This document shows, one piece after another, positions 1 to 64,000 of a stretch of DNA of 64,000 nucleotides; positions within the stretch are counted from its first letter, which is position 1, and each line of letters begins with the position of its first letter. Under the pieces are notes generated by a model. It searched no databases. It had not been told where the DNA came from and worked only from the letters and a program-made list of their open reading frames with translations. Position numbers and translations under genes: made by a program. Source of the DNA: Rhabdochlamydiaceae bacterium. GTDB lineage: Bacteria > Chlamydiota > Chlamydiia > Chlamydiales > Rhabdochlamydiaceae. The stretch covers positions 512,001 through 576,000 of the forward strand of contig JAJREF010000001.1 in assembly GCA_047459655.1 (NCBI GenBank), read 5' to 3'.

Positions 1-362
1 AAGTAGGCTTAAATAACAAACTAATGGGGCAAGTCAATCTTGTACTCATCGGCTCTTCATTTGTCAAAACAAACGGTTCTTTCACTCTCATCAGTGGCGT
101 CATTGGACTGGAATACATCAAGACAGGATCTTCTGCCGCAATGGTCAATAGAGCCCTTGAAGGGTTTGTGAAGGGTGTATACTTGGAGATGCCAAAAGGG
201 ATCAGGATCAACATTGTCTGCCCGACAATCGTATCAGAGTCAATGCCCCTCTATGGATCTCTCTTTAAAGGATTCACCCCCGTTCCTGTCTCTACAGTTG
301 CTACAGCATTTGCCAAAAGCGTAGAAGGCTCTGAAACAGGAAAAATCTATCCTCTTCTGTGA
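1..362 (+). CDS. short-chain dehydrogenase/reductase, 3' part (truncated by the window start)
   Basis: NKLMGQVNLV, GSFTLISG, NRALEGFVKG and GIRINIVCP are typical SDR C-terminal motifs. Confidence 0.8.
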   Translation, partial: VGLNNKLMGQVNLVLIGSSFVKTNGSFTLISGVIGLEYIKTGSSAAMVNRALEGFVKGVYLEMPKGIRINIVCPTIVSESMPLYGSLFKGFTPVPVSTVATAFAKSVEGSETGKIYPLL

Positions 363-400
363 AAATGATATTGATCTAAATTCGAGATCAAGATATGTGA

Positions 401-469
401 TTAGACCTCATGCATAACCATAAACTGTTGTTTTCAACAGGCGGTAGCAGGTTTATGCAGGAGATCTAA
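401..469. repeat. short palindromic element with TAGACCTC...GAGATCTA ends
   Basis: ttagacctcatgcataa pairs imperfectly with ttatgcaggagatctaa; internal hairpin ctgttg/caacag. Confidence 0.6.
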
Positions 470-473
470 CATA

Positions 474-637
474 ACTCACCTTAAGCAAAAAGGATGGCTC
501 ATGGACTGTTTGAAAGCTGTTGATAAATCGAATTGCAGAAAATGGGTAGTATTGAATGAAATACAACCCAATTTCTGCAATTCGATTTTCAACGCTTTGA
601 AACAGTCCATGAGCCATCCTTTTTGCTTAAGGTGAGT
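474..637. mobile_element. 164-bp foldback/MITE-like element with perfect 38-bp terminal inverted repeats and a 6-bp direct repeat (AACATA)
   Basis: 474-511 is the exact reverse complement of 600-637; the interior is also palindromic; aacata lies at 468-473 and 638-643. Confidence 0.8.
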
Positions 638-657
638 AACATAAACGGTGGCCCTTT

Positions 658-939
658 ATGAGCGAAGATAGACTCACAGGAATTTTAGTCATTCAAAATG
701 CGAAAGGTTTGCACACACGCCCCTGCGCAGAACTTGTAAAATGTGTCAGCTCATTTAGATCGGAAGTAACCCTCCATTATAAAGGCGTTCAGGCTAGTGG
801 TAAGTCACTCCTTGCCATCCTTACCTTAGGGGCCCCCCTAGGAGCTAATATTACCATCGAAGCTGTCGGCAAAGATGCCAAAGAAACTATCGAAGCCTTA
901 ATTGCGCTTGCAGAGAAGAAATTTTACATTACCTATTAA
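658..939 (+). CDS. ptsH: HPr phosphocarrier protein
   Basis: GLHTRP (His15 motif) and ASGKSLLAILTLGA (Ser46 motif); 93 aa. Confidence 0.92.
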   Translation: MSEDRLTGILVIQNAKGLHTRPCAELVKCVSSFRSEVTLHYKGVQASGKSLLAILTLGAPLGANITIEAVGKDAKETIEALIALAEKKFYITY

Positions 940-1086
940 GTGCTTTGTCGGAGATTGCTCATCAATTTTTTGAAGACGACGATTTTGGAAAATGCAGCTA
1001 ACATGCAGAATGTTAGCGAGTTTGAAAAATCTAGTATTTGCAAAAATTGGCAGCAAGATTCGGCAAATGAGTTGTCCAGAGGCTCC
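937..1086 (+). mobile_element. MITE family A, copy 1 (left inverted repeat missing)
   Basis: Near-identical to 17256-17417 from aagtgctttgtcgg onward; ends ttgtccagaggctcc. Confidence 0.85.
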
Positions 1087-1179
1087 TTAGGGATCTGTCG
1101 ATTTATGGTTCTTTTAAGCCGGCTTCCTATTAGAACGTGAAATCAGCCAAAATAATCCATAAAATCGACAAACACTTAA
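1087..1179. repeat. short palindromic element abutting family A copy 1
   Basis: ttagggatctgtcgatttatgg pairs imperfectly with ccataaaatcgacaaacacttaa. Confidence 0.6.
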
Positions 1180-1398
1180 CACGCAAGAATTCTAATACCA
1201 CAACTACTTTATATACAATAACTTACACAAAAAAAACAATACCCCTCACATACTGCCACCTTTCGCCATCTTATTCTTAATACATTCATAATTAGAGATT
1301 TACATAACATAAACAAATAATTAAAAAAACTTTACATTCAGGAGTGTGCCTGCTAAAATTAAATTAATAATTTAACAAAATAATACAATGAGGTTAAT

Positions 1399-2451
1399 AT
1401 GTCTCACAAAGTAACTCCCCAAGATGGTTCTACACAGCCAACGAACAGCTCAAGCAATTTCCCACCAAATACATCATCTAATCCCCGTGATTGCAGCGCT
1501 TATGCAATAAAGCGCCTAGCAAAAAGTTCGAAAGATGAAACTGTTGGGGATGATACTGACCCATGGGCTTCATTTTTATTGGAATGGGACGAGGAAAACG
1601 TTCCTCTTGATCAACCTGTTCCGCATAAAAAAGATGCGGACGCTTCAGCATCAGCGGCTACCGTTGATAGAAGTGAACAGACTTCAGTAGTTGAAAAAAC
1701 ACAGGGGTTATTTGGAAGATTCTTCGGATGGGTAACAGGCGCCTCTTCTACAAAAAAACCTGCACAACCCCCTCGTTTAGAAGCAGCTCCTCGTTTAGAA
1801 GCAGCTCATCTTTTAGAAGCAGCCACAAGCAGTACCACACAAAATTCTTTTTTTCAAAGAAATCCGGCTTTCCCAGCAAGAAGTGCCAACACAGGTATAG
1901 TCAAGAAAGACACTACAAGCCTTATTGAAAGATACATTGAAGGATCTTTTCCAATTTCACAGATTGATGATGATTTCCCAAAACATGTGCAACAAGCAGC
2001 ACAAAATACAAGATGTGAACCAGAGAAGCTCTTGAACACCCCCAACCGAGCAGGAAATCAATTATTCTGGAATTTTTTCTATTGTTTTATAGGCAAATAT
2101 AAATTCACTACTATGCAAGCGCTGTTAGATATGGGAGCTATTCCTGGCAACATAGCCCCAGAATCAAAAACTTTTCGAAATGCATTTAATTCATCACTTG
2201 ACTTTGTAGAAGCGTTATCTTTGATATTAAGACTTGTTAAGGATGGAAGGTTGTCTGAATCTGATGTGAACTCTTTCAAAATTGCTTGGAATGATTTGAT
2301 AAAAGAAATTCCACAAGATCACAGACTCGAGAATTTGAAAATTTATTTGTCAGATAAGACAGAATATCAAGGGGAAGACACTGGCTGGAAAAAAGAAGAT
2401 CTAAAAAATTATATTAAGAACAACTTTGATGAAAATTTGAATTGGAAATAA
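1399..2451 (+). CDS. hypothetical protein, putative secreted effector (N-terminus shared with the next gene)
   Basis: 350-aa ORF with gagg RBS; Ser/Thr/Pro-rich N-terminus; VVEKTQGLFGRFFGW block shared with 2477-3595. Confidence 0.7.
   Translation: MSHKVTPQDGSTQPTNSSSNFPPNTSSNPRDCSAYAIKRLAKSSKDETVGDDTDPWASFLLEWDEENVPLDQPVPHKKDADASASAATVDRSEQTSVVEKTQGLFGRFFGWVTGASSTKKPAQPPRLEAAPRLEAAHLLEAATSSTTQNSFFQRNPAFPARSANTGIVKKDTTSLIERYIEGSFPISQIDDDFPKHVQQAAQNTRCEPEKLLNTPNRAGNQLFWNFFYCFIGKYKFTTMQALLDMGAIPGNIAPESKTFRNAFNSSLDFVEALSLILRLVKDGRLSESDVNSFKIAWNDLIKEIPQDHRLENLKIYLSDKTEYQGEDTGWKKEDLKNYIKNNFDENLNWK
1771..1824 (+). repeat. three 18-bp tandem repeats encoding PRLEAA-PRLEAA-HLLEAA
   Basis: cctcgtttagaagcagct twice, then catcttttagaagcagcc. 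Confidence 0.9.
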
Positions 2452-2476
2452 TAAATAATAATACAATGAGGCTAAT

Positions 2477-3595
2477 ATGTCTGACAAAATAAATCCACAA
2501 GATAGCTCTAGACAACCAGTGAGCGACCCAAGAGGTTCTATAGAAGATACCTCAGGCGCTCTCCGTGATTACAGCGCTTATGCAACAGAACTCCTAAAGA
2601 CTTCTTGGAACGATGAAAAAGATAGAGATACTGATTATACTAATCTAGATGGCCTCATATGGGACGGGATGTGGGACGAGCAAAACGTTTCTTTTGGTGG
2701 ATCTGTTATACATAAAGATGAAGAAGAGCAAGCAAGATCACCATCACCATTAGAAAGCGATGGAGATAACGATATCGACGCTTCAGCATCAACGGTTACC
2801 GTTAACACACATGAAAAGCACCCAGTAGTTGAAAAAACACAGGGTTTATTTGGAAGATTCTTCGGATGGATAACAGGTGCCTCTTCTACAAAAAAACCTG
2901 AAGAAACTCCTCCTTTAGAAGAAGACTGGACAGATATGACTGGAGAACCGAACCGAGAGTCACATATCGATTGGTCTGGCCAAGGACTCTCATCTATTGG
3001 TCCAGAGCGATTCAGTGCACTTAGAGCTGCAGATCCAGAAACACTTGATCTTTCCGATAACAAAATCAGTAATCTAGACGAAGATTTCGCTGATTTAACA
3101 AAACTAAAGACTCTTGACCTATCTCGAAATCCTTTAATTTATGTAGATGGTCTTCAGAAAGGAACAAGCTTACAAACCCTTATCTTAAATAAGACGATAC
3201 TCCGTCAGTTCCCGTGGTTTTTGAAAAATTTAAAAGAGTTAAAACATCTTGAACTTGAACAGGTTGGGCAATTTCTAGGGTCTGGGAGTCGTTATCGTGA
3301 AATCAGTCGATACACTTTCCCGCAGGAATTATCCAATTTAGAAATCCTGAATATGTGTTTTCATATGAGATCTTGGGACCGCGCCTTGTTACCAAAATTG
3401 GATAATCTCATAAATCTAAAACATCTTAATATTGTTGGTAATGACACCCCACCCGTTTCTTGGGATAAATTAAAAAAATTAGAAACTGTTACACTAGATA
3501 GCGGTCAATATAAGATATACTCAAAACTGATACAAGAAGCAATCCCTAGTTGCAAAATTATTGTAAAGGACATAATGGCAACTCACAGAGTGTAG
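2477..3595 (+). CDS. leucine-rich repeat protein, putative secreted effector
   Basis: LRR units LDLSDNKISNL, LKTLDLSRNPL, LQTLILNKT and LKHLNIVGN; N-terminus paralogous to 1399-2451. Confidence 0.8.
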   Translation: MSDKINPQDSSRQPVSDPRGSIEDTSGALRDYSAYATELLKTSWNDEKDRDTDYTNLDGLIWDGMWDEQNVSFGGSVIHKDEEEQARSPSPLESDGDNDIDASASTVTVNTHEKHPVVEKTQGLFGRFFGWITGASSTKKPEETPPLEEDWTDMTGEPNRESHIDWSGQGLSSIGPERFSALRAADPETLDLSDNKISNLDEDFADLTKLKTLDLSRNPLIYVDGLQKGTSLQTLILNKTILRQFPWFLKNLKELKHLELEQVGQFLGSGSRYREISRYTFPQELSNLEILNMCFHMRSWDRALLPKLDNLINLKHLNIVGNDTPPVSWDKLKKLETVTLDSGQYKIYSKLIQEAIPSCKIIVKDIMATHRV

Positions 3596-3634
3596 TAGAT
3601 TTGACTGAACCTGAGCTTTGCAACTACCTCTCTA

Positions 3635-6379
3635 TCATATCTGCTGAGGCTGGGGCGGAGTGTCGTCTGAAGCCTTAGGAGAGGGTTTCTTTGTGGGTTG
3701 CAAAGAAGGGGGCGGTGGTGGGAGCTTTCTTTGAAGCTCTTCAGCCATTTTTAGGCGCCCTTTTTTCTTTTCAAGATCCCATGTCCCTTTGATGATATCT
3801 TGGACATCATCTTTATCAAGCGTTTCAAACTCCATGAGCATTTGGGTCATGAGCTCTACTTTGTCTTTATTAGCCGTGATGATCTCTGTTGCGCGCTGAT
3901 GCCCTTCTTTGACAAGTTTGAGAACTTCTGCATCGATAAATTTAGCTGTATCTTCTGAATAAGTACGTTCTTTAGTCCCTGCCATGCCAAGGTACATGCC
4001 ACTTTCGGAGCGCTCATCATAGGCAACAGTTCCTAGGGCATCTGTCATCCCCCATTCACATACCATGCTTCTTGCAAGGCGTGTTGCCTGGGTGATGTCC
4101 ATCTGAGCACCTGAGGAAATATCTGATACAAAAATCTCTTCTGCAACTCTTCCGCCCATGAGAACAGCGAGTTGGTCGAGAAGTTCTTTTCTCCAATAGC
4201 TGAGTCTATTTTTTTTGGGCATGAAATGAGTAGCTCCTAGAGACATCCCACGCGGAATGATCGTCACTTTGTCAACGGGGTCGGCATTTTTAACAACAAG
4301 TCCTACAATCGCATGTCCTGACTCGTGGTAAGCCGTTGTCTTTTTCTCATTATCATCGATCTCAAGGCTGCGTCTTTCTTTCCCATATCTGACCTTGTCA
4401 CACGCTTCTCTAGCTTCTGTACTTGTCACAGCGGTTCTACCGCGTCTTGCCGCTAAAAGAGCCGCTTCATTGAGGAGGTTCATGAGATCTGCCCCTGAAG
4501 CCCCAGGTGTATTACGGGCAAGCTCCATCAAATCGACTGAACTATCCATCTTAATTTTTCTAGCATGCACTTTCAAGATTTCAAAACGACCTTTCACATC
4601 GGGAAGGTCAATCACGATACGGCGATCGAATCTACCAGGACGCAGAAGGGCTCTATCGAGCACATCAGGGCGGTTAGTCGCTGCAATTAAAATAATTCCT
4701 TCGCTAGGATCAAACCCATCCATTTCCACAAGTAGTTGGTTAAGGGTTTGTTCTCTTTCATCGTGTCCACCACCAATCCCAGCACCTCTATGACGCCCTA
4801 CAGCATCAATCTCATCCATGAAGATAATGCAAGGGGCTGATTTCCTAGCCTCATTGAACATATCTCGTATACGGCTAGCACCCACACCCACAAACATTTC
4901 AACGAAATCAGATCCTGAGATAAAGAAAAAGGGACGATCGGCTTCTCCGGCGACGGCTTTAGCAATTAAGGTTTTTCCTGTACCGGGAGCTCCTATGCAA
5001 AGAACACCTTTGGGGATTTTAGCACCAAGAGCTGTAAATTTGCCGGGATCTCTGAGAAAGTCAACAATCTCTTGAAGTTCTTCTTTTGCTTCATCACAAC
5101 CTGCGACATCTTTGAATGTCACTTTGTTGCGCTCTTTAGTCAAAAGCTTGGCAGGAGATTTTCCAAAATTCATCGCAGAAGACCCTACACCTTTCATCTG
5201 CCTTGAGAAGACAAAGTAGAGCAAGAAGACAACGAGAAGAACAGGAAGTAGAGTTAATAGATAACTAAAATAATTAGGAGAGGGCTCTTCACTCTTAAAT
5301 GTTTTATCAAGTACGAGGTTTCTTGGCTGATCAGGCGCTTTAAAGTAGGCTCCCTTGTTTGTTGGGAAAGCATCCCATTCTTGCTTTGCCTGCGCGTACC
5401 AGTGGCTAAAGGCTTCTGGATCTTGTTTCTCAAGAGCTCTTGTTGAGACTTCTTGATTATTAAAGAACCAGGTCATGTTGACCACTGCTTCTCTTGCCTT
5501 GTCTAACTGTGACTCGTTGTTGATTAACTCTTCTGCTACACCGTTGTATTGGGCAATTTCAGCTAAATAATTACGCACGGATCGGAGCTGTACGAGTCTG
5601 GCATTATCGACTTTTTGATTTAAATCGGTGACAATTGATCGGATACTTTTTAAAACGTTTCCATAGATGGTGCTTCTCTCAGCGGGTGTTTGATCCGCAC
5701 TGATGACGGTTTGCTCGATAGTCTTTAATTGCTGTTTCATCGATTCATTGCCAATTCCCAAAGAAGAAGAGCGAAAGCCTTGAATCAAAGCCATCAAATC
5801 TTTTCCAAAAGAAGCAGTTAGCTCAGAACGAGGAGGATACTGTCTTTCTAAATCTGCTAGACTCACAATAGGTCTATCGGAGAGTTGTTTAACCACAACT
5901 TCACGACTTCTTCCCTCTGTACTAACTACAGGATCAATCACCCAATAACCTGTCGAAGGAATAGGAAGGCCGCTTAAATGCAAAAACCAATCAGCAGAAC
6001 TGGCTACACTTTTTTGAAGAGAGGTTAGATCCCCTTCTATTCTTGTTTGGTCGGCAACTAACTCATGGTTGCGGTTCAAAGTTTCTAAATACTTAAATCT
6101 AGCCGTTGCATCATCTGTTAGACGATCACGAAATTTACCGCTGAAGGTCACCAGCTTTTCATTATGATCTTTGAGGGCGACTTTTCTACTACTGTCTGGT
6201 TGAATTAAGTCGAGGTTAACGAGGTGTTCAGCCTGGTGGCTAAAAGCTACTTTAGCAACTCTCTCGGAAGAGAGATTTTGAACTGTCAGAACAATCAAAA
6301 TAATAGCGAGGAGAAAAACTAAAAATCCTCCTGGCATGCCTTTACGAGGCTCTGGTCGTGTCTTATTTTCGTTACTCAT
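3635..6379 (-). CDS. ftsH: ATP-dependent zinc metalloprotease FtsH (long chlamydial form)
   Basis: Walker A GAPGTGKT, Walker [14 protein letters not shown] zinc motif; two TM segments around a large soluble loop. Confidence 0.97.
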
Positions 6380-6508
6380 GTATTTTCAACTCAAAGTGTT
6401 AATCTTACAAATTAAACCATTTAGCAGGGATTTTAGTAAAGCTCTGCATTCAATCCCCACCTACCTGCGCAAAATCAAATATCTGAATCACATGGGGCCT
6501 AATTCAAG

Positions 6509-7467
6509 CTAATAGCCTTCATTATTTTTTATTGCAACAACTCTCCGGTGGATTTCAATTATTTTTTTCCAGAAAGAATTTTTTTCTTGGAAGAACCTCT
6601 TTCAAGCAGATTGTAAAGGGTTTCTAAGGCCTCATAAGACAAAAATATATTTTCCCCTTCTACCATTTTTTTAAGAAAAGTTTTTATTTCGACAGGTTCA
6701 AAAGGGTAAAAAAGTTAAGATCTACCCTGACCTCATCCTCTTTTTTTCAATCAGCCTCCAATAAGGATCTATTTGGCGATCTAAATAGTCTTTTAAAGCT
6801 TGCGACCAAGAGGCGATCTTACAGAGGTTACCTGCGACCTCTTTCCCAAATTTTTCAGCTAGCTCTGGTAGAATCTGCGTGCGCATCCGAGAACGTAAAA
6901 ACCTCGCATCTCTATTTGTGGGATCCTCTAAAGGGGTTAGCTGCTTTACTTCAAGCCAAGCATAGATCTCTTGTTTGCGGTGTTTAAGAAGAGGCCTCCA
7001 GATAGACATCTCTTTTAGGTAAGAGACTTCCAAAATACCTCCTAAGGAGGTGGGATGAGCCCCTTCTAAAATTCTTTTAAGCACTGTTTCAGACTGGTCA
7101 TCGCTATGGTGCCCTAGAAGGAGAGCTTGGCATGAAAGCTTTTGATATAGAGTGGCAAAAAAGGAAAGCCTTGCTTCCCTTGCTTGCTCCTCCCCTTTAT
7201 ATCAGTCAGTTTAGTCTGGTGAAAAGGAATGCCAAAACCAGTCACATATTTTTCTAAAGCACTAGCCTCCAGGCTACTTTCCTCCCTCCATCCATGATCG
7301 ACATGAGCAACATGGAGCTGAAAAGAAAAAAATTTAGAGACGTTCAGCAAAAGATGGAAGAGAGCCAAAGAATCAGGCCCTCCCGAGAAACCAAGCAACA
7401 GTGGTTTGTCCAGGCACCCCTTATCTTCAAGGAAATTTTTAACCGTTTGTAAAATCTGATCTTTCAT
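6509..7467 (-). CDS. tilS: tRNA(Ile)-lysidine synthetase (split by frameshifts; 3' end approximate)
   Basis: SGGPDS PP-loop, HVDHGWR, IWRPLL and EDPTN...RSRMR; upstream of ftsH. Confidence 0.9.
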
Positions 7468-7525
7468 AGCTCTATTTAATTATCTTTGTATTATAATAAG
7501 CCCAACTAAAAAATAATACAGATTT

Positions 7526-8617
7526 ATGCCCCTGATTTGGCGATACTTTTTTAAAAATTACCTGCAAGTTCTTCTTTTGTGCGTTTCGAGCTTTGTCACC
7601 ATTCTTTTTGTTATGAGAATGAGGGATGTCGCTGAGTTTGCTTCCATCGCCTCAAGTGGCATGGCTATTTTTTTATTTAGCCTATACCAAATTCCCCATG
7701 TGCTTCCTCAAGCTATTCCGATTGCGTGCGTGATTGCCTCGATGCTCCTATGCCAGCGCATGAGTACAACCCATGAAATGACAGCCTTGCGCGCTGCCGG
7801 CTTTGGATTGCAAAGAATTTTATATCCTATTTTACTCATGGCCTTTGTGCTTAGCTTACTTAATTTTACGCTGGCCTGTGATATTGCACCGCGTGCTAAA
7901 ATGGCCACAAAAACACTTCTATCTAAAGCAGGATCAGATAATCCGTTTTTTATATTTAATAAAATTTCAGAAGGGAAGTTCACTAACTCTTATGTCGAAA
8001 TGCGTTCACTTAAAGAAGGGCAAAAAGCAGAAGATGTCCTTTTTATCATGAATAATAGATCGAACAAACGCCTGGGGATCATCACTGCCAAAGAACTAAA
8101 AATCGAAAAAGAACTTCTTACAGGAAAAGATGTTTCTATCATTTCCTCTGTTGATCCTAAATTGGAAGATGAATTTGATCACCTTGTCATTGAGAATCAA
8201 ACGTACATGGAAACAAAGGCCTCTAACCTCTCTGACATGTTTAGCAGTAAAAAGGGGTATGCAGGGCTAGACTTCCTTTCCTTACGCGCTCTTTTTGCTA
8301 AAGCTGCTCTACAAAAAAAGAGTATTTTTTCTACGATTACGGGTCTAGAAATAGCAAAGCGCCTGTCTATCTCCTGGGCTCCTTTTATCTTTACGTTAAT
8401 GGGCGCTGCCTTCGGGATGGAGTTGGGAAGGAGAAAAACAAAAAAAGGAATCATTTGCGCCATTCTTTTATCTGCTTTTTACCTTTGTTGCTTTGTTGCT
8501 GCCAAATCGATGAAAGGCTCTCCTCTGATCGGTTGGATCATCTATTTCCTACCCTACCCGATCATTATTTTGATCTCTGCCCGTTTCCTACGTAACTTTT
8601 CAAAAGGGATCGAATAA
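7526..8617 (+). CDS. lptF: LPS export permease, LptF/LptG (YjgP/YjgQ) family
   Basis: 3+3 TM layout, EMTALRAAG motif, tandem with a second family member. Confidence 0.85.
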   Translation: MPLIWRYFFKNYLQVLLLCVSSFVTILFVMRMRDVAEFASIASSGMAIFLFSLYQIPHVLPQAIPIACVIASMLLCQRMSTTHEMTALRAAGFGLQRILYPILLMAFVLSLLNFTLACDIAPRAKMATKTLLSKAGSDNPFFIFNKISEGKFTNSYVEMRSLKEGQKAEDVLFIMNNRSNKRLGIITAKELKIEKELLTGKDVSIISSVDPKLEDEFDHLVIENQTYMETKASNLSDMFSSKKGYAGLDFLSLRALFAKAALQKKSIFSTITGLEIAKRLSISWAPFIFTLMGAAFGMELGRRKTKKGIICAILLSAFYLCCFVAAKSMKGSPLIGWIIYFLPYPIIILISARFLRNFSKGIE

Positions 8618-8619
8618 CC

Positions 8620-9702
8620 ATGCGACTGAAGTTATGGGAGAGGTATTTTTTTCTAGAAACCATTAAAGTCTTTTTCTTTGTGCTGTGCTCTTTTTTCTTC
8701 CTCTACTCTCTCTTGACTATGCAACGCATATGGAAGATTTTGTAAAAAAGAGTCTCTGCAGTTCAAAGATCTCACACAGTTTTACCTCAACCATTTTTTA
8801 AAAAGAGCCGATCTTCTTTTGCCCCTTGCTCTTTTGGTTGCCACCATTAAGGTTCTGACATCTCTCAATATTAAACATGAGTGGATGGTCCTTCAAGTCA
8901 CTGGGCTGCGCACCCGCAGATTGCTAAGACCTTTTTTTGTGATGGCTATTTTCTGCAGCCTCTTCAACTGGGCTAACTTTCAGTATCTTCTCCCCACGTC
9001 TCTCCATGCCATCGAACAGTTTCACGTCAAAAACTTCAAACACTCCCACAGAGCGCAACGGCAAGAGTTGATGCATATCTTAAAACTGAAAGATCGCTCA
9101 AAACTTCTCTATCAATCATACGATGCTCAAAAAGAGGGTTTCTTTGATGTGTTGTGGATCCGTTCAGTAGATGACATTTGGCGAATTAAATTTTTAAACG
9201 CTGATCCCGCAAAACCCATCGGCCACTATGTTGATCATTTAACCCGTAATAAAGAGGGCTTTTTAGAAAAAAAGATTCCTACGAACACTGCCTCTTGACA
9301 GATCTTAAATGGGATTTAAAAGCGATGGGGGATGGGATTATTCCTTTTGAAAACCTCTCTATTAAAGCTCTTTGGAAACAACTGGGACAAAAATCTCCCG
9401 CTACCCAATATGAAACCCCTAAAATCCTCTCCCAACTTTTCTTTAAACTAGCAACACCGTTCTCTCTTTTGATTGTCGTGATAGCTGTCATCCCCTGGTG
9501 CATCTCTTTTTCACGCTATCTCAATACATTTATTATTTATGCAGCAGGTCTGTTTGGGCTTTTAGCGTTTTACATGCTGCTGGATACGGTGGTCATCCTC
9601 GGAGAGCACAACGTCGTCCACCCCGCCTTTGCAGTCCTTTCTCCATTTGTAATCTGTGGACTTATTTTTAGCCGGAGGTTTCTAAAACGAACATGCGTTT
9701 AA
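8620..9702 (+). CDS. lptG: LPS export permease, LptF/LptG family (frameshifted)
   Basis: MRLKLWERYF start, PLALLVATIKVL...EWMVLQVTG motif and C-terminal TMs, spread over several frames. Confidence 0.8.
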
Positions 9703-10420
9703 AACCTTTGTTGTACTGCCATTTAGCTATTTTGTTTCTCTTAGGCACTTTTTTCTGGGGGCCTACACGCGTTTACTGGGATATTTTCGATGTTGGTTGC
9801 TTCAAGTTTTTAAATGGAACGCTCAAAGATAGCTCCATCCTGCAAACATTCTGGGCGCTTGCTAACCATAAACTCACCGATTGGGTAGAAGATCTCGTCT
9901 TCATTGTTTTTTTGCCATTGCCATTTACCAAGTCGGTGCTGGAAAAAGACTCAGAAAAGCCTCACAATTTATCTTTTGTATTCTGTTTGCAGCAACGATG
10001 CTTTATGGCGTAAACAAAGTGCTTTTCCGTGAACACTTAAAAATCCCAAGAGCTAGCCCCAGCTTAGTAGTCACTCCCTGTATCCGCGTCTCTGAGAATA
10101 TCCCCTGGCTGAAGACAAAAGAAAAAGCAGGCTCTAGCTTTCCAGGAGATCACGCGACAACCGTCATATTCTTTGCTGTCTCCTACACCTTTTTTACAGG
10201 TAGGCGCCTTGGCTACTACGCCCTTGCGTATGCTATCCTCCGAACCCTTCCTCGCTTGATCATCGGCGCTCATTGGTTCACAGATGTTTTTGTTGGCAGC
10301 GGAACAATCGTACTATTATTTTCCAGCTGGGCTCTATGCACCCCCTTCCATTTTTGGGTGACAAGCTGGATCGAATCCTTTTTAAAAATCTTTTCCTATC
10401 GTAGAATCACCTCATTATGA
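9693..10420 (+). CDS. PAP2-family lipid phosphatase/phosphotransferase, LpxT-like (one frameshift near 9910)
   Basis: SSFPGDH and PRLIIGAHWFTD motifs. Confidence 0.8.
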
Positions 10421-11166
10421 ATTGGAAACTTCTTCTTTATTGCCATCTAGCCGCTTTAGTATTGCTAGGAACTTTTTTTTGGCCCCCCACCTATTCTTAT
10501 TGGAATGCTCTTGATACCGCTTTCTTTAAATTTTTGAATGGCTCTTTAGTTGATAGCCCTAAGTGGCAACTGTTCTGGGCCCTCCTTAACCACAAAACAG
10601 CGGATTGGATAGAAGATGTGATTTTCCTTTTCTTCTGCATCTTGGCCGTTACAAAAACCTCTTCAGAATTTCGACTCAAAAGAGCCGCCCAGTTTATTTT
10701 TTGTATCCTCTTAGCGATACCCGTTATATACCTGGCTAACCGGATCATCTGTAGAGAACTCATCAACGTCTTCCGCATTAGTCCCAGCTTGGTGATCACC
10801 CCCTGCGTGCGTCTTTCACAAGAAATCCCCTGGATGAAAATCAAAGATAGCACTCACTCTTGTTTTCCTGGAGGACATGCCGTAACGCTTCTCTTCTTTG
10901 CTACCTTCTACATGTTTTTTGCAGGAAGAAAACTAGGATATTATGCCATTGGATATGCCATTTTCCGCTGCCTTCCCCGCCTGATTGTAGGGCCCATTGG
11001 ATCTCCCGACATCTTAGTCGGCAGCACAACCGTCGTTCTTCTTTCTCTCAGCTGGGCCCTTTGTACACCCTTTCATACCTTTTGCACTCACTACATTGAA
11101 CTCGCCCTCAAGCGAGTTTTTGCTAAGCTAAGAACTCTTAGAAACCGAAGATTTAGGCAATCCTAA
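10417..11166 (+). CDS. second PAP2-family LpxT-like protein
   Basis: Collinear paralog of the preceding gene; SCFPGGH; the C3 motif reads GAHWISD if two compensating homopolymer indels at about 10990-11008 are corrected. Confidence 0.78.
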   Translation: MNWKLLLYCHLAALVLLGTFFWPPTYSYWNALDTAFFKFLNGSLVDSPKWQLFWALLNHKTADWIEDVIFLFFCILAVTKTSSEFRLKRAAQFIFCILLAIPVIYLANRIICRELINVFRISPSLVITPCVRLSQEIPWMKIKDSTHSCFPGGHAVTLLFFATFYMFFAGRKLGYYAIGYAIFRCLPRLIVGPIGSPDILVGSTTVVLLSLSWALCTPFHTFCTHYIELALKRVFAKLRTLRNRRFRQS

Positions 11167-11431
11167 TTTCTAAGCGTTTTCCTAAAGCAGCTACTACCAT
11201 TGTTAGAGATTTTAAAGAACATGTTTTGGTTGGATCCAGTATTCTATTTATAGCGGCACGGCTTGTATGTGTTCTTTTAGCAAGTTGAGTTTTAGTAAGC
11301 TTTTGCTTTTTTATTTCTTTTTCTAGCTGAAAAGATAAAACTCTTTTTACAGCCTCAGCATTACACTCTTCAAATATCCCTTCCTCTTTGAGGAAATCAT
11401 CAAAATTAGAACCTTTATGCTTATTTCTCAT
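11153..11431 (-). CDS. XRE-family HTH antitoxin (HigA-like)
   Basis: HKGSNFDDFLKEEG N-terminus, then HTH TKTQLAKRTHTSRAAINRILDP. Confidence 0.85.
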   Translation of the reverse strand: MRNKHKGSNFDDFLKEEGIFEECNAEAVKRVLSFQLEKEIKKQKLTKTQLAKRTHTSRAAINRILDPTKTCSLKSLTMVVAALGKRLEIRIA

Positions 11432-11785
11432 TTTCCCTCTTCTTGCTTATATTTTTTAGCCCGTATTTTTGCTAGCCTTAATTCTTCAAGAGGCATTTTT
11501 TGGCTTTTTTTAACAAACCCATTTAAAAGAATGATCTCTCCATTAATGAAGATAAAAACAATCCTAGCTATTCCATTGAGGATACGTGAACGAACTTCCC
11601 ATAATCTCTCTCCGATACTACGAACTAGCGGCATTCCCAAAGGCCATCCTATTTGAACTGTTCTTAAATCATTTCCAATTTTTCTTCTATCCTCTCTACT
11701 CAAAAGACAAAATCCATTCTTTTACAGGTTCTCTACCACTGCCTTCCTCTTTATAGAAAACTATGGGAATTGGACGATGGTCCAT
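11428..11785 (-). CDS. RelE/ParE-superfamily toxin (HigB/Gp49-like), frameshift near 11705
   Basis: GWPLGMPLVR, LWEVRS and LLNGFVKKSQK; toxin lies upstream of the antitoxin with a 4-bp overlap. Confidence 0.85.
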
Positions 11786-11893
11786 TATACATTCTCCAAA
11801 TCTACATGTATCAAAATTGGTACAATCCTAACAAGTCTTAATTTTCTATAAAAGACAATTCTGATAGGATCGCGAAAAAAGGGACCTCCTTAT

Positions 11894-13420
11894 ATGGCTA
11901 TAAAATCAAAGAAAAGCGCTTTCTCATTGCTCCAAGCATTTTGTACAGACATTGCTTTGATGTCTTCAACACAGGCGCTGCTCGATTGGGATCAAGAGAC
12001 GTACATGCCACCCGGTGCAATTGAATTTCGCGGCATGCAAACAGCTCTGTTGTCAGGACAGATTCATAAATTAAAAGTGGGGGCAAAATTTAAAGGCCTC
12101 TTAAGTCAGCTCATTGATTTAGAGTCGGGCAAGATATTGGATGACACGCTGACACCTACACAGATTGTCGCAGTCAAAGAGTGGAAAAGAACCTATTTAC
12201 AAGAGATTAAGCTTCCCTCTGCTTTTGTCAAAACATTTGCAACGGTTTGCTCCAAAGCTTCCCATACATGGGCAGAGGCAAGAAAAAGCAATAAGTTCTC
12301 TCTCTTTGCCCCTCACCTGCAAAAAATTGTCTCACTCTGCCAAAAAAAGGCAAGATTTTTAGGCTCTTATGCACACCCTTACGATGCCCTGCTTGACCTC
12401 CATGAGCCGGGAATGACAGTAGCAGAACTCACGCCCCTTTTTGAGCGGTTAAAAACAGCTCTTACAACTCTTCTAAAGACCCTTGCAAGTAAACCCAAAG
12501 TAAATACCTCTTTTCTAGAACACAACTACCCCCAACATAAGCAAATGGAATTTGGCCGCCTTCTCTTAGAGGCAATGGGGTTTGATCCGGCAACATCGAG
12601 ATTAGATCTCACCTCCCACCCCTTTTGCTCAGGCCTTTCTATTAAAGATACGCGCATGACCACAAGAATTCATCCTAATCTCATCATGTCTAATATTTTT
12701 TCAGTCCTCCATGAAGGAGGTCATGGCTTGTACAATAAAGGCCTACCTGAACACGAATTTGGCACTCCCCTCTGTGAGCACTCCTCTTTAGGTATTGATG
12801 AGAGCCAATCACGCTGGTGGGAAACCCGTATTGGAAGAAGCCTCCCCTTTTGGAAATACTTCTATCCTAAGTTACAAAGTGCTTTTCCTGAACAACTCTC
12901 CTCTCTTTCCATCGAAGATTTTGTCAGAGGAATCAACATTGCAGAGCCCTCTTTTATCCGCGTAGAGGCCGATGAAGTCACCTACTGCCTCCACATCATT
13001 CTGCGCTTCGAAATCGAAAAAGCGCTCATGGAAGGATCGCTCAAAGTTAAAGACATTCCTAAGGTATGGAATGAAAAAATGCAGGCCTATTTTGGCATTG
13101 TGCCCAAAACAGATGCGGAAGGGTGTTTACAAGATATCCATTGGTCTCTTGGCAGCATCGGATATTTCCCGACCTATGCACTCGGCAATATTTATGCAGC
13201 GCAATTTTTTACCGCTTTTGAAAAAGCCCACCCCGACTGGCAAGAAAAGCTCTCCCAAGGTAATCTCTCTTTTATCCGGGAGTGGCTCTATGAAAATATC
13301 CACCGCCACGGCAAGCTCTATACTCCTCACGAGCTCACTCAGCGCATTGTGCACCAACCCCTCAGTGAGAAGCCTTATATAGCTTACCTTGAAGGAAAAT
13401 ACCTCTGCCCCATAAAATAG
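11894..13420 (+). CDS. carboxypeptidase, M32 family
   Basis: HPF, HEGGH, IRVEADE and GYFPTYALG motifs. Confidence 0.95.
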   Translation: MAIKSKKSAFSLLQAFCTDIALMSSTQALLDWDQETYMPPGAIEFRGMQTALLSGQIHKLKVGAKFKGLLSQLIDLESGKILDDTLTPTQIVAVKEWKRTYLQEIKLPSAFVKTFATVCSKASHTWAEARKSNKFSLFAPHLQKIVSLCQKKARFLGSYAHPYDALLDLHEPGMTVAELTPLFERLKTALTTLLKTLASKPKVNTSFLEHNYPQHKQMEFGRLLLEAMGFDPATSRLDLTSHPFCSGLSIKDTRMTTRIHPNLIMSNIFSVLHEGGHGLYNKGLPEHEFGTPLCEHSSLGIDESQSRWWETRIGRSLPFWKYFYPKLQSAFPEQLSSLSIEDFVRGINIAEPSFIRVEADEVTYCLHIILRFEIEKALMEGSLKVKDIPKVWNEKMQAYFGIVPKTDAEGCLQDIHWSLGSIGYFPTYALGNIYAAQFFTAFEKAHPDWQEKLSQGNLSFIREWLYENIHRHGKLYTPHELTQRIVHQPLSEKPYIAYLEGKYLCPIK

Positions 13421-13493
13421 ACCCTTAAATCCAGGAAAGTTTAGCAGAGGGTATTAGGTTTGCATTTTTTCAAATTTTATTTATAGGCAATAG

Positions 13494-14510
13494 ATGACCC
13501 CCCTTTCTCTAGTGTCTCATAGAAGTGATTTGCCACTCCCTTTCTTTCCTCGAAGCGTAATTGCGGCTTCTTTCTTTCTGACTAACGCCGCCTTGTCTGC
13601 ACTTGTCTCTACCCTTCCATGGCCTAGTAGAACAATAATACGCATAATTGCAACGGGAATTAGTTTGGTTGGAGCCTACTTGGTTTTCTTTAGACTTTTC
13701 CCAGCTCCCCCTACTCCACAAGAAATCGCTGATCGTAGAATAGAAGAAATCGTACGCACATTACACTACATTGAAACATACTCCTTCCGCACGCAACGCG
13801 AGCATATAATACCATTTATAAAATCTTTTCTTACCACTGATCCTATCATTCCAATTCCTGATCTTTTAAAAGCCCTTTCATCTTACCAATTATGTGCTAT
13901 TTCTGCACATGAACGGACAATGGGATCTATCCTCCTTTTAGAATTTCTATTAAAAAACTCAGGACAGCTAGAGATAAAAAAAGAAGAACTCATCTCAAGC
14001 GTAGAAATTTTTATAAAGGTTTATGAACGATATTTTGAGAAAGGTTATGATCAAAGGAAAGAAGAAGAGTGCAAGCAAGTTTTTTCTGGAATACAATCTC
14101 TGATTCCAAAATTAGTTGAACATGCACTCGAGTCATATGTGTTAGAAATAGTAAGTGTTTATAATAGGAAAAAGGTAACGATTCATCAAGCTCCTGTAGA
14201 TTGGTTTATAGCATGGCTCAAAGCAATGATGGAACGCTACGGAAAAGAGCGAGTCGAAAAAGAACTTGACTTAGAAGAATGGGCTTGCAGAGTTAGAAAA
14301 GCCAACCAACCTTCCTTCATAAGTATTGATTCTAATGAAGAAACTCTTGCTTCTATGAATAGCCAAGAGGAAGCAATGTCTCGGTTAATGCGCCTGACAT
14401 CAGATAACATACAATCTATAATAGCCGTCCAACGAGCTGAAAACTGGCATAAAATTAGAGAGGCGGCCCGCATTTTGGGAAACCGAGCATTAGAAGAAGA
14501 AGCTTCTTAA
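13494..14510 (+). CDS. hypothetical protein with an N-terminal two-TM hairpin (Inc-like)
   Basis: 338-aa ORF; two hydrophobic segments at about aa 22-68 separated by a short loop, then a charged helical region. Confidence 0.6.
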   Translation: MTPLSLVSHRSDLPLPFFPRSVIAASFFLTNAALSALVSTLPWPSRTIIRIIATGISLVGAYLVFFRLFPAPPTPQEIADRRIEEIVRTLHYIETYSFRTQREHIIPFIKSFLTTDPIIPIPDLLKALSSYQLCAISAHERTMGSILLLEFLLKNSGQLEIKKEELISSVEIFIKVYERYFEKGYDQRKEEECKQVFSGIQSLIPKLVEHALESYVLEIVSVYNRKKVTIHQAPVDWFIAWLKAMMERYGKERVEKELDLEEWACRVRKANQPSFISIDSNEETLASMNSQEEAMSRLMRLTSDNIQSIIAVQRAENWHKIREAARILGNRALEEEAS

Positions 14511-14523
14511 AATCACTCAATTT

Positions 14524-15766
14524 TTATAAACTACCGCCAAGCGAGCGCTCCCTTACCTTATGAGCCTTCCCAATAACAAGAGCTGCCACAATAGCAAGCG
14601 CCATCCAGTACCACACAATTGAGGTTATGCTTCCCGTCTCTTTAAATAACCACAAAGAAATAGCCGCTGTCGGTGCCCCCAATAGCTGCGAGCCCATCGC
14701 ATACCCAAATGAGATCACTAAATAGCGGTGAGACTCTGGAATCAGGCTCTGCGCCCATGCATGTAAAGGAGCAGAAAATGCAACCCCTAAAAACACCAAA
14801 AAGATCCTGATAGCAACCACAGTAGCCCATGTTGCTTGTTCAAGCATTAAAAACAAAGGAAGCGCACTTAAAAGAGCAGCAAGACTTGCACCTATCATGA
14901 GCCTTTCTCGTGATATTTTAGACGAGATCCATCCGCAAAGCGGCAGCATTACAAAATCTAGAATCAGCAAGGCCGAGTTCAGCTGCATCACCTGTTCTTT
15001 TGTGATCGATGTCACAAGGGGCACAAGGCCGTTGATTAAAACAAGCGCAACAGAATAACTTGCATAAGAGAAACCCGCACCTATAGCTATTAAACTAGCT
15101 GGTCTTCGGTAGGCCCAAAGTGTTTTTCCTATCTGAGCCAAAGGCTGCCTTGCCTTATGAGGAATAGTTATCTTTTGACTCATTCTGATCATACATCCAA
15201 AAAGCGCTGTGACCCCTCCTATAATATAGAGAACTCGCCACCCTGATTCGACAGTGGTAACCTGGCAAAGCACAGAGACCCCAAGAGAGGCAAGCAAGAT
15301 CCCCCGATTGTTGAGGCCCCGTATAGGCTGCTGAGCACATCGTGCCTCTTTTCCTCAGCACCTTCCAAGAGTAAAATGGCCCCTCCCATGATCTCTCCCG
15401 ATGCCAAAAAGTTTTGAACCAATCTCACCACGCAAAAAAGAATAGGTGCCAAAATCCCTATGCGCTCAAATGTTGGAATAAACGTGATACAAAAGAGATA
15501 CAGCCCATCCCCAGTAAACTTAAAAAGAGAGCTCGGCCTCTCCCATATCGATCCCCTACATATCCAAAAAAAAGCGCTCCCAAGGGGCGCATCACCATCC
15601 CCAACGGAATAATTGCATAAGTTAAAATCAGCGCTGTAAGCGGGTCGTGCTTAGGGAAAAATAAAGGAGCTAGAAAAGGTGAAAGAAATCCAAATAAAGC
15701 CGTGTCATAATGTTCAAAGAGGTTGCCTAGACAAACGCTCCAAAATTGCATCCGAAAAATTTTCAT
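14524..15766 (-). CDS. MFS transporter, MHS/ProP-like (frameshifted)
   Basis: GNLFEHYDTALFG, RPLGALFFGYVGDRYGR and RLVQNF.ASGE motifs; ggag RBS before the ATG at 15766. Confidence 0.88.
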
Positions 15767-15818
15767 AGATCTCCTGGCAAAAATTTCCACCAAGAGAAGA
15801 TAAGGACGTTCTTAACAG

Positions 15819-15915
15819 CTTCCACGCTCCCTCCGCCGGTATTACCCGGATCAGGTCTCTAAGAGTTAGGCATGCGCCCTTTCAGCCACAATTGCTTGCA
15901 GCACCTCTGGTGTTG
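15819..15915 (-). ncRNA. TPP (THI-box) riboswitch
   Basis: The minus strand reads GAGGTGC...GGCTGAAAG...ACCTGATCCGGGTAATACCGGCGGAGGGAG, matching the TPP aptamer core; about 50 nt upstream of the MFS gene. Confidence 0.88.
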
Positions 15916-15957
15916 GAAGGAATTTTAAATGGAAACCTCTTTTATGGGTAGGGATAA

Positions 15958-17154
15958 CTACTTGGCAAGTTCTGTATTTAAAACCTCGTCCTGCTCCTTT
16001 GGCTCTCTGATTAACTGGCTGACAACGATTACCCCGCACATATTTCCAAAGATATTTAAGACCGTACGCGCTCTGTCGACAATCCGATCAAAGGGAAGCA
16101 AGACTGAAATAGCAGACAGTGGAATATTGACGATTTTAAAAACTAAGGCTAAAGTTACCATACTAGTTTCAGGAATCCCACCCCCTGCCATGCTTCCTAA
16201 AATACAGGCAATAGCAAGCAAAATTTGCTGAGAAAGCGACAGATCTAGCCCTAAAATCTGTGAGAAGAAGAACACAGCTGCCATTTCATACATTATCATG
16301 CCACCCAAGTTAATAGAAGCAGATAAAGGAAGCATAAAACGCGTGGCAAATGAGTTGGCCTTAAGACCCTCGACTGCATGCATTGCAACAGGAAGAGTAG
16401 CAACCGAGCTTGAAGTTCCAAAAGCCATATAAAAAACAGGTAAGCTCTGACGTAAAATATCTAAAATCTTTTGCTTCGATGCGATGGAAGCTAAAATAAG
16501 TTGCCATAAGCCATGTAAAAAAAGCCCGAGAAACAACACCCCTACAAATCGCAAAAGCGCCATAAAATTCACTTGTAAAGATCCACTAAGATGGGATTGT
16601 GCAATACCATACCCAACCAGAACAAATATGCCGATAGGAGCTAGGACCATTACCCCACTTAAACACTTACTAGAGATATCACGAATAGAACCAGCCAGCT
16701 GAAGGAAAGGTTTAGAGGCCTCCCCTACAAAGGCAGCTCCAAGACCAAACAAAATAGAAAAAATAACAACAGGAAGCAATTCAAAATGGGTTAGCGAATA
16801 GAATATGTTATCGGGAAAAATAGACAGGATAAAGTTTGCAAATTTAAAGTCGTGATGGGTTAAAGCAACTTGACTCTCTCCGCCTAGAATGAGATTTGAG
16901 TTTCCTCCTACCCCCGGCTCCAGCGTATTAAATAAAATAAGCGCAATCAAAACTGCCATCAACTCGCTTAATAACATGTAACCAACCATTTTTGTTGCCA
17001 TAGACTTCAGCCTAGAAAGACTACCTTTTAAATTCCCTAGGGCCACAATTAGAGTTGAACAAATAAGAGGCAGAGCAAATAGCTTGAGTAGGTTAATAAA
17101 AAGATCACCAAAAAACTTAATTTTTTCAAAAATAAAAGGACAATAAATACCCAA
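15958..17154 (-). CDS. dicarboxylate/amino acid:cation symporter (DAACS); the true start is probably slightly further upstream
   Basis: AFGTSSSVATLP, ASINLGG and DRARTVLNIFGN motifs. Confidence 0.9.
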   Translation of the reverse strand: MGIYCPFIFEKIKFFGDLFINLLKLFALPLICSTLIVALGNLKGSLSRLKSMATKMVGYMLLSELMAVLIALILFNTLEPGVGGNSNLILGGESQVALTHHDFKFANFILSIFPDNIFYSLTHFELLPVVIFSILFGLGAAFVGEASKPFLQLAGSIRDISSKCLSGVMVLAPIGIFVLVGYGIAQSHLSGSLQVNFMALLRFVGVLFLGLFLHGLWQLILASIASKQKILDILRQSLPVFYMAFGTSSSVATLPVAMHAVEGLKANSFATRFMLPLSASINLGGMIMYEMAAVFFFSQILGLDLSLSQQILLAIACILGSMAGGGIPETSMVTLALVFKIVNIPLSAISVLLPFDRIVDRARTVLNIFGNMCGVIVVSQLIREPKEQDEVLNTELAK

Positions 17155-17255
17155 TAGAGCGGCTAATGCAGCAATGGGTAAAATCGAATTGGTGCTGTTT
17201 TTTATAAAAAATTTTAAGATAAATTTTAGTCCGTAAATAGAGTTTTATAATTTAA

Positions 17256-17417
17256 GGAACCTCTGGACAAGTGCTTTGTCGGAAATTGCTGATCAATTTT
17301 TCGAAGACGACGATTTTGGAAAGCGCAGCTAAAATACAGAGTGTTAGCGAGTTCGAAAAATCTAGTATTTGCAAAAACTGGTGGCAAGATTCGGCAAATG
17401 AATTGTCCAGAGGTTCC
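17256..17417 (+). mobile_element. MITE family A, copy 2 (full length, 162 bp)
   Basis: Perfect 15-bp TIRs GGAACCTCTGGACAA / TTGTCCAGAGGTTCC; flanks ttaa and tcaa. Confidence 0.92.
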
Positions 17418-17529
17418 TCAAGAAGACTTTAACAAAGTTTACACAAAAAGATAAATAAAAAAATAATTTTTATTTAACAGGAAAAATATATGCATAAAGT
17501 CATAATAAAAAAATCCCTAAGTCCTGAAC

Positions 17530-17798
17530 TGAGACCGTTGCATAAGTCAGCGTATTTTGAAAAAGTAGCACATTTTGATGAGATTTTGAAATGTGCGTTT
17601 TTACAAACATGATCACTTATGGAACCTCTGGACAAGTGCTTTATCGAAGATTACTGATCAGTTTTTCGAAGACGATGATTTTGGAGAACTTAGCTAACAT
17701 GTAGAATGTTAGAGGATTAGAAAAATCTAGTATTCGCAAAAATTGGGAGCAAGATTCGGCAAATGATTTGTCCAGAAGTTCCTTTTCCAATGGTCTCA
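17530..17798. mobile_element. palindromic element (type D) interrupted by family A copy 3
   Basis: Left end tgagaccgttgcataagt; its complement is split into acttat (17615-17620) and ccaatggtctca (17787-17798); internal hairpin gcacattt/aaatgtgc. Confidence 0.7.
17621..17782 (+). mobile_element. MITE family A, copy 3 (full length, 162 bp)
   Basis: GGAACCTCTGGACAA...TTGTCCAGAAGTTCC; collinear with copy 2. Confidence 0.92.
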
Positions 17799-17818
17799 AA
17801 CTATAAAAAATGCTACAA

Positions 17819-17964
17819 TAGACATCTTGCGTAATTAAGATTCTGTCGATTTTATTGATTATTTGGTCGATTTCCCATTCCAATAGTAAGGGCAATATAT
17901 ACTCTATATTGCCCTTACTATTGGAATGGGAAATCGACAGAATCTTAATTACGCAAGAGGTCTA
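17819..17964. repeat. palindromic element with TAGACATCTTGCG...CGCAAGAGGTCTA ends and a perfect 34-bp inner stem
   Basis: 17866-17899 is the exact reverse complement of 17905-17938; 17825-17852 pairs exactly with 17931-17958. Confidence 0.85.
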
Positions 17965-17994
17965 ATCCTTGAGTGAACCAAAGAGCTTAAATTT

Positions 17995-18932
17995 ATGACA
18001 GTCATAAGATGCGGATCTAGTCAATTGATGACAGGCTTGCTTGCATGGAGAAATCCTCAAGGAAGGGAAGAAAACTGGATATTGCGCCCTCAACGCATTG
18101 AGAATATATGGAAACACGCAGGAAAGGTCATTTCTACTGAAATTGGCCTTGCTCTTCTTGTCATTACATCTACTGTAGAAACAGTTGTCTATTCCACCCT
18201 TGTCATTACATTCCTCCCATTATACCCGGTCACTGATAGGCCTTATAAATTCTTTGCAAAACTTCTTCAAAGTAGCGCCTTTACGATTATTTGGGGGGTG
18301 GCTGATGCAATACTGTATAACCCATTCTTTGTAAACATAATGACCCAGGAAAGCTTTGCTCGTTATTGGGCATCAATCTTCAATCCTACCCCGATTGTAA
18401 TCTTGCGATTACATGACAGACTGTATCTAGCTGACTGGCAACAGCAGCGGAGGCAGGAAAATATAAACGATAGGTTACTTGGGCCTATTGTTGCTGAAGG
18501 GCGTACCACCCAAAAATTAATTGAGCAGGGAGCTAATTTTATCCAACAGAATGTATTGGAAAGCGCGGATGCTAACACCATAGTCTCTTTTAGAGACATC
18601 GATCCACACATCTTCATGTTTATACTGACCAAAGCTGTTTATATCTATACAGCCGGCACCAAAAAAATGATGAAATTCCTGGCTTTTTTAAACCGGCAAC
18701 AAAAAATCTTATCTTAGCTTTGCGGCAAGAACAAAACAGTGAAGAAACAGCACAAGAACTCCAGCGATTAATTGGAAATCCAGATCAATTTGAGACTGCA
18801 CCTCAAGGAGAATCTGCTAAGTCTATGTTTAATAGATTGAGGAACGCCGCCTTAGGAGAATTACAAAATAGTTTGTTGAGCACTAGATGCTGGCAAAACG
18901 CTGCTCTGCGTTTGCACGAAGCTCAAATATAG
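17995..18932 (+). CDS. hypothetical membrane-associated protein (probably one gene, frameshift near 18665)
   Basis: Adjacent same-strand 240-aa and 70-aa ORFs with an A-run at the break; hydrophobic stretch at about aa 48-78. Confidence 0.55.
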
Positions 18933-18940
18933 TCGATTAA

Positions 18941-19831
18941 TTATCGAGTGGCTAAAGGAAGCGGCAATCTGGATGCAATCTTGGTGAGATAGAGGCCGTA
19001 CTCGCTTTTGCCCATTTTTTTAGCGAGCAAGTGGAGCTCTTCATGGGTTATAAAGCCCATTTGGTAGGCAATTTCTTCAAGACAAGCGATCTGAATGCCC
19101 TGTCTTTCTTGGATGGTTTGAACGTAGAGAGATGCTTGCTGAAGCGCTTCGTGAGTTCCTGTATCAAGCCAGGCAAAGCCCCTTTCTAGGAGATGCACCC
19201 GTAGGGCGCTTCGTTTGAGATAATCAGCATTGACATCGGTGATCTCAAGCTCTCCTCTTGGAGATGGTATGAGGGATTTAGCAATAGAAACAACATTGTT
19301 GTCGTAGAAGTAGAGCCCCGTAACAGCATAAGGAGAGGTGGGATTTTTGGGCTTTTCAACGATATTTTTAGGCTGACCCTCCTCATCAAACTCTATGACT
19401 CCATAACGCTCGGGATCTTTGACTTCATAGCCAAAGATAATCGCGCCTTCTTCGAGATCTTTGCAGCGCTTCAAGATGGAGGGCAGCTGGTCTCCATAAA
19501 AGATATTATCGCCTAGAACAAGAGCAACACTATCTTCTCCGATAAATTTTTCGCCTAGTATAAAAGCTTGCGCGATACCCTCTGGTTCGGGTTGCGCCTG
19601 GTAACTGAGATCAAGGCCTAGATGAGAGCCATCACCAAAAATCTTCTCAAAACGAGGAAGATCTTCAGGTGTAGAAATGATCAAAATCTCTTGAATACCT
19701 GCGTACATTAAAACAGCAAGAGGGTAATACACCATCGGCTTGTCATAAATAGGCAAGAGCTGCTTGCAATTAGCAATCGTTAATGGATAAAGTCTTGTGC
19801 CTCTACCACCTGCTAAGATAATCCCCTTCAT
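18941..19831 (-). CDS. rfbA: glucose-1-phosphate thymidylyltransferase
   Basis: [35 protein letters not shown] and WLDTGT. Confidence 0.96.
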
Positions 19832-19833
19832 GG

Positions 19834-21202
19834 CTAATCCTTAGGATCGTTGAAGATATAACCAGCTGCAATGAGCTCGTCGATGTAGGTAATGCAATAA
19901 TCACTTTCTAAAAACTTCTTATCATTCAACATATGCAGATGAAAAGGAATTGTTGAATGTACGCCACCAATGTAAAACTCCTTCAAAGCTCTTTTAGCAA
20001 TAGCAATTGCCTCTGTCCTATTTTTACCCCTGATAATTAACTTAGCGATCATAGAATCATAGTTGGGGGGATGCGGTAGCCTGAATAGCAGGCGCTATCG
20101 ACACGAACATGAGGTCCGCCGGGAGGAATGTAGTACTCGAGTTGTCCTGGTGAAGGCGCAAAATTTCTTGTGGGATCTTCTGCGTTGATACGGAACTGGA
20201 TGATATGCCCTTTAGGAGTAAGATCTTTCTGCCTGATCTTGAGTTTTCTCCTATGGCAATCTTGATTTGCTCGCAGACAAGGTCAATACCGGTGAGCTCC
20301 TCTGTGACTGTATGCTCTACCTGAATACGGGTGTTGACTTCCATGAAATAGAAGTTTTTATCTTCGTCGAGGAGAAATTCAACGGTTCCCGCTGAATAAT
20401 AGCCCGCTGCTTTTACAACAGCAACAGCAGCTTCACCAATTTTCTTACGGAGAGAATCGCTTAAAATAGGGCTGGGGGCTTCTTCGATGAGTTTTTGCCT
20501 ACGTCTTTGGATAGTACAATCCCTCTCAAAGAGATAGAGATAGTTGCCATGTTTGTCACCTAGGACCTGTATTTCAATATGGCGAGGGTTAACAATCATC
20601 TTTTCAAGGTAAACATCAGGATTATTGAAACTCACTTCAGCTTCTGTCCTAGCAGCTGCAAATTGCCTCACAAATTCTTCGGCATTATGCGCAATACGAA
20701 ATACCTCTTTCCACCTCCACCTGCACAAGCTTTGATGAAAACAGGAAATCCGATTTTCTTAGCTTCTACTGAGACCTTCTTGAGGTGTTGCAACAATACC
20801 GTTAGAACCCGGAATCACAGGACATTTGACACTTTTAGCAGTAGCCTTAGCTTTGGCTTTGTCACCAAGCATGGCAATTGCTTTCGGAGAGGGACCTATA
20901 AAATTCAATCCACAGCTCTCACAAATAGTTGCAAAGCCAGCATTTTCAGATAAGAAACCATAGCCTGGGTGGACAGCATCAGCGCCTGTGATCTCACAAA
21001 CCGACAAAATATTAGAAATTTTTAAGTACGATTTTTGAGAAGGGGGCTCCCCAATGCAAATCGCCTCATCGGCTTGAAGAACATGGAGCGCTTCCGCATC
21101 AGCTTGAAAATAAACGGCCACCGTTTGAAGTCCGAGATCATGGCAAGCCCTAATAATGCGAACAGCAATTTCGCCTCGGTTAGCTATTAAAACTTTCTTC
21201 AT
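19834..21202 (-). CDS. accC: acetyl-CoA carboxylase biotin carboxylase (frameshifted)
   Basis: [31 protein letters not shown] and [10 protein letters not shown] across three ORFs. Confidence 0.95.
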
Positions 21203-21208
21203 ACAACT

Positions 21209-21676
21209 CTAAATTAATTTCGTTCCGAACTCTACAGGAGTTGCATTGCTTGCATAAATCTCTGCAACGGTCCCGACACAACCAGCCTTCACTTCATTCA
21301 TTACCTTCATTGCTTCAATGATGCAAACAATGGTATTTTCATCGACCTTGTCACCCAATTTGATGAATGGAGGATCTTCAGGTGATGGAGAGGTGTATAA
21401 AGTTCCTACCATAGGAGAATTAATAAATTTTCCATTTTCTGCTTTTTTCTCTGGATGAGTCTCTACATGAGAAGAGTGATCTATCTTATGAGGTAGGGGT
21501 GGGTGGGGAAATCTCTCCTGTGGCGGATAATATACGGGAGGCGGTGTATGGACAACAGGAGAAGCCTCAGGTTTCCGCTTAAGGTGTATTTTGTAATCTT
21601 TATCTGTGATGTCAATCTCATCAATGCCCGCTTTTTCCATCGCAGCCATTAATTCTTTAATCTGCTTTAAATCCAC
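21209..21676 (-). CDS. accB: biotin carboxyl carrier protein
   Basis: SPMVGT and the EAMKVMNE biotinylation motif. Confidence 0.95.
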   Translation of the reverse strand: MDLKQIKELMAAMEKAGIDEIDITDKDYKIHLKRKPEASPVVHTPPPVYYPPQERFPHPPLPHKIDHSSHVETHPEKKAENGKFINSPMVGTLYTSPSPEDPPFIKLGDKVDENTIVCIIEAMKVMNEVKAGCVGTVAEIYASNATPVEFGTKLI

Positions 21677-21692
21677 AACTGCTCCTTTAGTC

Positions 21693-21736
21693 TAAGGGCT
21701 CGTAAAGAAATAACTAGGCATTTCCTTACGAGCCTA
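21693..21736. repeat. 44-bp hairpin between efp and accB
   Basis: ggctcgtaaagaaat pairs with atttccttacgagcc. Confidence 0.65.
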
Positions 21737-21742
21737 ACTCGA

Positions 21743-22306
21743 TTATACTCGTTGCACGTAATCTCTTGTGTGCGTATCAACTTTGATAATGTCTCCTGAT
21801 TCCACAAATAGTGGAACATCTAACTTTGCACCACTTTCTAAGAAAGCCGTCTTTGTCGTATTGCCCATAGGGGAAGAGGGTTGAGATGTTTCTGTTTTAA
21901 CGACCATGATTTCCAAAAACTGTGGAAGCTCTATAGAAAACACCGTATCTCCATAAAAAACCGCTTTAACCTCTGTGCCTTCTTTTAAGAAATGGACTTT
22001 ATCGGCAATGACCTCGGCAGGAACAAGGACTTGTTCAAGGTTGCCCACATCTAAAAACAGGTAATCTTTCCCCTCGAGATAGAGGTATTCAAGCTTCTTT
22101 TCCACAAGAGCGATATCTTGAACGGCTTGCCCAACTTTAAAGTTTTTCTCGAGAATTTCTTCAGTGAGCAAGTTTTTAAGCTTTGTTTTAATGAACGGAT
22201 TGCCTTTGGCAACGGTAACTTTTACACACGACTCAACCCGATAAACTTTGCCGTCTACCGAGATGGTCATTCCCGGAGTGATCTGATCTGTTTTAGCTGC
22301 TGTCAT
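21743..22306 (-). CDS. efp: elongation factor P family protein
   Basis: 187 aa; VPLFVESGDIIKVDT...YVQR C-terminus; upstream of accB as in other Chlamydiae. Confidence 0.9.
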   Translation of the reverse strand: MTAAKTDQITPGMTISVDGKVYRVESCVKVTVAKGNPFIKTKLKNLLTEEILEKNFKVGQAVQDIALVEKKLEYLYLEGKDYLFLDVGNLEQVLVPAEVIADKVHFLKEGTEVKAVFYGDTVFSIELPQFLEIMVVKTETSQPSSPMGNTTKTAFLESGAKLDVPLFVESGDIIKVDTHTRDYVQRV

Positions 22307-22977
22307 AATCCTGCTACAATATCCTTAATATGTTTAAATTCCGTCACTGCAAAGTCAACATCGGCTTTGGAATTAGCTACAGGATGATAACCCCTGCCTC
22401 TGCCCCAACGCACATGGATCGTCTTGCACCCTAACTCTTTAGCTGGCGCAAGGTCTATAGTCACCCTATCTCCACAAACAACCGTTTCCTGTGGCGTGGA
22501 GCACAGCTCTTCCATTATGGCCTGATAATGGGGCTTCTTGTTGCGATCACGTGAAACAATGATTTTACTAAAAATGGATGAATCAATACCAGCTTTTTCC
22601 ATTTTTTTAAACTGCAAATCCTTTTCCCCCACAGTCACGAGGGCTAATTGATGCGTCTCTTTTAGCTCACTCAAAATCTCCGTTACATCATCAAGCGGTA
22701 AAATTACAATGTCTGAGGGAAAATCTCCATAGATAACTTTTTCACCTATAGAATAAAATTGTTCTTTGCCATCCATAATGTCAAGAAACTCTGACAAAGA
22801 ACTCCTAGCGCTGTCAGCCGTTTGATCTAAGCGCTTTAGCAAGTCAAGAGCCTCTGTTTCATCAGAGATAGCAAGCCCTGCTGTCATCATATGCTGGAGC
22901 GCACTCTCCAATTGAATAGGAGTGATACATCCCGACGTGTCTATTAACGTGTCATCTAAATCAAAGATTATTAACAA
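22303..22977 (-). CDS. HAD-superfamily hydrolase
   Basis: IIFDLDDTL, KKP and VVCGDRVTID motifs. Confidence 0.9.
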   Translation of the reverse strand: MLIIFDLDDTLIDTSGCITPIQLESALQHMMTAGLAISDETEALDLLKRLDQTADSARSSLSEFLDIMDGKEQFYSIGEKVIYGDFPSDIVILPLDDVTEILSELKETHQLALVTVGEKDLQFKKMEKAGIDSSIFSKIIVSRDRNKKPHYQAIMEELCSTPQETVVCGDRVTIDLAPAKELGCKTIHVRWGRGRGYHPVANSKADVDFAVTEFKHIKDIVAGL

Positions 22978-23924
22978 TTTTCATCAACTCATGGGCTAAT
23001 TTTTTTGAATCATGGCGAATAAGGTTTCGCTTAATCAAGTCTTTTTTAGAACCTTCTTTTAATTCTCCTAAGAGAGATGCAGAGCGAACCCGCTCATCTT
23101 GCAAATCATTCTCAATGAGATCCCCTTCAGACGCATAAAGATCAATTAAATCTTGAGGAGGAGCTTGATTATTGACCAAGATATAATCAAAAACATCTTC
23201 TCCTATAAACTGCGCAATTTCATTTAAGTAATTACTAACTTTAAAACCTGTTGTTTGCCCTTTTCGGTTCATCAAATTAACAACAAAAATCTTTTTAGCG
23301 TCACTTTCTCTCAAAGCGTCTGCAATTCCTTCGACAAGGATATTAGGGATCAAAGATGTATGCAGACCACCGGGCCGAAAACAATGAGATCAGCGTTCAT
23401 AATTTCGTGGATAGCGCGCGGATTAGCCTTAGGATATGGCTCTAAATAGATCGAGCTGTATCCATTTTTCAATCTCTTGAGAAAGGTAAATTTCCCTTTC
23501 CCCTTCTAAGAGTTTGCAGTTGCGCAAAATCATCTTTAATCTAACTTGGTGAGTTGTCACTGGAATGACTTTTCCTTTAATGAAGAGAATACGAGAAACT
23601 TCGTCGACTGCCTTTTCAAAACTTCCCGTTACTTTTTCAAGAGCTGACAGAAGAAGGTTGCCAAAGCTGTGGCCTTCCAGCCCCCCTTGCTCAAAGCGGT
23701 AGTTCATAAGACTTCTTAGTAGCCTTGAAGAATCAGAAAGAGCAACTAAGCACTGCCGCACATCTCCAGGAGGAAGGACACCTAGCTCATCTCTTAAAAT
23801 ACCTGTACTGCCCCCATCATCTGCCATAGAAACAATTGCCGCTAATATCGACATCGTAATTTTTTAACCCTCTAAGGACAGTAAAATTTCCTGTTCCCCC
23901 TCCGATCGTAACAACCTTTTTCAC
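22961..23924 (-). CDS. yvcK: YvcK/GlmR (UPF0052) family protein (frameshifted)
   Basis: GTG start, VVTIGGGTG, ADDGGSTGILR, PPGDVRQCL and GHSFGNL. Confidence 0.88.
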
Positions 23925-24586
23925 GTATTTGCTCCCCGTAGGGTTTGAATAGCTAGCGCTAAGTCTTTAGACTTTTGAATATATGTTCCAGAGACTAACA
24001 CATTGGCTCCTTCTTTAACACAAAGAGGTCCTGTTTTATTATCAATGCCACCATCTACCTGGATATCCAAGGTGATACCTCTTTTTTTACACGCCTCTTT
24101 TATAAAACGCACCTTTTTTAACACTTCAGGCATGAAAGCTTGCCCGCCAAAACCAGGATTAACAGTCATCAGCAAGAGCAGATCACAGTGCTCCAAATAC
24201 TTAACTGCCAGCTCAATCGATGTATCAGGAGAAAAAGCAAGACCCGCTAAAACATTGCATCTGCGGATATAGTCGATGGTTTCTTGCGTTTGCTCTGTCG
24301 CTTCGAAATGGAAGGTGATCCGGTCAGCACCTGCTTCTACGAAGCGCTCGATATACTCAAAGGGGTTGTAAATCATCAAGTGAACATCAAGAAAGAGATT
24401 ACAAGAGCGTTTTACAGCTGCAACCGCTTTAGGCCCCAGCGTGAGATTAGGAACAAAATGGCCATCCATCACGTCGATATGAAGCCCATCTGCACCAGCA
24501 TCTTCAATTCTCTTTGCTTCGCTGCCTAAGGCCGCAAAATCAAAGGAAAGAAGGGAAGGAAGAATTTGAAGGCGGTTTTTTTTCAT
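23921..24586 (-). CDS. rpe: ribulose-phosphate 3-epimerase
   Basis: HIDVMDGHFVPN, MTVNPGFGGQ and IQVDGGI. Confidence 0.96.
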   Translation of the reverse strand: MKKNRLQILPSLLSFDFAALGSEAKRIEDAGADGLHIDVMDGHFVPNLTLGPKAVAAVKRSCNLFLDVHLMIYNPFEYIERFVEAGADRITFHFEATEQTQETIDYIRRCNVLAGLAFSPDTSIELAVKYLEHCDLLLLMTVNPGFGGQAFMPEVLKKVRFIKEACKKRGITLDIQVDGGIDNKTGPLCVKEGANVLVSGTYIQKSKDLALAIQTLRGANT

Positions 24587-24605
24587 AGTGGCCTATTTTA
24601 CAATC

Positions 24606-26473
24606 TCACTTCCTTAGCGTCAACATGGAAAAATTTTTGCTTTACCTTCTTCCGACTTATAGAAATGAGATACCCCCAAAGAATTTTGTGCCGCGGCAGG
24701 TTGGTTTTGCAAGAAGGAGGTCGGGACCGTCAAAAAGTTCTAGAATTAGAGTATTTCTTGTCTCTCCATGAAATAGACTCCCTCTGGCTCTACTTTGACT
24801 ATCTTTTCCTGCTCTGGATTGTCAAGCAGTTCCTTCCAAAGGTTAAATAAATTTTTAATTAATTCGCATGGAAGAATACTGCGCATTTCTATCGGAAAAA
24901 GAGCGTGAAAGAGACTTTCCACAAGAAGCTCATCTTTAGGATCCAAAGAGCTCTTAAGCAATCGTAAAAGCTCTACCTGCTTAGAAATCATCCCCCCATT
25001 ATAGTCCCGCATCTCCCCTATCACCTGTTGCAGCTCGTGCACGACATCCTGCCGCGCTTTGAAAAGATCAAGGGAGCCATCTTCCACGCGCACACCCTTC
25101 AGATGAGATTCCCACACGAAAAACGGTCGCTTCTTTTGGGTATTTTTTACGCAGCATCCCAAGCCTCTTTACCCTATCAGGAGTGAATGTTAAAATACTC
25201 TCTTGCTCTTCAAATTTCTCTTCAATGGAAGGCGTATTGGGAAACAAGATGCGAACGATAATGACTGTGAAACAAAGCTCTGCCTCCTTCTGTTCATCAA
25301 AAGATAAAATGAGCTGAGGAAGATCCCTTATAAAACGGAGTTCACCTGCCAGTGTCACAATATGGCGCATTACCTCTTCTTCATTGCGTGGCATAAAGAG
25401 AGGTTTTAGGGCAACCTCAATGCAGTGCTTGAGCTGCTCTGGGAAAGATAGACGCAATCTGCTAATCTCTTCCTTAGAAAATTCCAACCCATCCTCTTTT
25501 TCTATTTCTAAGTAGAGAATATGAATTCCATCCCCCCACCTTCATTGACAAAAAAAGAATCTTGCACCAGCTTTACATGGAAAATCGCATTCTGGAGAGC
25601 TTTTACTAAATGTCTCTCTTCAAAAAGTTCGTCAGGCTTAAGAAAATTTAGCCCTACACAGATCCCTAACACTCTTTTCACTCCCCACGGCAGGTGTAAA
25701 TCAACGGAATGGATCTTCAACCGAATGTGTCTTTTGTCAGCCTCTCTTTCTAAAGAGTGCCGAATCACCTTGCGGAATATATAAAAAAGAGAAATTAAAC
25801 GACTCAGGTAGTGCGTGTCTCGTGCTGACTTAAATTCATCTTTACTCATGACGAAAAAATGTTGCATCTCTCCAAAAATATCGTAATCGATCTCTTCTGG
25901 TTTTTTTTGGATGAGCGTAACAATTTTTTCCTGAATGTTCGCGTGTTTTTCAGCAGCGCGCATGCCGTGTACTTCCAAGATCCGATTTGTATGGTAGAAA
26001 GAAACCATCCCCAAGCGAATTTCCGTCTCAATCACCCGTAAATTATGTTTGAGAAGCTCGACATCAACATCGCCATTTAACTGTACGACCATCTCAGCTA
26101 GCGTGTAGACTTGGTGACCCAAGTTCACAAGTTTAAAATCTGTCGAAAAGAAAAAAGAAATATCGATTCTCTGTCCTGGCATCAACCATTGATTGATGAT
26201 GTCGTAAAAAATCTTGCTAATATTGAATCGATTTTTTCCTAAGAAAAATAGGGATAGTTTTTCTCCACTGAGCGACCACTTTAGCAAAGGGAGAACGCGC
26301 TCAAAGGTAGCTACGGCCTCTTCTTGCCTCTCTTCATCCAAACCATCAAAAAAAAATGGATCAGGGAAAATCCTTCTTAGGGAATTATGCAGCGCGTTTG
26401 TGTAAAGGGCTCCACCCGGATGATCAATCCCTTCATTAAAGACCGTCAGAACCTGTGAATTTTTTGCATCCAT
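24606..26473 (-). CDS. large hypothetical protein of about 620 aa (several frameshifts; limits approximate)
   Basis: Consecutive minus-strand ORFs 25508-26491, 25068-25487 and 24746-25162 fill the gap between the aspartate kinase gene and rpe. Confidence 0.6.
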
Positions 26474-27263
26474 TAATCGTATCACCTTCAAACAAAAGAG
26501 AATCTAGGGGTCCGATAGACCGAGGAAGCTCCCCTATAAGAGTCCCTCCCGCTGTATCAAACGCCTCAAAAGGCAGAATATGCAAAGGCAACTTATTTTT
26601 TAAAGCTAAACTAACACACCGGTGATGAAGAACCTTAGCTCCTTGCATTGTAATATGAAGAGCCTCTTCATAAGTTAGCTTAGGAAAAAGGAAGCTTGCT
26701 GATTTTTTGGGATCCTCAGAAAAAACCCCCGGAATATCTTTATAGAATTCGACCTTCTCGGCTCGTAGCGCAACACCAAGAGCCACAGCTGTAGTATCAG
26801 AACCTCCCCTCCCAAGGGTTGTGATCTCCCCTTCCTTACTCATCCCCTGAAAGCCCGCAACGATGACGATCTTACCCTGCGCAAGCTCTTTTAAAATTCT
26901 CTGAGGCCTAATCTCTACAATCCGCGCATCTGCATGCTCCGAGGTCGTTATAATTCCCGACTGACTCCCTGTAAATGAAATCGCTTCTTTCCCCTTGGCA
27001 GCCAGCGCCATGGCTAAAAGAGCAATACTAACCCTTTCACCGACAGAAATCAGCATGTCCTGCTCCCGCCTAGGCGGCTCAGGATGAACTTCTTTAGCAA
27101 GCGCTAACAGCTGATCAGTGGTATTACCCATGGCGCTCACCACTACGACGACATATCTATAGACACCAGCCCTAGCTAGGACAATATCTGCCAATTTTAG
27201 AAAATTGGGACGAAGTAGCAACAGATGCCCCCCAAATTTCATCACTAGCGTATGGCCTAGCAT
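26436..27263 (-). CDS. lysC: aspartate kinase, catalytic domain only
   Basis: VMKFGG, VVVSAMGNTTD, VAGFQG and TTLGRGGSDTTA; local compensating frameshifts near the N-terminus. Confidence 0.88.
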   Translation of the reverse strand: MLGHTLVMKFGGHLLLLRPNFLKLADIVLARAGVYRYVVVVVSAMGNTTDQLLALAKEVHPEPPRREQDMLISVGERVSIALLAMALAAKGKEAISFTGSQSGIITTSEHADARIVEIRPQRILKELAQGKIVIVAGFQGMSKEGEITTLGRGGSDTTAVALGVALRAEKVEFYKDIPGVFSEDPKKSASFLFPKLTYEEALHITMQGAKVLHHRCVSLALKNKLPLHILPFEAFDTAGGTLIGELPRSIGPLDSLLFEGDTINGCKKFTGSDGL

Positions 27264-27341
27264 TAAACCCCTCTATTTGGGCGTAGTCTAAAGGATCCTA
27301 TTATTTGTTGACGAGCCCTTAAGAATATAAAAAAGTTTATT

Positions 27342-27488
27342 ACATTCTCAAAATCAAGAAACTATTTATTTCTGCCCTTTTTGACATTTCTAAGGCTCTT
27401 TTTTTGGCCATGCGTACTCACATTGTCCCCAAAAAAGGACTTTAGATCTGGACAAAAATCATTAAAAATAAATTTCTAGATAGACTCT
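27342..27488 (-). mobile_element. palindromic element family B, degenerate copy
   Basis: Aligns to the reverse complement of 45781-45921 (ttttttggccatg.gt.ctcaca.tgtcc.caaaaa...aaaatcat.aaaaataaatt...agatagactc). Confidence 0.75.
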
Positions 27489-27748
27489 TCTACCTATATT
27501 TCTTTCGTAACGATCTTTTCTTATTGATGTTATTTTTAATGATTTGCTATTGTTTTCCCTTTACCCGCAACTATGTGGTGCTCCCCTTAGTTTTTACGTG
27601 TTTTATGCTTGCAGAGCGGCTTTCATTCATCTAAGGTTTCCCTTTGATAAATGGCAGAAGATACTCAGTATAAAAACGTTAAAAACAAGCCGTTGGAAGA
27701 AAATCCACCTTAGTTGCGAAATTAGAAACTCAAGGAGAAACCTTTAAC

Positions 27749-29506
27749 ATGCCCAAAAATACAAATGACTGGAGTGAGTGCAACATTATTGATGATGTTG
27801 ACTTCAACGAAGAAGACGCGCAATTATTTAAAAAATTACTAAGCAAGAAAGAGACCGACGAAGGAAAAGGGTCCGTTGCTTCTATGAGCTCAGGGCAGGT
27901 GCTGAAAGGACGTATCGTTGAGATCACTAAAGACTTTATCGTTGTTGATGTAGGGTTAAAATCTGAAGGACTTGTTCCATTAAATGAATTTATTGAAACA
28001 GCAGACCTCTACCTTGGGAAATGAAGTGGAAGTCTTCTTAGACCAAACAGAAGGAGAAGATGGCCAAATCGTTCTCTCTCATGAAAAAGCAAGAAGATTA
28101 CGTCAATGGGAACACATCGTTCACAACTGTCAAGAAGGCTCTATTGTCACTGGAAAAGTGATCCGCAAGGTAAAAGGTGGCTTGATGGTAGATATCGGAA
28201 TGGAAGCTTTCCTCCCTGGCTCCCAAATCGACAACAAGCGCATCAAAAACCTCGATGAGTATCTAGATAAGACGTTTGAATTTAAAATCCTTAAAATCAA
28301 TAGTGACAGAAAAAATGTCGTTGTTTCCCGTAGAGAACTTCTAGAAGAAGAGCGTATCTCGAAGAAAGTTGAAATGTTAGAAAACATCATTGAAGGACAA
28401 GTTCGCACAGGTGTTGTCAAAAACATCACCGATTTTGGAGTTTTCTTGGATCTTGATGGCATCGATGGACTCCTCCACATCACCGATATGACATGGAAGC
28501 GTATCAAACATCCATCTGAAATGGTTAATTTAGGCGATGAAGTGGAAGTTATTGTTCTGAATGTCGACAAAGAAAAAGGTAGAGTTGCTCTAGGAATGAA
28601 ACAAAAAGAGACCAATCCTTGGGAAGAGATCGAGAAAAGATACCTACCTGGAACACATGTAAAAGGTAGAATCGTGAGCCTCGTCCCCTATGGTGCCTTC
28701 ATTGAAATCGAGCCTGGAATCGAAGGATTGATCCACGTTTCTGAGATGTCTTGGACCAAGAGTATTTCTGACCCGAGTGAAATGGTAAAAAAAGGTGATG
28801 AAGTAGAAGCTCTAGTGCTTGGCGTTCAGAAAGAAGAAGGTAAAATCTCGCTAGGAATGAAGCAACTAGGTAAAAATCCTTGGCAAATGAAGTTGAAAAA
28901 AAATATCCTATTGGCAGCAGTGTCGAAGCAGAAATTCGCAACCTCACTAACTACGGAGCTTTTGTCTGAGCTAGAGCCGGGAATCGATGGTCTTATCCAC
29001 ATTTCTGATCTCAGCTGGATTAAAAAAGTATCCCTATCCTTCTGAAGTTTTAAAGAAAGGGGATAAAGTAGAAGCGATTGTTCTATCTATTGACAAAGAT
29101 AGCAAAAAATCACGCTCGGAGTCAAACAACTCAGCCAAAATCCTTGGGAAAACATTGAAAAAGCAGTTCCCGTCGGAACTCTTGTGAAAGGCGTTGTAAC
29201 TAAGATCACTGCTTTTGGAGCTTTTGTTGAGCTTGACAATCGGAATTGAGGCTCTCATTCACGTTACCTAACTCTCCGACCAACCTTTTGGCAAAGTTGA
29301 GGGAAGTGATTTCTAAGGGCCAAGAGATCGTAGCCAAGGTGATTAAAGTCGATCAAGAATACAAAAAAATCTCCCTCTCTATCAAAGAGTATCTTGTTGA
29401 AAAAATAAAGAAAATCACGATGACATCGTAGTTGGCGAGAAGAAAAAACGTACAACCAAGAAGAAAACAAAAGATAAAGAGGAAGAAGGAACAGAGGGTG
29501 AAGTAG
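27749..29506 (+). CDS. rpsA: 30S ribosomal protein S1 (frameshifted; 3' end approximate)
   Basis: Repeated S1 domains ([31 protein letters not shown]). Confidence 0.95.
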
Positions 29507-29537
29507 TTCTCTCTTTTTACTTTTAATAAGGATAAAA

Positions 29538-30826
29538 ATGCACGAGTAAAGACTTGGTCGCCATTTTTGAATATCTAGAGCGTGAAAGGGATTAAGCGTG
29601 ATATCGTCATTAGCGCGATTGAGGAATCTCTTTTAGCTGCTGCGCGCAAAAACATACAAGGTTTAATCAACATATCTGTCAAAGTGAATAACAAGACAGG
29701 AGATATTGAAGTTTTTGCCCAAAAAGAAGCTGTTGAAAAAGTGACAATACCCGAAGAGGAAGTTTCTCCTGAAGAAGCTAGACTTATTAACCCATATGCT
29801 GAAATTGGCGACTGGATAGATATTACATGCACGCCACAAGAGTTTGGAAGAATTGCTGCCCAAACAGCGCGTCAAGTGATATCCCAAAAATTGCGTACAG
29901 CAGAAACGAGACTGTGATTTACGAAGAGTACCGCCATAGAGTCAATGAAATCATCTCAGGAACTGTGAAGCGCATTGTCCGTGGAGCCAACTTAATTGTA
30001 GACCTCGGAAAAGTAGAGGGCATTTTACCTGATCGGTTTTATCCAAAGACAGAAAAATACAACGTGGGAGAACGCGTTCAAGCTCTTTCTTTTGAAGTAA
30101 GAGACACAGAAAACGGGGGGGCAGAAGTCATTTTAAGCCGTAGCCATCCTGACTTCGTAGCGCAGCTTTTCATGTTAGAAGTGCCTGAAATCAATGACGG
30201 TAAAATCACCATAGAACGCATCGTCCGAGATGCAGGTTACAGGACAAAGCTCGCTGTCAAGTCAACCGATCCTAAAATTGATCCTGTTGGCGCTTGTGTA
30301 GGGGTCAGAGGAACAAGAGTGAAGAATATCATTCGAGAACTCAACAATGAGAAGATCGACGTCCTTCCTTTTAACGCAAGATCCTGTTCAGCTATTACAA
30401 AATGCTCTTTCTCCTATTGAGATCAAAAAAATCAATGTCAGTGACGATGGCTCATCTATCTCTATCGTTGTCGAAGATGAACACTACCCTGCTGCGCTCG
30501 GCAAACGGGGAATGAATGCTCGCCTAAATGGCCAACTTATAGGGGCTGATCTACACATCCAGAAAATGACAGATTTCCAAAATGCAATGACATTGGAAAG
30601 ACAACAAATTGCAACAGCTCAAGACCCAAGCTTAGATGAAACACTCCAAGTGGAAGGAATGAGTAACTTGATCATTGAAAGCTTAATCTCTGCGGGCTTT
30701 GATACACCTCGTAAGATTTTAAATGCAACCCCAAAGGAACTGGCAGCTGTTCCTGAGATTAGCTTGAAAATGGCAGATGAAATTTTAGAAAAAGTACGTA
30801 AGAAAAAGGGCTTAAAAGTTGGCTAA
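29538..30826 (+). CDS. nusA: transcription factor NusA (frameshifted)
   Basis: KDLVAIFEYL, FGRIAAQTARQ and DPVGACVGVRGTR. Confidence 0.95.
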
Positions 30827-33399
30827 AAACCTCAAGTTAACGATCAAAAATGCTCAGTTGGCAGAAGCCTTAAAAAAAATTTAAGAAGCCAGAAGAACCT
30901 GCTAAAAAAAAGGCTGAAAAAGTCAAAAAAGCAGTCAGAAGAAGCCCCTCTGCCCGAAGTGGTAGAGCCAGCACCTATTCTAGCTCCTATTGAACCACCA
31001 CCTGTCCAAAAGCCAGAAGTTGTACAAGCTCCGCCACCTCCAGAGCCTGAAGTGACTCCCGGCCCTCCTGTACAATCTAAGGTTGAGCCCAAGCCTAAGC
31101 CAGAACTGAAAATTGGAAGCACGCGCCCTGCACCCGAACGACGCATCTTCTCTTCCCCTAATTCTACTAAACCAGCTGGCCCTAAAGCGCCTCATGTGAA
31201 GCCACCTATGCCTGCTGGGTTTACCCCCCGATCAGAGGTCGTTGCTGGAGGAGGAAGGCAATATCCTTCTACTTACCGCCCCCCAGGACAACATCCCTAC
31301 AGACCTGGCGGCAGACCACCTTTTGATAATCGACCCTTTTCTGGATCGCCTTCATCACGCCCAGGTGGAAGACCCCTTTACGCTCGATTCCCCTTCCCCA
31401 AAAAGATGCTTCTAGATCAGAGGCTCCCAAAAAACATCCCTCTAAAGATGAAAAGGGTTCAAAGATTTTACCGAATATAAACCAGCCAAAAAGACAGCAG
31501 AAGGAGAGCGCTCCTTTGACTCTCGAGATAGACAAGGTCTTAGGGCTGATGAAGATCAGATTTGGAGAAAACGCAAAAGATCAGGGCCCAAGTTCCGCTC
31601 TCAGGAAGAAGAAGTTATTAGACCCAAGTCTTTACATATCCGTATTCCGATCACCATCAAAGATCTCGCAGCTGAAATGAAGTTAAAAGCCTCTCAACTC
31701 GTTGCTAACCTCTTTATGAAGGGACTCGTGCTCACTCTCAATGACCTCTTGGATGATGAAACAACGATCCAACTCCTAGGCCATGATTTTGACTGTGAAT
31801 TGACAATTGATACAAGCGAAGAAGAAAGACTACAAATCACCGATAAAACCATCAAGCAAGAAATCGCAGAAACATCAGCAGATGAGCTGCAGCTGACGTA
31901 GCCCTGTTGTGACATTCATGGGACACGTCGATCATGGTAAAACAAGCTTGATCGATGCAATCCGCAAATCAAACGTAGCCCAAGGGGAAGCAGGCGCAAT
32001 CACTCAGCACATTGGCGCTTTTAGATGCCACACAGCCGTCGGTGATATCACTATTCTTGATACACCGGGCCATGAAGCCTTTTCTGCAATGAGAACAAGA
32101 GGTGCTGACGTGACCGATCTCGTCGTCCTTGTTATTGCAGGAGATGAGGGAATTCGAGCGCAGACAATCGAAGCCCTTAAACAGGCGGAAGAAGCTAAAG
32201 TACAAGTGCTCGTCGCTATCAATAAAATGGATAAGCCTGGGTTCAACGCCGATAACATTTACCGCCAACTCTCAGAACATAATTTACTTCCAGAAGTTTG
32301 GGGTGGACAAACCATTACCGTTAATTGCTCAGCCATCACAGGCGCTGGCATTAAAGAACTACTTGAAACGCTTGCTCTCCAGGCTGAAGTTCTTGAACTC
32401 AAAGCCAATCCCCGCATGCGTGCAAGAGGCAGTGTAATCGAATCTCAAATGCATAAAGGTTTTGGCGCTGTGACAACCGTACTCGTCCAAAACGGAACTC
32501 TCAACCTTGGCGATGCGCTTGTCTTCGACCAAGAATGGGGACGCGTTAAAACAATGCATGACGAGTTTGGCAATAGCCTCGAACATGCCGCCCCTTCAAC
32601 CCCTGTAAAAATCACAGGCCTTTCAGGGCTTCCTGAAGCAGGTTCTGAATTCATTGTGGTTAAAAATGAGAAAGAAGCGAGACTTCTTTCTGAAGGAAGA
32701 CTCCATATTCGCAAACACGTTGCTCTCCAAGTGAAAAAAGCAGGTGTCGAAGGCCTACTCCAAGATCAAGCGCAAAAACAAGAGAAAAAAGTTCTTCACT
32801 TGATATTGCGCGCTGACGTTCAAGGATCTTTGGAAGCGCTCAAACAATCGATTGAAAAAATACAGTCGGAAAAAATCAATGTCCTGATTATCTCTGCAGA
32901 AGTGGGTGCTATCTCTGAATCTGATATTCAACTAGCTGGAGCCTCTAAAGCAACTATCATTGGATTCCATACGCAAGTTGAAACAAGAGCGGAAAGTTTA
33001 ATTAAATCTCTCAAGGTTAAAGTTCGTCTCCACGATATTATCTACCATGCTATCGATGACATCAAAGAAATCATGGTTTCTCTCTTGGATAAAATCGCGC
33101 AAGAAAATGACACAGGTGAAGCTCTTGTAAAAGCCATCTTTAAATCATCTCAACTTGGCAGTATTGCCGGTTGCCAAGTGACTGAAGGAACGATCCGTCG
33201 CAATAACCATATCCGCCTTGTGCGCGACAAAGAAGTCCTCTGGAAAGGCCCCCTTGCTTCTCTCAAACGTCTCAAAGACGATGCCAAAGAAGTGTCAAAA
33301 GGCATGGAATGCGGAATCCTCTTGCAAGGATTTACGGCTCTGAAAGAGGGAGACCTGATTCAAGCCTATGATCTTTTCTATCTCACCCAGGAATTATAA
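30819..33399 (+). CDS. infB: translation initiation factor IF-2 (frameshifted)
   Basis: TTG-AKNLKL start, Pro-rich linker, [17 protein letters not shown] and NKMD. Confidence 0.96.
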
Positions 33400-33402
33400 A
33401 AA

Positions 33403-33782
33403 ATGAGCAGCAAACGGATCGATAAAGTCAACTCTCTGCTCAAAGAAGTGATCTCCGAAGTGATTGCAAGGGATGTACGCAACCCCAGAGTGAACACTCT
33501 TGTAACAGTCCTCGGCGTTAGTATCGCTAAAGACCTACATAATGCTACCGTCTATATCAGTGTGATTGGCTCAGAACAAGAAAAGCAGGAAACGCTTGCA
33601 GCTCTTCAGTCAGCAGCTGGCTTTATTTCTGTCCATGCCTCTAAAAAAGTCACTATGCGGTATTTTCCCTCTCTGATTTTCTCTCTTGACTCTTCCATTG
33701 AAGAGCATTTAAAAATCCACGAGATCTTGGAAAAAATCCATGATGAAAACAATCTCGCCAGACCCATACTACCGATGAATGA
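33403..33782 (+). CDS. rbfA: ribosome-binding factor A
   Basis: [25 protein letters not shown] and MRYFPSL; joined to truB in the ORF track, probably by an indel. Confidence 0.9.
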
Positions 33783-34419
33783 AGGCATTCTTCTTGTTGA
33801 TAAGCCAAAAGGTAAAACATCTTTTAGTTTAGTGTCCGCCCTTCGTAGAAAAACCGGCATCCAAAAGATCGGCCATGCAGGAACACTAGATCCTTTTGCA
33901 ACAGGCCTGATGATCATGCTGATTGGAAAAACATTTACACGCCTTTCTGATCAATATCTAATACAAGAAAAAGAATACGAGTGCACCGTGCGTCTTGGCA
34001 TTACAACTGACACGTACGACTGCGAGGGGAAAGTAGTCCAAATCTCTTCTCATATTCCCTCCCTTTCCGACATCGAAACCTCTTTAACCCAGTTCAATGG
34101 AACCATCCTTCAAATCCCCCCTATGTTTTCTGCCAAAAAAATAAAGGGCAAAAAATTATATGAACTCGCAAGAAAAGGGATATCTGTTGAAAGAGCGCCC
34201 GTCTCTGTTACCCTGAAGACAACCCTAATCTCTTATACTTACCCCCACCTTAAACTACACATTGTCTGCTCAAAAGGGACCTACATCCGCAGCCTTGCTT
34301 ATGATTTAGGAACTCTTCTTACATGTGGAGCTCATCTTGATGAGTTGCGCAGACTTCGCTCTGGATCTTTTTCTATCGATCAAGCCATCAATGGAGCGCT
34401 CCTCTATGCAGATCATTGA
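33775..34419 (+). CDS. truB: tRNA pseudouridine-55 synthase
   Basis: [22 protein letters not shown] and [10 protein letters not shown]. Confidence 0.95.
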
Positions 34420-34962
34420 ATCACTCGAAGATATCCCTTCCCTCACAGGCCCCATTTCTTTAGCTATTGGCAACTTCGATGGTGTTCACCCAGGCCATCT
34501 ATACTTGATCAGCGAACTCAAGAAAAGAGGGGTACCTGTCATCATCACCTTTCGCAATCACCCAGCGGAGATCCTCTATCGAGACAAAACCCCTACACCT
34601 CTCTGCTCTCTAGAAAAAAAACTCCATTTTTTAGAATCAGCAGGTGTTGAACTTATTATTCTTCTCTCTTTTACCCCTGAGATCGCTTCAACAACGTATG
34701 ATGTCTTCTTAAAAAGATAAAAAAACACCTCCCCTTTCAAACATTTATCGCAGGGAAAGGTGACACCTTCGGCTTTCAAAGACAAGGCACTGAAGAGCGC
34801 ATCAAATCTCTTCAATCTGAGCTTGACTTCGAAGCCATCTATCTAGAAAAATTTATATTTCAAGGAAAGCCCATTTCCTCAACCCGGATCAGAGAACTCC
34901 TTGCCAAAGGAGAAATAACCGAGGCACAAATGCTTTTACACTTAGAGGTTATAAAACAATAA
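34406..34962 (+). CDS. ribF: RibF FAD synthetase (FMN adenylyltransferase) domain; riboflavin kinase domain absent
   Basis: [11 protein letters not shown] and [10 protein letters not shown], then a stop at 34960-34962. Confidence 0.85.
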
Positions 34963-35017
34963 AATGAACGATTTTGCGCTGGTCAAATCGTTCATTTTAT
35001 TGTTTTACAACCCCTTA
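34943..35017. repeat. 75-bp palindrome overlapping the ribF 3' end
   Basis: ggttataaaacaataaaatgaacgattt pairs with aaatcgttcattttattgttttacaacc (one mismatch). Confidence 0.85.
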
Positions 35018-35034
35018 CAAAAAGGTTTTAAATT

Positions 35035-36131
35035 ATGCCAGATCTTGCTTGCGGTATTGTAGGCCTGCCGAATGTTGGAAAATCGACCCTCTTCAATGCC
35101 CTTACTCGTAAAATGGCAGCAGCTGCTGCTAATTATCCTTTTTGCACCATTGATCCTAACGTCGGGATTGTCGATGTCGAAGACTCTAGACTCTCCATCC
35201 TCTCCAAAATCTCAGGAAGCAAGAAACTCATCCCTGCCACCGTTACATTTGTTGACATTGCAGGTCTTGTAAAAGGCGCTTCCCAAGGAGAAGGCCTCGG
35301 CAATCAATTTCTGACCAACATCCGAGAGACCGATGCGATCATCCATGTTGTCCGCTGTTTTGCAGAAGGAGATGTCATCCACGTTGCAGGAAAAGTCGAT
35401 CCGATTGCTGATATTGAAGTCATTAACCTAGAACTTATCCTCTCTGATCTCCAAATGATCGATAACATCATTAAAAAACTAGAGAAACAAATCAAAACAA
35501 AAAAAGAATTTGAAGGGATACTCCAAACACTCCAAAAAGCCAACATCCACCTCAATCAAAATAAACCCCTCCGCTCTTTCTCTTGCACTCCAGAAGAAAA
35601 AGCCCACCTTGCTCTCTACCCCTTCCTAACAAATAAAAAAGTCCTGTATGCTGCAAATGTCGATGAGGCTTCCCTTCCTTCCATGGAAAATCCCTTTGTT
35701 CAGCAAGTGAGGGAGCACGCTGAAAAAGAAGGCAACTCCGTAATCCCTATCTGCGCGAAATTGGAAGAAGAGCTAGGACAACTCACTGTAGAAGAGGCAG
35801 CCGAATTTCTCCAAACCCTCGGCCTCCAAGAAACAGGACTCAACCGCCTCATTAGATCGGCCTTTACAACCCTTGACATGATCACCTACATCACAACCGG
35901 TGAAATTGAGACAAGAGCCTGGCCGATCAAAAAGGAACTCCCGCGCAGGAAGCTGCCGGCAAAATCCATACCGATATCCAAAAAGGATTCATCAGAGCTG
36001 AAGTCGTCTCCTTCAATGATATGGTAAAATATAAAGGTAGAGTCGGCGCAAGAGACGCTGGCAAAGCAAAATCAGAAGGAAAAGAGTACATCGTCCAAGA
36101 TGGCGATGTCGTTCTTTTCTTTCACAATTAG
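35035..36131 (+). CDS. ychF: redox-regulated ATPase YchF (frameshift near 35930)
   Basis: [22 protein letters not shown] and [17 protein letters not shown]. Confidence 0.96.
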
Positions 36132-36136
36132 AAACT

Positions 36137-37233
36137 ATGGACCAAATCTTTGTTACATGCCCCGGTAGTGTAGAACTTCTGCTCTTAGATGAGCTGAAAG
36201 AGATGGGAATTGAGGGCAAGAAGAGCCTGAGGGGTGTTTTTGTCCCCAAAACCCCTGAAAATGTCTACACGATTAACTACAATTCAAGACTGGCTACAAG
36301 AGTATTGTGGCCGCTTGTGAACTTCCGCTGCCGCCATAAAGATGATCTCTATAACTTCGCAAAAAAAATCAACTGGAGTCTCTATATTCAGGCAGGGAAA
36401 ACATTTGCCATTGACTCGAACGTCTCCCACCCGAACCTCCGCAATAGCTTATTTGCCGCTTTTATTGTCAAAGATGCCATCTGCGATCAGTTCCGCGAAA
36501 AAACAGGCGTAAGGCCCTCTATTGATGTTGCCCATCCCGATGTCCAACTCAATCTCTTCATCAACAATGAACAAGCCATTCTCAGCCTCGATACTTCAGG
36601 TGATCCCCTTTTTAAAAGAGGCTATAGACAGTCGACAGGACCTGCTCCCATCCAAGAATCAGTTGCCGCTGCCATTCTTAGAAAAATCGGCTACACCTCT
36701 TCTGACATCCTCATCGATCCCTTTTGTGGGTCGGGGACTTTTCTCATTGAAGCAGCCTTGATTGCCACTCAAACACCCCCTGGCTTTTTTAGAAAAAAAT
36801 GGGGATTCATCAATCTTCCCGATTTTTCTGAAGAGATATGGCAAGCCACTAAAGCTGCCCTTGATAGCAAAAGAATTTCTTTAACTCCTGACACAATCTT
36901 TGGCTATGATAAAGACCGTGTAACCCTTCAATCATGCCTTCAAAATGTCCGCTTTACCAAATTCCCCATCACCTGTGACATCTCTGATATCCAGCGCCTC
37001 TCTCCCAAAAAGCTTCCCACACTCCTTATTGGGAATCCCCCTATGGGAAAAGACTCGAGACCTCCAAAGATCCCTACATCGGCTTTGGCCAACTCTTAAA
37101 AGCTTGCCCCCACACAAGAGCTGCTCTCCTTAGCCCCGATGAATACCTCATCAAAGCAACTGGCCTCCCCTTCAAAAAAGCTGCCTCCTTCTATAACGGT
37201 GGCCTCGACATCGGCCTATTTATCTTAGGCTAA
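36137..37233 (+). CDS. THUMP-domain RNA methyltransferase, RlmL-like (late frameshift)
   Basis: VKDAICDQFR, LFKRGYR, DPFCGSGT and NPP motifs. Confidence 0.88.
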
Positions 37234-37377
37234 ACCATAGAGCTGAAACGCAGCATTATGGCATGTCTAATATTTCTTATTTAGGATAACGCTCCATTTT
37301 AGTACTCTTATGGGAAACCTTTTGATGCGCTCAAATGTATCTTTATTTTGTGCACATGGTATAAATAGTATTAACTC

Positions 37378-38442
37378 ATGGCTGAAAAAACAGAAAAGGC
37401 GACCCCGAAGAAGCTACGTGATGCAAGAAAAAAGGGGCAAGTCGCTAAATCACAAGACTTCCCCTCAGCTTTCACATTCGTTGTCTCGATTGCGATGACC
37501 TTGATGAGCGCTAGGTATCTATTTCAGCAGATGGGCAGTTACCTCATTTATTGCTTTCGTAACATCTCAGGCAATATTGATCTTCAAAATAGAGCCGGGG
37601 GTTATTTAGGCGAATGCATGATGGTGATTTTAAATGCAAGCTTGCCCATTGCTATCATCACAGCTCTCATGGGAGTTTTGGTTAATTTCTTAATTATAGG
37701 ACCTGTTTTTTCATCTGAAGTGCTTAAAATCGACGTGAAAAGGCTGAACCCTGTGACTAATCTGAAAAACATGTTTAAAATAAAAACATTAGTCGAATTA
37801 ATCAAGTCGGTTTTGAAAATCACTGGAGCGTGTATTTTAATCTACAGCGTTGTATACAACAGCGTTCCTCAGATTATAGCTACTGCTGCAATGCCCATCT
37901 TAGGAACAACGGAAGTTTTTTCCAGCTTTCTTTTTAAAGTTATTATACGTGTAGGAATTTTTTTTGTCTTTGTTGCTATCTTGGACCTAACCTTTCAAAA
38001 ACAAAACTTTATGAAAGAAATGAAAATGGAAAAATTTGAGGTCAAGCAAGAGCATAAAGATACAGAAGGGGATCCTCATATCAAAGGTAAGCGTCGCCAA
38101 GCAGCTCAAGAAATTGCCTATCAAGAAGGCCCAGGGGCCACCAAAAGAGCAAGAACTGTCATTACAAATCCTGTGCACTTAGCAGTTGCTATCGACTATG
38201 CAGAAGAAAAAGAGCCAGCCCCTCGGATCTTAACAATGGGCAAAGGCCTCGTAGCCGATCAAATCATCCGTATTGCCCAACAAGAGCATGTCCCCATTAT
38301 GAGAAATGTCGAACTCGCACAAAAGCTTTTCAGTAATGGGAAAATAGGTGATTATATACCTGAGGATACCTTTGAAGCTGTGGCCGAGATTTTGCATTGG
38401 CTTAAAAAATTGGAAGAAGAAAATTTGGAGTTATTTAAGTGA
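37378..38442 (+). CDS. sctU: type III secretion export switch protein SctU (CdsU)
   Basis: EKTEKATPKKLRDAR, EGDPHIK and the NPVH autocleavage-site variant. Confidence 0.95.
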   Translation: MAEKTEKATPKKLRDARKKGQVAKSQDFPSAFTFVVSIAMTLMSARYLFQQMGSYLIYCFRNISGNIDLQNRAGGYLGECMMVILNASLPIAIITALMGVLVNFLIIGPVFSSEVLKIDVKRLNPVTNLKNMFKIKTLVELIKSVLKITGACILIYSVVYNSVPQIIATAAMPILGTTEVFSSFLFKVIIRVGIFFVFVAILDLTFQKQNFMKEMKMEKFEVKQEHKDTEGDPHIKGKRRQAAQEIAYQEGPGATKRARTVITNPVHLAVAIDYAEEKEPAPRILTMGKGLVADQIIRIAQQEHVPIMRNVELAQKLFSNGKIGDYIPEDTFEAVAEILHWLKKLEEENLELFK

Positions 38443-40571
38443 AGAAGTTTTTTAGTGACTTGTTAAGAAATCTCGGAGGGGAAAAAGCTCTGCGAACTGT
38501 GAGCCGCTCTGCAGATGTTATGCTAGCTTTCTTTGTCGTCTTGATCGTGATGATGATCATCATCCCTATCTCCCCCACTTTTCTTGATAACCTCATAGCC
38601 ATTAATTTAACTGTTTCGATATCACTACTCATGGTAGCTCTCTACATTCAAAAAGCTGTGAACCTCTCTATATTCCCCTCACTCTTGCTCCTGACTACGA
38701 TGTTCAGGCTGGGGATTGAGATTTCAGCAACGCGTCAAATTCTTCTCCATGCCTATGCAGGCCACATCATTCAAACCTTTGGACAGTTTGTGGTAGGAGG
38801 AAGCTTCATCGTCGGTATCGTCGTCTTTCTTATCATTACAATTGTACAATTCATTGTCGTAACAAAGGGTGCCGAGAGGGTTGCTGAGGTAGCCGCTAGA
38901 TTCACGCTAGATGCGATGCCAGGTAAGCAGATGAGTATCGATGCCGACATGCGCAGCGGGGTTATCGATGCCAACCAAGCAAGAGAACTCAGGCTAGCCC
39001 TTACCAAAGAGAGTCAGTTGTACGGAGCGATGGATGGTGCGATGAAGTTCGTAAAAGGGGACGTCATTGCTAGTATCGTGATTGCCGTTATTAACATCAT
39101 TGGAGGCCTTATCATTGGTATTTCCATACATGGTATGAGCGCAATGCAAGCAGCCAAAGTTTATACCCTCTCTCTATCGGGAGGCGGCCTTATCTCTCAA
39201 ATTCCTTCCCTATTGATCTCTTTAACAGCTGGTATCGTGACTACGCGTGTTTCTAGTGAGAAAAAAGATGCAAGCTTGGGGAAGGAAGTCTCTTCCCAGC
39301 TACTAGGGCAACCGAAAGCAATCATGATTGCAGCAGCTGTACTTTTATTGATGGCGCTTATCCCTGGCTTTCCTAAAATCATCTTTATTTGCTTAGCCAT
39401 ACTTTTAGCAAGTATCTCCTTTGTGACACAGTATAAAGCAAAACAAGCGTTGCAAAAATCTATGGGGGGAACGATTGCCGCATCCACCGATACTGATGTC
39501 CCAGGACACTCTATGGTTCGTGGACCAAGCGATGAGTATGCTCTTACTCTGCCCATTATTTTAGAGGTGGGAAAAAGCCTTTCAACTTTGATTAAAAAAG
39601 ATAAACAGGGACACTCTTTTGTTGAAGAGATGATCCCAAAAATGAGAAGTGCCCTCTACCAGGATTTGGGAGTGCGTTTCCCTGGCATTCATGTGCGCAC
39701 CGATTCCCCTACCTTAGAAAGTGATGAGTATGCAATCTCCCTCAATGAAGTTCCCATTGTAAGAGGAAAAATTTTAGAAGGAGCTCTTCTTGTCAAAGAA
39801 GCTCCCGAGATTCTCAAAAAATACAATCTCCCTTTTACACAGGCTAAAACAACCTTTGGCCAGCCCTCTTTGTGGGTTGAGCTCAAATATCAAGAAATTC
39901 TTCAAAAAGCGGGCATTAAATTCTGGAAACCCCTTGATGTAATGATCCTGCATCTTTCCCACTTTTACCGTACACATGCCGCTGACTTTATCGGCATTCA
40001 AGAAGTCAGAGGAATTTTAGAGTTTGTCGAAAAATCTTTCCCCGATCTTGTCAAAGAAGTCACGAGGCTTGTTCCTTTACAAAAACTCACAGAGATATTT
40101 AAACGCCTCGTGCAAGAACAAATTTCAATTAAAGATCTCCGCACGATTTTAGAAGCTCTCTCTGAATGGGCGCAGACAGAAAAAGACACCGTCTTATTGA
40201 CCGAATATGTAAGATCATCTCTTAAGCGCTATATCAGCTACAAATACTCCCAGGGGCAGTCTGTACTTGCCGCGTATATCCTTGACCCTGAAATTGAAGA
40301 CATGGTAAGAGGAGCGATTAAACAAACATCTGCAGGCTCTTACCTAGCGCTAGACACAGATGCAACGCAGTTGATATTGCATGCCATGCGATCAACCATC
40401 GTTCCAACTCCCCTAGGAGGACAGCCCCCTGTTCTTTTTACCGCTATCGATGTTCGCAGGTTTGTCCGTAAGTTAATTGAGGGAGAATTCCCAGATATGG
40501 CTGTCTTATCTTATCAAGAACTCGTGCCAGAAATCCGAATCCAGCCTTTAGGTAGAATTCAACTCTCCTCA
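38439..40571 (+). CDS. sctV: type III secretion export gate SctV (CdsV/LcrD); the expected stop reads TCA
   Basis: KGAERVAEVAARFTLDAMPGKQMSID, GAMDGAMKFVKGD and C-terminal VLSYQELVPEIRIQPLGRI; about 710 aa. Confidence 0.95.
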
Positions 40572-40583
40572 GGAATAGAAATC

Positions 40584-41803
40584 ATGCCTGAACACTTTAG
40601 CAGTCAACCAACGCAGCCCGTTCACGCAGGTGATGCTGCGCGCGCCCAACAGGCCGCTGAAAAACTTCGCCTTGCCCAATATGCCGTTGCACTCGACAGC
40701 GCTATCGATGAGTTCAAAGACTGGAGCGATACTTCCGCCTCTTTCAATCCCATGAATATGTCTCGTAACTTTGCCACTCTAGAACAACGTCGAGGAAGGG
40801 ACCGCGGAAGAACTGATGAGAGCAACAAAACTCACGAAGCAGATAAAGAAGAAGAAGCTTTAGATGAAGTTGTTCCCATCGAAAAAGTCGAAGAAACCTC
40901 AGAACAATTTCACAGAAAAAACCAAGAACTGCAACAGCGGACACTCCTTCTTTTACGCTCCCGACTCTCTACCAAAGATTCTGCGGAAGATGTCTTAAAA
41001 AAGTCAGCGAATTTTATAAAGATACTTTTTTGGCCGATGAAGCCCTTGACTTCTTAATTGAAACCTCCCGCGGTCGTATTCAAGATATTGTACGCGAGGC
41101 TAAAGCAAACCTCAATCGAGACTTCGAAAGAGAAATCAAAGCTGGTAAAAACATCTTCTCACAATCCCAGGCATTTGCCGCAAAAGGCATCGGGATACCC
41201 ACCTCTTTACGAGACCTCTACCGAGATATTACGGGTAATCCCCGAGAAGCTGCTGTCCTTTTTGAAGAGCTGACTAATAATTACCCTTTTGACAAATTAA
41301 AAACAGTGATCAATTTCATCCTCCACTCTCTTGGCGCAGACATGAAAGCAAAAGGCTCCTCCATTTCCCGTCCTGAGCTGTCCCGCCTTTTCACAGAAAC
41401 TAAAAATATGCAAGCAATACTCGGCATTTTTAGATTCTTTCTATCTCGCATGCGCATGATAACCAGCTCCTTTGCGCGGGAAGGAATTACTTGCCCTGAA
41501 AAAATCAACTTCGAAGCTTTAGCTAAAGCCTTCATGCGCTTTTTGCAAGAAAGATACCCTTCTGTCGATAAAGCCCTCCAGCTTGCTTTCCAATTTGATT
41601 TGGATAAAAAAATTGCCGCCCAAATTATTTTGTATATTCAATTCCGCGACGCCATGCGACAAGTCTCTTCAAAGCTTTTCAGAGATGAAAGGCAAAAACA
41701 AGAATTTCTCCTCTGTTTTATGGACACCTTAGAAGAGCTTGAAGAGCAGCTCGAAGAAGAACTTGAAGAAGAACACAAAAGAAAAAAACAAGAAGGAGGA
41801 TAA
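40584..41803 (+). CDS. copN: type III secretion gatekeeper CopN (SctW), frameshift near 41000
   Basis: Position between sctV and a chaperone gene; LADEALDFL, SLRDLYRDIT and AMRQVSSKLF blocks. Confidence 0.85.
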
Positions 41804-42257
41804 TGGATAGGTTCTTACTCTTGTTAGATGACCTAGGCACGCTGATTGGCCTTCCTTTGCATGTAAACCAAAAAGGCCTCTGCCAAATCAACATCAACAA
41901 TCAACTCCATATCCAGCTTGCAAATGAATCTGAAAAAGAAAGAATCCTCGTTGCCACCTTTGTCTCCGATATCCCTCCGGGGAAATTTAAAGAAAATATT
42001 TTTTAGAAACTTTAAAAGCAAATCACCCTTATCCCCGCATCGGAACATTTTCCTATTCTGAAAAAAACAACCAACTTGCTTTTTTCTCTCACGTCTACTA
42101 CCTGAATTTAAATGGAGACACCCTTGCTGATTTTTTAGAAAAATTTATCGAAAAAGCACTCTCTTGGAAAATAGGGATTGAAACAGGCCACCTTCCCCAG
42201 CACGGTGAAAGCATCCACAAAGTAGGCCCTTCCATCTTCGATATAAAAACTAAATGA
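41803..42257 (+). CDS. scc1: CesT/SycE-family T3SS chaperone Scc1 (frameshifted)
   Basis: About 150 codons; LLDDLG.LIGLPL and IPPGKFKENIF; directly after copN. Confidence 0.8.
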
Positions 42258-43796
42258 ACTTCAATAACTACCCCACTTATAAAGCCTGGGAAAAAATTGG
42301 AAAACGCCCCAGAAATGGCATCAACCTCCCCCTCTTTCCTTACATAGCAAAAATAGCTGTGGCATTGGAGAATTCCTTGATCTCATTCCCCTCATCGATT
42401 GGTGTGCGCAAGTAGGATTCGATGTTATCCAGCTCCTCCCCTTAAATGACTCTGGAAGCGATCCCTCCCCTTACAATGCAATCTCTTCCTGCGCCCTTAA
42501 CCCGATTTATCTTTCTCTTTACAAACTTCCCCATGCTAAACTCCCTCCAATCACCCCGAATAACTCCCCTCGCTTTGTATACAATGACATCCAAAGCTTT
42601 AAGCTCAACTTTCTCCGCAATTACTGTGAAGCATATGGAGAAGATTTCATCAAGACAACATCCTTCCAGACATTTATTAAACATAACTCCTGGCTATCCT
42701 ACTACTCCCTTTTCAAAGTGTTGAAAGATAGAGTAGGACAAAATAGTTGGACCACCTGGCCCCCTGAGTTAAAAGAGCCCGACTATCCCCTACTCTTTGA
42801 AAAACATGCCCATGAGATGCTCATCTACATCCTCATTCAATACTTTGCATTTCAACAACTCTCAGATGTTAGAAAATATGCGTCTGCCCGCGGCGTCCTC
42901 CTCAAAGGAGATATCCCCATTTTGATCAGCCCCGATAGCTCCGATACCTGGATGAAACCCGAGCTTTTCGACTTTTCTTTGGCCGCAGGTGCGCCTCCCG
43001 ATGATTACAACGCTGAAGGACAGTACTGGGGATTTCCTATTTTCAATTGGGATATCGTCAAAAAAGAAAACTTTAACTGGTGGAAAACCCGCCTTGAAGT
43101 CGCTGCTAACTACTACGATCTTTATCGCATCGACCATGTCGTCGGATTCTTTCGCATTTGGGCAATAGCCCTCAATGCCCCTGCCAAAGAAGGGAAGTTC
43201 ATCCCAGAAAATCCAGCTCTGTGGGTTCCTCAAGGAGAGGAAATCCTGCATATGATGATCGATGCTTGCCCCATGCTCCCCATCGCAGAAGACTTAGGAA
43301 TCATTCCTCCTTCCGTCCGTGCATGCCTGCTCAAACTCGGCATCTGTGGAACAAAAGTGATGCGCTGGGAAAGAAAATACGAGGGTGATAAAGCCTTTAT
43401 ACCCTTTACCGACTACCCAGTTATCTCCCTTACAACCGTCTCTACCCATGATTCTGAAACACTCCAACTCTGGTGGCACAACTCCCCTGCAGAAGCAAAA
43501 GACTTTGCTGCCTTTAAAGGATGGACATATTCCCCGATCTTTCCTTTGATCAAAGAGTAACAATACTCCATGATGCCCACCACACCGCAAGCATTTTCCA
43601 CATTAATCTACTCCAAGAGTACTTAGCCCTCTTTCCCGAACTCAGCTGGCCCAATCCCCTGGATGAACGGATCAACATCCCCGGCACCGTCCTTCCCACT
43701 AACTGGAGCTACCGCTTCCGCCCCAGTATAGAAGAGATACTCGCGCACAAACCACTCAAAGAAGCCATCCAAAAGATTTTAAATTCTCCTAGCTAA
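42254..43796 (+). CDS. malQ: 4-alpha-glucanotransferase (amylomaltase), frameshifted
   Basis: GIGEFLDL, QLLPLND, KGDIPI, YRIDHVVG, AEDLG and STHD. Confidence 0.95.
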
Positions 43797-45017
43797 AATA
43801 CCAGGATCAACAATGGGGCTCGGATTCCATGGCAGGTAAATCTCTCCTTTCTCTCCACTGGGTATTTAAAACTCAAAGTCAATCTCACTTCACTTAGATC
43901 TAGGGAATTTTCAAATTCTGCCCCATTAAACATAACAAATACAACTCTTGATTCCCCCCTATTAAGGGATCTAATTCAAATTTTGCTCCCTTATCTTGTA
44001 GAACAACACCTGCACCCCTAACTTCCCATTTACCTAATGGAAACCGTGGAACTGTCAATTCGATTTGAGAAAATGAATCAATCCTCTTACGATAAACCTC
44101 TGTTATCACGTTCCCAACATTTTTTTCATCAGGAACATCGATATATTGTCCTCTAAATCCTACCACATCACTCGCCGCGATTTGTTGCAGAGTTGCCTTG
44201 TTATTTTCTCCATTTATTTTAATTCCAATTACAACTAATTCAGTAGATTGATTAGCAAAGACATCTTTAATTCTATCAAGATTACCTTTAAAAACTGTTC
44301 CAACCCCATCTGTTAATAAAATGGCAGTGGAACGACCCTCTTTCTGTCGACCTTTCATAACAGTAGCTGTTTTATTTAAACCCGCAAGAATATCAGTCGC
44401 TCCATCACATCTTATACCTTCTATTTTTTGTACTACAGCTCTCACTGTATCTGAAGTTAGTCTAGTGCGTTGCAGGAGAACTGTTCCTTTGGTATTAAAT
44501 ACAGTGATAGACAGAAAAAATTTACCAGACTTCTTAGTCTCATTGAGAGCAGATCCCACGATCTGTTTCAATGCTATTTTTACACGCTCTATACGTGATA
44601 CACCATCTATCCGATCATTCATACTATCACTAATATCAACACAAAAATGAAACGTTCCTTGAAAACCCTGTTCTTTTTGTTCGGGAGCATCAATAACAAG
44701 GCGTGCTGTATTGAGCGAACTCTTCATCCTGGCAGAAAGGCCCTGAGGGGATTTCGTCTAATATAATGCACAATTGCCCAAACAACAATAACCGCCGCAC
44801 TTGTGAAACCCCATTTATGATTCGAAACAAAGACCCTTCCTGCTTTGCATACTCCATAAGCATGACGTTGAATAAAAGCACCTGCGTGGGGTAATTGTGC
44901 ACATGCCCAGCTCCAATTCCTTCCAACCCAAGCCCCTCCTTGCGTACATCCTGCACTCACATAATCACCGGCTGTTTGCCAAGCCCAACCAACGTACCTG
45001 TCTACCAAATTGCTCAT
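43779..45017 (-). CDS. von Willebrand factor A domain protein with an N-terminal TM segment (frameshifted)
   Basis: MIDAS VDISDSM, GATDILAGL and ILLTDG; hydrophobic segment in the upstream fragment. Confidence 0.8.
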
Positions 45018-45240
45018 TTTATCCTTCCTGTAACCATGAAAACTATTTTTATAAAAGGCAGGTTATCACAAGCTTCTAAAAACATTAAACTTTATTACAG
45101 CTTACCTTGCCTAATACCCTAATTTTTCCTATTGACCAATGTTTTTTTAAATTGATAATAAATAAGCACTCCTGATAGATTCCTGGTCTCTTCTTATTGA
45201 AAAACGAAGAGACACAAAAATAAAAAAGAGGTTTTTTTAT

Positions 45241-45723
45241 ATGACTCAAATTTTACAAGCTTCACTACTTCGAGATGGACTTAACGCACTACAGATAGGT
45301 GCATTACGCATGCCTACTTTCTTCGCACAAATGACTGCTGCTCTTGCTGTTGGAGAAATTGCTGTCCGTTCCATAAAATCCGGGCTAGATTTCGTTGGAG
45401 TTCCAACTGGTGGAAAGCTAGCTACAAGATTGAGCGAGTGGACTTCTATGACTTATACCCAAAAAAATGATGATGGAGAAGAGGTGAAAGTCAAAGTAAA
45501 CTTCCTAAGACCTTATGAAAAAGTGAGTGCACAACAATTAGCTACTGTCGCTTTAGTTGCTGGCCTGTTTGGAAACGTTGGTGCAACAGCAATTGACTTT
45601 GCTTTTGGCCCAGCTCCTGCAATTTATAATAGAGTACTTAGCTTTTTAGGAAATATTCGCGTCGAAAGCGGTTCGGTACACCCCTTAGTTAGTTACGTTT
45701 CTTCTTTTGTTTATAAAGCATAA
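45241..45723 (+). CDS. hypothetical hydrophobic protein
   Basis: 160-aa ORF with gagg RBS, followed by a terminator hairpin. Confidence 0.65.
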   Translation: MTQILQASLLRDGLNALQIGALRMPTFFAQMTAALAVGEIAVRSIKSGLDFVGVPTGGKLATRLSEWTSMTYTQKNDDGEEVKVKVNFLRPYEKVSAQQLATVALVAGLFGNVGATAIDFAFGPAPAIYNRVLSFLGNIRVESGSVHPLVSYVSSFVYKA

Positions 45724-45738
45724 GCGTATAGTTTAACT

Positions 45739-45775
45739 TCAGGGACTGTTTATTTAAGTCCCTGATTCTTTCTTC
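45739..45775 (+). terminator. intrinsic terminator
   Basis: tcagggact/agtccctga stem followed by ttctttctt. Confidence 0.65.
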
Positions 45776-45780
45776 TGTCA

Positions 45781-45921
45781 TGAGTCTATCTCGAAATTAA
45801 AAAACAATTTATTTTTGATGATTTTCGTTCATGTCTAAAGCTCGTTTTTGTGGACAGTGTGAGCACACATGGCCAAAAAAAGGGCAAAAACAAATATTTT
45901 CTTAATTTCGAGATAGTCTCA
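45781..45921 (+). mobile_element. palindromic element family B
   Basis: 20-bp TIRs tgagtctatctcgaaattaa / ttaatttcgagatagtctca (one mismatch). Confidence 0.82.
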
Positions 45922-45955
45922 TAGATCATACAAATAAATTTCAAAGTGCATTTAA

Positions 45956-46286
45956 ATAACCTCTGGATAAGTGCTTTGTCGGAGATTTCTGATCAGTTTT
46001 TCGAAGACGACAATTTTGAAGAACGCAGCTAACATGGAGAATGTTAGCAAGTTCGAAAAATCTAGTATTCGCAAAAATTGGCGGCAAAATTCGGCAAATG
46101 AATTGTTTGAGACCTTTCTACAACTCTGGCAAATCGAAAAAATCGAAGATTTTTTTGCAAATTTTTGATTTTATATCGAAGACATACTCAATAGAGTAGG
46201 CAAGATATGAAAAATAAAATCTGCGGAAAAAGCGCGATTTTAGCGGTTTACCAGAGTTGTGCAGAGGTCTCTTGCCCAGAGGCTAC
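45956..46286 (+). mobile_element. MITE family A, copy 4, TTAA-flanked and interrupted in its right TIR
   Basis: ttaa|ataacctctggataagtgctttgtcgg...gaattg, resuming at 46272 as ttgcccagaggctac|ttaa. Confidence 0.85.
46109..46271. mobile_element. palindromic element (type C) nested inside family A copy 4
   Basis: gagacctttctacaactctggcaaa pairs with tttaccagagttgtgcagaggtctc; central tactc/gagta hairpin. Confidence 0.8.
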
Positions 46287-46365
46287 TTAACAAAAGGGGG
46301 AACTCTTTGTAAAAAGTTTTTCCTATCTAGGAGATCTCTGCATCACTAGTGAAGCAAAAAAATCT

Positions 46366-47980
46366 TTAAGCACCTGAACGAAGTGGGTTAAAGGATTTCG
46401 ATTTAAAGGATTTCTTAAAACCACCTTTTTTATTAGGAAAGGGTGGTCTTGTTTTTCTTAAAGCGATCTCTTTGTTCCATTGCGTACTTAACAACTCCCT
46501 CTTGTGACTGGAAGTCTCTTTGGACTGGGGTAAAATCTTTATCTGGCGATTTAAAGCTTCTCTCTGAAGATCTAGGCTCAAAACCTCTGTCTCTTGACTT
46601 GAAGCCTCTATCTCTAGGCTGAAAACCTCTGTCTGAAGATCGAGTGTTTCTATCTGGCGGGCTAGAGTCTCTATCCGCATATCTAGATTCTCTATCTGAA
46701 GGTCTAAAACCTCTACCGGAAGATCGTGCATCTCTTTCACGAGGTTTAAAACCTCTACTGGAAGAGCGAGAACCCCTCCCAGAGGATCTAAAGCCTCTTT
46801 CTTCAGAAGGAGCTGAGTTTGTTGAAACAGTCAGTGGAGGAAGGGGGCCTGAAGCAGTTTGTACATTAATTCTTTGGCCTGTAAAACGCTCGATTTGCTT
46901 CACAAGTGACATCTCTTTTGTGTGAGCAAATGTATATGCAATACCTGTAGCTCCAGCTCTTCCTGTTCTACCAATGCGGTGTACATAATCTTGCACATTG
47001 TCTGGTAAATCAAAGTTAATCACATGGCTGATTGCTGGAACATCAATTCCTCTTGCTGCAACATCTGTTGCAACTAAGATTTTGATTTTTCCTTCGCGTA
47101 GGAGTGCCATTGTGCGTGTGCGCTGTCTTTGTTTCATGTCACCATGAAGAGCAGCCGCTTGAAATCCGCCATCCGTCAAATGTCTCTCCAACTTATCTGC
47201 TTGCCGTTTTGTTGCTGTAAAAACAACCACTTGCTGAACAGAAGGATCAACAAGGAGACTCTGCAATAACCTGTATTTATGGTCGATATTAGTAACAGTG
47301 AACAATCTCTGGTCAATTTTTTTCTGAGCAGAAAGATCGATAGCAACGCTGATCTCTACAGGTTTATTCAAAAGACGTTGAGATAATCCTAAAACGCTTC
47401 CTTTAAGGGTAGCAGAAAACATCAATGTCTGACGTGCTTTAGGTGTTGCCTTAGCAATTTGTTCCACGGCATGGATAAAGCCCATATCGAGCATCCGATC
47501 CGCTTCATCAAGGATAAGCACCTCTAATCTTGAAAAATCAACACGCCCTTGTTCCATATGATCGATTAAACGACCCGGTGTGGCTACAAGAATATCAAAG
47601 GGTCGAGAAAGGTTTTTATTCTGCTCAGGATAAGGAGATCCCCCGTAAATACAGACCGTTTTCACAAAAGGAAGGTATTTGGTGTATTTGACGGTCTCTG
47701 TAGCAACTTGCATCGCAAGCTCTCTTGTCGGAACGAGTACTAAAATACGAGGGCCTCTTCCTTTAGAAGGAGAGGGCTCCACAAGACGGTTAAGTGAAGG
47801 AAGCATAAAGGCAGCCGTCTTTCCTGTACCAGTCTGCGCTGCAGCTCTTATATCTAACCCCTTGACAATCTGAGGGATCGCTTGCGCCTGGATCGGTGTA
47901 GCTTCATTATAGCCAAGCTCTTGAAGCGCCTTGAGAATATCTGAATGCAAAAACAAATTTTTAAATGACATATCTTCCAT
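46366..47980 (-). CDS. DEAD-box RNA helicase with a repetitive Arg/Ser/Asp-rich tail (probable late frameshift)
   Basis: AQTGTGKT, PTRELA, DEAD, SAT and HRIGRTGR. Confidence 0.95.
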
Positions 47981-48190
47981 TGATTATAAATGTAATGGGG
48001 CGATTATAAAACAATTGATCTATAAAAAATAGCTTATTCACACAAATTCCAGAAATAAATTAAAGATTTTTTAGATATTTAATCTTGAAGAAAAATCAGA
48101 ACACTCGATTAAATAGACCTTCGATGTAGTAACATTCGGGAAAAATAATAAAGCTGAAACACGTCTTTATTTTTCCGTATGGTATGAGTA

Positions 48191-48219
48191 GAAAAAAGCC
48201 CTCTATTCTAAAGAGGGCC
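48191..48219 (-). terminator. intrinsic terminator of the 48233-48646 gene
   Basis: gccctct/agagggc stem followed by a T run on the minus strand. Confidence 0.65.
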
Positions 48220-48232
48220 ATAAACTAAGATA

Positions 48233-48646
48233 TTAAGGGATGCGCGCTGCAACAGCACATGTTGCTTGAGATAGGCATCTCACAGCCCCATTAACCAAGC
48301 AGCTACTGCTAGCAACTTTATAAGCTATAACACTTATTAAAAATGCCGAGGCGATCTTCTGGCCTAGCTGTTTTGCCGTTTTAGTTGATAGACGCACACC
48401 AACACTATCACTAAAGGCATTTTGGGTTAATGTTGAAAATCCTTTTTTTATCTTTCCTGGCCAGGATTCTGGGAGCCGATCTAATGCACTTTCACATAAA
48501 TAACTCACCCCTATCTTTTCAGCAGCAACATTTATAACTTTTCTAACTATATCGAGCAAATCATCCGCCGCTTTAACTGTGGCATTAACAGCTACATAAG
48601 TAGCAACAACAGCAGCACCTTCGCGAGCAATTGTTCTGATATCCAT
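48233..48646 (-). CDS. hypothetical protein
   Basis: 137-aa ORF with a GGAGG RBS and its own terminator. Confidence 0.65.
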   Translation of the reverse strand: MDIRTIAREGAAVVATYVAVNATVKAADDLLDIVRKVINVAAEKIGVSYLCESALDRLPESWPGKIKKGFSTLTQNAFSDSVGVRLSTKTAKQLGQKIASAFLISVIAYKVASSSCLVNGAVRCLSQATCAVAARIP

Positions 48647-48748
48647 AAAAACCTCCTGTTAAATTTTACTTTCCGATCTCCCTAAGAAATCAGAATTAGA
48701 GCGGATGTTAACAGAAAATGATTTAGATACATACAAAAAAACAGACTC

Positions 48749-50213
48749 TGTTAGCCCAAAATGATAATGTCCTCTTTCTGCTAAATAGAAATGTCCTCTT
48801 TTGAAGATACTGACCTCATTCAAATTTGTTTTTGAAAGGAGGTGAGAGTGAAGGAGTTGATAACTATGAGCAGAAGAGAATTAGAAAGAGTTGAAATGAT
48901 GCGCAATTTAAAAAGAAAAAGCTTTTCCCAGATAGAAGTGGGACAACGTCTGGGGATAACAGCCAGACAAGTTAGACGTTTAAAACAAGCTTACGAACTG
49001 CATGGAGAAGCTGGCTTAGTTTCCAAAAGAGAGGGCAGCCTAGTAATCGCAGGTTAACAGAAGCTTTTAGATCACAAGTCCTAAAGCTGATTTCCGCTCA
49101 TTATGCAGATTATGGCCCTACGTTAGCTCAAGAAAAGTTAGAGGAAAAACATAAGCTTACATTGTCTATAGAGACGCTTAGGAAATGGATGATAGAAGAA
49201 AATATTTGGTCTCCTAAAAAAGCTAAAAAGGCAGTTATCCACCCGATGAGACCAAGAAGGAGTCAGTATGGAGATCTTGTACAAATAGACGGATCTCCCC
49301 ATGACTGGTTTGAAAATAGAGGACCCAGGTGTACCCTTTTAGTATACATTGATGATGCAACTAGTAGACTTGTCGAGCTGTTTTTTTCTCTTGGTGAAAC
49401 AACAGAATCTTATTTTAAAGCGACAAAAAGGTATCTAAAGAGATGTGGAAAACCACTTGCTTTCTACAGCGATAAATATGGAGTTTTTAGAGTCAACCAC
49501 AAAGAAGCTGTATCTGGTAATGGAGTGACAGAGTTTGGAAGAGTCCTAAAAAAACTCGATATCAAGCTCATTTGTGCCAATACACCCCAGGCAAAAGGAA
49601 GAGTTGAAAAAGCCAATCAAACATTGCAAGATCGTTTAGTCAAGGAGATGAGAGAAAAAAATATTTCAACTATTGAAAAGGCAAATGAATGGATTCCCGA
49701 GTTCATAGAGAAGTATAACAAAAAATTTGCCGTAGCTCCTAGAAACGCAGAAGATGCTCATCGAGCTTTAAAACCAGAAGAGAACTTAGAAGAGATTTTC
49801 AGTTACCAGGAAATCCGATGTCTCTCTAAAAACTTAAGCTTCCAATACAAAAACAGTCTTTATCAGATCGATAGTGAAAGATCATCATACACTCTAAGGA
49901 AAGCAAAAGTCATGCTTCTAGAAGATCTCAATGGACGGGTAAGAGTGCTGTATAAGGGCAAGGAGTTAAAATACAAGATATATGGGGAAGAACCGCAAGG
50001 GAAAATTGTGATGTCCAAAGAAATAGATTTAGCACTTAATTGGATAAACAAAAAACCTCAAAAACCTTCAAGGAGTCACCCGTGGAGATAAGAGAAGAGC
50101 TTTTGAAAATGGGTATTTTAGATAAAAAACGGACAAGTCCAATGAAGATCAGAACATCCAAAGAGGACATTTCTAAATTGGAGAAAAGCGGACATTTCTA
50201 TTTTGCGTTGACA
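48749..50213 (+). mobile_element. insertion sequence of the IS1202 family (formerly in ISNCY), 1465 bp, 15-bp target duplication
   Basis: Ends TGT...ACA; repeated aatgtcc/ggacatt boxes in both ends; caaaaaaacagactc at 48734-48748 and 50214-50228. Confidence 0.92.
48842..50091 (+). CDS. DDE transposase with N-terminal HTH (frameshift near 49030)
   Basis: GDLVQIDGSPHDW, YIDDATS, YSDK, PQAKGRVE.ANQTLQDR and C-terminal HPWR. Confidence 0.92.
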
Positions 50214-50291
50214 CAAAAAAACAGACTCTTCTCTTTGCAAATTTACAACTCCTACTTGTATTAAATTATTTTCCGCGCCATTCTTTTTTGT

Positions 50292-51290
50292 ATGATGATA
50301 ACTGTACCATTTATTCGTTTGAGGCGTCTTAGACAACATCCTGTGCTAAGGGAATTAATCCGAGAAACAGATGTGCAGGTTAACGATTTAATTGCTCCGG
50401 TATTTGTTAAGGGAAGTGAAGGAAATAAACAAGCGATTGCATCGATGCCGGGATGTTATCAAATTCCACTCAATTGTTTATTGGAAGAAATTGAGGAAAT
50501 TCAGGCGCTTGGGATCTCTTCTGTTATATTGTTTGGGGTTCCTCCCTATAAAGATCTCTATGGATCGAACGCCTATCATGAACATGGAGTGATCCAACAA
50601 GCCATTAGAATCATCAAAAATGCATCATCTAAGCTGCTTGTGATTTCAGATATCTGCTGTTGTGAGTACACAAATCATGGACATTGTGGCTTCATTAGAG
50701 AAAACAATTCAACCTTTGTAATCGATAATGATAAGACATTAGAGCTGCTGATGAAACAAGCTATTAGTCATGCACAAGCTGGAGCCGATGTGATCGCCCC
50801 TAGTGGAATGATGGATGGGATGGTAAAATCCATCCGTTACGGTTTAGATAGTGCAGGATTTGAAGAAATTCCCATTTTGAGCTACTCCGTTAAATACGAT
50901 TCTTGCTTGTATGGACCTTTTAGATCAGCTGCAGAAGGCGCTCCTGTTTTTGGAGATCGAAGCACCCATTTCATGGATCCTGCCAATAGTAGAGAAGCAC
51001 TGCGTGAGGCCCAGTTAGATATAGATGAAGGGGTCGACATGCTCATGGTCAAACCCGCCCACAGCTATTTAGATGTGATTTACCGTCTAAAAGAAAGCTT
51101 TCCCTCTATCCCCCTAGGAGCCTACCACACAAGTGGTGAGTTTTGCATGATTAAGGCAGCTGCTGAAAAGGGGTGGATAGATGAAAAAAAAGCCGTCTTT
51201 GAAATACTTAGAGGGATGCGAAGAGCTGGCGCTGACTTTATTATAACCTACTACGCTAAAGAATTTGCAAAATGGTTAGCACTGACATAA
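50292..51290 (+). CDS. hemB: delta-aminolevulinic acid dehydratase
   Basis: RLRRLR, Zn-type CCCEYTNHGHC, APSGMMDG and MVKP. Confidence 0.96.
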   Translation: MMITVPFIRLRRLRQHPVLRELIRETDVQVNDLIAPVFVKGSEGNKQAIASMPGCYQIPLNCLLEEIEEIQALGISSVILFGVPPYKDLYGSNAYHEHGVIQQAIRIIKNASSKLLVISDICCCEYTNHGHCGFIRENNSTFVIDNDKTLELLMKQAISHAQAGADVIAPSGMMDGMVKSIRYGLDSAGFEEIPILSYSVKYDSCLYGPFRSAAEGAPVFGDRSTHFMDPANSREALREAQLDIDEGVDMLMVKPAHSYLDVIYRLKESFPSIPLGAYHTSGEFCMIKAAAEKGWIDEKKAVFEILRGMRRAGADFIITYYAKEFAKWLALT

Positions 51291-51353
51291 CTTTTCTTCC
51301 ATTTTTTTAATTGCACCTCTGTCACTCCAAGACCTACAATGCGACTAAGGAAC

Positions 51354-51487
51354 TGGGCAAGAATAATTGCTGCATTTGGACTGCGCCAAAGCCCCGTGGT
51401 TGAGCGATCGTAAGCCACCTAGTATCAGACCGATCGCTCAACCACGGGGCTTTGGCGCAGTCCAAATGCAGCAATTATTCTTGCCCA
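51354..51487. repeat. perfect 57-bp inverted repeat with a 20-nt loop
   Basis: 51354-51410 is the exact reverse complement of 51431-51487. Confidence 0.95.
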
Positions 51488-51732
51488 CTACTATCTATTT
51501 CTCTAAGGTCTTCTTCTGTGTCGATAATAAAGGAGGTACGGTCCTCTTTTTTTACTAATTTTTTAGCTTGAGAAAGAATATATTTATCTAGCAATTTCCC
51601 CACCTTACCCTTAACGAGGATTTCACGAATAAGGGCTCTACGCTTTTTGGCCGACAAAAGGGGGAATAGGAGGTTTTCAGCATTTTATCGGCCATTTAAT
51701 ACCTCTTTTATAAAAGTCAATTTCTTAATATA

Positions 51733-52964
51733 ATGTTTCCCTCTACCACCAACGGACAAATTTTTATGGGCAAACAAACAGAACTCAAAGCTTTATTTTT
51801 GATTGTCACTATTTTCATTGCAGCTTGCATTGAAACAGATATCTACTTGCCCGCTTTTCCAGATATGATGACCTGGTTTGCTGTTTCTGAAAGCGCTATC
51901 CAAGGTCTCCTCACTTGGAACTTTGTAGGAATCTGCATTGCAAGCCCTCTCTATGGGCCTCTTGCCGATGCCTTTGGTCGTAAAAAACCCTTGCTCATCG
52001 CTCTAGGGATGTTTCTAATTGGAAGTCTCATTACAATTTTTGCCACTAACCTCGATCAGATGCTAGCGGGTAGAGTCCTTCAAGGAGTAGGTAGCGGTGG
52101 ATGTTTTACGTTGGGAACAGCGATCATATTTGATGTCTTTCAAAAAGAAAAAGCAGTCCGAGCGCTTAACTCACTTAATATGATCATCCCCCTAATCATG
52201 GCAGGAGCTCCTATATTAGGGGGCTATCTCAACCATGCATTTGGGTTCCGTTCAAATTTTCTTGCCATTGCCATTTTTGTAACAATTGGCCTGATCATAA
52301 CTCTGATCTCCTTTGAAGAGACATTACCTAAAGAGAAACGGATGCCTCTTCAGTTTAAGTCTGTTGTAAGAGATTTTAAGGAAGCTTTCTTGTGCGCCCC
52401 CTTCTGGCAACTTACTTTTATGATCTGCTTAATTTTTGGATCCTATATTGCCTTCCTATCAGGGACCTCTGTTCTCTTTGTGGTGGAGTTTGGGATGAGT
52501 AAATCTATCTTCCCTTTTGTTCAAGCAGCTATCTTGGGTGGCTGGGTAGCAGGAAGTCTTATCTTAAATTCCTCTATTGCTAAATGGGGCATTAAAAAAG
52601 TCAAAAAAATGGGTCTGATGGCATGTGTAGCTGGAGGATTAGAATTAGCGATTGTAACCCTCCTTGCTCCCACAGACGGTTATCTTCTTACGATTGGCAT
52701 GACGGTCTACGCTTTTGGAGCTAATTGGCTCTTTGGGCTGTATTTCCCCGAAAGCATGGCAATCCTCCCCACATCAAAGGTACTGCGGCAAGCCTAATTA
52801 CAAGTGCTCGCTTGCTGTCTGCCGCGCTTATTGTTGGATTAGCAAGTAGCCTTTACAACGGAACCATCTATCCTCTAACAGGGATTGTTGTGGGATCCAT
52901 TTTGATTATGCTTCCCCTACTTCGGATGTATGAAAGCAAAAAAGCTACCGCTCTCTCTCCATAA
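51733..52964 (+). CDS. MFS multidrug efflux transporter, Bcr/CflA family (late frameshift)
   Basis: TDIYLPAFP, YGPLADAFGRK, GRVLQG and EETLP. Confidence 0.88.
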
Positions 52965-53571
52965 ATAGATTTAGTAATTGCTTTTCATACTCTTCTATCG
53001 GGATTAGACCAGCTTCCACGCGCCTTTGAGCCAGGAGTTCTGGATCGCACACAGGATACATCACGAGCTCACCTGCCGCCTCTACCCATTGCGTGCCATA
53101 GACCTGCGGCTCATTTCCGTACATACACACTCTATCCAGTAAATAAGCATAATTGCGAAAGGGGGCCTCTTGTTTATCAACTGCATCTTTCAAAAGAGGT
53201 AAGCACTGTTTTTGAAAATCCAGATCTTGGTGTTGAACTAAAAGCCACATTGCTTCAGCTCCTTCGAGCCCGACAAGTATTATTCCTGGCCAACCAAATT
53301 CTGCAATGATTTCTTTTAGTCTAGGAGCATGTTTTTGATCTATTTCTTGCAGCATGTTCCAATTTCGTTCAGATATAGCAATCTGTCTTACCCTCTGATC
53401 TTCAGCTTGCATCTCCAAAAGCTCTCCTTGTAGAGAAGAATGCTTTGGTTGTGTAAGGGCGCAACAAAGACCAGGAAGCGCCCTATCAAGAATGCCCTTT
53501 GAGCTTTCTGCCTCAGCAGCATACCCCATAAGACATAGACTCATACAAATAACACATAATCTACCCACCAT
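52945..53571 (-). CDS. exported DUF6624-like protein
   Basis: Signal-like N-terminus; EDQRVR, GWPG, AMWLLVQH, AYLLDR and QVYGTQ. Confidence 0.75.
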   Translation of the reverse strand: MVGRLCVICMSLCLMGYAAEAESSKGILDRALPGLCCALTQPKHSSLQGELLEMQAEDQRVRQIAISERNWNMLQEIDQKHAPRLKEIIAEFGWPGIILVGLEGAEAMWLLVQHQDLDFQKQCLPLLKDAVDKQEAPFRNYAYLLDRVCMYGNEPQVYGTQWVEAAGELVMYPVCDPELLAQRRVEAGLIPIEEYEKQLLNLFMERER

Positions 53572-54463
53572 TGGGCCAACACTCCTCATAGGAAAAATCA
53601 AACTCATCGGTAAACCCCGCTTTTTCTTTCATTATTCGCTTGCGCTCGCCCATTTTAGCTCTTTGGTCGATTTCCTGCATCTCTTCTATGGCAAGAAAAA
53701 AATCAGCGATTTCCTTGTTTTCGTGTATGTGTTTCGCTTTTGTACTGCTCGGTAGAGGCATACATAGATGTTGAATAATCCATCTTAGAGCTAATTGTGC
53801 AGGCGTCTTACCATATTTTTTGGCTATTTTCGCAATGAGCGCATCATCACAAATACGTCCTCTGCCGAGTGGGGACCAGGCTTGCACAGCAATACACTTC
53901 TCTTTACAGAGCTTTAGTAGTTCAAAATCACAAAAGTAAGGGTGCATCTCCACTTGAACCCAAGAAATCGGAACTCCTACAGCTAAAGCTTTTTTCAAAT
54001 GGTTAAAAGAGACGTTGCTAAGCCCAATATGGCGGATTTTTTTGTCTTGTCTTAACTCCTCCATAGCACGTAATGTCTTATCAATGGGGACTTGACTATT
54101 GGGCCAATGTATTAAATACGTATCTAAATACTCTATCTGGAGCTGTTCCAACGTCTTTTCTAGATCAAGGCGTACATTTTCTGGCTGCAACATATCATGC
54201 CACACTTTTGAAATGATGTAGACATCACCACGATCTACATCCTTTAATGCTTGTGCAATCGCTTCAAAGTTGGAGTAGCGCGTTGCCGTATCGATGACAC
54301 GATAACCCGCTTCGAGCGCCTCTTTTACAGCTTGTGTGCAGATGTGACCTGTCAATGGATAAGTCCCGAATCCTATCATAGGATAACTCACCCCATCGAT
54401 CTGGCACATCCCACTTTTAGAATCTAATTCAATAGAAGCAGATAAATGCATGCTAGCTATCAT
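53561..54463 (-). CDS. aldo/keto reductase
   Basis: IGFGT, GYRVIDTA.Y, YLIHWP, IGLSN and AWSPLG. Confidence 0.93.
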   Translation of the reverse strand: MIASMHLSASIELDSKSGMCQIDGVSYPMIGFGTYPLTGHICTQAVKEALEAGYRVIDTATRYSNFEAIAQALKDVDRGDVYIISKVWHDMLQPENVRLDLEKTLEQLQIEYLDTYLIHWPNSQVPIDKTLRAMEELRQDKKIRHIGLSNVSFNHLKKALAVGVPISWVQVEMHPYFCDFELLKLCKEKCIAVQAWSPLGRGRICDDALIAKIAKKYGKTPAQLALRWIIQHLCMPLPSSTKAKHIHENKEIADFFLAIEEMQEIDQRAKMGERKRIMKEKAGFTDEFDFSYEECWPNGG

Positions 54464-56075
54464 ACCTCATGAAAAAAATATGAATCTAGATTTAATTCAT
54501 CAAGATTGTCTGTTTGATAACCGATATAGAGATCGGGGCGAATGAGAACAGCCCTGCAGCCTTTAGCTCCATATAGACGGTGGGCTGACCCAGAAGAATC
54601 TTTAAAGCTCTGCACAGTGTGTGACACAAGAGGAAGTCTTCCCTCTTGAAAAATGACGATCGGAATGATGGGGTGAGCTGCAACCTTTTGAAGGATAGCC
54701 GTAAAATTGGGTGCTTCATTCCCTGCAAAAAGGAGTAGATAAAAAGAGGTAGATTTGCGCCAAAGAGCGTACAGGCTAGTAGGCTCATCTTGATGAAGAA
54801 GATAAGCATCTGGCGCTCTAAAACCGCTTTGTGGCCCTACAATAGAGCTTCTAGGATAACAAATACCTATTTGAGAAATTATTTTTACCAGATATCTCTG
54901 CAAAAAGAAATGCGTGTTAAGCAAAATATCGCTGCATTACGAAGAGCGATAGCTACACGGTTTTGCAAGGTGGCAATTTGTGAGGCGATCTCTGTTGCTT
55001 GTAAAAGCTTTTTAGCAACAGAGCGCCTCTCTAAATCATACGTATCCAATAGCTTTTTACCCGCTTGCTTGTTATGCACCAGTGCTAATTTCCAGGCTAG
55101 ATTGAACGCATCTTGCAATCCTGTATTCATCCCCTGCCCTCCAACGGGACTATGGATATGTGCGGCATCACCCGCTAGAAAAACAGATCCTTTCTGATAG
55201 GTCTCTACCATTCGGCTATTGATACAAAAATTTGCACACCAGAGAGGATCTGAAACAAGAACGTAGGAGCCTGTATGCTTGCAAAGAAGCTCTTGGACCT
55301 CTTTAAGTTGAGGCTTTGCTACAATCTGCTCTTTCAATTGGCCGTTAGGAAGAGAGTGACGTTCTTTGAGCAGATTACGACAACGCTCTAGTTGAAAAAT
55401 CAATCGGTAACGCTTTGGCTCAGGAAGAGGGATGGCTGCAAGAGCGCCTATTGCATCTAAAAAAACGAAAAGCTCATCAATAGGATAATCCCAGTGGATA
55501 CGCACGTCAGCGAGTGAAAAAATACCTAAAAGAGGTTTCCCTTCGAACGCAAGGTTGAGCTGCTTGCGAACCTGGCTATGCGCCCCATCACAACCTACAA
55601 CCCACGTTGCTTGAATTGTTTCTTCTTGCCCAGAGGTAGTATGAGCAACAACGACCTCAACATCTTCCTCACGTTGTTTCATCCTCAGAAACTCTACTCC
55701 CCTCTCAATCTTTACTCCAAATGAAATAAGGTACTGCTCGAGGATCTCTTCTGTTTTTACTTGTTCAAGACTTAAGATAAAAGGGTAGGACGAATCAAGG
55801 GTGTCAAAAGAAATTCTACCTAATTTATGAAACGAACAGATCGGGTTGCCCACTTTTAAACGCAGACCTTCTGCTAAAAAAGCCTCTGCAAAACCCAAGT
55901 GTTCAAAGATCTCCATCGTCCGGGCTTGTATGGCCACCGCCCGTGACTGGTCTTGACAAGCAACACCTTTATCGATAATTCTACAGCTAAGACCATAGCG
56001 CGCAACTTCTGCTGCCATCAGCATGCCTGTTGGACCTGCTCCAACAATCAGCACATCAACGCGATTATCCTTCAT
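54460..56075 (-). CDS. FAD-dependent monooxygenase, aromatic hydroxylase family (frameshifted)
   Basis: VGAGPTG, VGCDGAHSQVR, GDAAHIHSPVGGQGMNTGLQDA and C-terminal LIRPD. Confidence 0.92.
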
Positions 56076-56281
56076 AAGAATACACCCTACGCCATTCAAA
56101 AAAACGTATTAACGCATAGCGTATAGATAAACTTTTTAGCTTATTTTCTCAAGAAAAGTAGAATCCTAACCACCAAAGAAAGCTAAAGGTGGGTTGTTTT
56201 ATGTACGAGAATTGGGAGCAATCGACTCGCCTCTTCGGTTATGCTATTCTCAAAATTTTATCAGGATACGGACACTAGAAC

Positions 56282-57255
56282 ATGGCAAATGGAGAAATCA
56301 TCCTATACACCACAGAGGATGGGACAGCTTCCGTTCAGCCCAGAACCCAAGACGGCACTGTTTGGCTAACCCAGGCCGAAATCGCTGAGCTCTTCCAAAC
56401 AACTCCTCAAAATACAACTTCAAATCTAAGAGCTATTTACACTGATAACGAGCTGGTTGAAGCCGCAACTTGTAAGGAACGCTTACAAGTTCAATCTGAA
56501 TGGAAAAGAACGATTCAACGAAATCTCAAATTTTACAATCTTAGTGCAATACTTGCGATAGGCTACCGCATTCGCTCTCCTCAGCAACCAGGCTCAACTA
56601 TTTTTTAAAAAAGTTCAAAACAAAATGCTCTGGGCTACAACCCATAAGACGGCGGCCGAATTGATTTTAGAGCGATCAGATTTTAAACTGCCCAATATGG
56701 GGCTGACAAGTTGTGAGGGACACCGCGTCCGTCAGCAAGACGTAACCATCACCAAAAATTATCTCACTCAAGTGGAACTGGAAGAACTTAACCTAATTGT
56801 TGTCATGTATTTGGATTACGCGGAGCTACAAGCAAAACAGCGAAAGACGATCACGATGAGAGAATGGGAGGAAAAGTTGGATACCTTCCTTAGCTTTAAC
56901 GAAAAAGATCTCTTAAGGAGTCTCTGGATAAGTGCTTTGTCGGAGATTGCTGATCAGTTTTTCGAAGACGACGATTTTGGAAAGCGCAGCTAACATGTAG
57001 AATGTTAGAGAGTTCGAAAAATCTAGTATTCGCAAAAATTGGCGGCAAGATTTGGCAAATGACTTGTCCAGAGGTTCCTTAAGCCACGCAGGTAAAATAT
57101 CTGCCCAGGTAGCAGAAAAGCTCTCCCTTGAGCGCTATTCAGAATTTAATCAAAAGCGCCTTAAGGAAGAGAGACTGCGAGCTGATGAAGAAGATGTTGC
57201 TCTTCTTGAAGCAATCCGAGAAAAAGCTAACCCAAGCGAAGCTCCTGCGGATTAA
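56282..57255 (+). pseudogene. RhuM-family (virulence protein) pseudogene
   Basis: VWLTQAEIAELF, YNL.AI.AIGYR, VQNKM, NMGLTS and KNYL; apparent internal deletion near 56580 and a MITE insertion at 56917. Confidence 0.82.
56917..57078 (+). mobile_element. MITE family A, copy 5 (162 bp) with TTAA target duplication
   Basis: ttaa at 56913-56916 and 57079-57082; removing the element restores the host reading frame. Confidence 0.93.
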
Positions 57256-57528
57256 AAGAAGCTGGGACTTTTTACAAAAATTGTTTTTTAGATTTGTCCA
57301 GCAGCTGATGTTTCCCTTTGCTGTATTGGCTAGCCCAAGACCTCTGAACAACAGTCCCTGCTTCGGGATCGATTTTGAATAAAGCCCGCCAGTCAGGAAT
57401 TATCGAGCAAACGGATTGTCATGAACAAGTAGATAAAAACTTTTATATTATGGAGGTAGTTGCAAAACTCAGGTTCAGTGAGAGAACCGTTCTTAACGAT
57501 GCTGGATTTTAAGAATCGTCCAAGAGAA

Positions 57529-57610
57529 TGGGGGCGGTGTGACTCGAACACACGAAACCCGAAGGTGGGGGATTTACAGTCCCCTGCAATTGCCACTATG
57601 CGACACCCCC
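57529..57610 (-). tRNA. tRNA-Tyr (GTA)
   Basis: Cloverleaf GGGGGTG...GGGGA-CTGTAAA-TCCCC, long variable arm, GTGTG-TTCGAGT-CACAC. Confidence 0.95.
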
Positions 57611-57623
57611 CAAACAGAAAAAA

Positions 57624-57695
57624 TGCTGGCGAAAGGACTTGAACCCTCAACCGTCCGCTTACAAGGCGGATGCTCTACCATTGAGCTACACCAGC
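57624..57695 (-). tRNA. tRNA-Thr (TGT)
   Basis: GCTGGTGTAGCTCAATGGTAGAGC, TCCGC-CTTGTAA-GCGGA and TTCAAGT T-loop. Confidence 0.95.
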
Positions 57696-57753
57696 AAAAA
57701 GGAAAGAACCTTATAACAAATGATTCCTTATTGCTCAAGATTTTAAGACGGTA

Positions 57754-57966
57754 TTACATGTTAAAATGTTTTTCGTCAGGAGGAACTTCAGGCAGTTTAG
57801 GCTTAACAGGTGTAACATTTTGTTGAAATAGGGAAGAGATTTTGTTGGAGCTTGTCAAAACCTGGGCAGATCCGAGCAAGGACTTTGTAGTTTTTGATTC
57901 ACAACATTTTTTAAATTTCTTTCCTGACCCACAAGGGCATGGATCATTTCTACCTGGCTTTGACAT
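57754..57966 (-). CDS. small SEC-C motif protein
   Basis: [19 protein letters not shown]. Confidence 0.88.
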
Positions 57967-58026
57967 GAGACCTCTTTTGGGAAACACTATACCGCTAAAA
58001 AGAAATATCGGGTAGAATTTTTTCCC

Positions 58027-58770
58027 ATGAGCAGCCTACCAATTGCAAAACCTCCATGGACAACATTAGGAAAAAAGCTTGAAAGCATGTGCCGTAAAGC
58101 ACTCTATCAATTCAATCTTTTAGATGAATCAGGCAAGGTTGCTGTTGCTCTAAGCGGTGGTAAGGATAGTCTTGCACTTCTCTATCTTCTGAAGGCCATT
58201 TCAGGCAGGGGTTTCCCTGTGCTGGATATCCATGCTATTCATGTGTCTGGCGAGTTCTCTTGCGGAGCCTCTGTCAGCGAACAATTTCTGCGTCCTATCT
58301 GTGAAGCTCTCGGGGTTAATTTTATTTTGAAACATTCAACACAAACAAGAGAAAATTTAGCCTGTTACAGCTGCTCAAGAGAGAGAAGGAAGCTAATTTT
58401 TGAAGCGGCTAAAGAAGTGGGTATACATACGATTGCTTTTGGGCACCATAGAGACGATAGCATTGAAACCCTTTTGCTGAATCTTTTACACAAAGCAGAG
58501 TTTGCGGCTAACCTCCCAAAAGTACACATGCATGACTATGGTATAACCATTATTAGGCCTTTAATTTTCATTGCAGAAAAAGAGATTATCTCTTTTGCTA
58601 AGCTCCATGGATTTGCAAGAATCACCTGTCAATGCCCCGTAGGACAAATCTCCATGCGTAAAAAAGTCAAAGATCTATTGCACTCTGTAGAGGAGATTTT
58701 TCCCAATACAAGAGAGAATCTTTCTCAAGCTAGCTTGCATTACGGATCTACTAAAGCTGCGCAAAAATAA
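58027..58770 (+). CDS. ttcA: tRNA 2-thiocytidine biosynthesis protein, TtcA family
   Basis: SGGKDS, CYSCSR, GHHRDD, IIRPL and CQCP. Confidence 0.88.
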
Positions 58771-58804
58771 AGCATTTTATTTCTAAAAGTGTTAAGAATG
58801 TTAT

Positions 58805-60232
58805 ATGTATACACAAGAACTGATTTCCATCGGTTGTTACTTCCTATTGCTGCTGGCAATTGGATATTTCTCTTATCAAAAACACATGTCTGCAACCGGC
58901 TTTATCATCGGCAACCGCTCGATGAACTGTTGGCTAACGGCACTGGCTGCCCATGCTAGTGATATGAGTAGCTGGCTTGTCATGGCCTATCCTGCTGCAG
59001 TATTTTCTAAAGGCGTGATCAGTGCGTGGACAGCAATTGGCCTTACCACGTGCATGTACTTGAACTGGCGTATTATTGCGCCTAAAATCAGAGTTGCTAC
59101 AGAAAAGTTCAACAGCATGACATTTTCTTCTTTTTTTGAGAGCAGGTTTAAAGACACTTCTGGACGGATACGGGTTTTTTCTGCGATTGTTCTGATCGTA
59201 TTTTATACGATTTACATTTCAGCGGGGCTAACAACACTTGGAGACAATCTAGAAGTCCTCTTCCAATTAAAGTATTCAATCGGTGTTTTGATAGGACTTG
59301 TGGTTGTCATCCCTTATGTGTTCTCAGGTGGTTATCTGACGCTTGCCTGGATTGATCTTTTTCAAGGCTTATTTTTGATGTGCGTCATTATTTTTATTCC
59401 CCTCTATATGATCCCAAAGATAGGTGGATGGGGTGCCATCTCAGAAAATATAACGATCAATCATCTCACGTCTCGATTGATTCCTGATTTTTCCCAAGCC
59501 ACCATCGTTTCAATTATTTCCTTAACATTTGGATGGGGACTTGGTTATTTTGGTCAACCACACATTGTCACTAAGTTCATGGGGATTAAAAAGGTTTCTG
59601 ACATCCCAACTTCTAAATGGATTGGAATGACATGGATGGTTCTCTCACTCGGAGCAGCCACCTTGATTGGGCTTGTAGGAATTGCCTTTTTTAAAGGACA
59701 TTTGGATAATCCCGAACTTGTCCTTGTTGAAATGGTCAAGTTATCGTTTTCTCCTATTATTTTGGGCCTTGTGTTATGCGCTATCATTGCAACAACAATT
59801 AATGCTATGAGCTCTCAAATCCTTGTTTTATCCTCAAGCTTGGCTGAAGATTTGTACAAAAAACTGTGGAGAAAGCACGCCTCCTCTCGAGAAGTTCTTT
59901 TAGTCTCGCGCCTTGGGATCATCCTCGTTGCCTGTGTAGCTTTTCTCATTGCCTTCCGAAAGACCAATACCATCTATCAACTTGTTTTATATGCTTGGTC
60001 AGGGATTGGATCTGCTTTTGGCCCTCTTGTTATCTTATCGCTCTATTACAAAAAAGCTAATAAATATGGCGCCTGGGCTGGAATTTTAATCGGAGGATCT
60101 GTGTCTGCTGTTTGGCCCCTTTTTAACCATTTATTCCCTATCGGCCCCCTAATTCCTGGTTTTTTTGCAAGTATGCTATCCATTTTGTGGGTATCACATC
60201 TCACAAGACACAAACTCTCTCATATGTTATGA
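58805..60232 (+). CDS. putP: sodium/proline symporter (SSS family)
   Basis: ASDMSSW, WGLGYFGQPHI and YAWSGIGSAFGP. Confidence 0.9.
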   Translation: MYTQELISIGCYFLLLLAIGYFSYQKHMSATGFIIGNRSMNCWLTALAAHASDMSSWLVMAYPAAVFSKGVISAWTAIGLTTCMYLNWRIIAPKIRVATEKFNSMTFSSFFESRFKDTSGRIRVFSAIVLIVFYTIYISAGLTTLGDNLEVLFQLKYSIGVLIGLVVVIPYVFSGGYLTLAWIDLFQGLFLMCVIIFIPLYMIPKIGGWGAISENITINHLTSRLIPDFSQATIVSIISLTFGWGLGYFGQPHIVTKFMGIKKVSDIPTSKWIGMTWMVLSLGAATLIGLVGIAFFKGHLDNPELVLVEMVKLSFSPIILGLVLCAIIATTINAMSSQILVLSSSLAEDLYKKLWRKHASSREVLLVSRLGIILVACVAFLIAFRKTNTIYQLVLYAWSGIGSAFGPLVILSLYYKKANKYGAWAGILIGGSVSAVWPLFNHLFPIGPLIPGFFASMLSILWVSHLTRHKLSHML

Positions 60233-60240
60233 TCCCTCCC

Positions 60241-61032
60241 ATGAATAAAACGTCCAAAAGACCAAAAATTTTAATTACTAATGATGATGGGATCTTTTCT
60301 ATGGGGCTTAAATGCCTTTGGCAAGCTCTTGTAGAATATGCTGACCTTTTTATTATTGCCCCCGGAAGTGATCAATCAGGTTCAGGGTTGGGGTTCACTC
60401 TTAGAGTACCTCTACAAATCGATAAAGTAAAATGGGAGCAAAATACACCCGCCTGGAAAGTGAATGGGACACCTGTCGACTGTGTAAAATTAGGCTTAAG
60501 TGTGATCCTCAAAGAGAAACCTGACTTAGTTGTATCAGGCATCAACCACGCTTCTAATGCAGGTAGAACAGTTTTGTATAGTGGTACTGTGGGTGGAGCG
60601 ATTGAAGGCGTGCTCCGTAATATTCCTAGCATTGCATTCTCTTTTGAAGACATCGACGCACCTGACTATTCACAAGCCCAAAAATACATCCACCCTATTG
60701 TGCAACATGTATTAGAACACCCGCTACCCAAAGGCACGTTGCTGAATGTCAACTTCCCTTACACTTCTACAGATTTTAAAGGGATTAAACTTGCTCGCCA
60801 AGGACGTAGTTATTGGATTGACACCCCCCATGAACGTATCCATCCTGAAGGAACGCCTTACTTTTGGCTAGGCGGCAAATGGGATGAACAAGAAGAACAT
60901 CCTGAGAGCGATGTCGCCCTTTTGAAAGAAGGCTACATCACAGTCGTCCCTATCCATGTCGATGAATTAACCGACCATGAGCATCTAGAAGAAAGAAAAG
61001 CTTCCTTTGAAAAATCATTTCCTCTTCTCTGA
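60241..61032 (+). CDS. surE: 5'/3'-nucleotidase SurE
   Basis: ILITNDDG, GTPVDCV, VSGIN and YSGTVGGA. Confidence 0.95.
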   Translation: MNKTSKRPKILITNDDGIFSMGLKCLWQALVEYADLFIIAPGSDQSGSGLGFTLRVPLQIDKVKWEQNTPAWKVNGTPVDCVKLGLSVILKEKPDLVVSGINHASNAGRTVLYSGTVGGAIEGVLRNIPSIAFSFEDIDAPDYSQAQKYIHPIVQHVLEHPLPKGTLLNVNFPYTSTDFKGIKLARQGRSYWIDTPHERIHPEGTPYFWLGGKWDEQEEHPESDVALLKEGYITVVPIHVDELTDHEHLEERKASFEKSFPLL

Positions 61033-61046
61033 AGCATCTAATCTGA

Positions 61047-61397
61047 TCAAAGCTTCTTTTTGCGCTTTCTCAATAACGTCTCTACCCCGTCTATTTCATA
61101 AATGCGCTTTAGCTCGTATAGAAGAGCGCTATTTGCAATACTATCGATGAGGGGTTTATCTTCTTCATGTTCTTTCTGAAATTTTCTTGCTTGAATCATC
61201 ACAGAAACTAACCGATCGAAGTAGGATTTGATCTTGGGAACTTCCTTCACTAACTGCTCATGTGTCCCTATTCCCTTGAGCTCCTCTGCCAATTCTTTAC
61301 ATATTGACTCCCCTTCATAACGAAAATCTTCCAGAGAAGAAGGAGAACATGCACATATAGCGAGCAGAACCAACACACATAATGGAAATCTTATCAT
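61047..61397 (-). CDS. predicted lipoprotein (3' end possibly frameshifted)
   Basis: Hydrophobic signal ending in the lipobox-like ICAC, then a helical domain. Confidence 0.65.
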   Translation of the reverse strand: MIRFPLCVLVLLAICACSPSSLEDFRYEGESICKELAEELKGIGTHEQLVKEVPKIKSYFDRLVSVMIQARKFQKEHEEDKPLIDSIANSALLYELKRIYEIDGVETLLRKRKKKL

Positions 61398-61538
61398 GTA
61401 GATGATGATAGCAAAATAAAGCATTTTCCTAGCACCACTAGAAAAAAAATCCCCAGATATTTAGAATCATGATGGAAAGAAAGTGTGTACAATTCTATGA
61501 ATCATGCTATGGTAAAATTATTATGGGGAAGAAGTTGT

Positions 61539-62986
61539 ATGACATATAAAAATGCGATAGTTGCCTTAACCTTACTCTGTTCTTCTTTTTGCTTAGCAGC
61601 TGACCAGCAAACAGCTACTACACCAAAATCTAAATGTGGATGTTCTCCTCAGGAGATTGCACAAGCAGCCTCTCAAGCTCGATCTATTATTGCTAAGAAA
61701 GCTATTCCAGGTGTTGTGTTCATTAAAGTAGAACTCGAAAGTGGGGAAGATGGATCTTTTCCATTTAGCTCTGGAGACAACCCTTTTAATTCCCCCGATG
61801 AAGACTTCAACCGCTTTTTTGGGATCCCTTTTGGTAGACCCATGCCACCACAGCCACAAGTAGGACAAGGGTCTGGTTTTTTTGTAACCGCTGATGGATA
61901 TATTTTCACCAATGCGCACGTTGTCAAAGGGGCTAATAAAATAGATGTTACCTTGGACAATGGGCAAGTGTTACCAGCGACTCTCATAGGTGCTGATCCC
62001 AATACCGATATCGCTGTTATTAAACTCGAAGGAAAAAATTTCCCATTCCTGACGTTTGGAAACTCTGATGAATTAGAAATCGCAGAAGACGTGATTGCCA
62101 TTGGAAGTCCTTTTGCTCTTGAAGCCTCTGTCACAAGAGGGATCGTGAGCGGTAAAAAAAGACAGCTACAAATATCTGATTACGAAGACTTCATTCAAAC
62201 CGATGCAGCCATCAACCCAGGTAATTCAGGTGGTCCCCTATTAAATCTTCGTGGAGAAGTTGTTGGCATTAACACTGTGATCATCTCCCGCTCAGGTGGT
62301 TTTATGGGTATTGGCCTTGCAATCCCCAGCAACATGGCAAAAAGCATCATGCATCAACTCATCGAGAAAGGATCTGTAACACGCGGATTTCTCGGTGTTA
62401 CGCTCCAGCCTGTTGACAAAGATATCGCAGCAGGGTTTAACCTCGATAAGGCAGAAGGCGCACTGGTGGCAGACGTATCTAAAGGATCCCCTGCAGAAGA
62501 AGCAGGTCTTAAACAGGGGGATATTATTTTAGAATACAACGGAAATCCGATTAAAACCTTCCAAGCATTCCGTAATGACATTGCCCTCATGGCTCCAGGA
62601 ACTGTCGTCAAACTCAAGGTTAATCGCAAAAATAAAATTTTAAATATATCTGTTACGCTCGGCTCCCTTTCAACTAGCAATTCTTCACCCGGTGTCTTAG
62701 ATCAAAAATTGGGAATGGAAGTGCAAAATCTTACCCCCAACTTTCTAAGCAACTTGGTTATAATCAAGGAGAACAAGGGGTTGTGGTCACGAAAGTCAAA
62801 CCAGGCTCCCCAGGAGCAATGGCTGGGATCCGTCCAGGTTGCCTGATTTTAGAGGTCAATCGTAAGCGAGTCACGAACACGTCTGAATATAATGATAATT
62901 TGAAAGAGGCTGCGAAAAGCAAACGTATCGTCCTCCTTATACAACAGGGAGCCTCCATGCGCTTTGTATCCATCCGCCTTGACTGA
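61539..62986 (+). CDS. htrA: DegP/HtrA serine protease with two PDZ domains (late frameshift)
   Basis: Signal peptide; TNAHVV, DIAVIK, QTDAAINPGNSGGPL and the PDZ motif RGFLGV. Confidence 0.95.
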
Positions 62987-63027
62987 AGAGTTAAAATTTG
63001 ATATCATGTACCCCCTTAGGGGTGATG

Positions 63028-63977
63028 ATGTCTATTCTAGCTGTTATTTTAATGTATGGGCTTTGGTCAAGCGTCTTTTCACTTGGAAAAATGGCGCTTC
63101 TACATGCCTCTCCTTTCTTCTTGACCGGTACCCGCATGCTCCTTGCAGGACTCATTCTTCTTTCCCTACCTTGCCCTGACAAAGCGATCCTCTTTTAAAC
63201 TCCAAAAAAACCAGATTCTGTCACTTGCACTTCTAGCAGTTTTTAGTATCTACCTAACAAATGTCTTGGAGTTCTGGGCTCTGCAGTATCTATCTGCAGC
63301 TAAAACCTGCTTTATCTATAGCCTCTCCCCATTTTTTGCAGCCTTTTTTTCCTACCTCCATTTTGGAGAGAGGATGAACCTCAAAAAATGGATTGGCCTT
63401 TCCTTGGGCGTCATAGGTATTATTCCTGTTTTGTACTTACAAACAGGTGCTGAAGAGATGTGGACAGCCGTCGGTTTTTTATCGTGGCCCTCTCTTGCTG
63501 TCATTGGGGCTGCCCTATTTTCTGTATATGGATGGGTGATTTTACGGCTGACTGTCAAAAATCAGATGGTCTCTCCTGTGATGGCAAATGGAACAAGCAT
63601 GCTGTTAGGTGGGACGCTAGCTCTTATTCACTCGATGTTCACAGAGTCATGGAATCCAATCCCTGTCGTTCCCGGAAGTATGGGAAGCTTTGCTGGCTGG
63701 GCCCTTTTCATGACTTTTGTTTATAACATCGTATGCTATAACCTGTATGGGCTCATGCTTAAAAAATTCACGGCGACATTCCTTTCTTTCCTTGGTCTTT
63801 TAAGCCCTATTTTTGCCTCCTTCTATGGCTGGATCTTTTTCAGATGAGCCCCTTTCCTGGGTGATCTTTCTCTCCACAGCTATTGTCTCTGCAGGCCTTG
63901 GTATTGTCTACTCAGCAGAGTTAAAGCAAGGCTATATCTTGAAATCAAATCCCACTTCTACTCCCGCTGCACCATAA
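63028..63977 (+). CDS. DMT/EamA family transporter (frameshifted)
   Basis: About 10 TM segments; YSLSPFFAAFFSYLHFGER. Confidence 0.85.
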
Positions 63978-64000
63978 GAGCCCTAAATCTCCTTTACAAC

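What the first reader, a model, noticed from the sequence alone, without database searches (positions are those of the whole stretch)
401..57082. Many distinct short palindromic elements, clustered in intergenic nests, resembling Rickettsia palindromic elements
Seen: besides family A there are family B (45781-45921, 27342-27488), type C (46109), type D (17530), and elements at 401-469, 474-637, 1087-1179, 17819-17964, 21693-21736, 34943-35017 and 51354-51487. Many begin with [T/G]AGAC or TAG[A/G]G. They cluster at 0.4-1.2 kb, 17.2-18.0 kb and 45.8-46.3 kb and often abut one another. From memory, not from a search: TAGAC.TCTTGC...GCAAGAGGTCTA ends, a size near 150 bp and a central hairpin are the layout of Rickettsia palindromic elements (RPEs). 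Inference: an RPE-like repeat system in a chlamydial endosymbiont, and the best candidate here for an undescribed system.
Basis: partly seen in the sequence, partly recalled or inferred. Interest (0 to 1): 0.75.

Follow-up and report, generated by a model that had tools for sequence, protein, structure and literature searches.

The report
Chlamydial mini-transposons with swappable ends
This environmental chlamydia carries about twenty kinds of ~160-base hairpin repeats with the marks of miniature transposons, and many share one middle piece under different ends, which likely lets them be moved by different transposases.

Summary
The genome holds 264 pieces (147 near full length, 1.9% of its DNA) of about 20 palindromic types, mostly 161-166 bp, intergenic and nested. 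They are MITEs. They have type-specific target duplications (TA, 3, 4 or 5 bp), and a relative lacks them at several sites. The commonest type (A) ends exactly like the right end of an IS5-family element in the same genome. Six other types match IS5-family ends found elsewhere.

They are not Rickettsia RPEs: no RPE model hits, and the cores are unrelated. But types G, K and R share the RPE-1 terminus, which also bounds two-ORF IS5-family (likely ISL2-group) elements. That gives RPE-1 a candidate helper transposase. One copy is a 56-codon in-frame insert in mfd, as with RPEs.

The unusual part: a ~100-bp core is kept (81-85% identical between genomes) while the outer ~30 bp of both arms are replaced (about 50%). 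This core's motif occurs in 26 of 401 Chlamydiota genomes, sometimes with IS630 ends. Helpers for ten core-I end types were not found, and no RNA data exist. New variant of a known kind.

The parts
403..467 (.). Type R, 65-bp short element with the RPE-1/ISL2-type end; its middle resembles a remnant of the E core (by eye)
   Evidence: end 17/18 identical to an IS5-family end (L138), 0/300 shuffles; single copy
474..637 (.). Type E, 164 bp, core I, ACTCACC ends, 5-bp duplication class (imperfect at this copy)
   Evidence: 28 pieces, 12 near full; DNA fold -80.5 kcal/mol, z -22; 5-bp duplication in 6 of 9 copies but 3 of 12
937..1086 (+). Type A lacking its first bases, starting at the stop codon of the HPr gene (658-939)
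1087..1190 (.). Truncated K-type (core II) remnant abutting A
3600..3630 (-).
   Evidence: (I9)
17256..17417 (+). Type A, 162 bp, GGAACC ends, 4-bp duplication (TTAA/TCAA)
   Evidence: RNA fold z -7.2; nest skipped by the relative in run X6
17531..17797 (+). Type D (GAGACC ends, 5-bp duplication class, internally deleted) carrying a nested A in its right end
   Evidence: six A copies sit at this same spot of D
17621..17782 (+). Type A nested in D
17820..17963 (.). Type K, 144 bp, core II, RPE-1/ISL2-type ends, AAT duplication
   Evidence: K end 15/18 to IS5-family L651
21696..21734 (.). Short J-type element (39 bp, TAA duplication) between accB and efp
   Evidence: spacer 52-54 bp shorter in G001 and G002, genes abut in G006
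27345..27487 (-). Type B, decayed second copy
   Evidence: (I1)
34945..35014 (.). Short L-type element (70 bp, TTA duplication); five such copies in the genome
45782..45920 (+). Type B, 139 bp
   Evidence: nest replaced by 50 letters in runs X6/X7
45956..46286 (+). Type A (TTAA duplication) interrupted near its right end by C
46109..46271 (-). Type C, 163 bp, GAGACC ends, 5-bp duplication class, nested in A
51355..51486 (.). Type Q, 132 bp, core I with fully symmetric 57-bp arms, ACT duplication
   Evidence: (I2); clean empty site in runs X6/X7; single copy
56917..57078 (+). Type A, TTAA duplication, overlapping the 3' end of ORF 56625-56993
57453..57479 (+). N-type end remnant
   Evidence: (I9)

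Best explanation
These are about twenty types of non-coding palindromic elements with terminal repeats and target-site duplications, likely moved in trans by DDE transposases that read only their outer ends. Shown: type A ends like the right end of an IS5-family element in the same genome. D, C, G, K, R and N have ends like IS5-family elements found elsewhere. Several types share one ~100-bp core under different outer ~30-bp arms and different duplication lengths. Inferred: a core changes its helper transposase when one arm is altered (point changes, or recombination with a neighbour in a nest) and the change is copied to the other arm through the hairpin, so both ends switch together and the length stays near 160-166 bp. 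Nests form because the AT-rich arms contain the targets (TTAA, TWA, AWT) of other types. The elements are probably selfish; any effect on neighbouring genes would be secondary.
For: Duplications: A 35/59 perfect 4 bp (cross-pair rate 0.29, because TTAA is preferred); D 7/9 and C 5/11 perfect 5 bp (overlapping sets, cross-pair <=0.01); N 8/16 4 bp (0.02); G 3/4, I 3/4, J 3/4, O 3/3, K 2/3 3 bp; L 6/7 3 bp. Empty sites in one relative (X6/X7, one sample) and in G001, G002, G006. IS5-family element at G000:C3:6644-7825 (NF033581 E 5.5e-88, over cut-off) plus a deleted copy with a TTAA duplication. Both A ends match its right end (18 and 17 bp), its left end only 11 bp, and the A core has no match inside it. 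End matches of 18 bases: A 18, D 16, C 15, G 17, K 15, R 17 (0/300 shuffles each), N 14 (1/300). Shared cores after stripping 24 nt per end: core I (E, F, I, J, J2, L, M, P, Q) and core II (K, K2, N, H), with best-partner z 14-26 and 15-29 against pair-preserving shuffles. Core 81-85% against ends 48-52% for P versus L467, L422, L468. The D core (86%) occurs with AGACC ends and a 3-bp duplication in L008/L011. Core-I elements L467, L422, L450 match an IS630 end (L662) at 15-16/18, 0/300. Double Watson-Crick arm changes: 74 against 35 expected overall, E 29 against 8.6.
Against: No significant helper end was found for 12 of 19 G000 types (E, F, I, J, L, M, O, P, Q, S, H, B). A search for core I behind a GGAACC/GAGACC/AGACC-type end matched 1 of 401 genomes, and that match was a CTAG/TA-type end, so a switch of one full core between IS630 and IS5 helpers is not shown. 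The only cognate transposase gene in G000 is frameshifted in both copies. No IS630 and no further DDE_Tnp_4 match were found; the assembly is 81.6% complete. The L318, L138 and L148 partners were fetched with patterns taken from the MITE ends, so their end identity is partly circular (L639, L651, L662 were fetched by transposase family). Arm-covariation cells are not independent and D, C, A show little excess. The core tree's end labels were too crude to count switches.
Confidence: 0.75

Rival explanations
1. The conserved core is itself functional (a protein-binding or single-strand hairpin signal, or a structured RNA). It is kept by selection, and the arms are interchangeable handles.
For: 48 of 53 scorable core-I sequences keep a C/G asymmetry at a site that was not part of the search pattern (57 rows, 4 not scorable). 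Cores are 81-85% identical across chlamydial families while the ends are unrelated. 54 of 62 predicted pairs show double changes. In family A, G-T mismatches outnumber A-C 184 to 86. Two identical ORF-less group II introns sit just behind hairpins in these elements.
Against: Short forms lacking the core exist in several copies (L 70 bp x5, E 51 bp x4, O 94 bp x3). Outside A there is no G-T bias (76 to 88). IHF sites are not enriched (2 against 5.3 expected). The central motif of the outside set was imposed by the search pattern. Mismatches may merely keep a long palindrome stable (general knowledge).
Confidence: 0.3
2. Each type is an ordinary internal-deletion derivative of its own insertion sequence; shared cores are by-products of nested insertion followed by deletion, with no special switching mechanism.
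For: Nests are frequent (39) and partial copies are common (117 of 264 pieces). One MITE group has been proposed to form by deletion within an IS (PMC3184786, passage).
Against: A has two right-end-like termini and no internal match to its IS. Chimeras keep a centred core and about the same length (155-166 bp in 39 of 53 rows), which random deletion would not give without selection on length.
Confidence: 0.2
3. They are REP/REPIN-like elements spread by a HUH (Y1/RAYT) transposase acting on the hairpin core.
For: Hairpin cores carry conserved mismatches. Some outside elements with the same AGACC ends seem by eye to carry REP-like doublets (resemblance recalled, not tested).
Against: No Y1 transposase was found in G000. 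Target duplications whose length follows the end type point to DDE enzymes.
Confidence: 0.05
4. They are RPE family members acquired from Rickettsiales.
For: Same terminus and duplication as RPE-1 in G, K and R; in-frame insertion in mfd.
Against: No RPE model hit in 27 window frames. Core scores are at background. The core-I motif is in 0 of 81 genomes of the Tisiphia order and 0 of 81 of the Legionella order. The terminus is found in many phyla.
Confidence: 0.05

Closest known systems
Prokaryotic MITEs (RUP, ERIC, Correia/NEMIS, Nezha, YPAL, QMITE1/2; PMC2229807, PMC3184786, PMC10969869, PMC5896051, passages)
   Same: 100-200 bp, terminal inverted repeats like those of an IS, target duplications, long stem-loop, mostly intergenic, empty sites in relatives.
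   Different: About 20 types of nearly one length in one small genome, and the same core under different ends and duplication lengths. The reviews describe MITE cores of different taxa as unrelated and no passage read mentions end exchange.
Rickettsia palindromic element RPE-1 (TIGR01045)
   Same: Types G, K, R have the same terminus and AWT duplication. Long hairpin. In-frame insertion in a housekeeping gene (type P in mfd).
   Different: Unrelated core, no RPE peptide match, usual length 161-166 bp rather than 144 bp, and most types have other ends. The in-frame type (P) does not have the RPE-1 end.
IS5 family, ISL2 group (ISCaa2/ISCaa3 of Amoebophilus; PMC3196728, passages)
   Same: The 860-914-bp two-ORF elements bounded by the G/K/R/RPE-1 terminus have HTH_Tnp_4 and DDE_Tnp_4 domains and fit the size and layout reported. 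The paper finds relatives in Orientia, Legionella, Parachlamydia and cyanobacteria, much as the MITE ends are spread.
   Different: The group assignment is inferred from architecture, not from an ISfinder comparison. No such element was found in G000.
IS630 family and its MITEs (RUP)
   Same: TA-type ends; core-I elements in other chlamydiae match an IS630 end at 15-16 of 18 bases.
   Different: The same core also occurs with 3-bp TWA and 5-bp duplications that IS630 does not normally make (general knowledge).

Membership tests
MITE | Short (50-500 bp), no transposase gene | tested here: met
   39-169 bp; no family hit of note in 27 frames
MITE | Terminal inverted repeats | tested here: met
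MITE | Target-site duplication | tested here: met
   weak for E, not resolved for B, H, M
MITE | Multiple dispersed copies | tested here: met
   16 of 20 seed types have 2 or more pieces; R, Q, S, P are single
MITE | Ends shared with an autonomous IS | tested here: inconclusive
   met for A, C, D, G, K, N, R; not found for the other 12 of 19
MITE | Empty orthologous sites | tested here: met
MITE | Mobilisation in trans shown | not testable with these tools
   needs a transposition assay
RPE-1 | Peptide matches TIGR01045 | tested here: not met
   0 of 27 window frames; 3 of 14 outside frames over the cut-off as positive controls
RPE-1 | Core DNA homologous to RPE-1 | tested here: not met
   best score 25, at background
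RPE-1 | Same terminus and 3-bp AWT duplication | tested here: met
   G, K, K2, R only
RPE-1 | In-frame insertion in protein genes | tested here: met
   type P, 56 aa in Mfd, gap in the G001 orthologue; rare: at most 5 of 264 pieces lie inside ORFs, one confirmed
RPE-2 to RPE-8, WPE | Sequence homology | tested here: inconclusive
   no NCBIfam palindromic-element model hit; no DNA models available; no Rfam match at the gathering score in the window except tRNAs and a TPP riboswitch
REP/REPIN (RAYT) | Associated Y1 transposase | tested here: not met
   (assembly 81.6% complete)
Stable small RNA | Discrete transcript | not testable with these tools
   no RNA holder listed

The most novel reading that the evidence does not exclude
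A chlamydia-specific ~100-bp hairpin core is a functional passenger that survives the loss of any one helper by exchanging both of its outer arms, and so rides unrelated transposase families (IS630 and IS5 groups) at a fixed length of about 160-166 bp. RPE-1 of Rickettsia is one member of a cross-phylum class of such elements built on ISL2-group IS5 ends, which would name the long-missing enzyme that spreads it.
Probability: 0.3. Interest if true: 0.8.

Novelty: new variant of a known kind. Interest (0 to 1): 0.6.

Why it matters
MITEs are usually thought to be tied to one parent IS and to die with it. A core that keeps its length and structure while changing both ends would explain how such elements persist in small intracellular genomes whose IS content turns over, and it can be tested in E. 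coli. The link between the RPE-1 terminus, a 3-bp AWT duplication and two-ORF IS5-family elements makes an old question directly testable: what moves RPE-1. One review lists its duplication as unknown and names no helper (PMC2229807, passages). The in-frame inserts show that RPE-style protein remodelling also happens in Chlamydiota.

Tried and rejected
Rfam: no family at the gathering score over any element; sub-threshold matches are mostly microRNA hairpin models, taken as shape only.

Autonomous partners inside G000 by end pairs 400-2600 bp apart with a duplication: only A composites, the deleted IS5 copy, and a G element split by an intron (the full IS5 was missed there because its flanks differ by one base). 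IS630 and Y1 were not found in G000.

Viral-contig scans: E end 6 loci with no pair; N end 120 loci with no pair; TA|GGGAG end 0 loci; core-I motif 0 loci. The J end was not scanned in any collection. End pairs in five genomes carrying the AGACC terminus showed no IS-sized pair among the listed rows, but 146 matches were not listed.

IHF consensus and sigma-70 promoter scans gave nothing beyond chance. No RNA holder listed.

The duplication tally and the L row were off by one base and were replaced. The tree merged TA- and TWA-type ends and is not used to count switches. H scored only 12/18 (101/300 shuffles), although its first 9 bases equal the ends of IS5-family elements L613, L614, L655, so it is left unassigned. 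Earlier scan findings: three look-ups, nothing.

Literature: ten searches showed no description of such elements in Chlamydiota, and no passage linking RPE-1 to an IS family. Ogata 2002 is not held. Ogata 2000, Zhou 2008 (Nezha ends) and ISfinder were not seen. The supplementary MITE catalogue of PMC11602168 was not opened and may contain some of these elements.
Full report
HOST. The window lies in a 1.61-Mb, five-contig assembly (G000, 81.6% complete). Its SctU, SctV and efp proteins pass NCBIfam cut-offs, two of them with models I recall as chlamydial, and named Chlamydiae records share its element cores. I treat it as an environmental member of Chlamydiota. Several core genes are frameshifted, probably by assembly indels, since contigs of run X1 differ by single-base indels. 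ORF-based counts are therefore rough.

THE OBSERVATION. All listed elements exist. Local inverted repeats number 201 in the genome against 2 in a Markov copy of the largest contig. Twenty seed types annotate 264 pieces, 147 near full length, 30,067 bp or 1.87% of the genome: A 93, E 28, D 21, C 20, H/L/N 14 each, F 13, G 12 and fewer of the rest. Complete copies are mostly 161-166 bp. 220 of 264 pieces overlap no ORF of 100 codons, 39 overlap an ORF end and 5 lie inside one. 94 of 255 merged pieces are within 30 bp of another (random mean 12.1, maximum 31), in 39 nests. In the window, A sits in the right end of D (17531-17797) and C sits in the right end of A (45956-46286).

THEY ARE TRANSPOSON-LIKE. 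Duplication length follows the end type: A 4 bp (35 of 59 perfect, 23 of them TTAA), N 4 bp (8 of 16), D and C 5 bp (7 of 9 and 5 of 11, overlapping sets), G, K, I, J, O, L 3 bp (AWT or TWA), P TA. E is 5 bp in 6 of 9 copies but only 3 of 12. A relative about 91-94% identical (runs X6 and X7, one sample) joins across Q with one letter between, across the 45.8-46.3-kb nest with 50 letters between, and across the 17.2-18.0-kb nest with unknown letters between. The accB-efp spacer lacks the short J in G001, G002 and G006. Family A was found in 1 of 40 relatives, and 62 full copies are mostly 90-100% identical to one seed, which suggests a past burst.

HELPERS. G000 holds an 1182-bp IS5-family element (C3:6644-7825; NF033581 E 5.5e-88) and a deleted copy. 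Both ends of A match its right end (18 and 17 bp) and its left end only for 11 bp, and the A core does not occur inside it. So A is not a simple deletion product. The gene is frameshifted in both copies. The D-type end bounds 1.1-1.4-kb IS5-family elements and 142-181-bp MITEs with 5-bp duplications in viral contigs (the name IS1106 for this type is recalled, not from a call). In the host's own family, IS5-family elements fetched by protein family have ends matching G, K and R. Against a panel of 32 IS elements, A, D, C, G, K, R and N match at 14-18 of 18 bases (0-1 of 300 shuffles). The other 12 of 19 types do not match significantly.

THE RPE QUESTION. 102 of 123 have a perfect 3-bp duplication (two of the six flank bases were fixed by the pattern), with length modes at 144 (26), 162 (15) and 167 (8). 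Three of the 144-bp loci pass the RPE1 model, so this is the RPE-1 terminus; 0 of 27 window frames hit any RPE model, and the RPE-1 core is unrelated to the 18 cores tested. In 16 of 122 metagenome loci the same terminus bounds 681-1218-bp stretches. All six ORFs scanned from them carry HTH_Tnp_4 or DDE_Tnp_4, and three of three match the IS5 model below its cut-off, being half genes. Size and two-ORF layout fit the ISL2 group as described for ISCaa2/3 (PMC3196728, passages); the assignment is inferred. A review lists the RPE duplication as unknown and names no helper (PMC2229807, passages). The primary RPE papers were not seen. RPE-like behaviour does occur: type P is a 56-residue in-frame insert in Mfd that the G001 orthologue lacks, and 8 of 53 core-I rows, nearly all from other genomes, lie in stop-free frames of 251-934 codons.

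SHARED CORES, EXCHANGED ENDS. With 24 bases stripped from each end, nine representatives form core I (E, F, I, J, J2, L, M, P, Q) and four form core II (K, K2, N, H); A, B, C, D and G stand apart. Core I thus occurs with 5-bp, 3-bp and TA duplications inside one genome. Its central motif occurs in 26 of 401 Chlamydiota genomes (control 0; mainly families f1, 11 of 90, and f5, 12 of 69). It occurs in 0 of 81 genomes each of the Tisiphia and Legionella orders. Those elements measure 155-166 bp in 39 of 53 rows (8 without a called duplication, 6 cut by contig ends). P is 81-85% identical in the core but 48-52% in the ends to elements of three other genomes, whereas E and its same-end relative L430 are 85% and 76%. 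The D core reappears at 86% with AGACC ends and a 3-bp duplication (L008, L011), and the C and K2 cores likewise. Three outside core-I elements match an IS630 end. Against the boldest reading, no full core I behind a GGAACC/GAGACC/AGACC-type end was found in 401 genomes. Its 3-bp and 5-bp ends remain unassigned, and the core tree could not count switches.

MECHANISM. Shown: repeats, duplications, empty sites, end identity with IS elements, and core sharing. Inferred: movement in trans by the matching DDE transposase (likely, about 0.85). Inferred: replacement of both outer arms while the core stays (about 0.7). Inferred more weakly: arm-to-arm copying as the way both ends change together (about 0.45). 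The last rests on the excess of double Watson-Crick changes (74 against 35, mainly in E; cells not independent), on fully symmetrised copies such as Q, and on A having two right ends. Whether the core does anything is open. 48 of 53 scorable cores keep one arm asymmetry, yet coreless short forms recur.

VERDICT. A real and dense MITE system, not RPE family members, not found described in ten literature searches. Of the ten papers opened I saw passages only, plus the figure legends of PMC10969869: PMC1458961, PMC10969869, PMC3767692, PMC11602168, PMC3184786, PMC3733652, PMC3196728, PMC2267715, PMC5896051, PMC2229807. No supplements were read. New variant of a known kind; interest 0.6.

Noticed in passing
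G000:C3:40903-41593 (L251) and G000:C5:319182-319872: Two identical 691-nt ORF-less group II introns (Rfam RF02001, RF01998), each inserted directly behind a hairpin inside one of these elements (a G and a C type). A longer copy, 81% identical in its 5' part, lies at C1:699634-701565 with an A element at its 3' flank. This fits hairpin-targeting class IIC introns (recalled).
   Followed up: partly
window 48749-50219: 1470-bp insertion sequence (ISNCY/IS481-like transposase), about ten copies in the genome; the relative in X6/X7 has almost no cover here.
   Followed up: partly
window 15810-15918 (-): TPP riboswitch above the Rfam gathering score.
   Followed up: no
window 27984-29045, 31909-33399, 35035-36027 and others: rpsA, infB and ychF appear truncated or frameshifted, probably long-read indel errors; X1 contigs show single-base indels elsewhere in the window.
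   Followed up: partly
window 51642-51686: The relative in X6/X7 has 1232 other letters at this spot, perhaps an IS.
   Followed up: no
L005-L127: Elements with the RPE-1 terminus cluster in length near 144, 154, 162 and 167 bp, perhaps helical phasing; the sample is not independent and the pattern limited the range. Several seem by eye to carry REP-like doublets as cores.
   Followed up: no
L374:301-442: A 142-bp MITE with D-type ends and a 5-bp duplication whose core scores best against RPE-1-like cores (scores 34-42): possibly end exchange outside Chlamydiota.
   Followed up: partly
L450 (G001:C5): A P-like element lies in frame within a long open frame of G001 (1414 codons).
   Followed up: partly
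G000:C1:101500-103347 and C5:90648-92460: Two copies of a 1.8-kb element with a 537-codon IS1380-like frame below cut-off, whose left end resembles the L/N ends by eye; not tested.
   Followed up: no
window 1399-2451 and 2477-3595: Tandem paralogous ORFs without an NCBIfam match.
   Followed up: no

What the first reader, a model, noticed from the sequence alone, without database searches (positions are those of the whole stretch)
45952..46290. Nested insertion: a type C element sits inside the right TIR of a family A copy
Seen: family A copy 4 breaks off at ...GAATTGTTT. A different 163-bp element with its own TIRs follows (GAGACCTTTCTACAACTCTGG / CCAGAGTTGTGCAGAGGTCTC), and the rest of the family A TIR (TTGCCCAGAGGCTAC) plus TTAA resumes after it. 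A family B element ends 34 bp upstream. Inference: these elements preferentially insert into the ends of other palindromic elements.
Basis: partly seen in the sequence, partly recalled or inferred. Interest (0 to 1): 0.72.

Follow-up and report, generated by a model that had tools for sequence, protein, structure and literature searches.

The report
Mini-transposon nested in another's end
A 163-bp miniature transposon sits inside the end repeat of another one; this single case is likely ordinary nesting, and only the interrupted family itself, a likely IS5-mobilised element, lands inside other elements' end repeats more often than chance in this genome.

Summary
The structure is real. A 163-bp family C MITE (46109-46271) interrupts a family A MITE 15 bp before its right tip; A keeps TTAA on both sides. 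The expected 5-bp duplication is decayed (TTGTTT / TTGCC). No contig bridges these junctions; a related strain lacks the whole cluster.

Among 168 two-ended insertions in this genome, 16-18 fall at positions 11-17 of another element's terminal repeat, against 2.4-3.6 expected (4.6-6.4 under a local null). Element interiors and sites within 20 bp outside ends are not enriched, so B's proximity means nothing. The excess comes from family A, whose ends match an IS5 element in the genome: 7 of 14 left ends of family D carry an A at the same 4 bases, in both orientations. Family C (2 of 13) is not significant. A second MITE-rich relative without family A (144 insertions) shows no enrichment.

So this is ordinary nesting, plus one family-specific hotspot whose mechanism is untested. 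Nested MITEs and elements that target other elements' ends are both known.

The parts
45241..45723 (+). Flanking gene, 160 aa, no NCBIfam family; converges on the cluster
45739..45765 (+). Short hairpin after the upstream gene, likely its terminator; a similar hairpin follows the orthologue in G002
   Evidence: sequence; G002 sequence; not listed by the terminator scan
45782..45920 (.). Family B MITE, 139 bp, AT on both sides; 2 loci in this genome, similar elements in G015 and G023
45952..45955 (.). Left TTAA target duplication of the family A copy
45956..46108 (+). Family A MITE, left part (model 3-151 of 162); left TIR decayed; ends in the first copy of C's target (46103-46108)
46109..46271 (.). 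Family C MITE, 163 bp, TIRs 46109-46129 and 46251-46271; 6 differences from its sister copy at C1:313420-313582
46272..46286 (+). Outer 15 bp of family A's right TIR, starting with the second, decayed copy of C's target
46287..46290 (.). Right TTAA target duplication of the family A copy
46331..46364 (+).
   Evidence: motif search; the related strain's contig resumes at 46365
46433..47980 (-). Flanking DEAD-box RNA helicase gene, converging on the cluster
17531..17797 (-). Family D MITE in this window with a family A copy (17621-17782) at positions 12-15 of its left TIR: one of the 7 hotspot cases

Best explanation
A non-coding family C MITE lies inside the right terminal repeat of a family A MITE, likely placed there by a DDE transposase acting in trans with C's ordinary loose choice of 5-bp target, and the measurable preference for other elements' ends in this genome belongs to family A, not C. 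Shown: the nesting and its order (C after A); target duplications for both families; A's ends are those of an IS5 element at C3:6644-7825; A copies are enriched at positions 11-17 of D, N and J terminal repeats. Inferred: the IS5 transposase moved A; an IS5-superfamily transposase no longer found in this assembly moved C; A's hotspot arises because these repeats present a TTAA/ATAA-type core just inside a GC-rich cap, with a contribution beyond the primary sequence I could model (bending, or a bound protein). The cluster sits between two convergent genes, where insertions are likely tolerated.
For: Empty-site reconstruction restores A. 100 of 144 intact elements have perfect duplications, 133 within one mismatch. 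A's right end is 17 of 17 identical to the IS end; the IS protein scores 277 bits on transpos_IS5_4, cut-off 140; both carry TTAA-type flanks, fitting the Py-T-A-Pu target of IS5 (PMC5493358, passages). C 2 of 13 in TIRs is not significant. A: 11-13 of 73 at positions 11-17 vs 2.5-4.2 under the local null, P at most 0.0004. D left ends 7 of 14, D right ends 1 of 12; CATAAG occurs about 179 times outside annotated elements with 1 A insertion; expected A in about 30 D sites 0.014-0.07. Both orientations occur and the nested copies are 83-93% identical, below the family mean of 91% on average. No enrichment in G100.
Against: Both of C's in-TIR cases fall at positions 11-13, the same zone as A's (P 0.05-0.10), and a C remnant sits in a J TIR at C1:420812, so C may share the preference and n is too small to tell. 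Non-A families together give 5 vs 1.9-2.5 at positions 11-17 (P 0.03-0.10). The two clear in-TIR events in G100 are both at position 17 of the N repeat, as is L-in-N here. The focal duplication has 2-3 differences although C is 96% identical to its sister. No autonomous partner of C was found. A's preference could not be replicated: no second genome rich in A was found (6 matches in G006). The 11-17 window was chosen after seeing the data.
Confidence: 0.66

Rival explanations
1. All these MITE families prefer the ends of other palindromic elements, for example because extruded hairpins or protein-bound ends attract transpososomes.
For: Overall in-TIR excess. C, G and L each occur at positions 11-17; non-A 5 vs 1.9-2.5. 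The null counts all present-day elements as available hosts and looks about 2-fold conservative (interior 6 vs 10.4-12.8 in G100), which would hide a weak effect.
Against: Non-A in-TIR total not significant; near-end sites and positions 1-10 not enriched; no effect in G100, 2 vs 3.3-4.6 at positions 11-17.
Confidence: 0.13
2. There is no targeting: a few chance D::A or N::A composites were multiplied, by moving as units (A begins with G, so 16 of D's 17 repeat bases survive) or by gene conversion.
For: One N::D composite is duplicated (C1:250896 and C5:260526; same junction and variants). D left 7 of 14 vs D right 1 of 12 despite the same repeat. Three opposite-orientation copies share an allele found in 4 of 65 copies; unmatched permutation P 0.023.
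Against: Age-matched permutation P 0.21. Two orientations. The A at C5:260602 sits in a composite whose twin lacks A. The A at C1:393736 is 98.8% identical to a copy that is not in D, while its host end is more decayed (5 of 44 vs 5 of 162, P 0.04). Collapsing by hand to about 12 host/end/position/orientation classes still exceeds 3.6 (P 4e-4); A alone 8 vs 2.9 (P 0.01).
Confidence: 0.14
3. The junction is an assembly artefact between two similar repeat ends.
For: No listed contig bridges either junction. Contig C4 duplicates part of C1 and several genes look frameshifted, so the assembly has errors; the extra T at 46108 may be one.
Against: A mis-join would not restore a full A with TTAA on both sides and a partly duplicated target. 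This C copy differs from every other. The same-strain run matches the flanks without differences and reads 11-13 bp into B; two of its contigs show a D-type end directly before an A end, though that run may be the source sample.
Confidence: 0.04

Closest known systems
Bacterial MITEs nested in one another (pneumococcal BOX, RUP, SPRITE; PMC3049150, passages)
   Same: Short hairpin-forming elements with TIRs and target duplications, found in clusters and inserted into one another; that paper names the same two causes (shared site preference or tolerance).
   Different: Here one family hits a fixed register (positions 11-17) inside other families' terminal repeats; the passages I read report no such register.
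IS5-family elements and their MITEs (IS5 target choice: PMC5493358; MITE mobilised in trans: MITEAba12, PMC6382973; passages)
   Same: Py-T-A-Pu-like 4-bp target; hotspots need more than the tetranucleotide; a coresident IS shares the MITE's ends.
   Different: A's interior is not homologous to the IS interior; its hotspots are other MITEs' repeats, not promoter regions.
IS4321/IS5075 targeting the TIRs of Tn21-family transposons (seen as a reference title and passages in PMC11187229; the original paper was not held)
   Same: An element inserted at a fixed position inside another element's terminal repeat.
   Different: Those are IS1111-family elements with a DEDD enzyme and an RNA-selected target, nearly site-specific. 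A has a DDE/IS5 partner, terminal repeats, 4-bp duplications and 42-45 of 73 insertions away from any detected element.
IS30 / IS911 insertion next to their own inverted repeats (PMC9333248, passages)
   Same: 16-17 of 73 A copies abut another element end, mostly A-TTAA-A.
   Different: IS30 targets the outside tip of its own repeats with a 2-bp spacer; the finding concerns insertion inside the repeat of a different family.
IS231A inserting into the ends of Tn4430 (recalled; one search showed only reference titles, the paper was not held)
   Same: If recalled correctly, a DDE element with a hotspot in another transposon's terminal repeat, tied to target sequence and DNA bending.
   Different: IS4 family, autonomous; not checked here.

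Membership tests
MITE (families A and C) | Short, non-coding, multicopy | tested here: met
   162 and 163 bp; 95 and 22 loci; no ORF of 80 aa or more over 45952-46290
MITE (families A and C) | Terminal inverted repeats | tested here: met
MITE (families A and C) | Target-site duplications that vary with the site | tested here: met
   A 46 of 65 perfect, 63 within one mismatch; C 6 of 14 and 10 of 14; decayed at the focal C site
MITE (families A and C) | Presence/absence between strains | tested here: met
   Related strain in run X6 joins 45781 to 46365 with 50 other letters; not an exact empty site
IS5-mobilised MITE (family A) | Ends shared with an IS5-family element in the genome | tested here: met
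   C3:6644-7825, 17 of 17 at the right end; transpos_IS5_4 above cut-off; its reading frame is broken in this assembly
IS5-mobilised MITE (family A) | Py-T-A-Pu-like 4-bp target | tested here: met
   TTAA in 22 of 43 free sites; logo
IS5-mobilised MITE (family A) | Mobilisation by that transposase | not testable with these tools
   needs a transposition assay
IS5-superfamily-mobilised MITE (family C) | Autonomous element with C-type ends | tested here: inconclusive
   None in the genome. A 473-bp metagenome element with C-type ends (L183) carries two DUF772 fragments below cut-off, E 0.017 and 0.008
IS110/IS1111-type end-targeting elements | Subterminal repeats, no target duplication, single RNA-selected target | tested here: not met
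   Terminal repeats, 4-5-bp duplications and many unrelated sites
Known structured RNA family | Rfam match at gathering score | tested here: not met
   25 matches, all below gathering score, mostly generic hairpin models

The most novel reading that the evidence does not exclude
An IS5-type DDE transposase recognises the terminal repeats of other MITE families as such (bound by a transposase, or bent) and inserts at a fixed register 11-17 bp inside them. This leaves the host's outer 15-16 bp intact, so the passenger lands in neutral DNA and may ride with the host; family C and the 3-bp families do the same more weakly.
Probability: 0.2. Interest if true: 0.6.

Novelty: new member of a known kind. 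Interest (0 to 1): 0.3.

Why it matters
The nested insertion itself is ordinary. What is of use is a quantified, family-specific hotspot: half of the D left ends carry an IS5-type MITE at the same four bases. That gives a clean substrate for asking what, beyond the tetranucleotide, makes an IS5 hotspot. The work also documents a large set of MITE families in an environmental, likely chlamydial lineage; my three literature searches on chlamydial MITEs and nested MITEs listed no paper that describes them by title or abstract start, which does not show that none exists.

Tried and rejected
Reads: two lays on assembled contigs only; no listed piece bridged the focal junctions; no RNA holder listed. 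At two further hotspot loci the related strain lacked host and passenger together (skips of 235 and 324 bp), so the order of events could not be read. Orthologous empty site in G002: an unrelated gene lies between the flanking genes. Parent of C: no long element with C ends in the genome; the DUF772 element at C3:5251-6476 has different ends; relatives of that protein gave none; locus L200 is a D-type end beside a truncated transposase, not a parent. The D-A junction motif in 401 genomes: 3 matches here, 1 in G354 that is a chance match. Abutting copies (A-TTAA-A): 16-17 vs 2-7 under target-only or local nulls but 31-35 under a +-8-base target model whose training sites likely include decayed ends, so left undecided; one triple array is 97-99% identical and may be a tandem duplication. 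Safe-haven selection alone was rejected as the cause of the 11-17 peak because interiors and near-end sites are not enriched and the local null keeps the peak. Earlier-findings look-ups returned nothing. Dropped before counting: contig C4 (duplicate of C1), 3 mis-bounded hits later re-entered with correct ends, 3 events with poor duplications, and all one-ended elements; at least two one-ended N copies lie in A interiors, so the interior count of 6 is low.

Full report
Observation. The window is G000:C1:512001-576000 of a 1.61-Mb, 5-contig genome. I infer an environmental chlamydia from the type III secretion-like genes near the finding (family names recalled). Family A is a 162-bp element with a 4-bp TTAA-type duplication; family C is 163 bp with a 5-bp duplication. 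At the locus the order is TTAA, A (45956-46108), C (46109-46271), 15 bp of A's right end, TTAA. Removing C restores A over model positions 3-160 of 162. C's target would be positions 11-15 counted from A's tip; the two copies read TTGTTT and TTGCC against a family majority of TTGTCC, so the duplication is visible but decayed. This A is the most diverged of 65 copies (21 differences from the majority, some from slippage at the aligned end; median 8). C differs from its sister at 6 of 163 bases. B ends 31 bp before the TTAA, and a decayed C-like end follows at about 46331-46364. The cluster lies between convergent genes.

Independent sequence. Only assembled contigs were available. Run X1 matches both flanks without differences but bridges neither junction. 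Run X6, a strain about 90% alike, has one contig joining 45781 to 46365 with 50 other letters, so it lacks the whole cluster. The elements vary between strains; the junctions rest on the assembly.

What the elements are. Self-comparison and profile searches gave 19 models (15 end types) and 292 hits. A's ends delimit a 1182-bp element at C3:6644-7825 with TTAA/TTTA flanks and a deletion derivative at C3:54551-55134. Its protein scores above cut-off for an IS5 transposase model; the frame is broken in both copies. A shares only the ends with it. IS5 uses Py-T-A-Pu targets and needs further structural features for hotspots (PMC5493358, passages). For C no partner was found. The only link is a 473-bp metagenome element with C-type ends and two sub-threshold DUF772 fragments. 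C/D-type ends spaced 162-165 bp apart occur in several other genomes of the phylum (pattern in 22 of 301 genomes; spacing).

Testing the inference. For 168 two-ended elements (contig C4 excluded as a duplicate) I removed the element and one target copy and classified the empty site with the same profile and end-matrix scan used to zone 354 kb of intergenic DNA. Expected counts weight every intergenic position by each class's target matrix (first version with 141 events). Inside a terminal 20 bp: 22 vs 7.0-7.6 (threshold 12) and 17 vs 4.6-5.5 (threshold 14), P below 1e-4. Positions 11-17: 18 vs 3.2-3.6 and 16 vs 2.4-2.8. Positions 1-10: 1-3 vs 1.6-3.0. Interiors: 6 vs 6.1-8.3 (one-ended cases would add a few). 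Within 20 bp outside an end: 6-9 vs 3.6-7.2. A null confined to each event's own intergenic region keeps the peak (16-18 vs 4.6-6.4) and assigns it: family A 11-13 of 73 vs 2.5-4.2 (P at most 0.0004); other families 5 of 95 vs 1.9-2.5 (P 0.03-0.10); family C 2 of 13 vs 0.4-0.6 (P 0.05-0.10), and 2 vs 0.9-1.1 for the whole repeat. The window 11-17 was picked after seeing the data, and gene calls came from my own simple caller.

The hotspot. Seven of 14 D left ends and 1 of 12 D right ends carry an A at the ATAA at positions 12-15; none of the C ends listed does; about 179 CATAAG sites outside annotated elements hold one A. The target model predicts 0.014-0.07 A copies in about 30 D sites. N ends (positions 15-17) hold four A, one G and one L; one J end holds an A, and a second J end holds a pile of A, P and a C remnant. 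The A-in-D copies occur in both orientations and are not each other's nearest relatives in most cases; sharing of rare alleles is weak (P 0.023) and vanishes when matched for age (P 0.21). Composite copying does occur here (N::D), so I also collapsed events by hand to about 12 classes: still above 3.6 (P 4e-4), A alone 8 vs 2.9 (P 0.01). At two more loci the related strain lacked host and passenger together, which does not settle the order.

Replication. N-like and related elements are widespread in the family (match in 42 of 107 genomes). I ran the same test on G100 (2.0 of 2.04 Mb; 11 end types, no A; 144 events). In-TIR 6-8 vs 6.2-8.4; positions 11-17 2 vs 3.3-4.6; interiors 6 vs 10.4-12.8. 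There is no general end preference, and the null looks about 2-fold conservative. The two clear in-TIR cases there are both at N position 17. No second A-rich genome was found (6 matches in G006, 1 in G015 of 5 genomes).

Mechanism. Shown: nesting, order, duplications, shared ends of A with an IS5 element, and A's positional excess. Inferred: trans-mobilisation by DDE transposases; C's landing here by loose target choice in tolerated DNA; A's hotspot from a target core just inside a GC-rich cap plus a feature my position-independent matrix misses. The left/right asymmetry in D says that bases inside the repeat matter, or that some composites were copied.

Comparison. Nested MITEs are described in pneumococci (PMC3049150, passages). 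Targeting of another element's terminal repeat is known for IS4321/IS5075 (reference title and passages in PMC11187229), by a different, RNA-guided enzyme, and recalled for IS231A. IS30 targets its own ends from outside (PMC9333248, passages). IS expansion in Rhabdochlamydia is described without the word MITE in the main text (PMC9723776, passages). Nine literature searches were run; none listed a paper on this system, and subscription papers and supplements were not seen.

Verdict. Real structure; new members of a known kind; the general claim is not supported, a family-A-specific hotspot is. Interest 0.3.

Noticed in passing
genome-wide in G000 and G100; C/D-type in G326, G325, G261 and others: Full-length MITEs with unrelated sequences and different duplication lengths (2-6 bp) cluster at 157-173 bp, most at 161-165 bp, and most are near-perfect long hairpins. 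A shared length constraint is unexplained.
   Followed up: partly
families N, Q, I, J in G000: These share one inner core but carry different outer 14-16-bp caps with different duplication lengths (3, 4, 2 bp), as if caps were exchanged to suit different transposases.
   Followed up: no
G000 C1:124657-124951: A D left end and a C right end are flanked by the same 5-bp duplication: a D/C chimera, suggesting that C and D share a transposase or recombined through their similar ends.
   Followed up: no
G000 C1:420559-420887: A J element whose left repeat holds a pile-up at positions 13-16: an A, a P and a C remnant in a row.
   Followed up: partly
G000 C1:250896-251186 and C5:260526-260917: An N element carrying a D at the same site in two places; one copy later gained an A in the D end and itself sits inside another A.
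   Followed up: partly
G000 C2:181840, C2:191812, C5:260526: H and N elements inserted at positions about 107-116 of family A three times: a possible interior hotspot.
   Followed up: no
G000 C3:3061-9654: A cluster of four IS types (IS4-like, DUF772 type, IS5, and the 1.46-kb element) with a C-in-D-end insertion among them.
   Followed up: partly
window 48749-50213: One of about 10 copies of a 1.46-kb IS with TGT...ACA ends, frameshifted here; IS481-like by recall, not tested.
   Followed up: no
G000 C4 vs C1:652364-663858: Contig C4 duplicates 11.5 kb of C1 at 99.6% identity, likely an assembly redundancy.
   Followed up: yes
window 38439-41057: A type III secretion export-gate-like ORF appears to run into the next gene, likely a frameshift error of the assembly (family recalled).
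   Followed up: no

Follow-up and report, generated by a model that had tools for sequence, protein, structure and literature searches.

A 162-bp hairpin MITE with 4-bp TTAA-type target duplications and a probable IS5-family partner in a Rhabdochlamydiaceae genome

Described MITEs of 100–200 bp with long stem-loops include RUP/IS630-Spn1, Correia/NEMIS, YPAL/RU-2 (about 168 bp), and bcr1 (about 155 bp), so lengths near 160 bp are not unusual in themselves (PMC2229807; PMC3184786). For RUP, the driving transposase was inferred from matching TIRs, and both RUP and Correia elements have TA termini or targets (PMC2229807; PMC3184786). Rickettsia palindromic elements (RPEs) comprise several families of full-length hairpins of about 100–160 bp in an obligate intracellular bacterium (PMC2229807; PMC3184786; PMC10969869). 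In Cardinium cOegib, also intracellular, the high-copy element MITECca01 coexists with its cognate IS and is mostly intergenic, often within mobile elements and seldom in genes; it is IS982-derived, about 240 bp long, argued to descend from the IS, and reported in one strain only (PMC9769881). In Chlamydiota, IS expansion has been proposed as a driver of genome reduction (PMC9723776), though the words MITE, miniature, and palindrom do not occur in the available portion of that article. The string "chlamyd" is likewise missing from the available portions of PMC10969869 and of the main text of PMC11602168, whose census of 183,232 genomes may contain such sequences, and no description of MITEs or palindromic elements in chlamydiae was found in the partly accessible literature.

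The element described here, family A, is an IS5-group MITE, a well-known kind of element, in a Rhabdochlamydiaceae-like host, and such an element appears not to have been described previously in chlamydiae. As with RUP, its likely driver is indicated by matching TIRs, but in place of TA termini and targets there are a target of 4 bp and a partner of the IS5 family. It shares with MITECca01 a high copy number, an intracellular host, and a cognate IS elsewhere in the genome, whereas its likely driver belongs to the IS5 family, its interior, a full-length hairpin, bears no relation to that IS, and the family spans genera. It also resembles the RPEs in form, a comparison made by description only, but here a cognate transposase could be identified. 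The host genome (labelled G000; other G numbers denote comparison genomes) is a 1.61-Mb assembly of five contigs that is 81.6% complete, and the window is the 64,000-nucleotide stretch C1:512001–576000. The first-pass annotation of this window had set its repeats against the repeat-poor genomes of Chlamydiaceae. This contrast was misplaced, given that the host is Rhabdochlamydiaceae-like and that transposable elements make up about 23% of a published Rhabdochlamydia genome (PMC9997750). Chlamydial names among 120 listed HtrA homologues comprise three Rhabdochlamydiaceae, one Chlamydiales, one Chlamydiota, and no Chlamydiaceae.

The five copies of family A recognized in the first-pass annotation are real and lie on the + strand at the positions it gave. 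Copy 1 (937–1086; 150 bp) has lost about 12 bp on the left, corresponding to the left TIR; after it come TTAG and part of a family G element (about 1090–1195). Copy 2 (17256–17417) is 162 bp long with flanks TTAA/TCAA. Copy 3 (17621–17782; 162 bp; flanks TTAT/TTTT) sits inside a family C hairpin element (17531–17797), in its right TIR; the host element has an internal deletion and 5-bp flanks one base apart. Copy 4 (45956–46286; flanks TTAA/TTAA) is interrupted near its right end, where the right TIR hosts a family B hairpin element of 163 bp (46109–46271) that brings the total to 331 bp. Copy 5 (56917–57078) is a 162-bp element within a RhuM-family gene. The reported length of 162 bp thus holds for the three uninterrupted copies, 2, 3, and 5. 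Both 15-bp TIRs of copy 2 are perfect, but the left TIR of copy 5 has three mismatches and the right TIR of copy 3 has one, and the common orientation is a property of the window alone, since 40 of 61 copies in the genome are on the + strand and 21 on the − strand. The window also holds a family D element (474–637), a family G element (17820–17963), and, on the − strand at 15810–15918, a TPP riboswitch scoring above the Rfam gathering threshold. It does contain a transposase, within one copy (about 48750–50210) of an ISNCY element that is unrelated to the MITE; this element of about 1466 bp is present in about 10 copies, scores over the NF033594 cut-off, and is exemplified by G000:C1:58307–59773. 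Another multicopy IS, a DDE_Tnp_1 element of about 1485 bp, occurs about seven times (G000:C1:225540–227022).

One insertion interrupts the RhuM-family pseudogene (PF13310; 56282–57255, + strand). Copy 5 lies between two TTAA sequences, at 56913–56916 and 57079–57082, and the earlier observation that removing the element with one TTAA joins the two RhuM fragments is supported by homologues and by a public contig. Of 120 homologues examined, 119 matched both pieces, and in 119 the codons on either side of copy 5 align with a single residue. The search for an empty rhuM site yielded one 151-base contig of run X2 that joins 56911 to 57078 and so skips exactly 166 bp, in support of the right-hand TTAA; this single contig has a depth of 2 and 43 letters on its short side, and over 108 aligned letters it differs at one further place. 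Since element and duplication amount to 166 bp, the insertion shifts the reading frame. The gene also bears a second lesion upstream, where about 70 codons, roughly residues 100–170 of the closest homologue, are missing and the frame changes. Because run X1 differs by one base within a nearby T-run, the reading frame at this point is uncertain. A sigma-70 promoter scan across copy 5 returned 0 sites. A second run X2 contig, of depth 5 and with 31 letters on its shorter side, links the right end of the element (57079) to position 51346; it may mark an insertion that the assembly lacks at that site, or it could be a repeat artefact.

Beyond the window, the first-pass annotation had suggested on the order of a hundred copies, which is borne out. 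A BLASTN search of the whole 1.61-Mb genome with three copies as queries produced 84 merged loci, and a scan for TIRs of 15–17 bp found 71 pairs, of which the 61 that lie 159–164 bp apart are treated as full-length copies. These occupy about 0.6% of the genome, are spread over four of the five contigs, and share a mean pairwise identity of 91%, with three identical pairs. Their flanking 4-mers are identical in 39 copies (shuffle mean 20.2, maximum 29 in 10,000) and differ by at most one mismatch in 55, while 22 are without a perfect duplication. In 13 copies the exact duplication is something other than TTAA (shuffle mean 1.2, maximum 6), such as TCAA, TAAA, TTTA, ATAA, TTAT, or CTAA. The 13 are not all independent, as four of them share a single site within family C elements, where they lie in both orientations; uninterrupted family C copies carry the 4-mer of that site once.

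These flanks decide between two readings of the target. The first-pass annotation had considered a TA duplication with 1-bp-longer TIRs, and thus an IS630-type MITE, to fit equally well, and TA does stand at the required place on both sides in 38 of 61 copies. At TTAA sites, including that in rhuM, the TA reading is inseparable from the 4-bp model. Genome-wide it fails: of the 13 non-TTAA duplications, six lack TA where it would be required and seven break the longer TIR. Therefore, the target duplication of family A is 4 bp, with TTAA preferred, in keeping with the YTAR-like target first suggested. As the element with matching ends also encodes an IS5-family transposase, an IS630-type origin is very improbable and was rejected. 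G follows TTAA at 46 of 106 non-tandem ends, against a background of 19%, and 16 of 122 element ends adjoin another family A copy. The TTAAG-biased target resembles the end of the element itself, which fits the formation of tandem arrays.

By crude ORF calls, 50 of the 61 copies are intergenic, although 72% of 1500 sampled TTAA sites fall in ORFs. Among the remaining 11 copies, seven overlap the end of an ORF, one is flanked by long open frames on both sides, and three lie inside ORFs of 113–129 codons, two of which span an adjacent repeat element and none of which is identified as a gene. The end of another element is found within 60 bp of 22 of the 61 copies. Purifying selection has probably left mostly these intergenic, tandem, and nested copies. 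Family A thus has the attributes of a MITE, being shorter than 500 bp, devoid of a transposase gene, bounded by TIRs and a duplication, multicopy, dispersed, and mainly intergenic. RPEs, in contrast, often lie in-frame within genes (PMC10969869), and no such in-frame insert in a recognisable gene was seen among the 61 copies, whose insertion shifts the frame. One copy at G000:C5:54560–54721 (L005:1501–1662) splits a frame resembling a pentapeptide-repeat protein into flanking frames of 82 and 117 codons.

Further copies were found in other Chlamydiae as well, as the first-pass annotation had proposed to check. A G000 copy used as query matched 2 of 61 relatives (G000 and G006) but neither of two drafts from the same genus (180 and 80 contigs). 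A longer query against 129 genomes of the family added G137 and G071 among the matches listed, and in a sample of 400 genomes of the order 10 had a match, including full-length copies in G340, a member of another family. An exact 32-base pattern was found three times in a single MAG of the GTDB set and in three metagenome contigs, and a plasmid collection held no match to the element. With a composite query, 50 of the 129 family genomes matched, mostly via family G among the matches listed, and family D matched seven of the 129.

The assembly itself is imperfect. Indel errors are frequent, and ribosomal protein S1 (window 27400–29900) is broken across several frames. A PP-loop gene (window 6722–7467) is likewise in several frames. 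The sequencing run covering most of the window derives from a lake-water metagenome, no RNA run being among those listed for the stretch, which bears on expression in neither direction. Run X1 differs from the assembly by single bases at five places within 44500–59000. Consequently, element lengths and gene context are approximate, and pseudogene calls in the window need care. Such errors might lead one to regard the repeats as an assembly artefact or a product of chance, yet the copies diverge (mean identity 91%) and have distinct duplicated flanks, the run X1 contigs stacked on copy 5 reach a summed depth of 171 against about 5 in adjoining bins, and the element is also present in other genomes and in metagenomes. 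The likelihood of an artefact is therefore negligible.

As stated in the first-pass annotation, the window holds no matching transposase. An IS5-family element bounded by the same kind of TIR is found elsewhere in the same genome, at C3:6644–7825. This 1182-bp element has related TIRs and the domains DUF772 and DDE_Tnp_1, and it scores 294.6 bits against the NCBIfam IS5 model NF033581 (cut-off 140); the scores in the IS5 family test were 294.6, 320, and 324.5 bits. A second IS5 model run over G000 gave no additional match above its cut-off. DUF772, the GG ends, and the 4-bp duplication would place the partner in the IS5 subgroup. It is flanked by TTAA/TTTA, and its ORF is frameshifted near codon 41. 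The same frameshift is present in a 586-bp deletion derivative (C3:54550–55135; flanks TTAA/TTAA). An intact relative exists in G003, of the same family and another genus, as a 1180-bp element with 79% DNA identity, a 318-aa ORF, and TTAA/TTAA flanks. In its transposase, P0242, D141, D218, and E269 are candidate catalytic residues in view of IS5 motifs. A 318-aa homologue (P0001; 95% identity) is present in the protein collection. The partner lies in a mobile-element cluster (G000:C3:3062–9652) together with the IS of about 1485 bp, a DDE remnant, a family B element, and an ISNCY element.

The ends connect the MITE to this IS. Among the 61 copies, 54 left ends and 56 right ends match the right-end 17-mer of the IS with at most two mismatches, and the best MITE end is identical to the IS right end over 18 of 18 bp. 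When the left end of the IS is taken as reference, only one left and two right MITE ends match. Genome-wide there are 141 sites matching the right-end 17-mer, against 0–1 for five shuffled 17-mers. In G006, a subfamily has TIRs of the IS left-end type at both element ends. The partner conforms to the IS5 family in its size of about 1.2 kb, its single 318-aa ORF, its GG ends, and its 4-bp TTAA target, and the MITE agrees with the family in ends and target; it differs in having no transposase, in carrying the right end twice, and in tolerating targets such as ATAA, TAAA, TCAA, and TTAT, which depart from the YTAR duplicated by E. coli IS5 (NF033581; PMC5009759).

Thus, the 162-bp hairpin element duplicates 4-bp TTAA-type sites and is likely moved in trans by an IS5-family DDE transposase sharing its ends, a link that is suggested by the shared ends and target. 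In the proposed mechanism, the transposase would bind both copies of the IS right end carried by the MITE, the element would insert at TTAA-like sites, and the 4 bp would be duplicated. Whether this strain still mobilizes it is uncertain, because the sole full IS copy in the 82%-complete assembly is frameshifted. The IS DNA matched three of 129 family genomes, one of them over 42 bp only. None of five other genomes carrying the element or its core (G006, G137, G071, G340, G174) has a match over the NF033581 cut-off, and the 160 contigs of G003, which holds the intact IS, gave no match to the MITE. A regular-expression search for the ends of three distant IS5 homologues (L064–L066) found nothing reliable, though it also missed the known ends of L034.

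A MITE of this kind would usually be explained as a plain internal-deletion derivative of its IS, as with the Cardinium MITE from ISCca4. The common ends would be accounted for, and the 586-bp element demonstrates that true deletion derivatives arise in this genome. However, a deletion would leave one left and one right end, and family A has the right end of the IS at both sides. Its interior also has no alignment to the IS (longest exact match 9 bp; best E = 0.55), and the same core occurs under unrelated ends in other chlamydiae. We consider a deletion origin distinctly unlikely, and the right-end-twice structure and unrelated interior rule out the IS at C3:6644–7825 as the source. The MITE may instead have originated when a pre-existing hairpin scaffold of about 162 bp gained IS ends.

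The self-complementarity noted within the element extends over its whole length, for copy 2 with its flanks folds as one rod of −66.2 kcal/mol (z = −7.55), a value that none of 200 shuffles equalled. In an analysis of covariation, 96% of cells were paired, and 20 of 62 pairs had changed on both sides among 18 distinct sequences from four genomes. None of 500 shuffles was as high, and controls in which the pairing was slid were 30–53% paired, although relatedness and self-correction of the palindrome may inflate the count. On the strand defined by the core, the 61 copies contain 310 G-T against 72 A-C pairs in a strand-neutral alignment, and 11 divergent representatives contain 48 against 9. 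Variants at paired sites comprise 10 G-T and 19 A-C among singletons, and 20 and 11 among those in at least three copies (Fisher p = 0.038). This hints that a one-strand fold was selected in the copies that spread, the lineages not being independent.

Both the two-sided changes and the excess of G-T pairs would be expected if the element persisted chiefly for a regulatory role of its RNA structure in the host, such as a hairpin at mRNA ends or an RNase III site, with mobility secondary, and MITE hairpins have been reported to influence neighbouring mRNAs (PMC2229807). Against such a role, the positions of the copies are lineage-specific, variation is equal at paired and unpaired positions (0.053 and 0.059), and copies do not favour the gaps between convergent genes (8 of the 50 intergenic ones); moreover, self-correction of palindromes and shared ancestry also yield covariation. 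We regard a primarily regulatory element as unlikely and retain the mobile hairpin as the better description. No copy matched an Rfam family at the gathering threshold, and copies 2 and 3 had no match at E ≤ 1.

Beyond what the first-pass annotation noted, family A is one of about 13 palindromic repeat families in the genome, which are often nested or adjacent and ten of which have full-length forms of 161–164 bp. The families differ in their ends and duplications, with 5 bp in seven of eight family C elements and 3 bp in six of seven of family I; the tallies for other families are 5 of 11 (B), 5 of 14 (D), 3 of 4 (K), and 3 of 3 (F). The interiors of families D, E, I, K, and L are homologous (z of about 4–13 against palindrome-preserving shuffles), but homology of family A with B or C is weak (z 1.8–2.9) and is not claimed. 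Inverted repeats in the genome peak in size at 160–174 bp (48 of 142), a peak dominated by family A and so not independent evidence for convergence in length. Outside a few long pairs (854 and 1405 bp), a search for cognate transposases of families B–M found no transposase-sized element with their ends. The ends of families F and G (G000:C1:420903–421065; C5:195229–195392) may resemble those of RPEs.

In other chlamydiae, the core of family A is found under different ends. In G287 (L090) the element measures 162 bp, its ends being of the family C type and its duplication 5 bp; in G015 (L091) it also measures 162 bp but has a third type of end; and in G174 (L087/L095) it measures 161–162 bp. 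G340 (L085/L094) has the core with IS5-type ends and 4-bp duplications, as do G000 and G006. Across G000, G006, G340, G287, and G015 the length stays within 161–163 bp. The core under other ends amounts to one or two copies per genome and to short matches (E 3e-6 to 4e-4), which suggests end-swapping short of proof. It is possible, and is put forward here tentatively, that environmental chlamydiae harbor a modular hairpin element in which a conserved fold of about 162 bp, selected on one strand, switches transposases by exchanging both ends together; families D, E, I, K, and L would likewise have a second core in common under different ends and duplications.

As a type of element, family A is ordinary. 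For Chlamydiota it is an unusually complete case of a MITE, with the element, its target rule, an empty allele, and a cognate IS5-family transposase, and since an intact natural copy of the transposase exists, mobilization is directly testable. If confirmed, one hairpin length and one core under several ends would alter the usual picture in which MITEs originate by deletion from a parent IS. If the modular element is real, its scaffold could outlive any single IS by passing between enzymes, and its constant length and fold would serve a function in transposition or survival.
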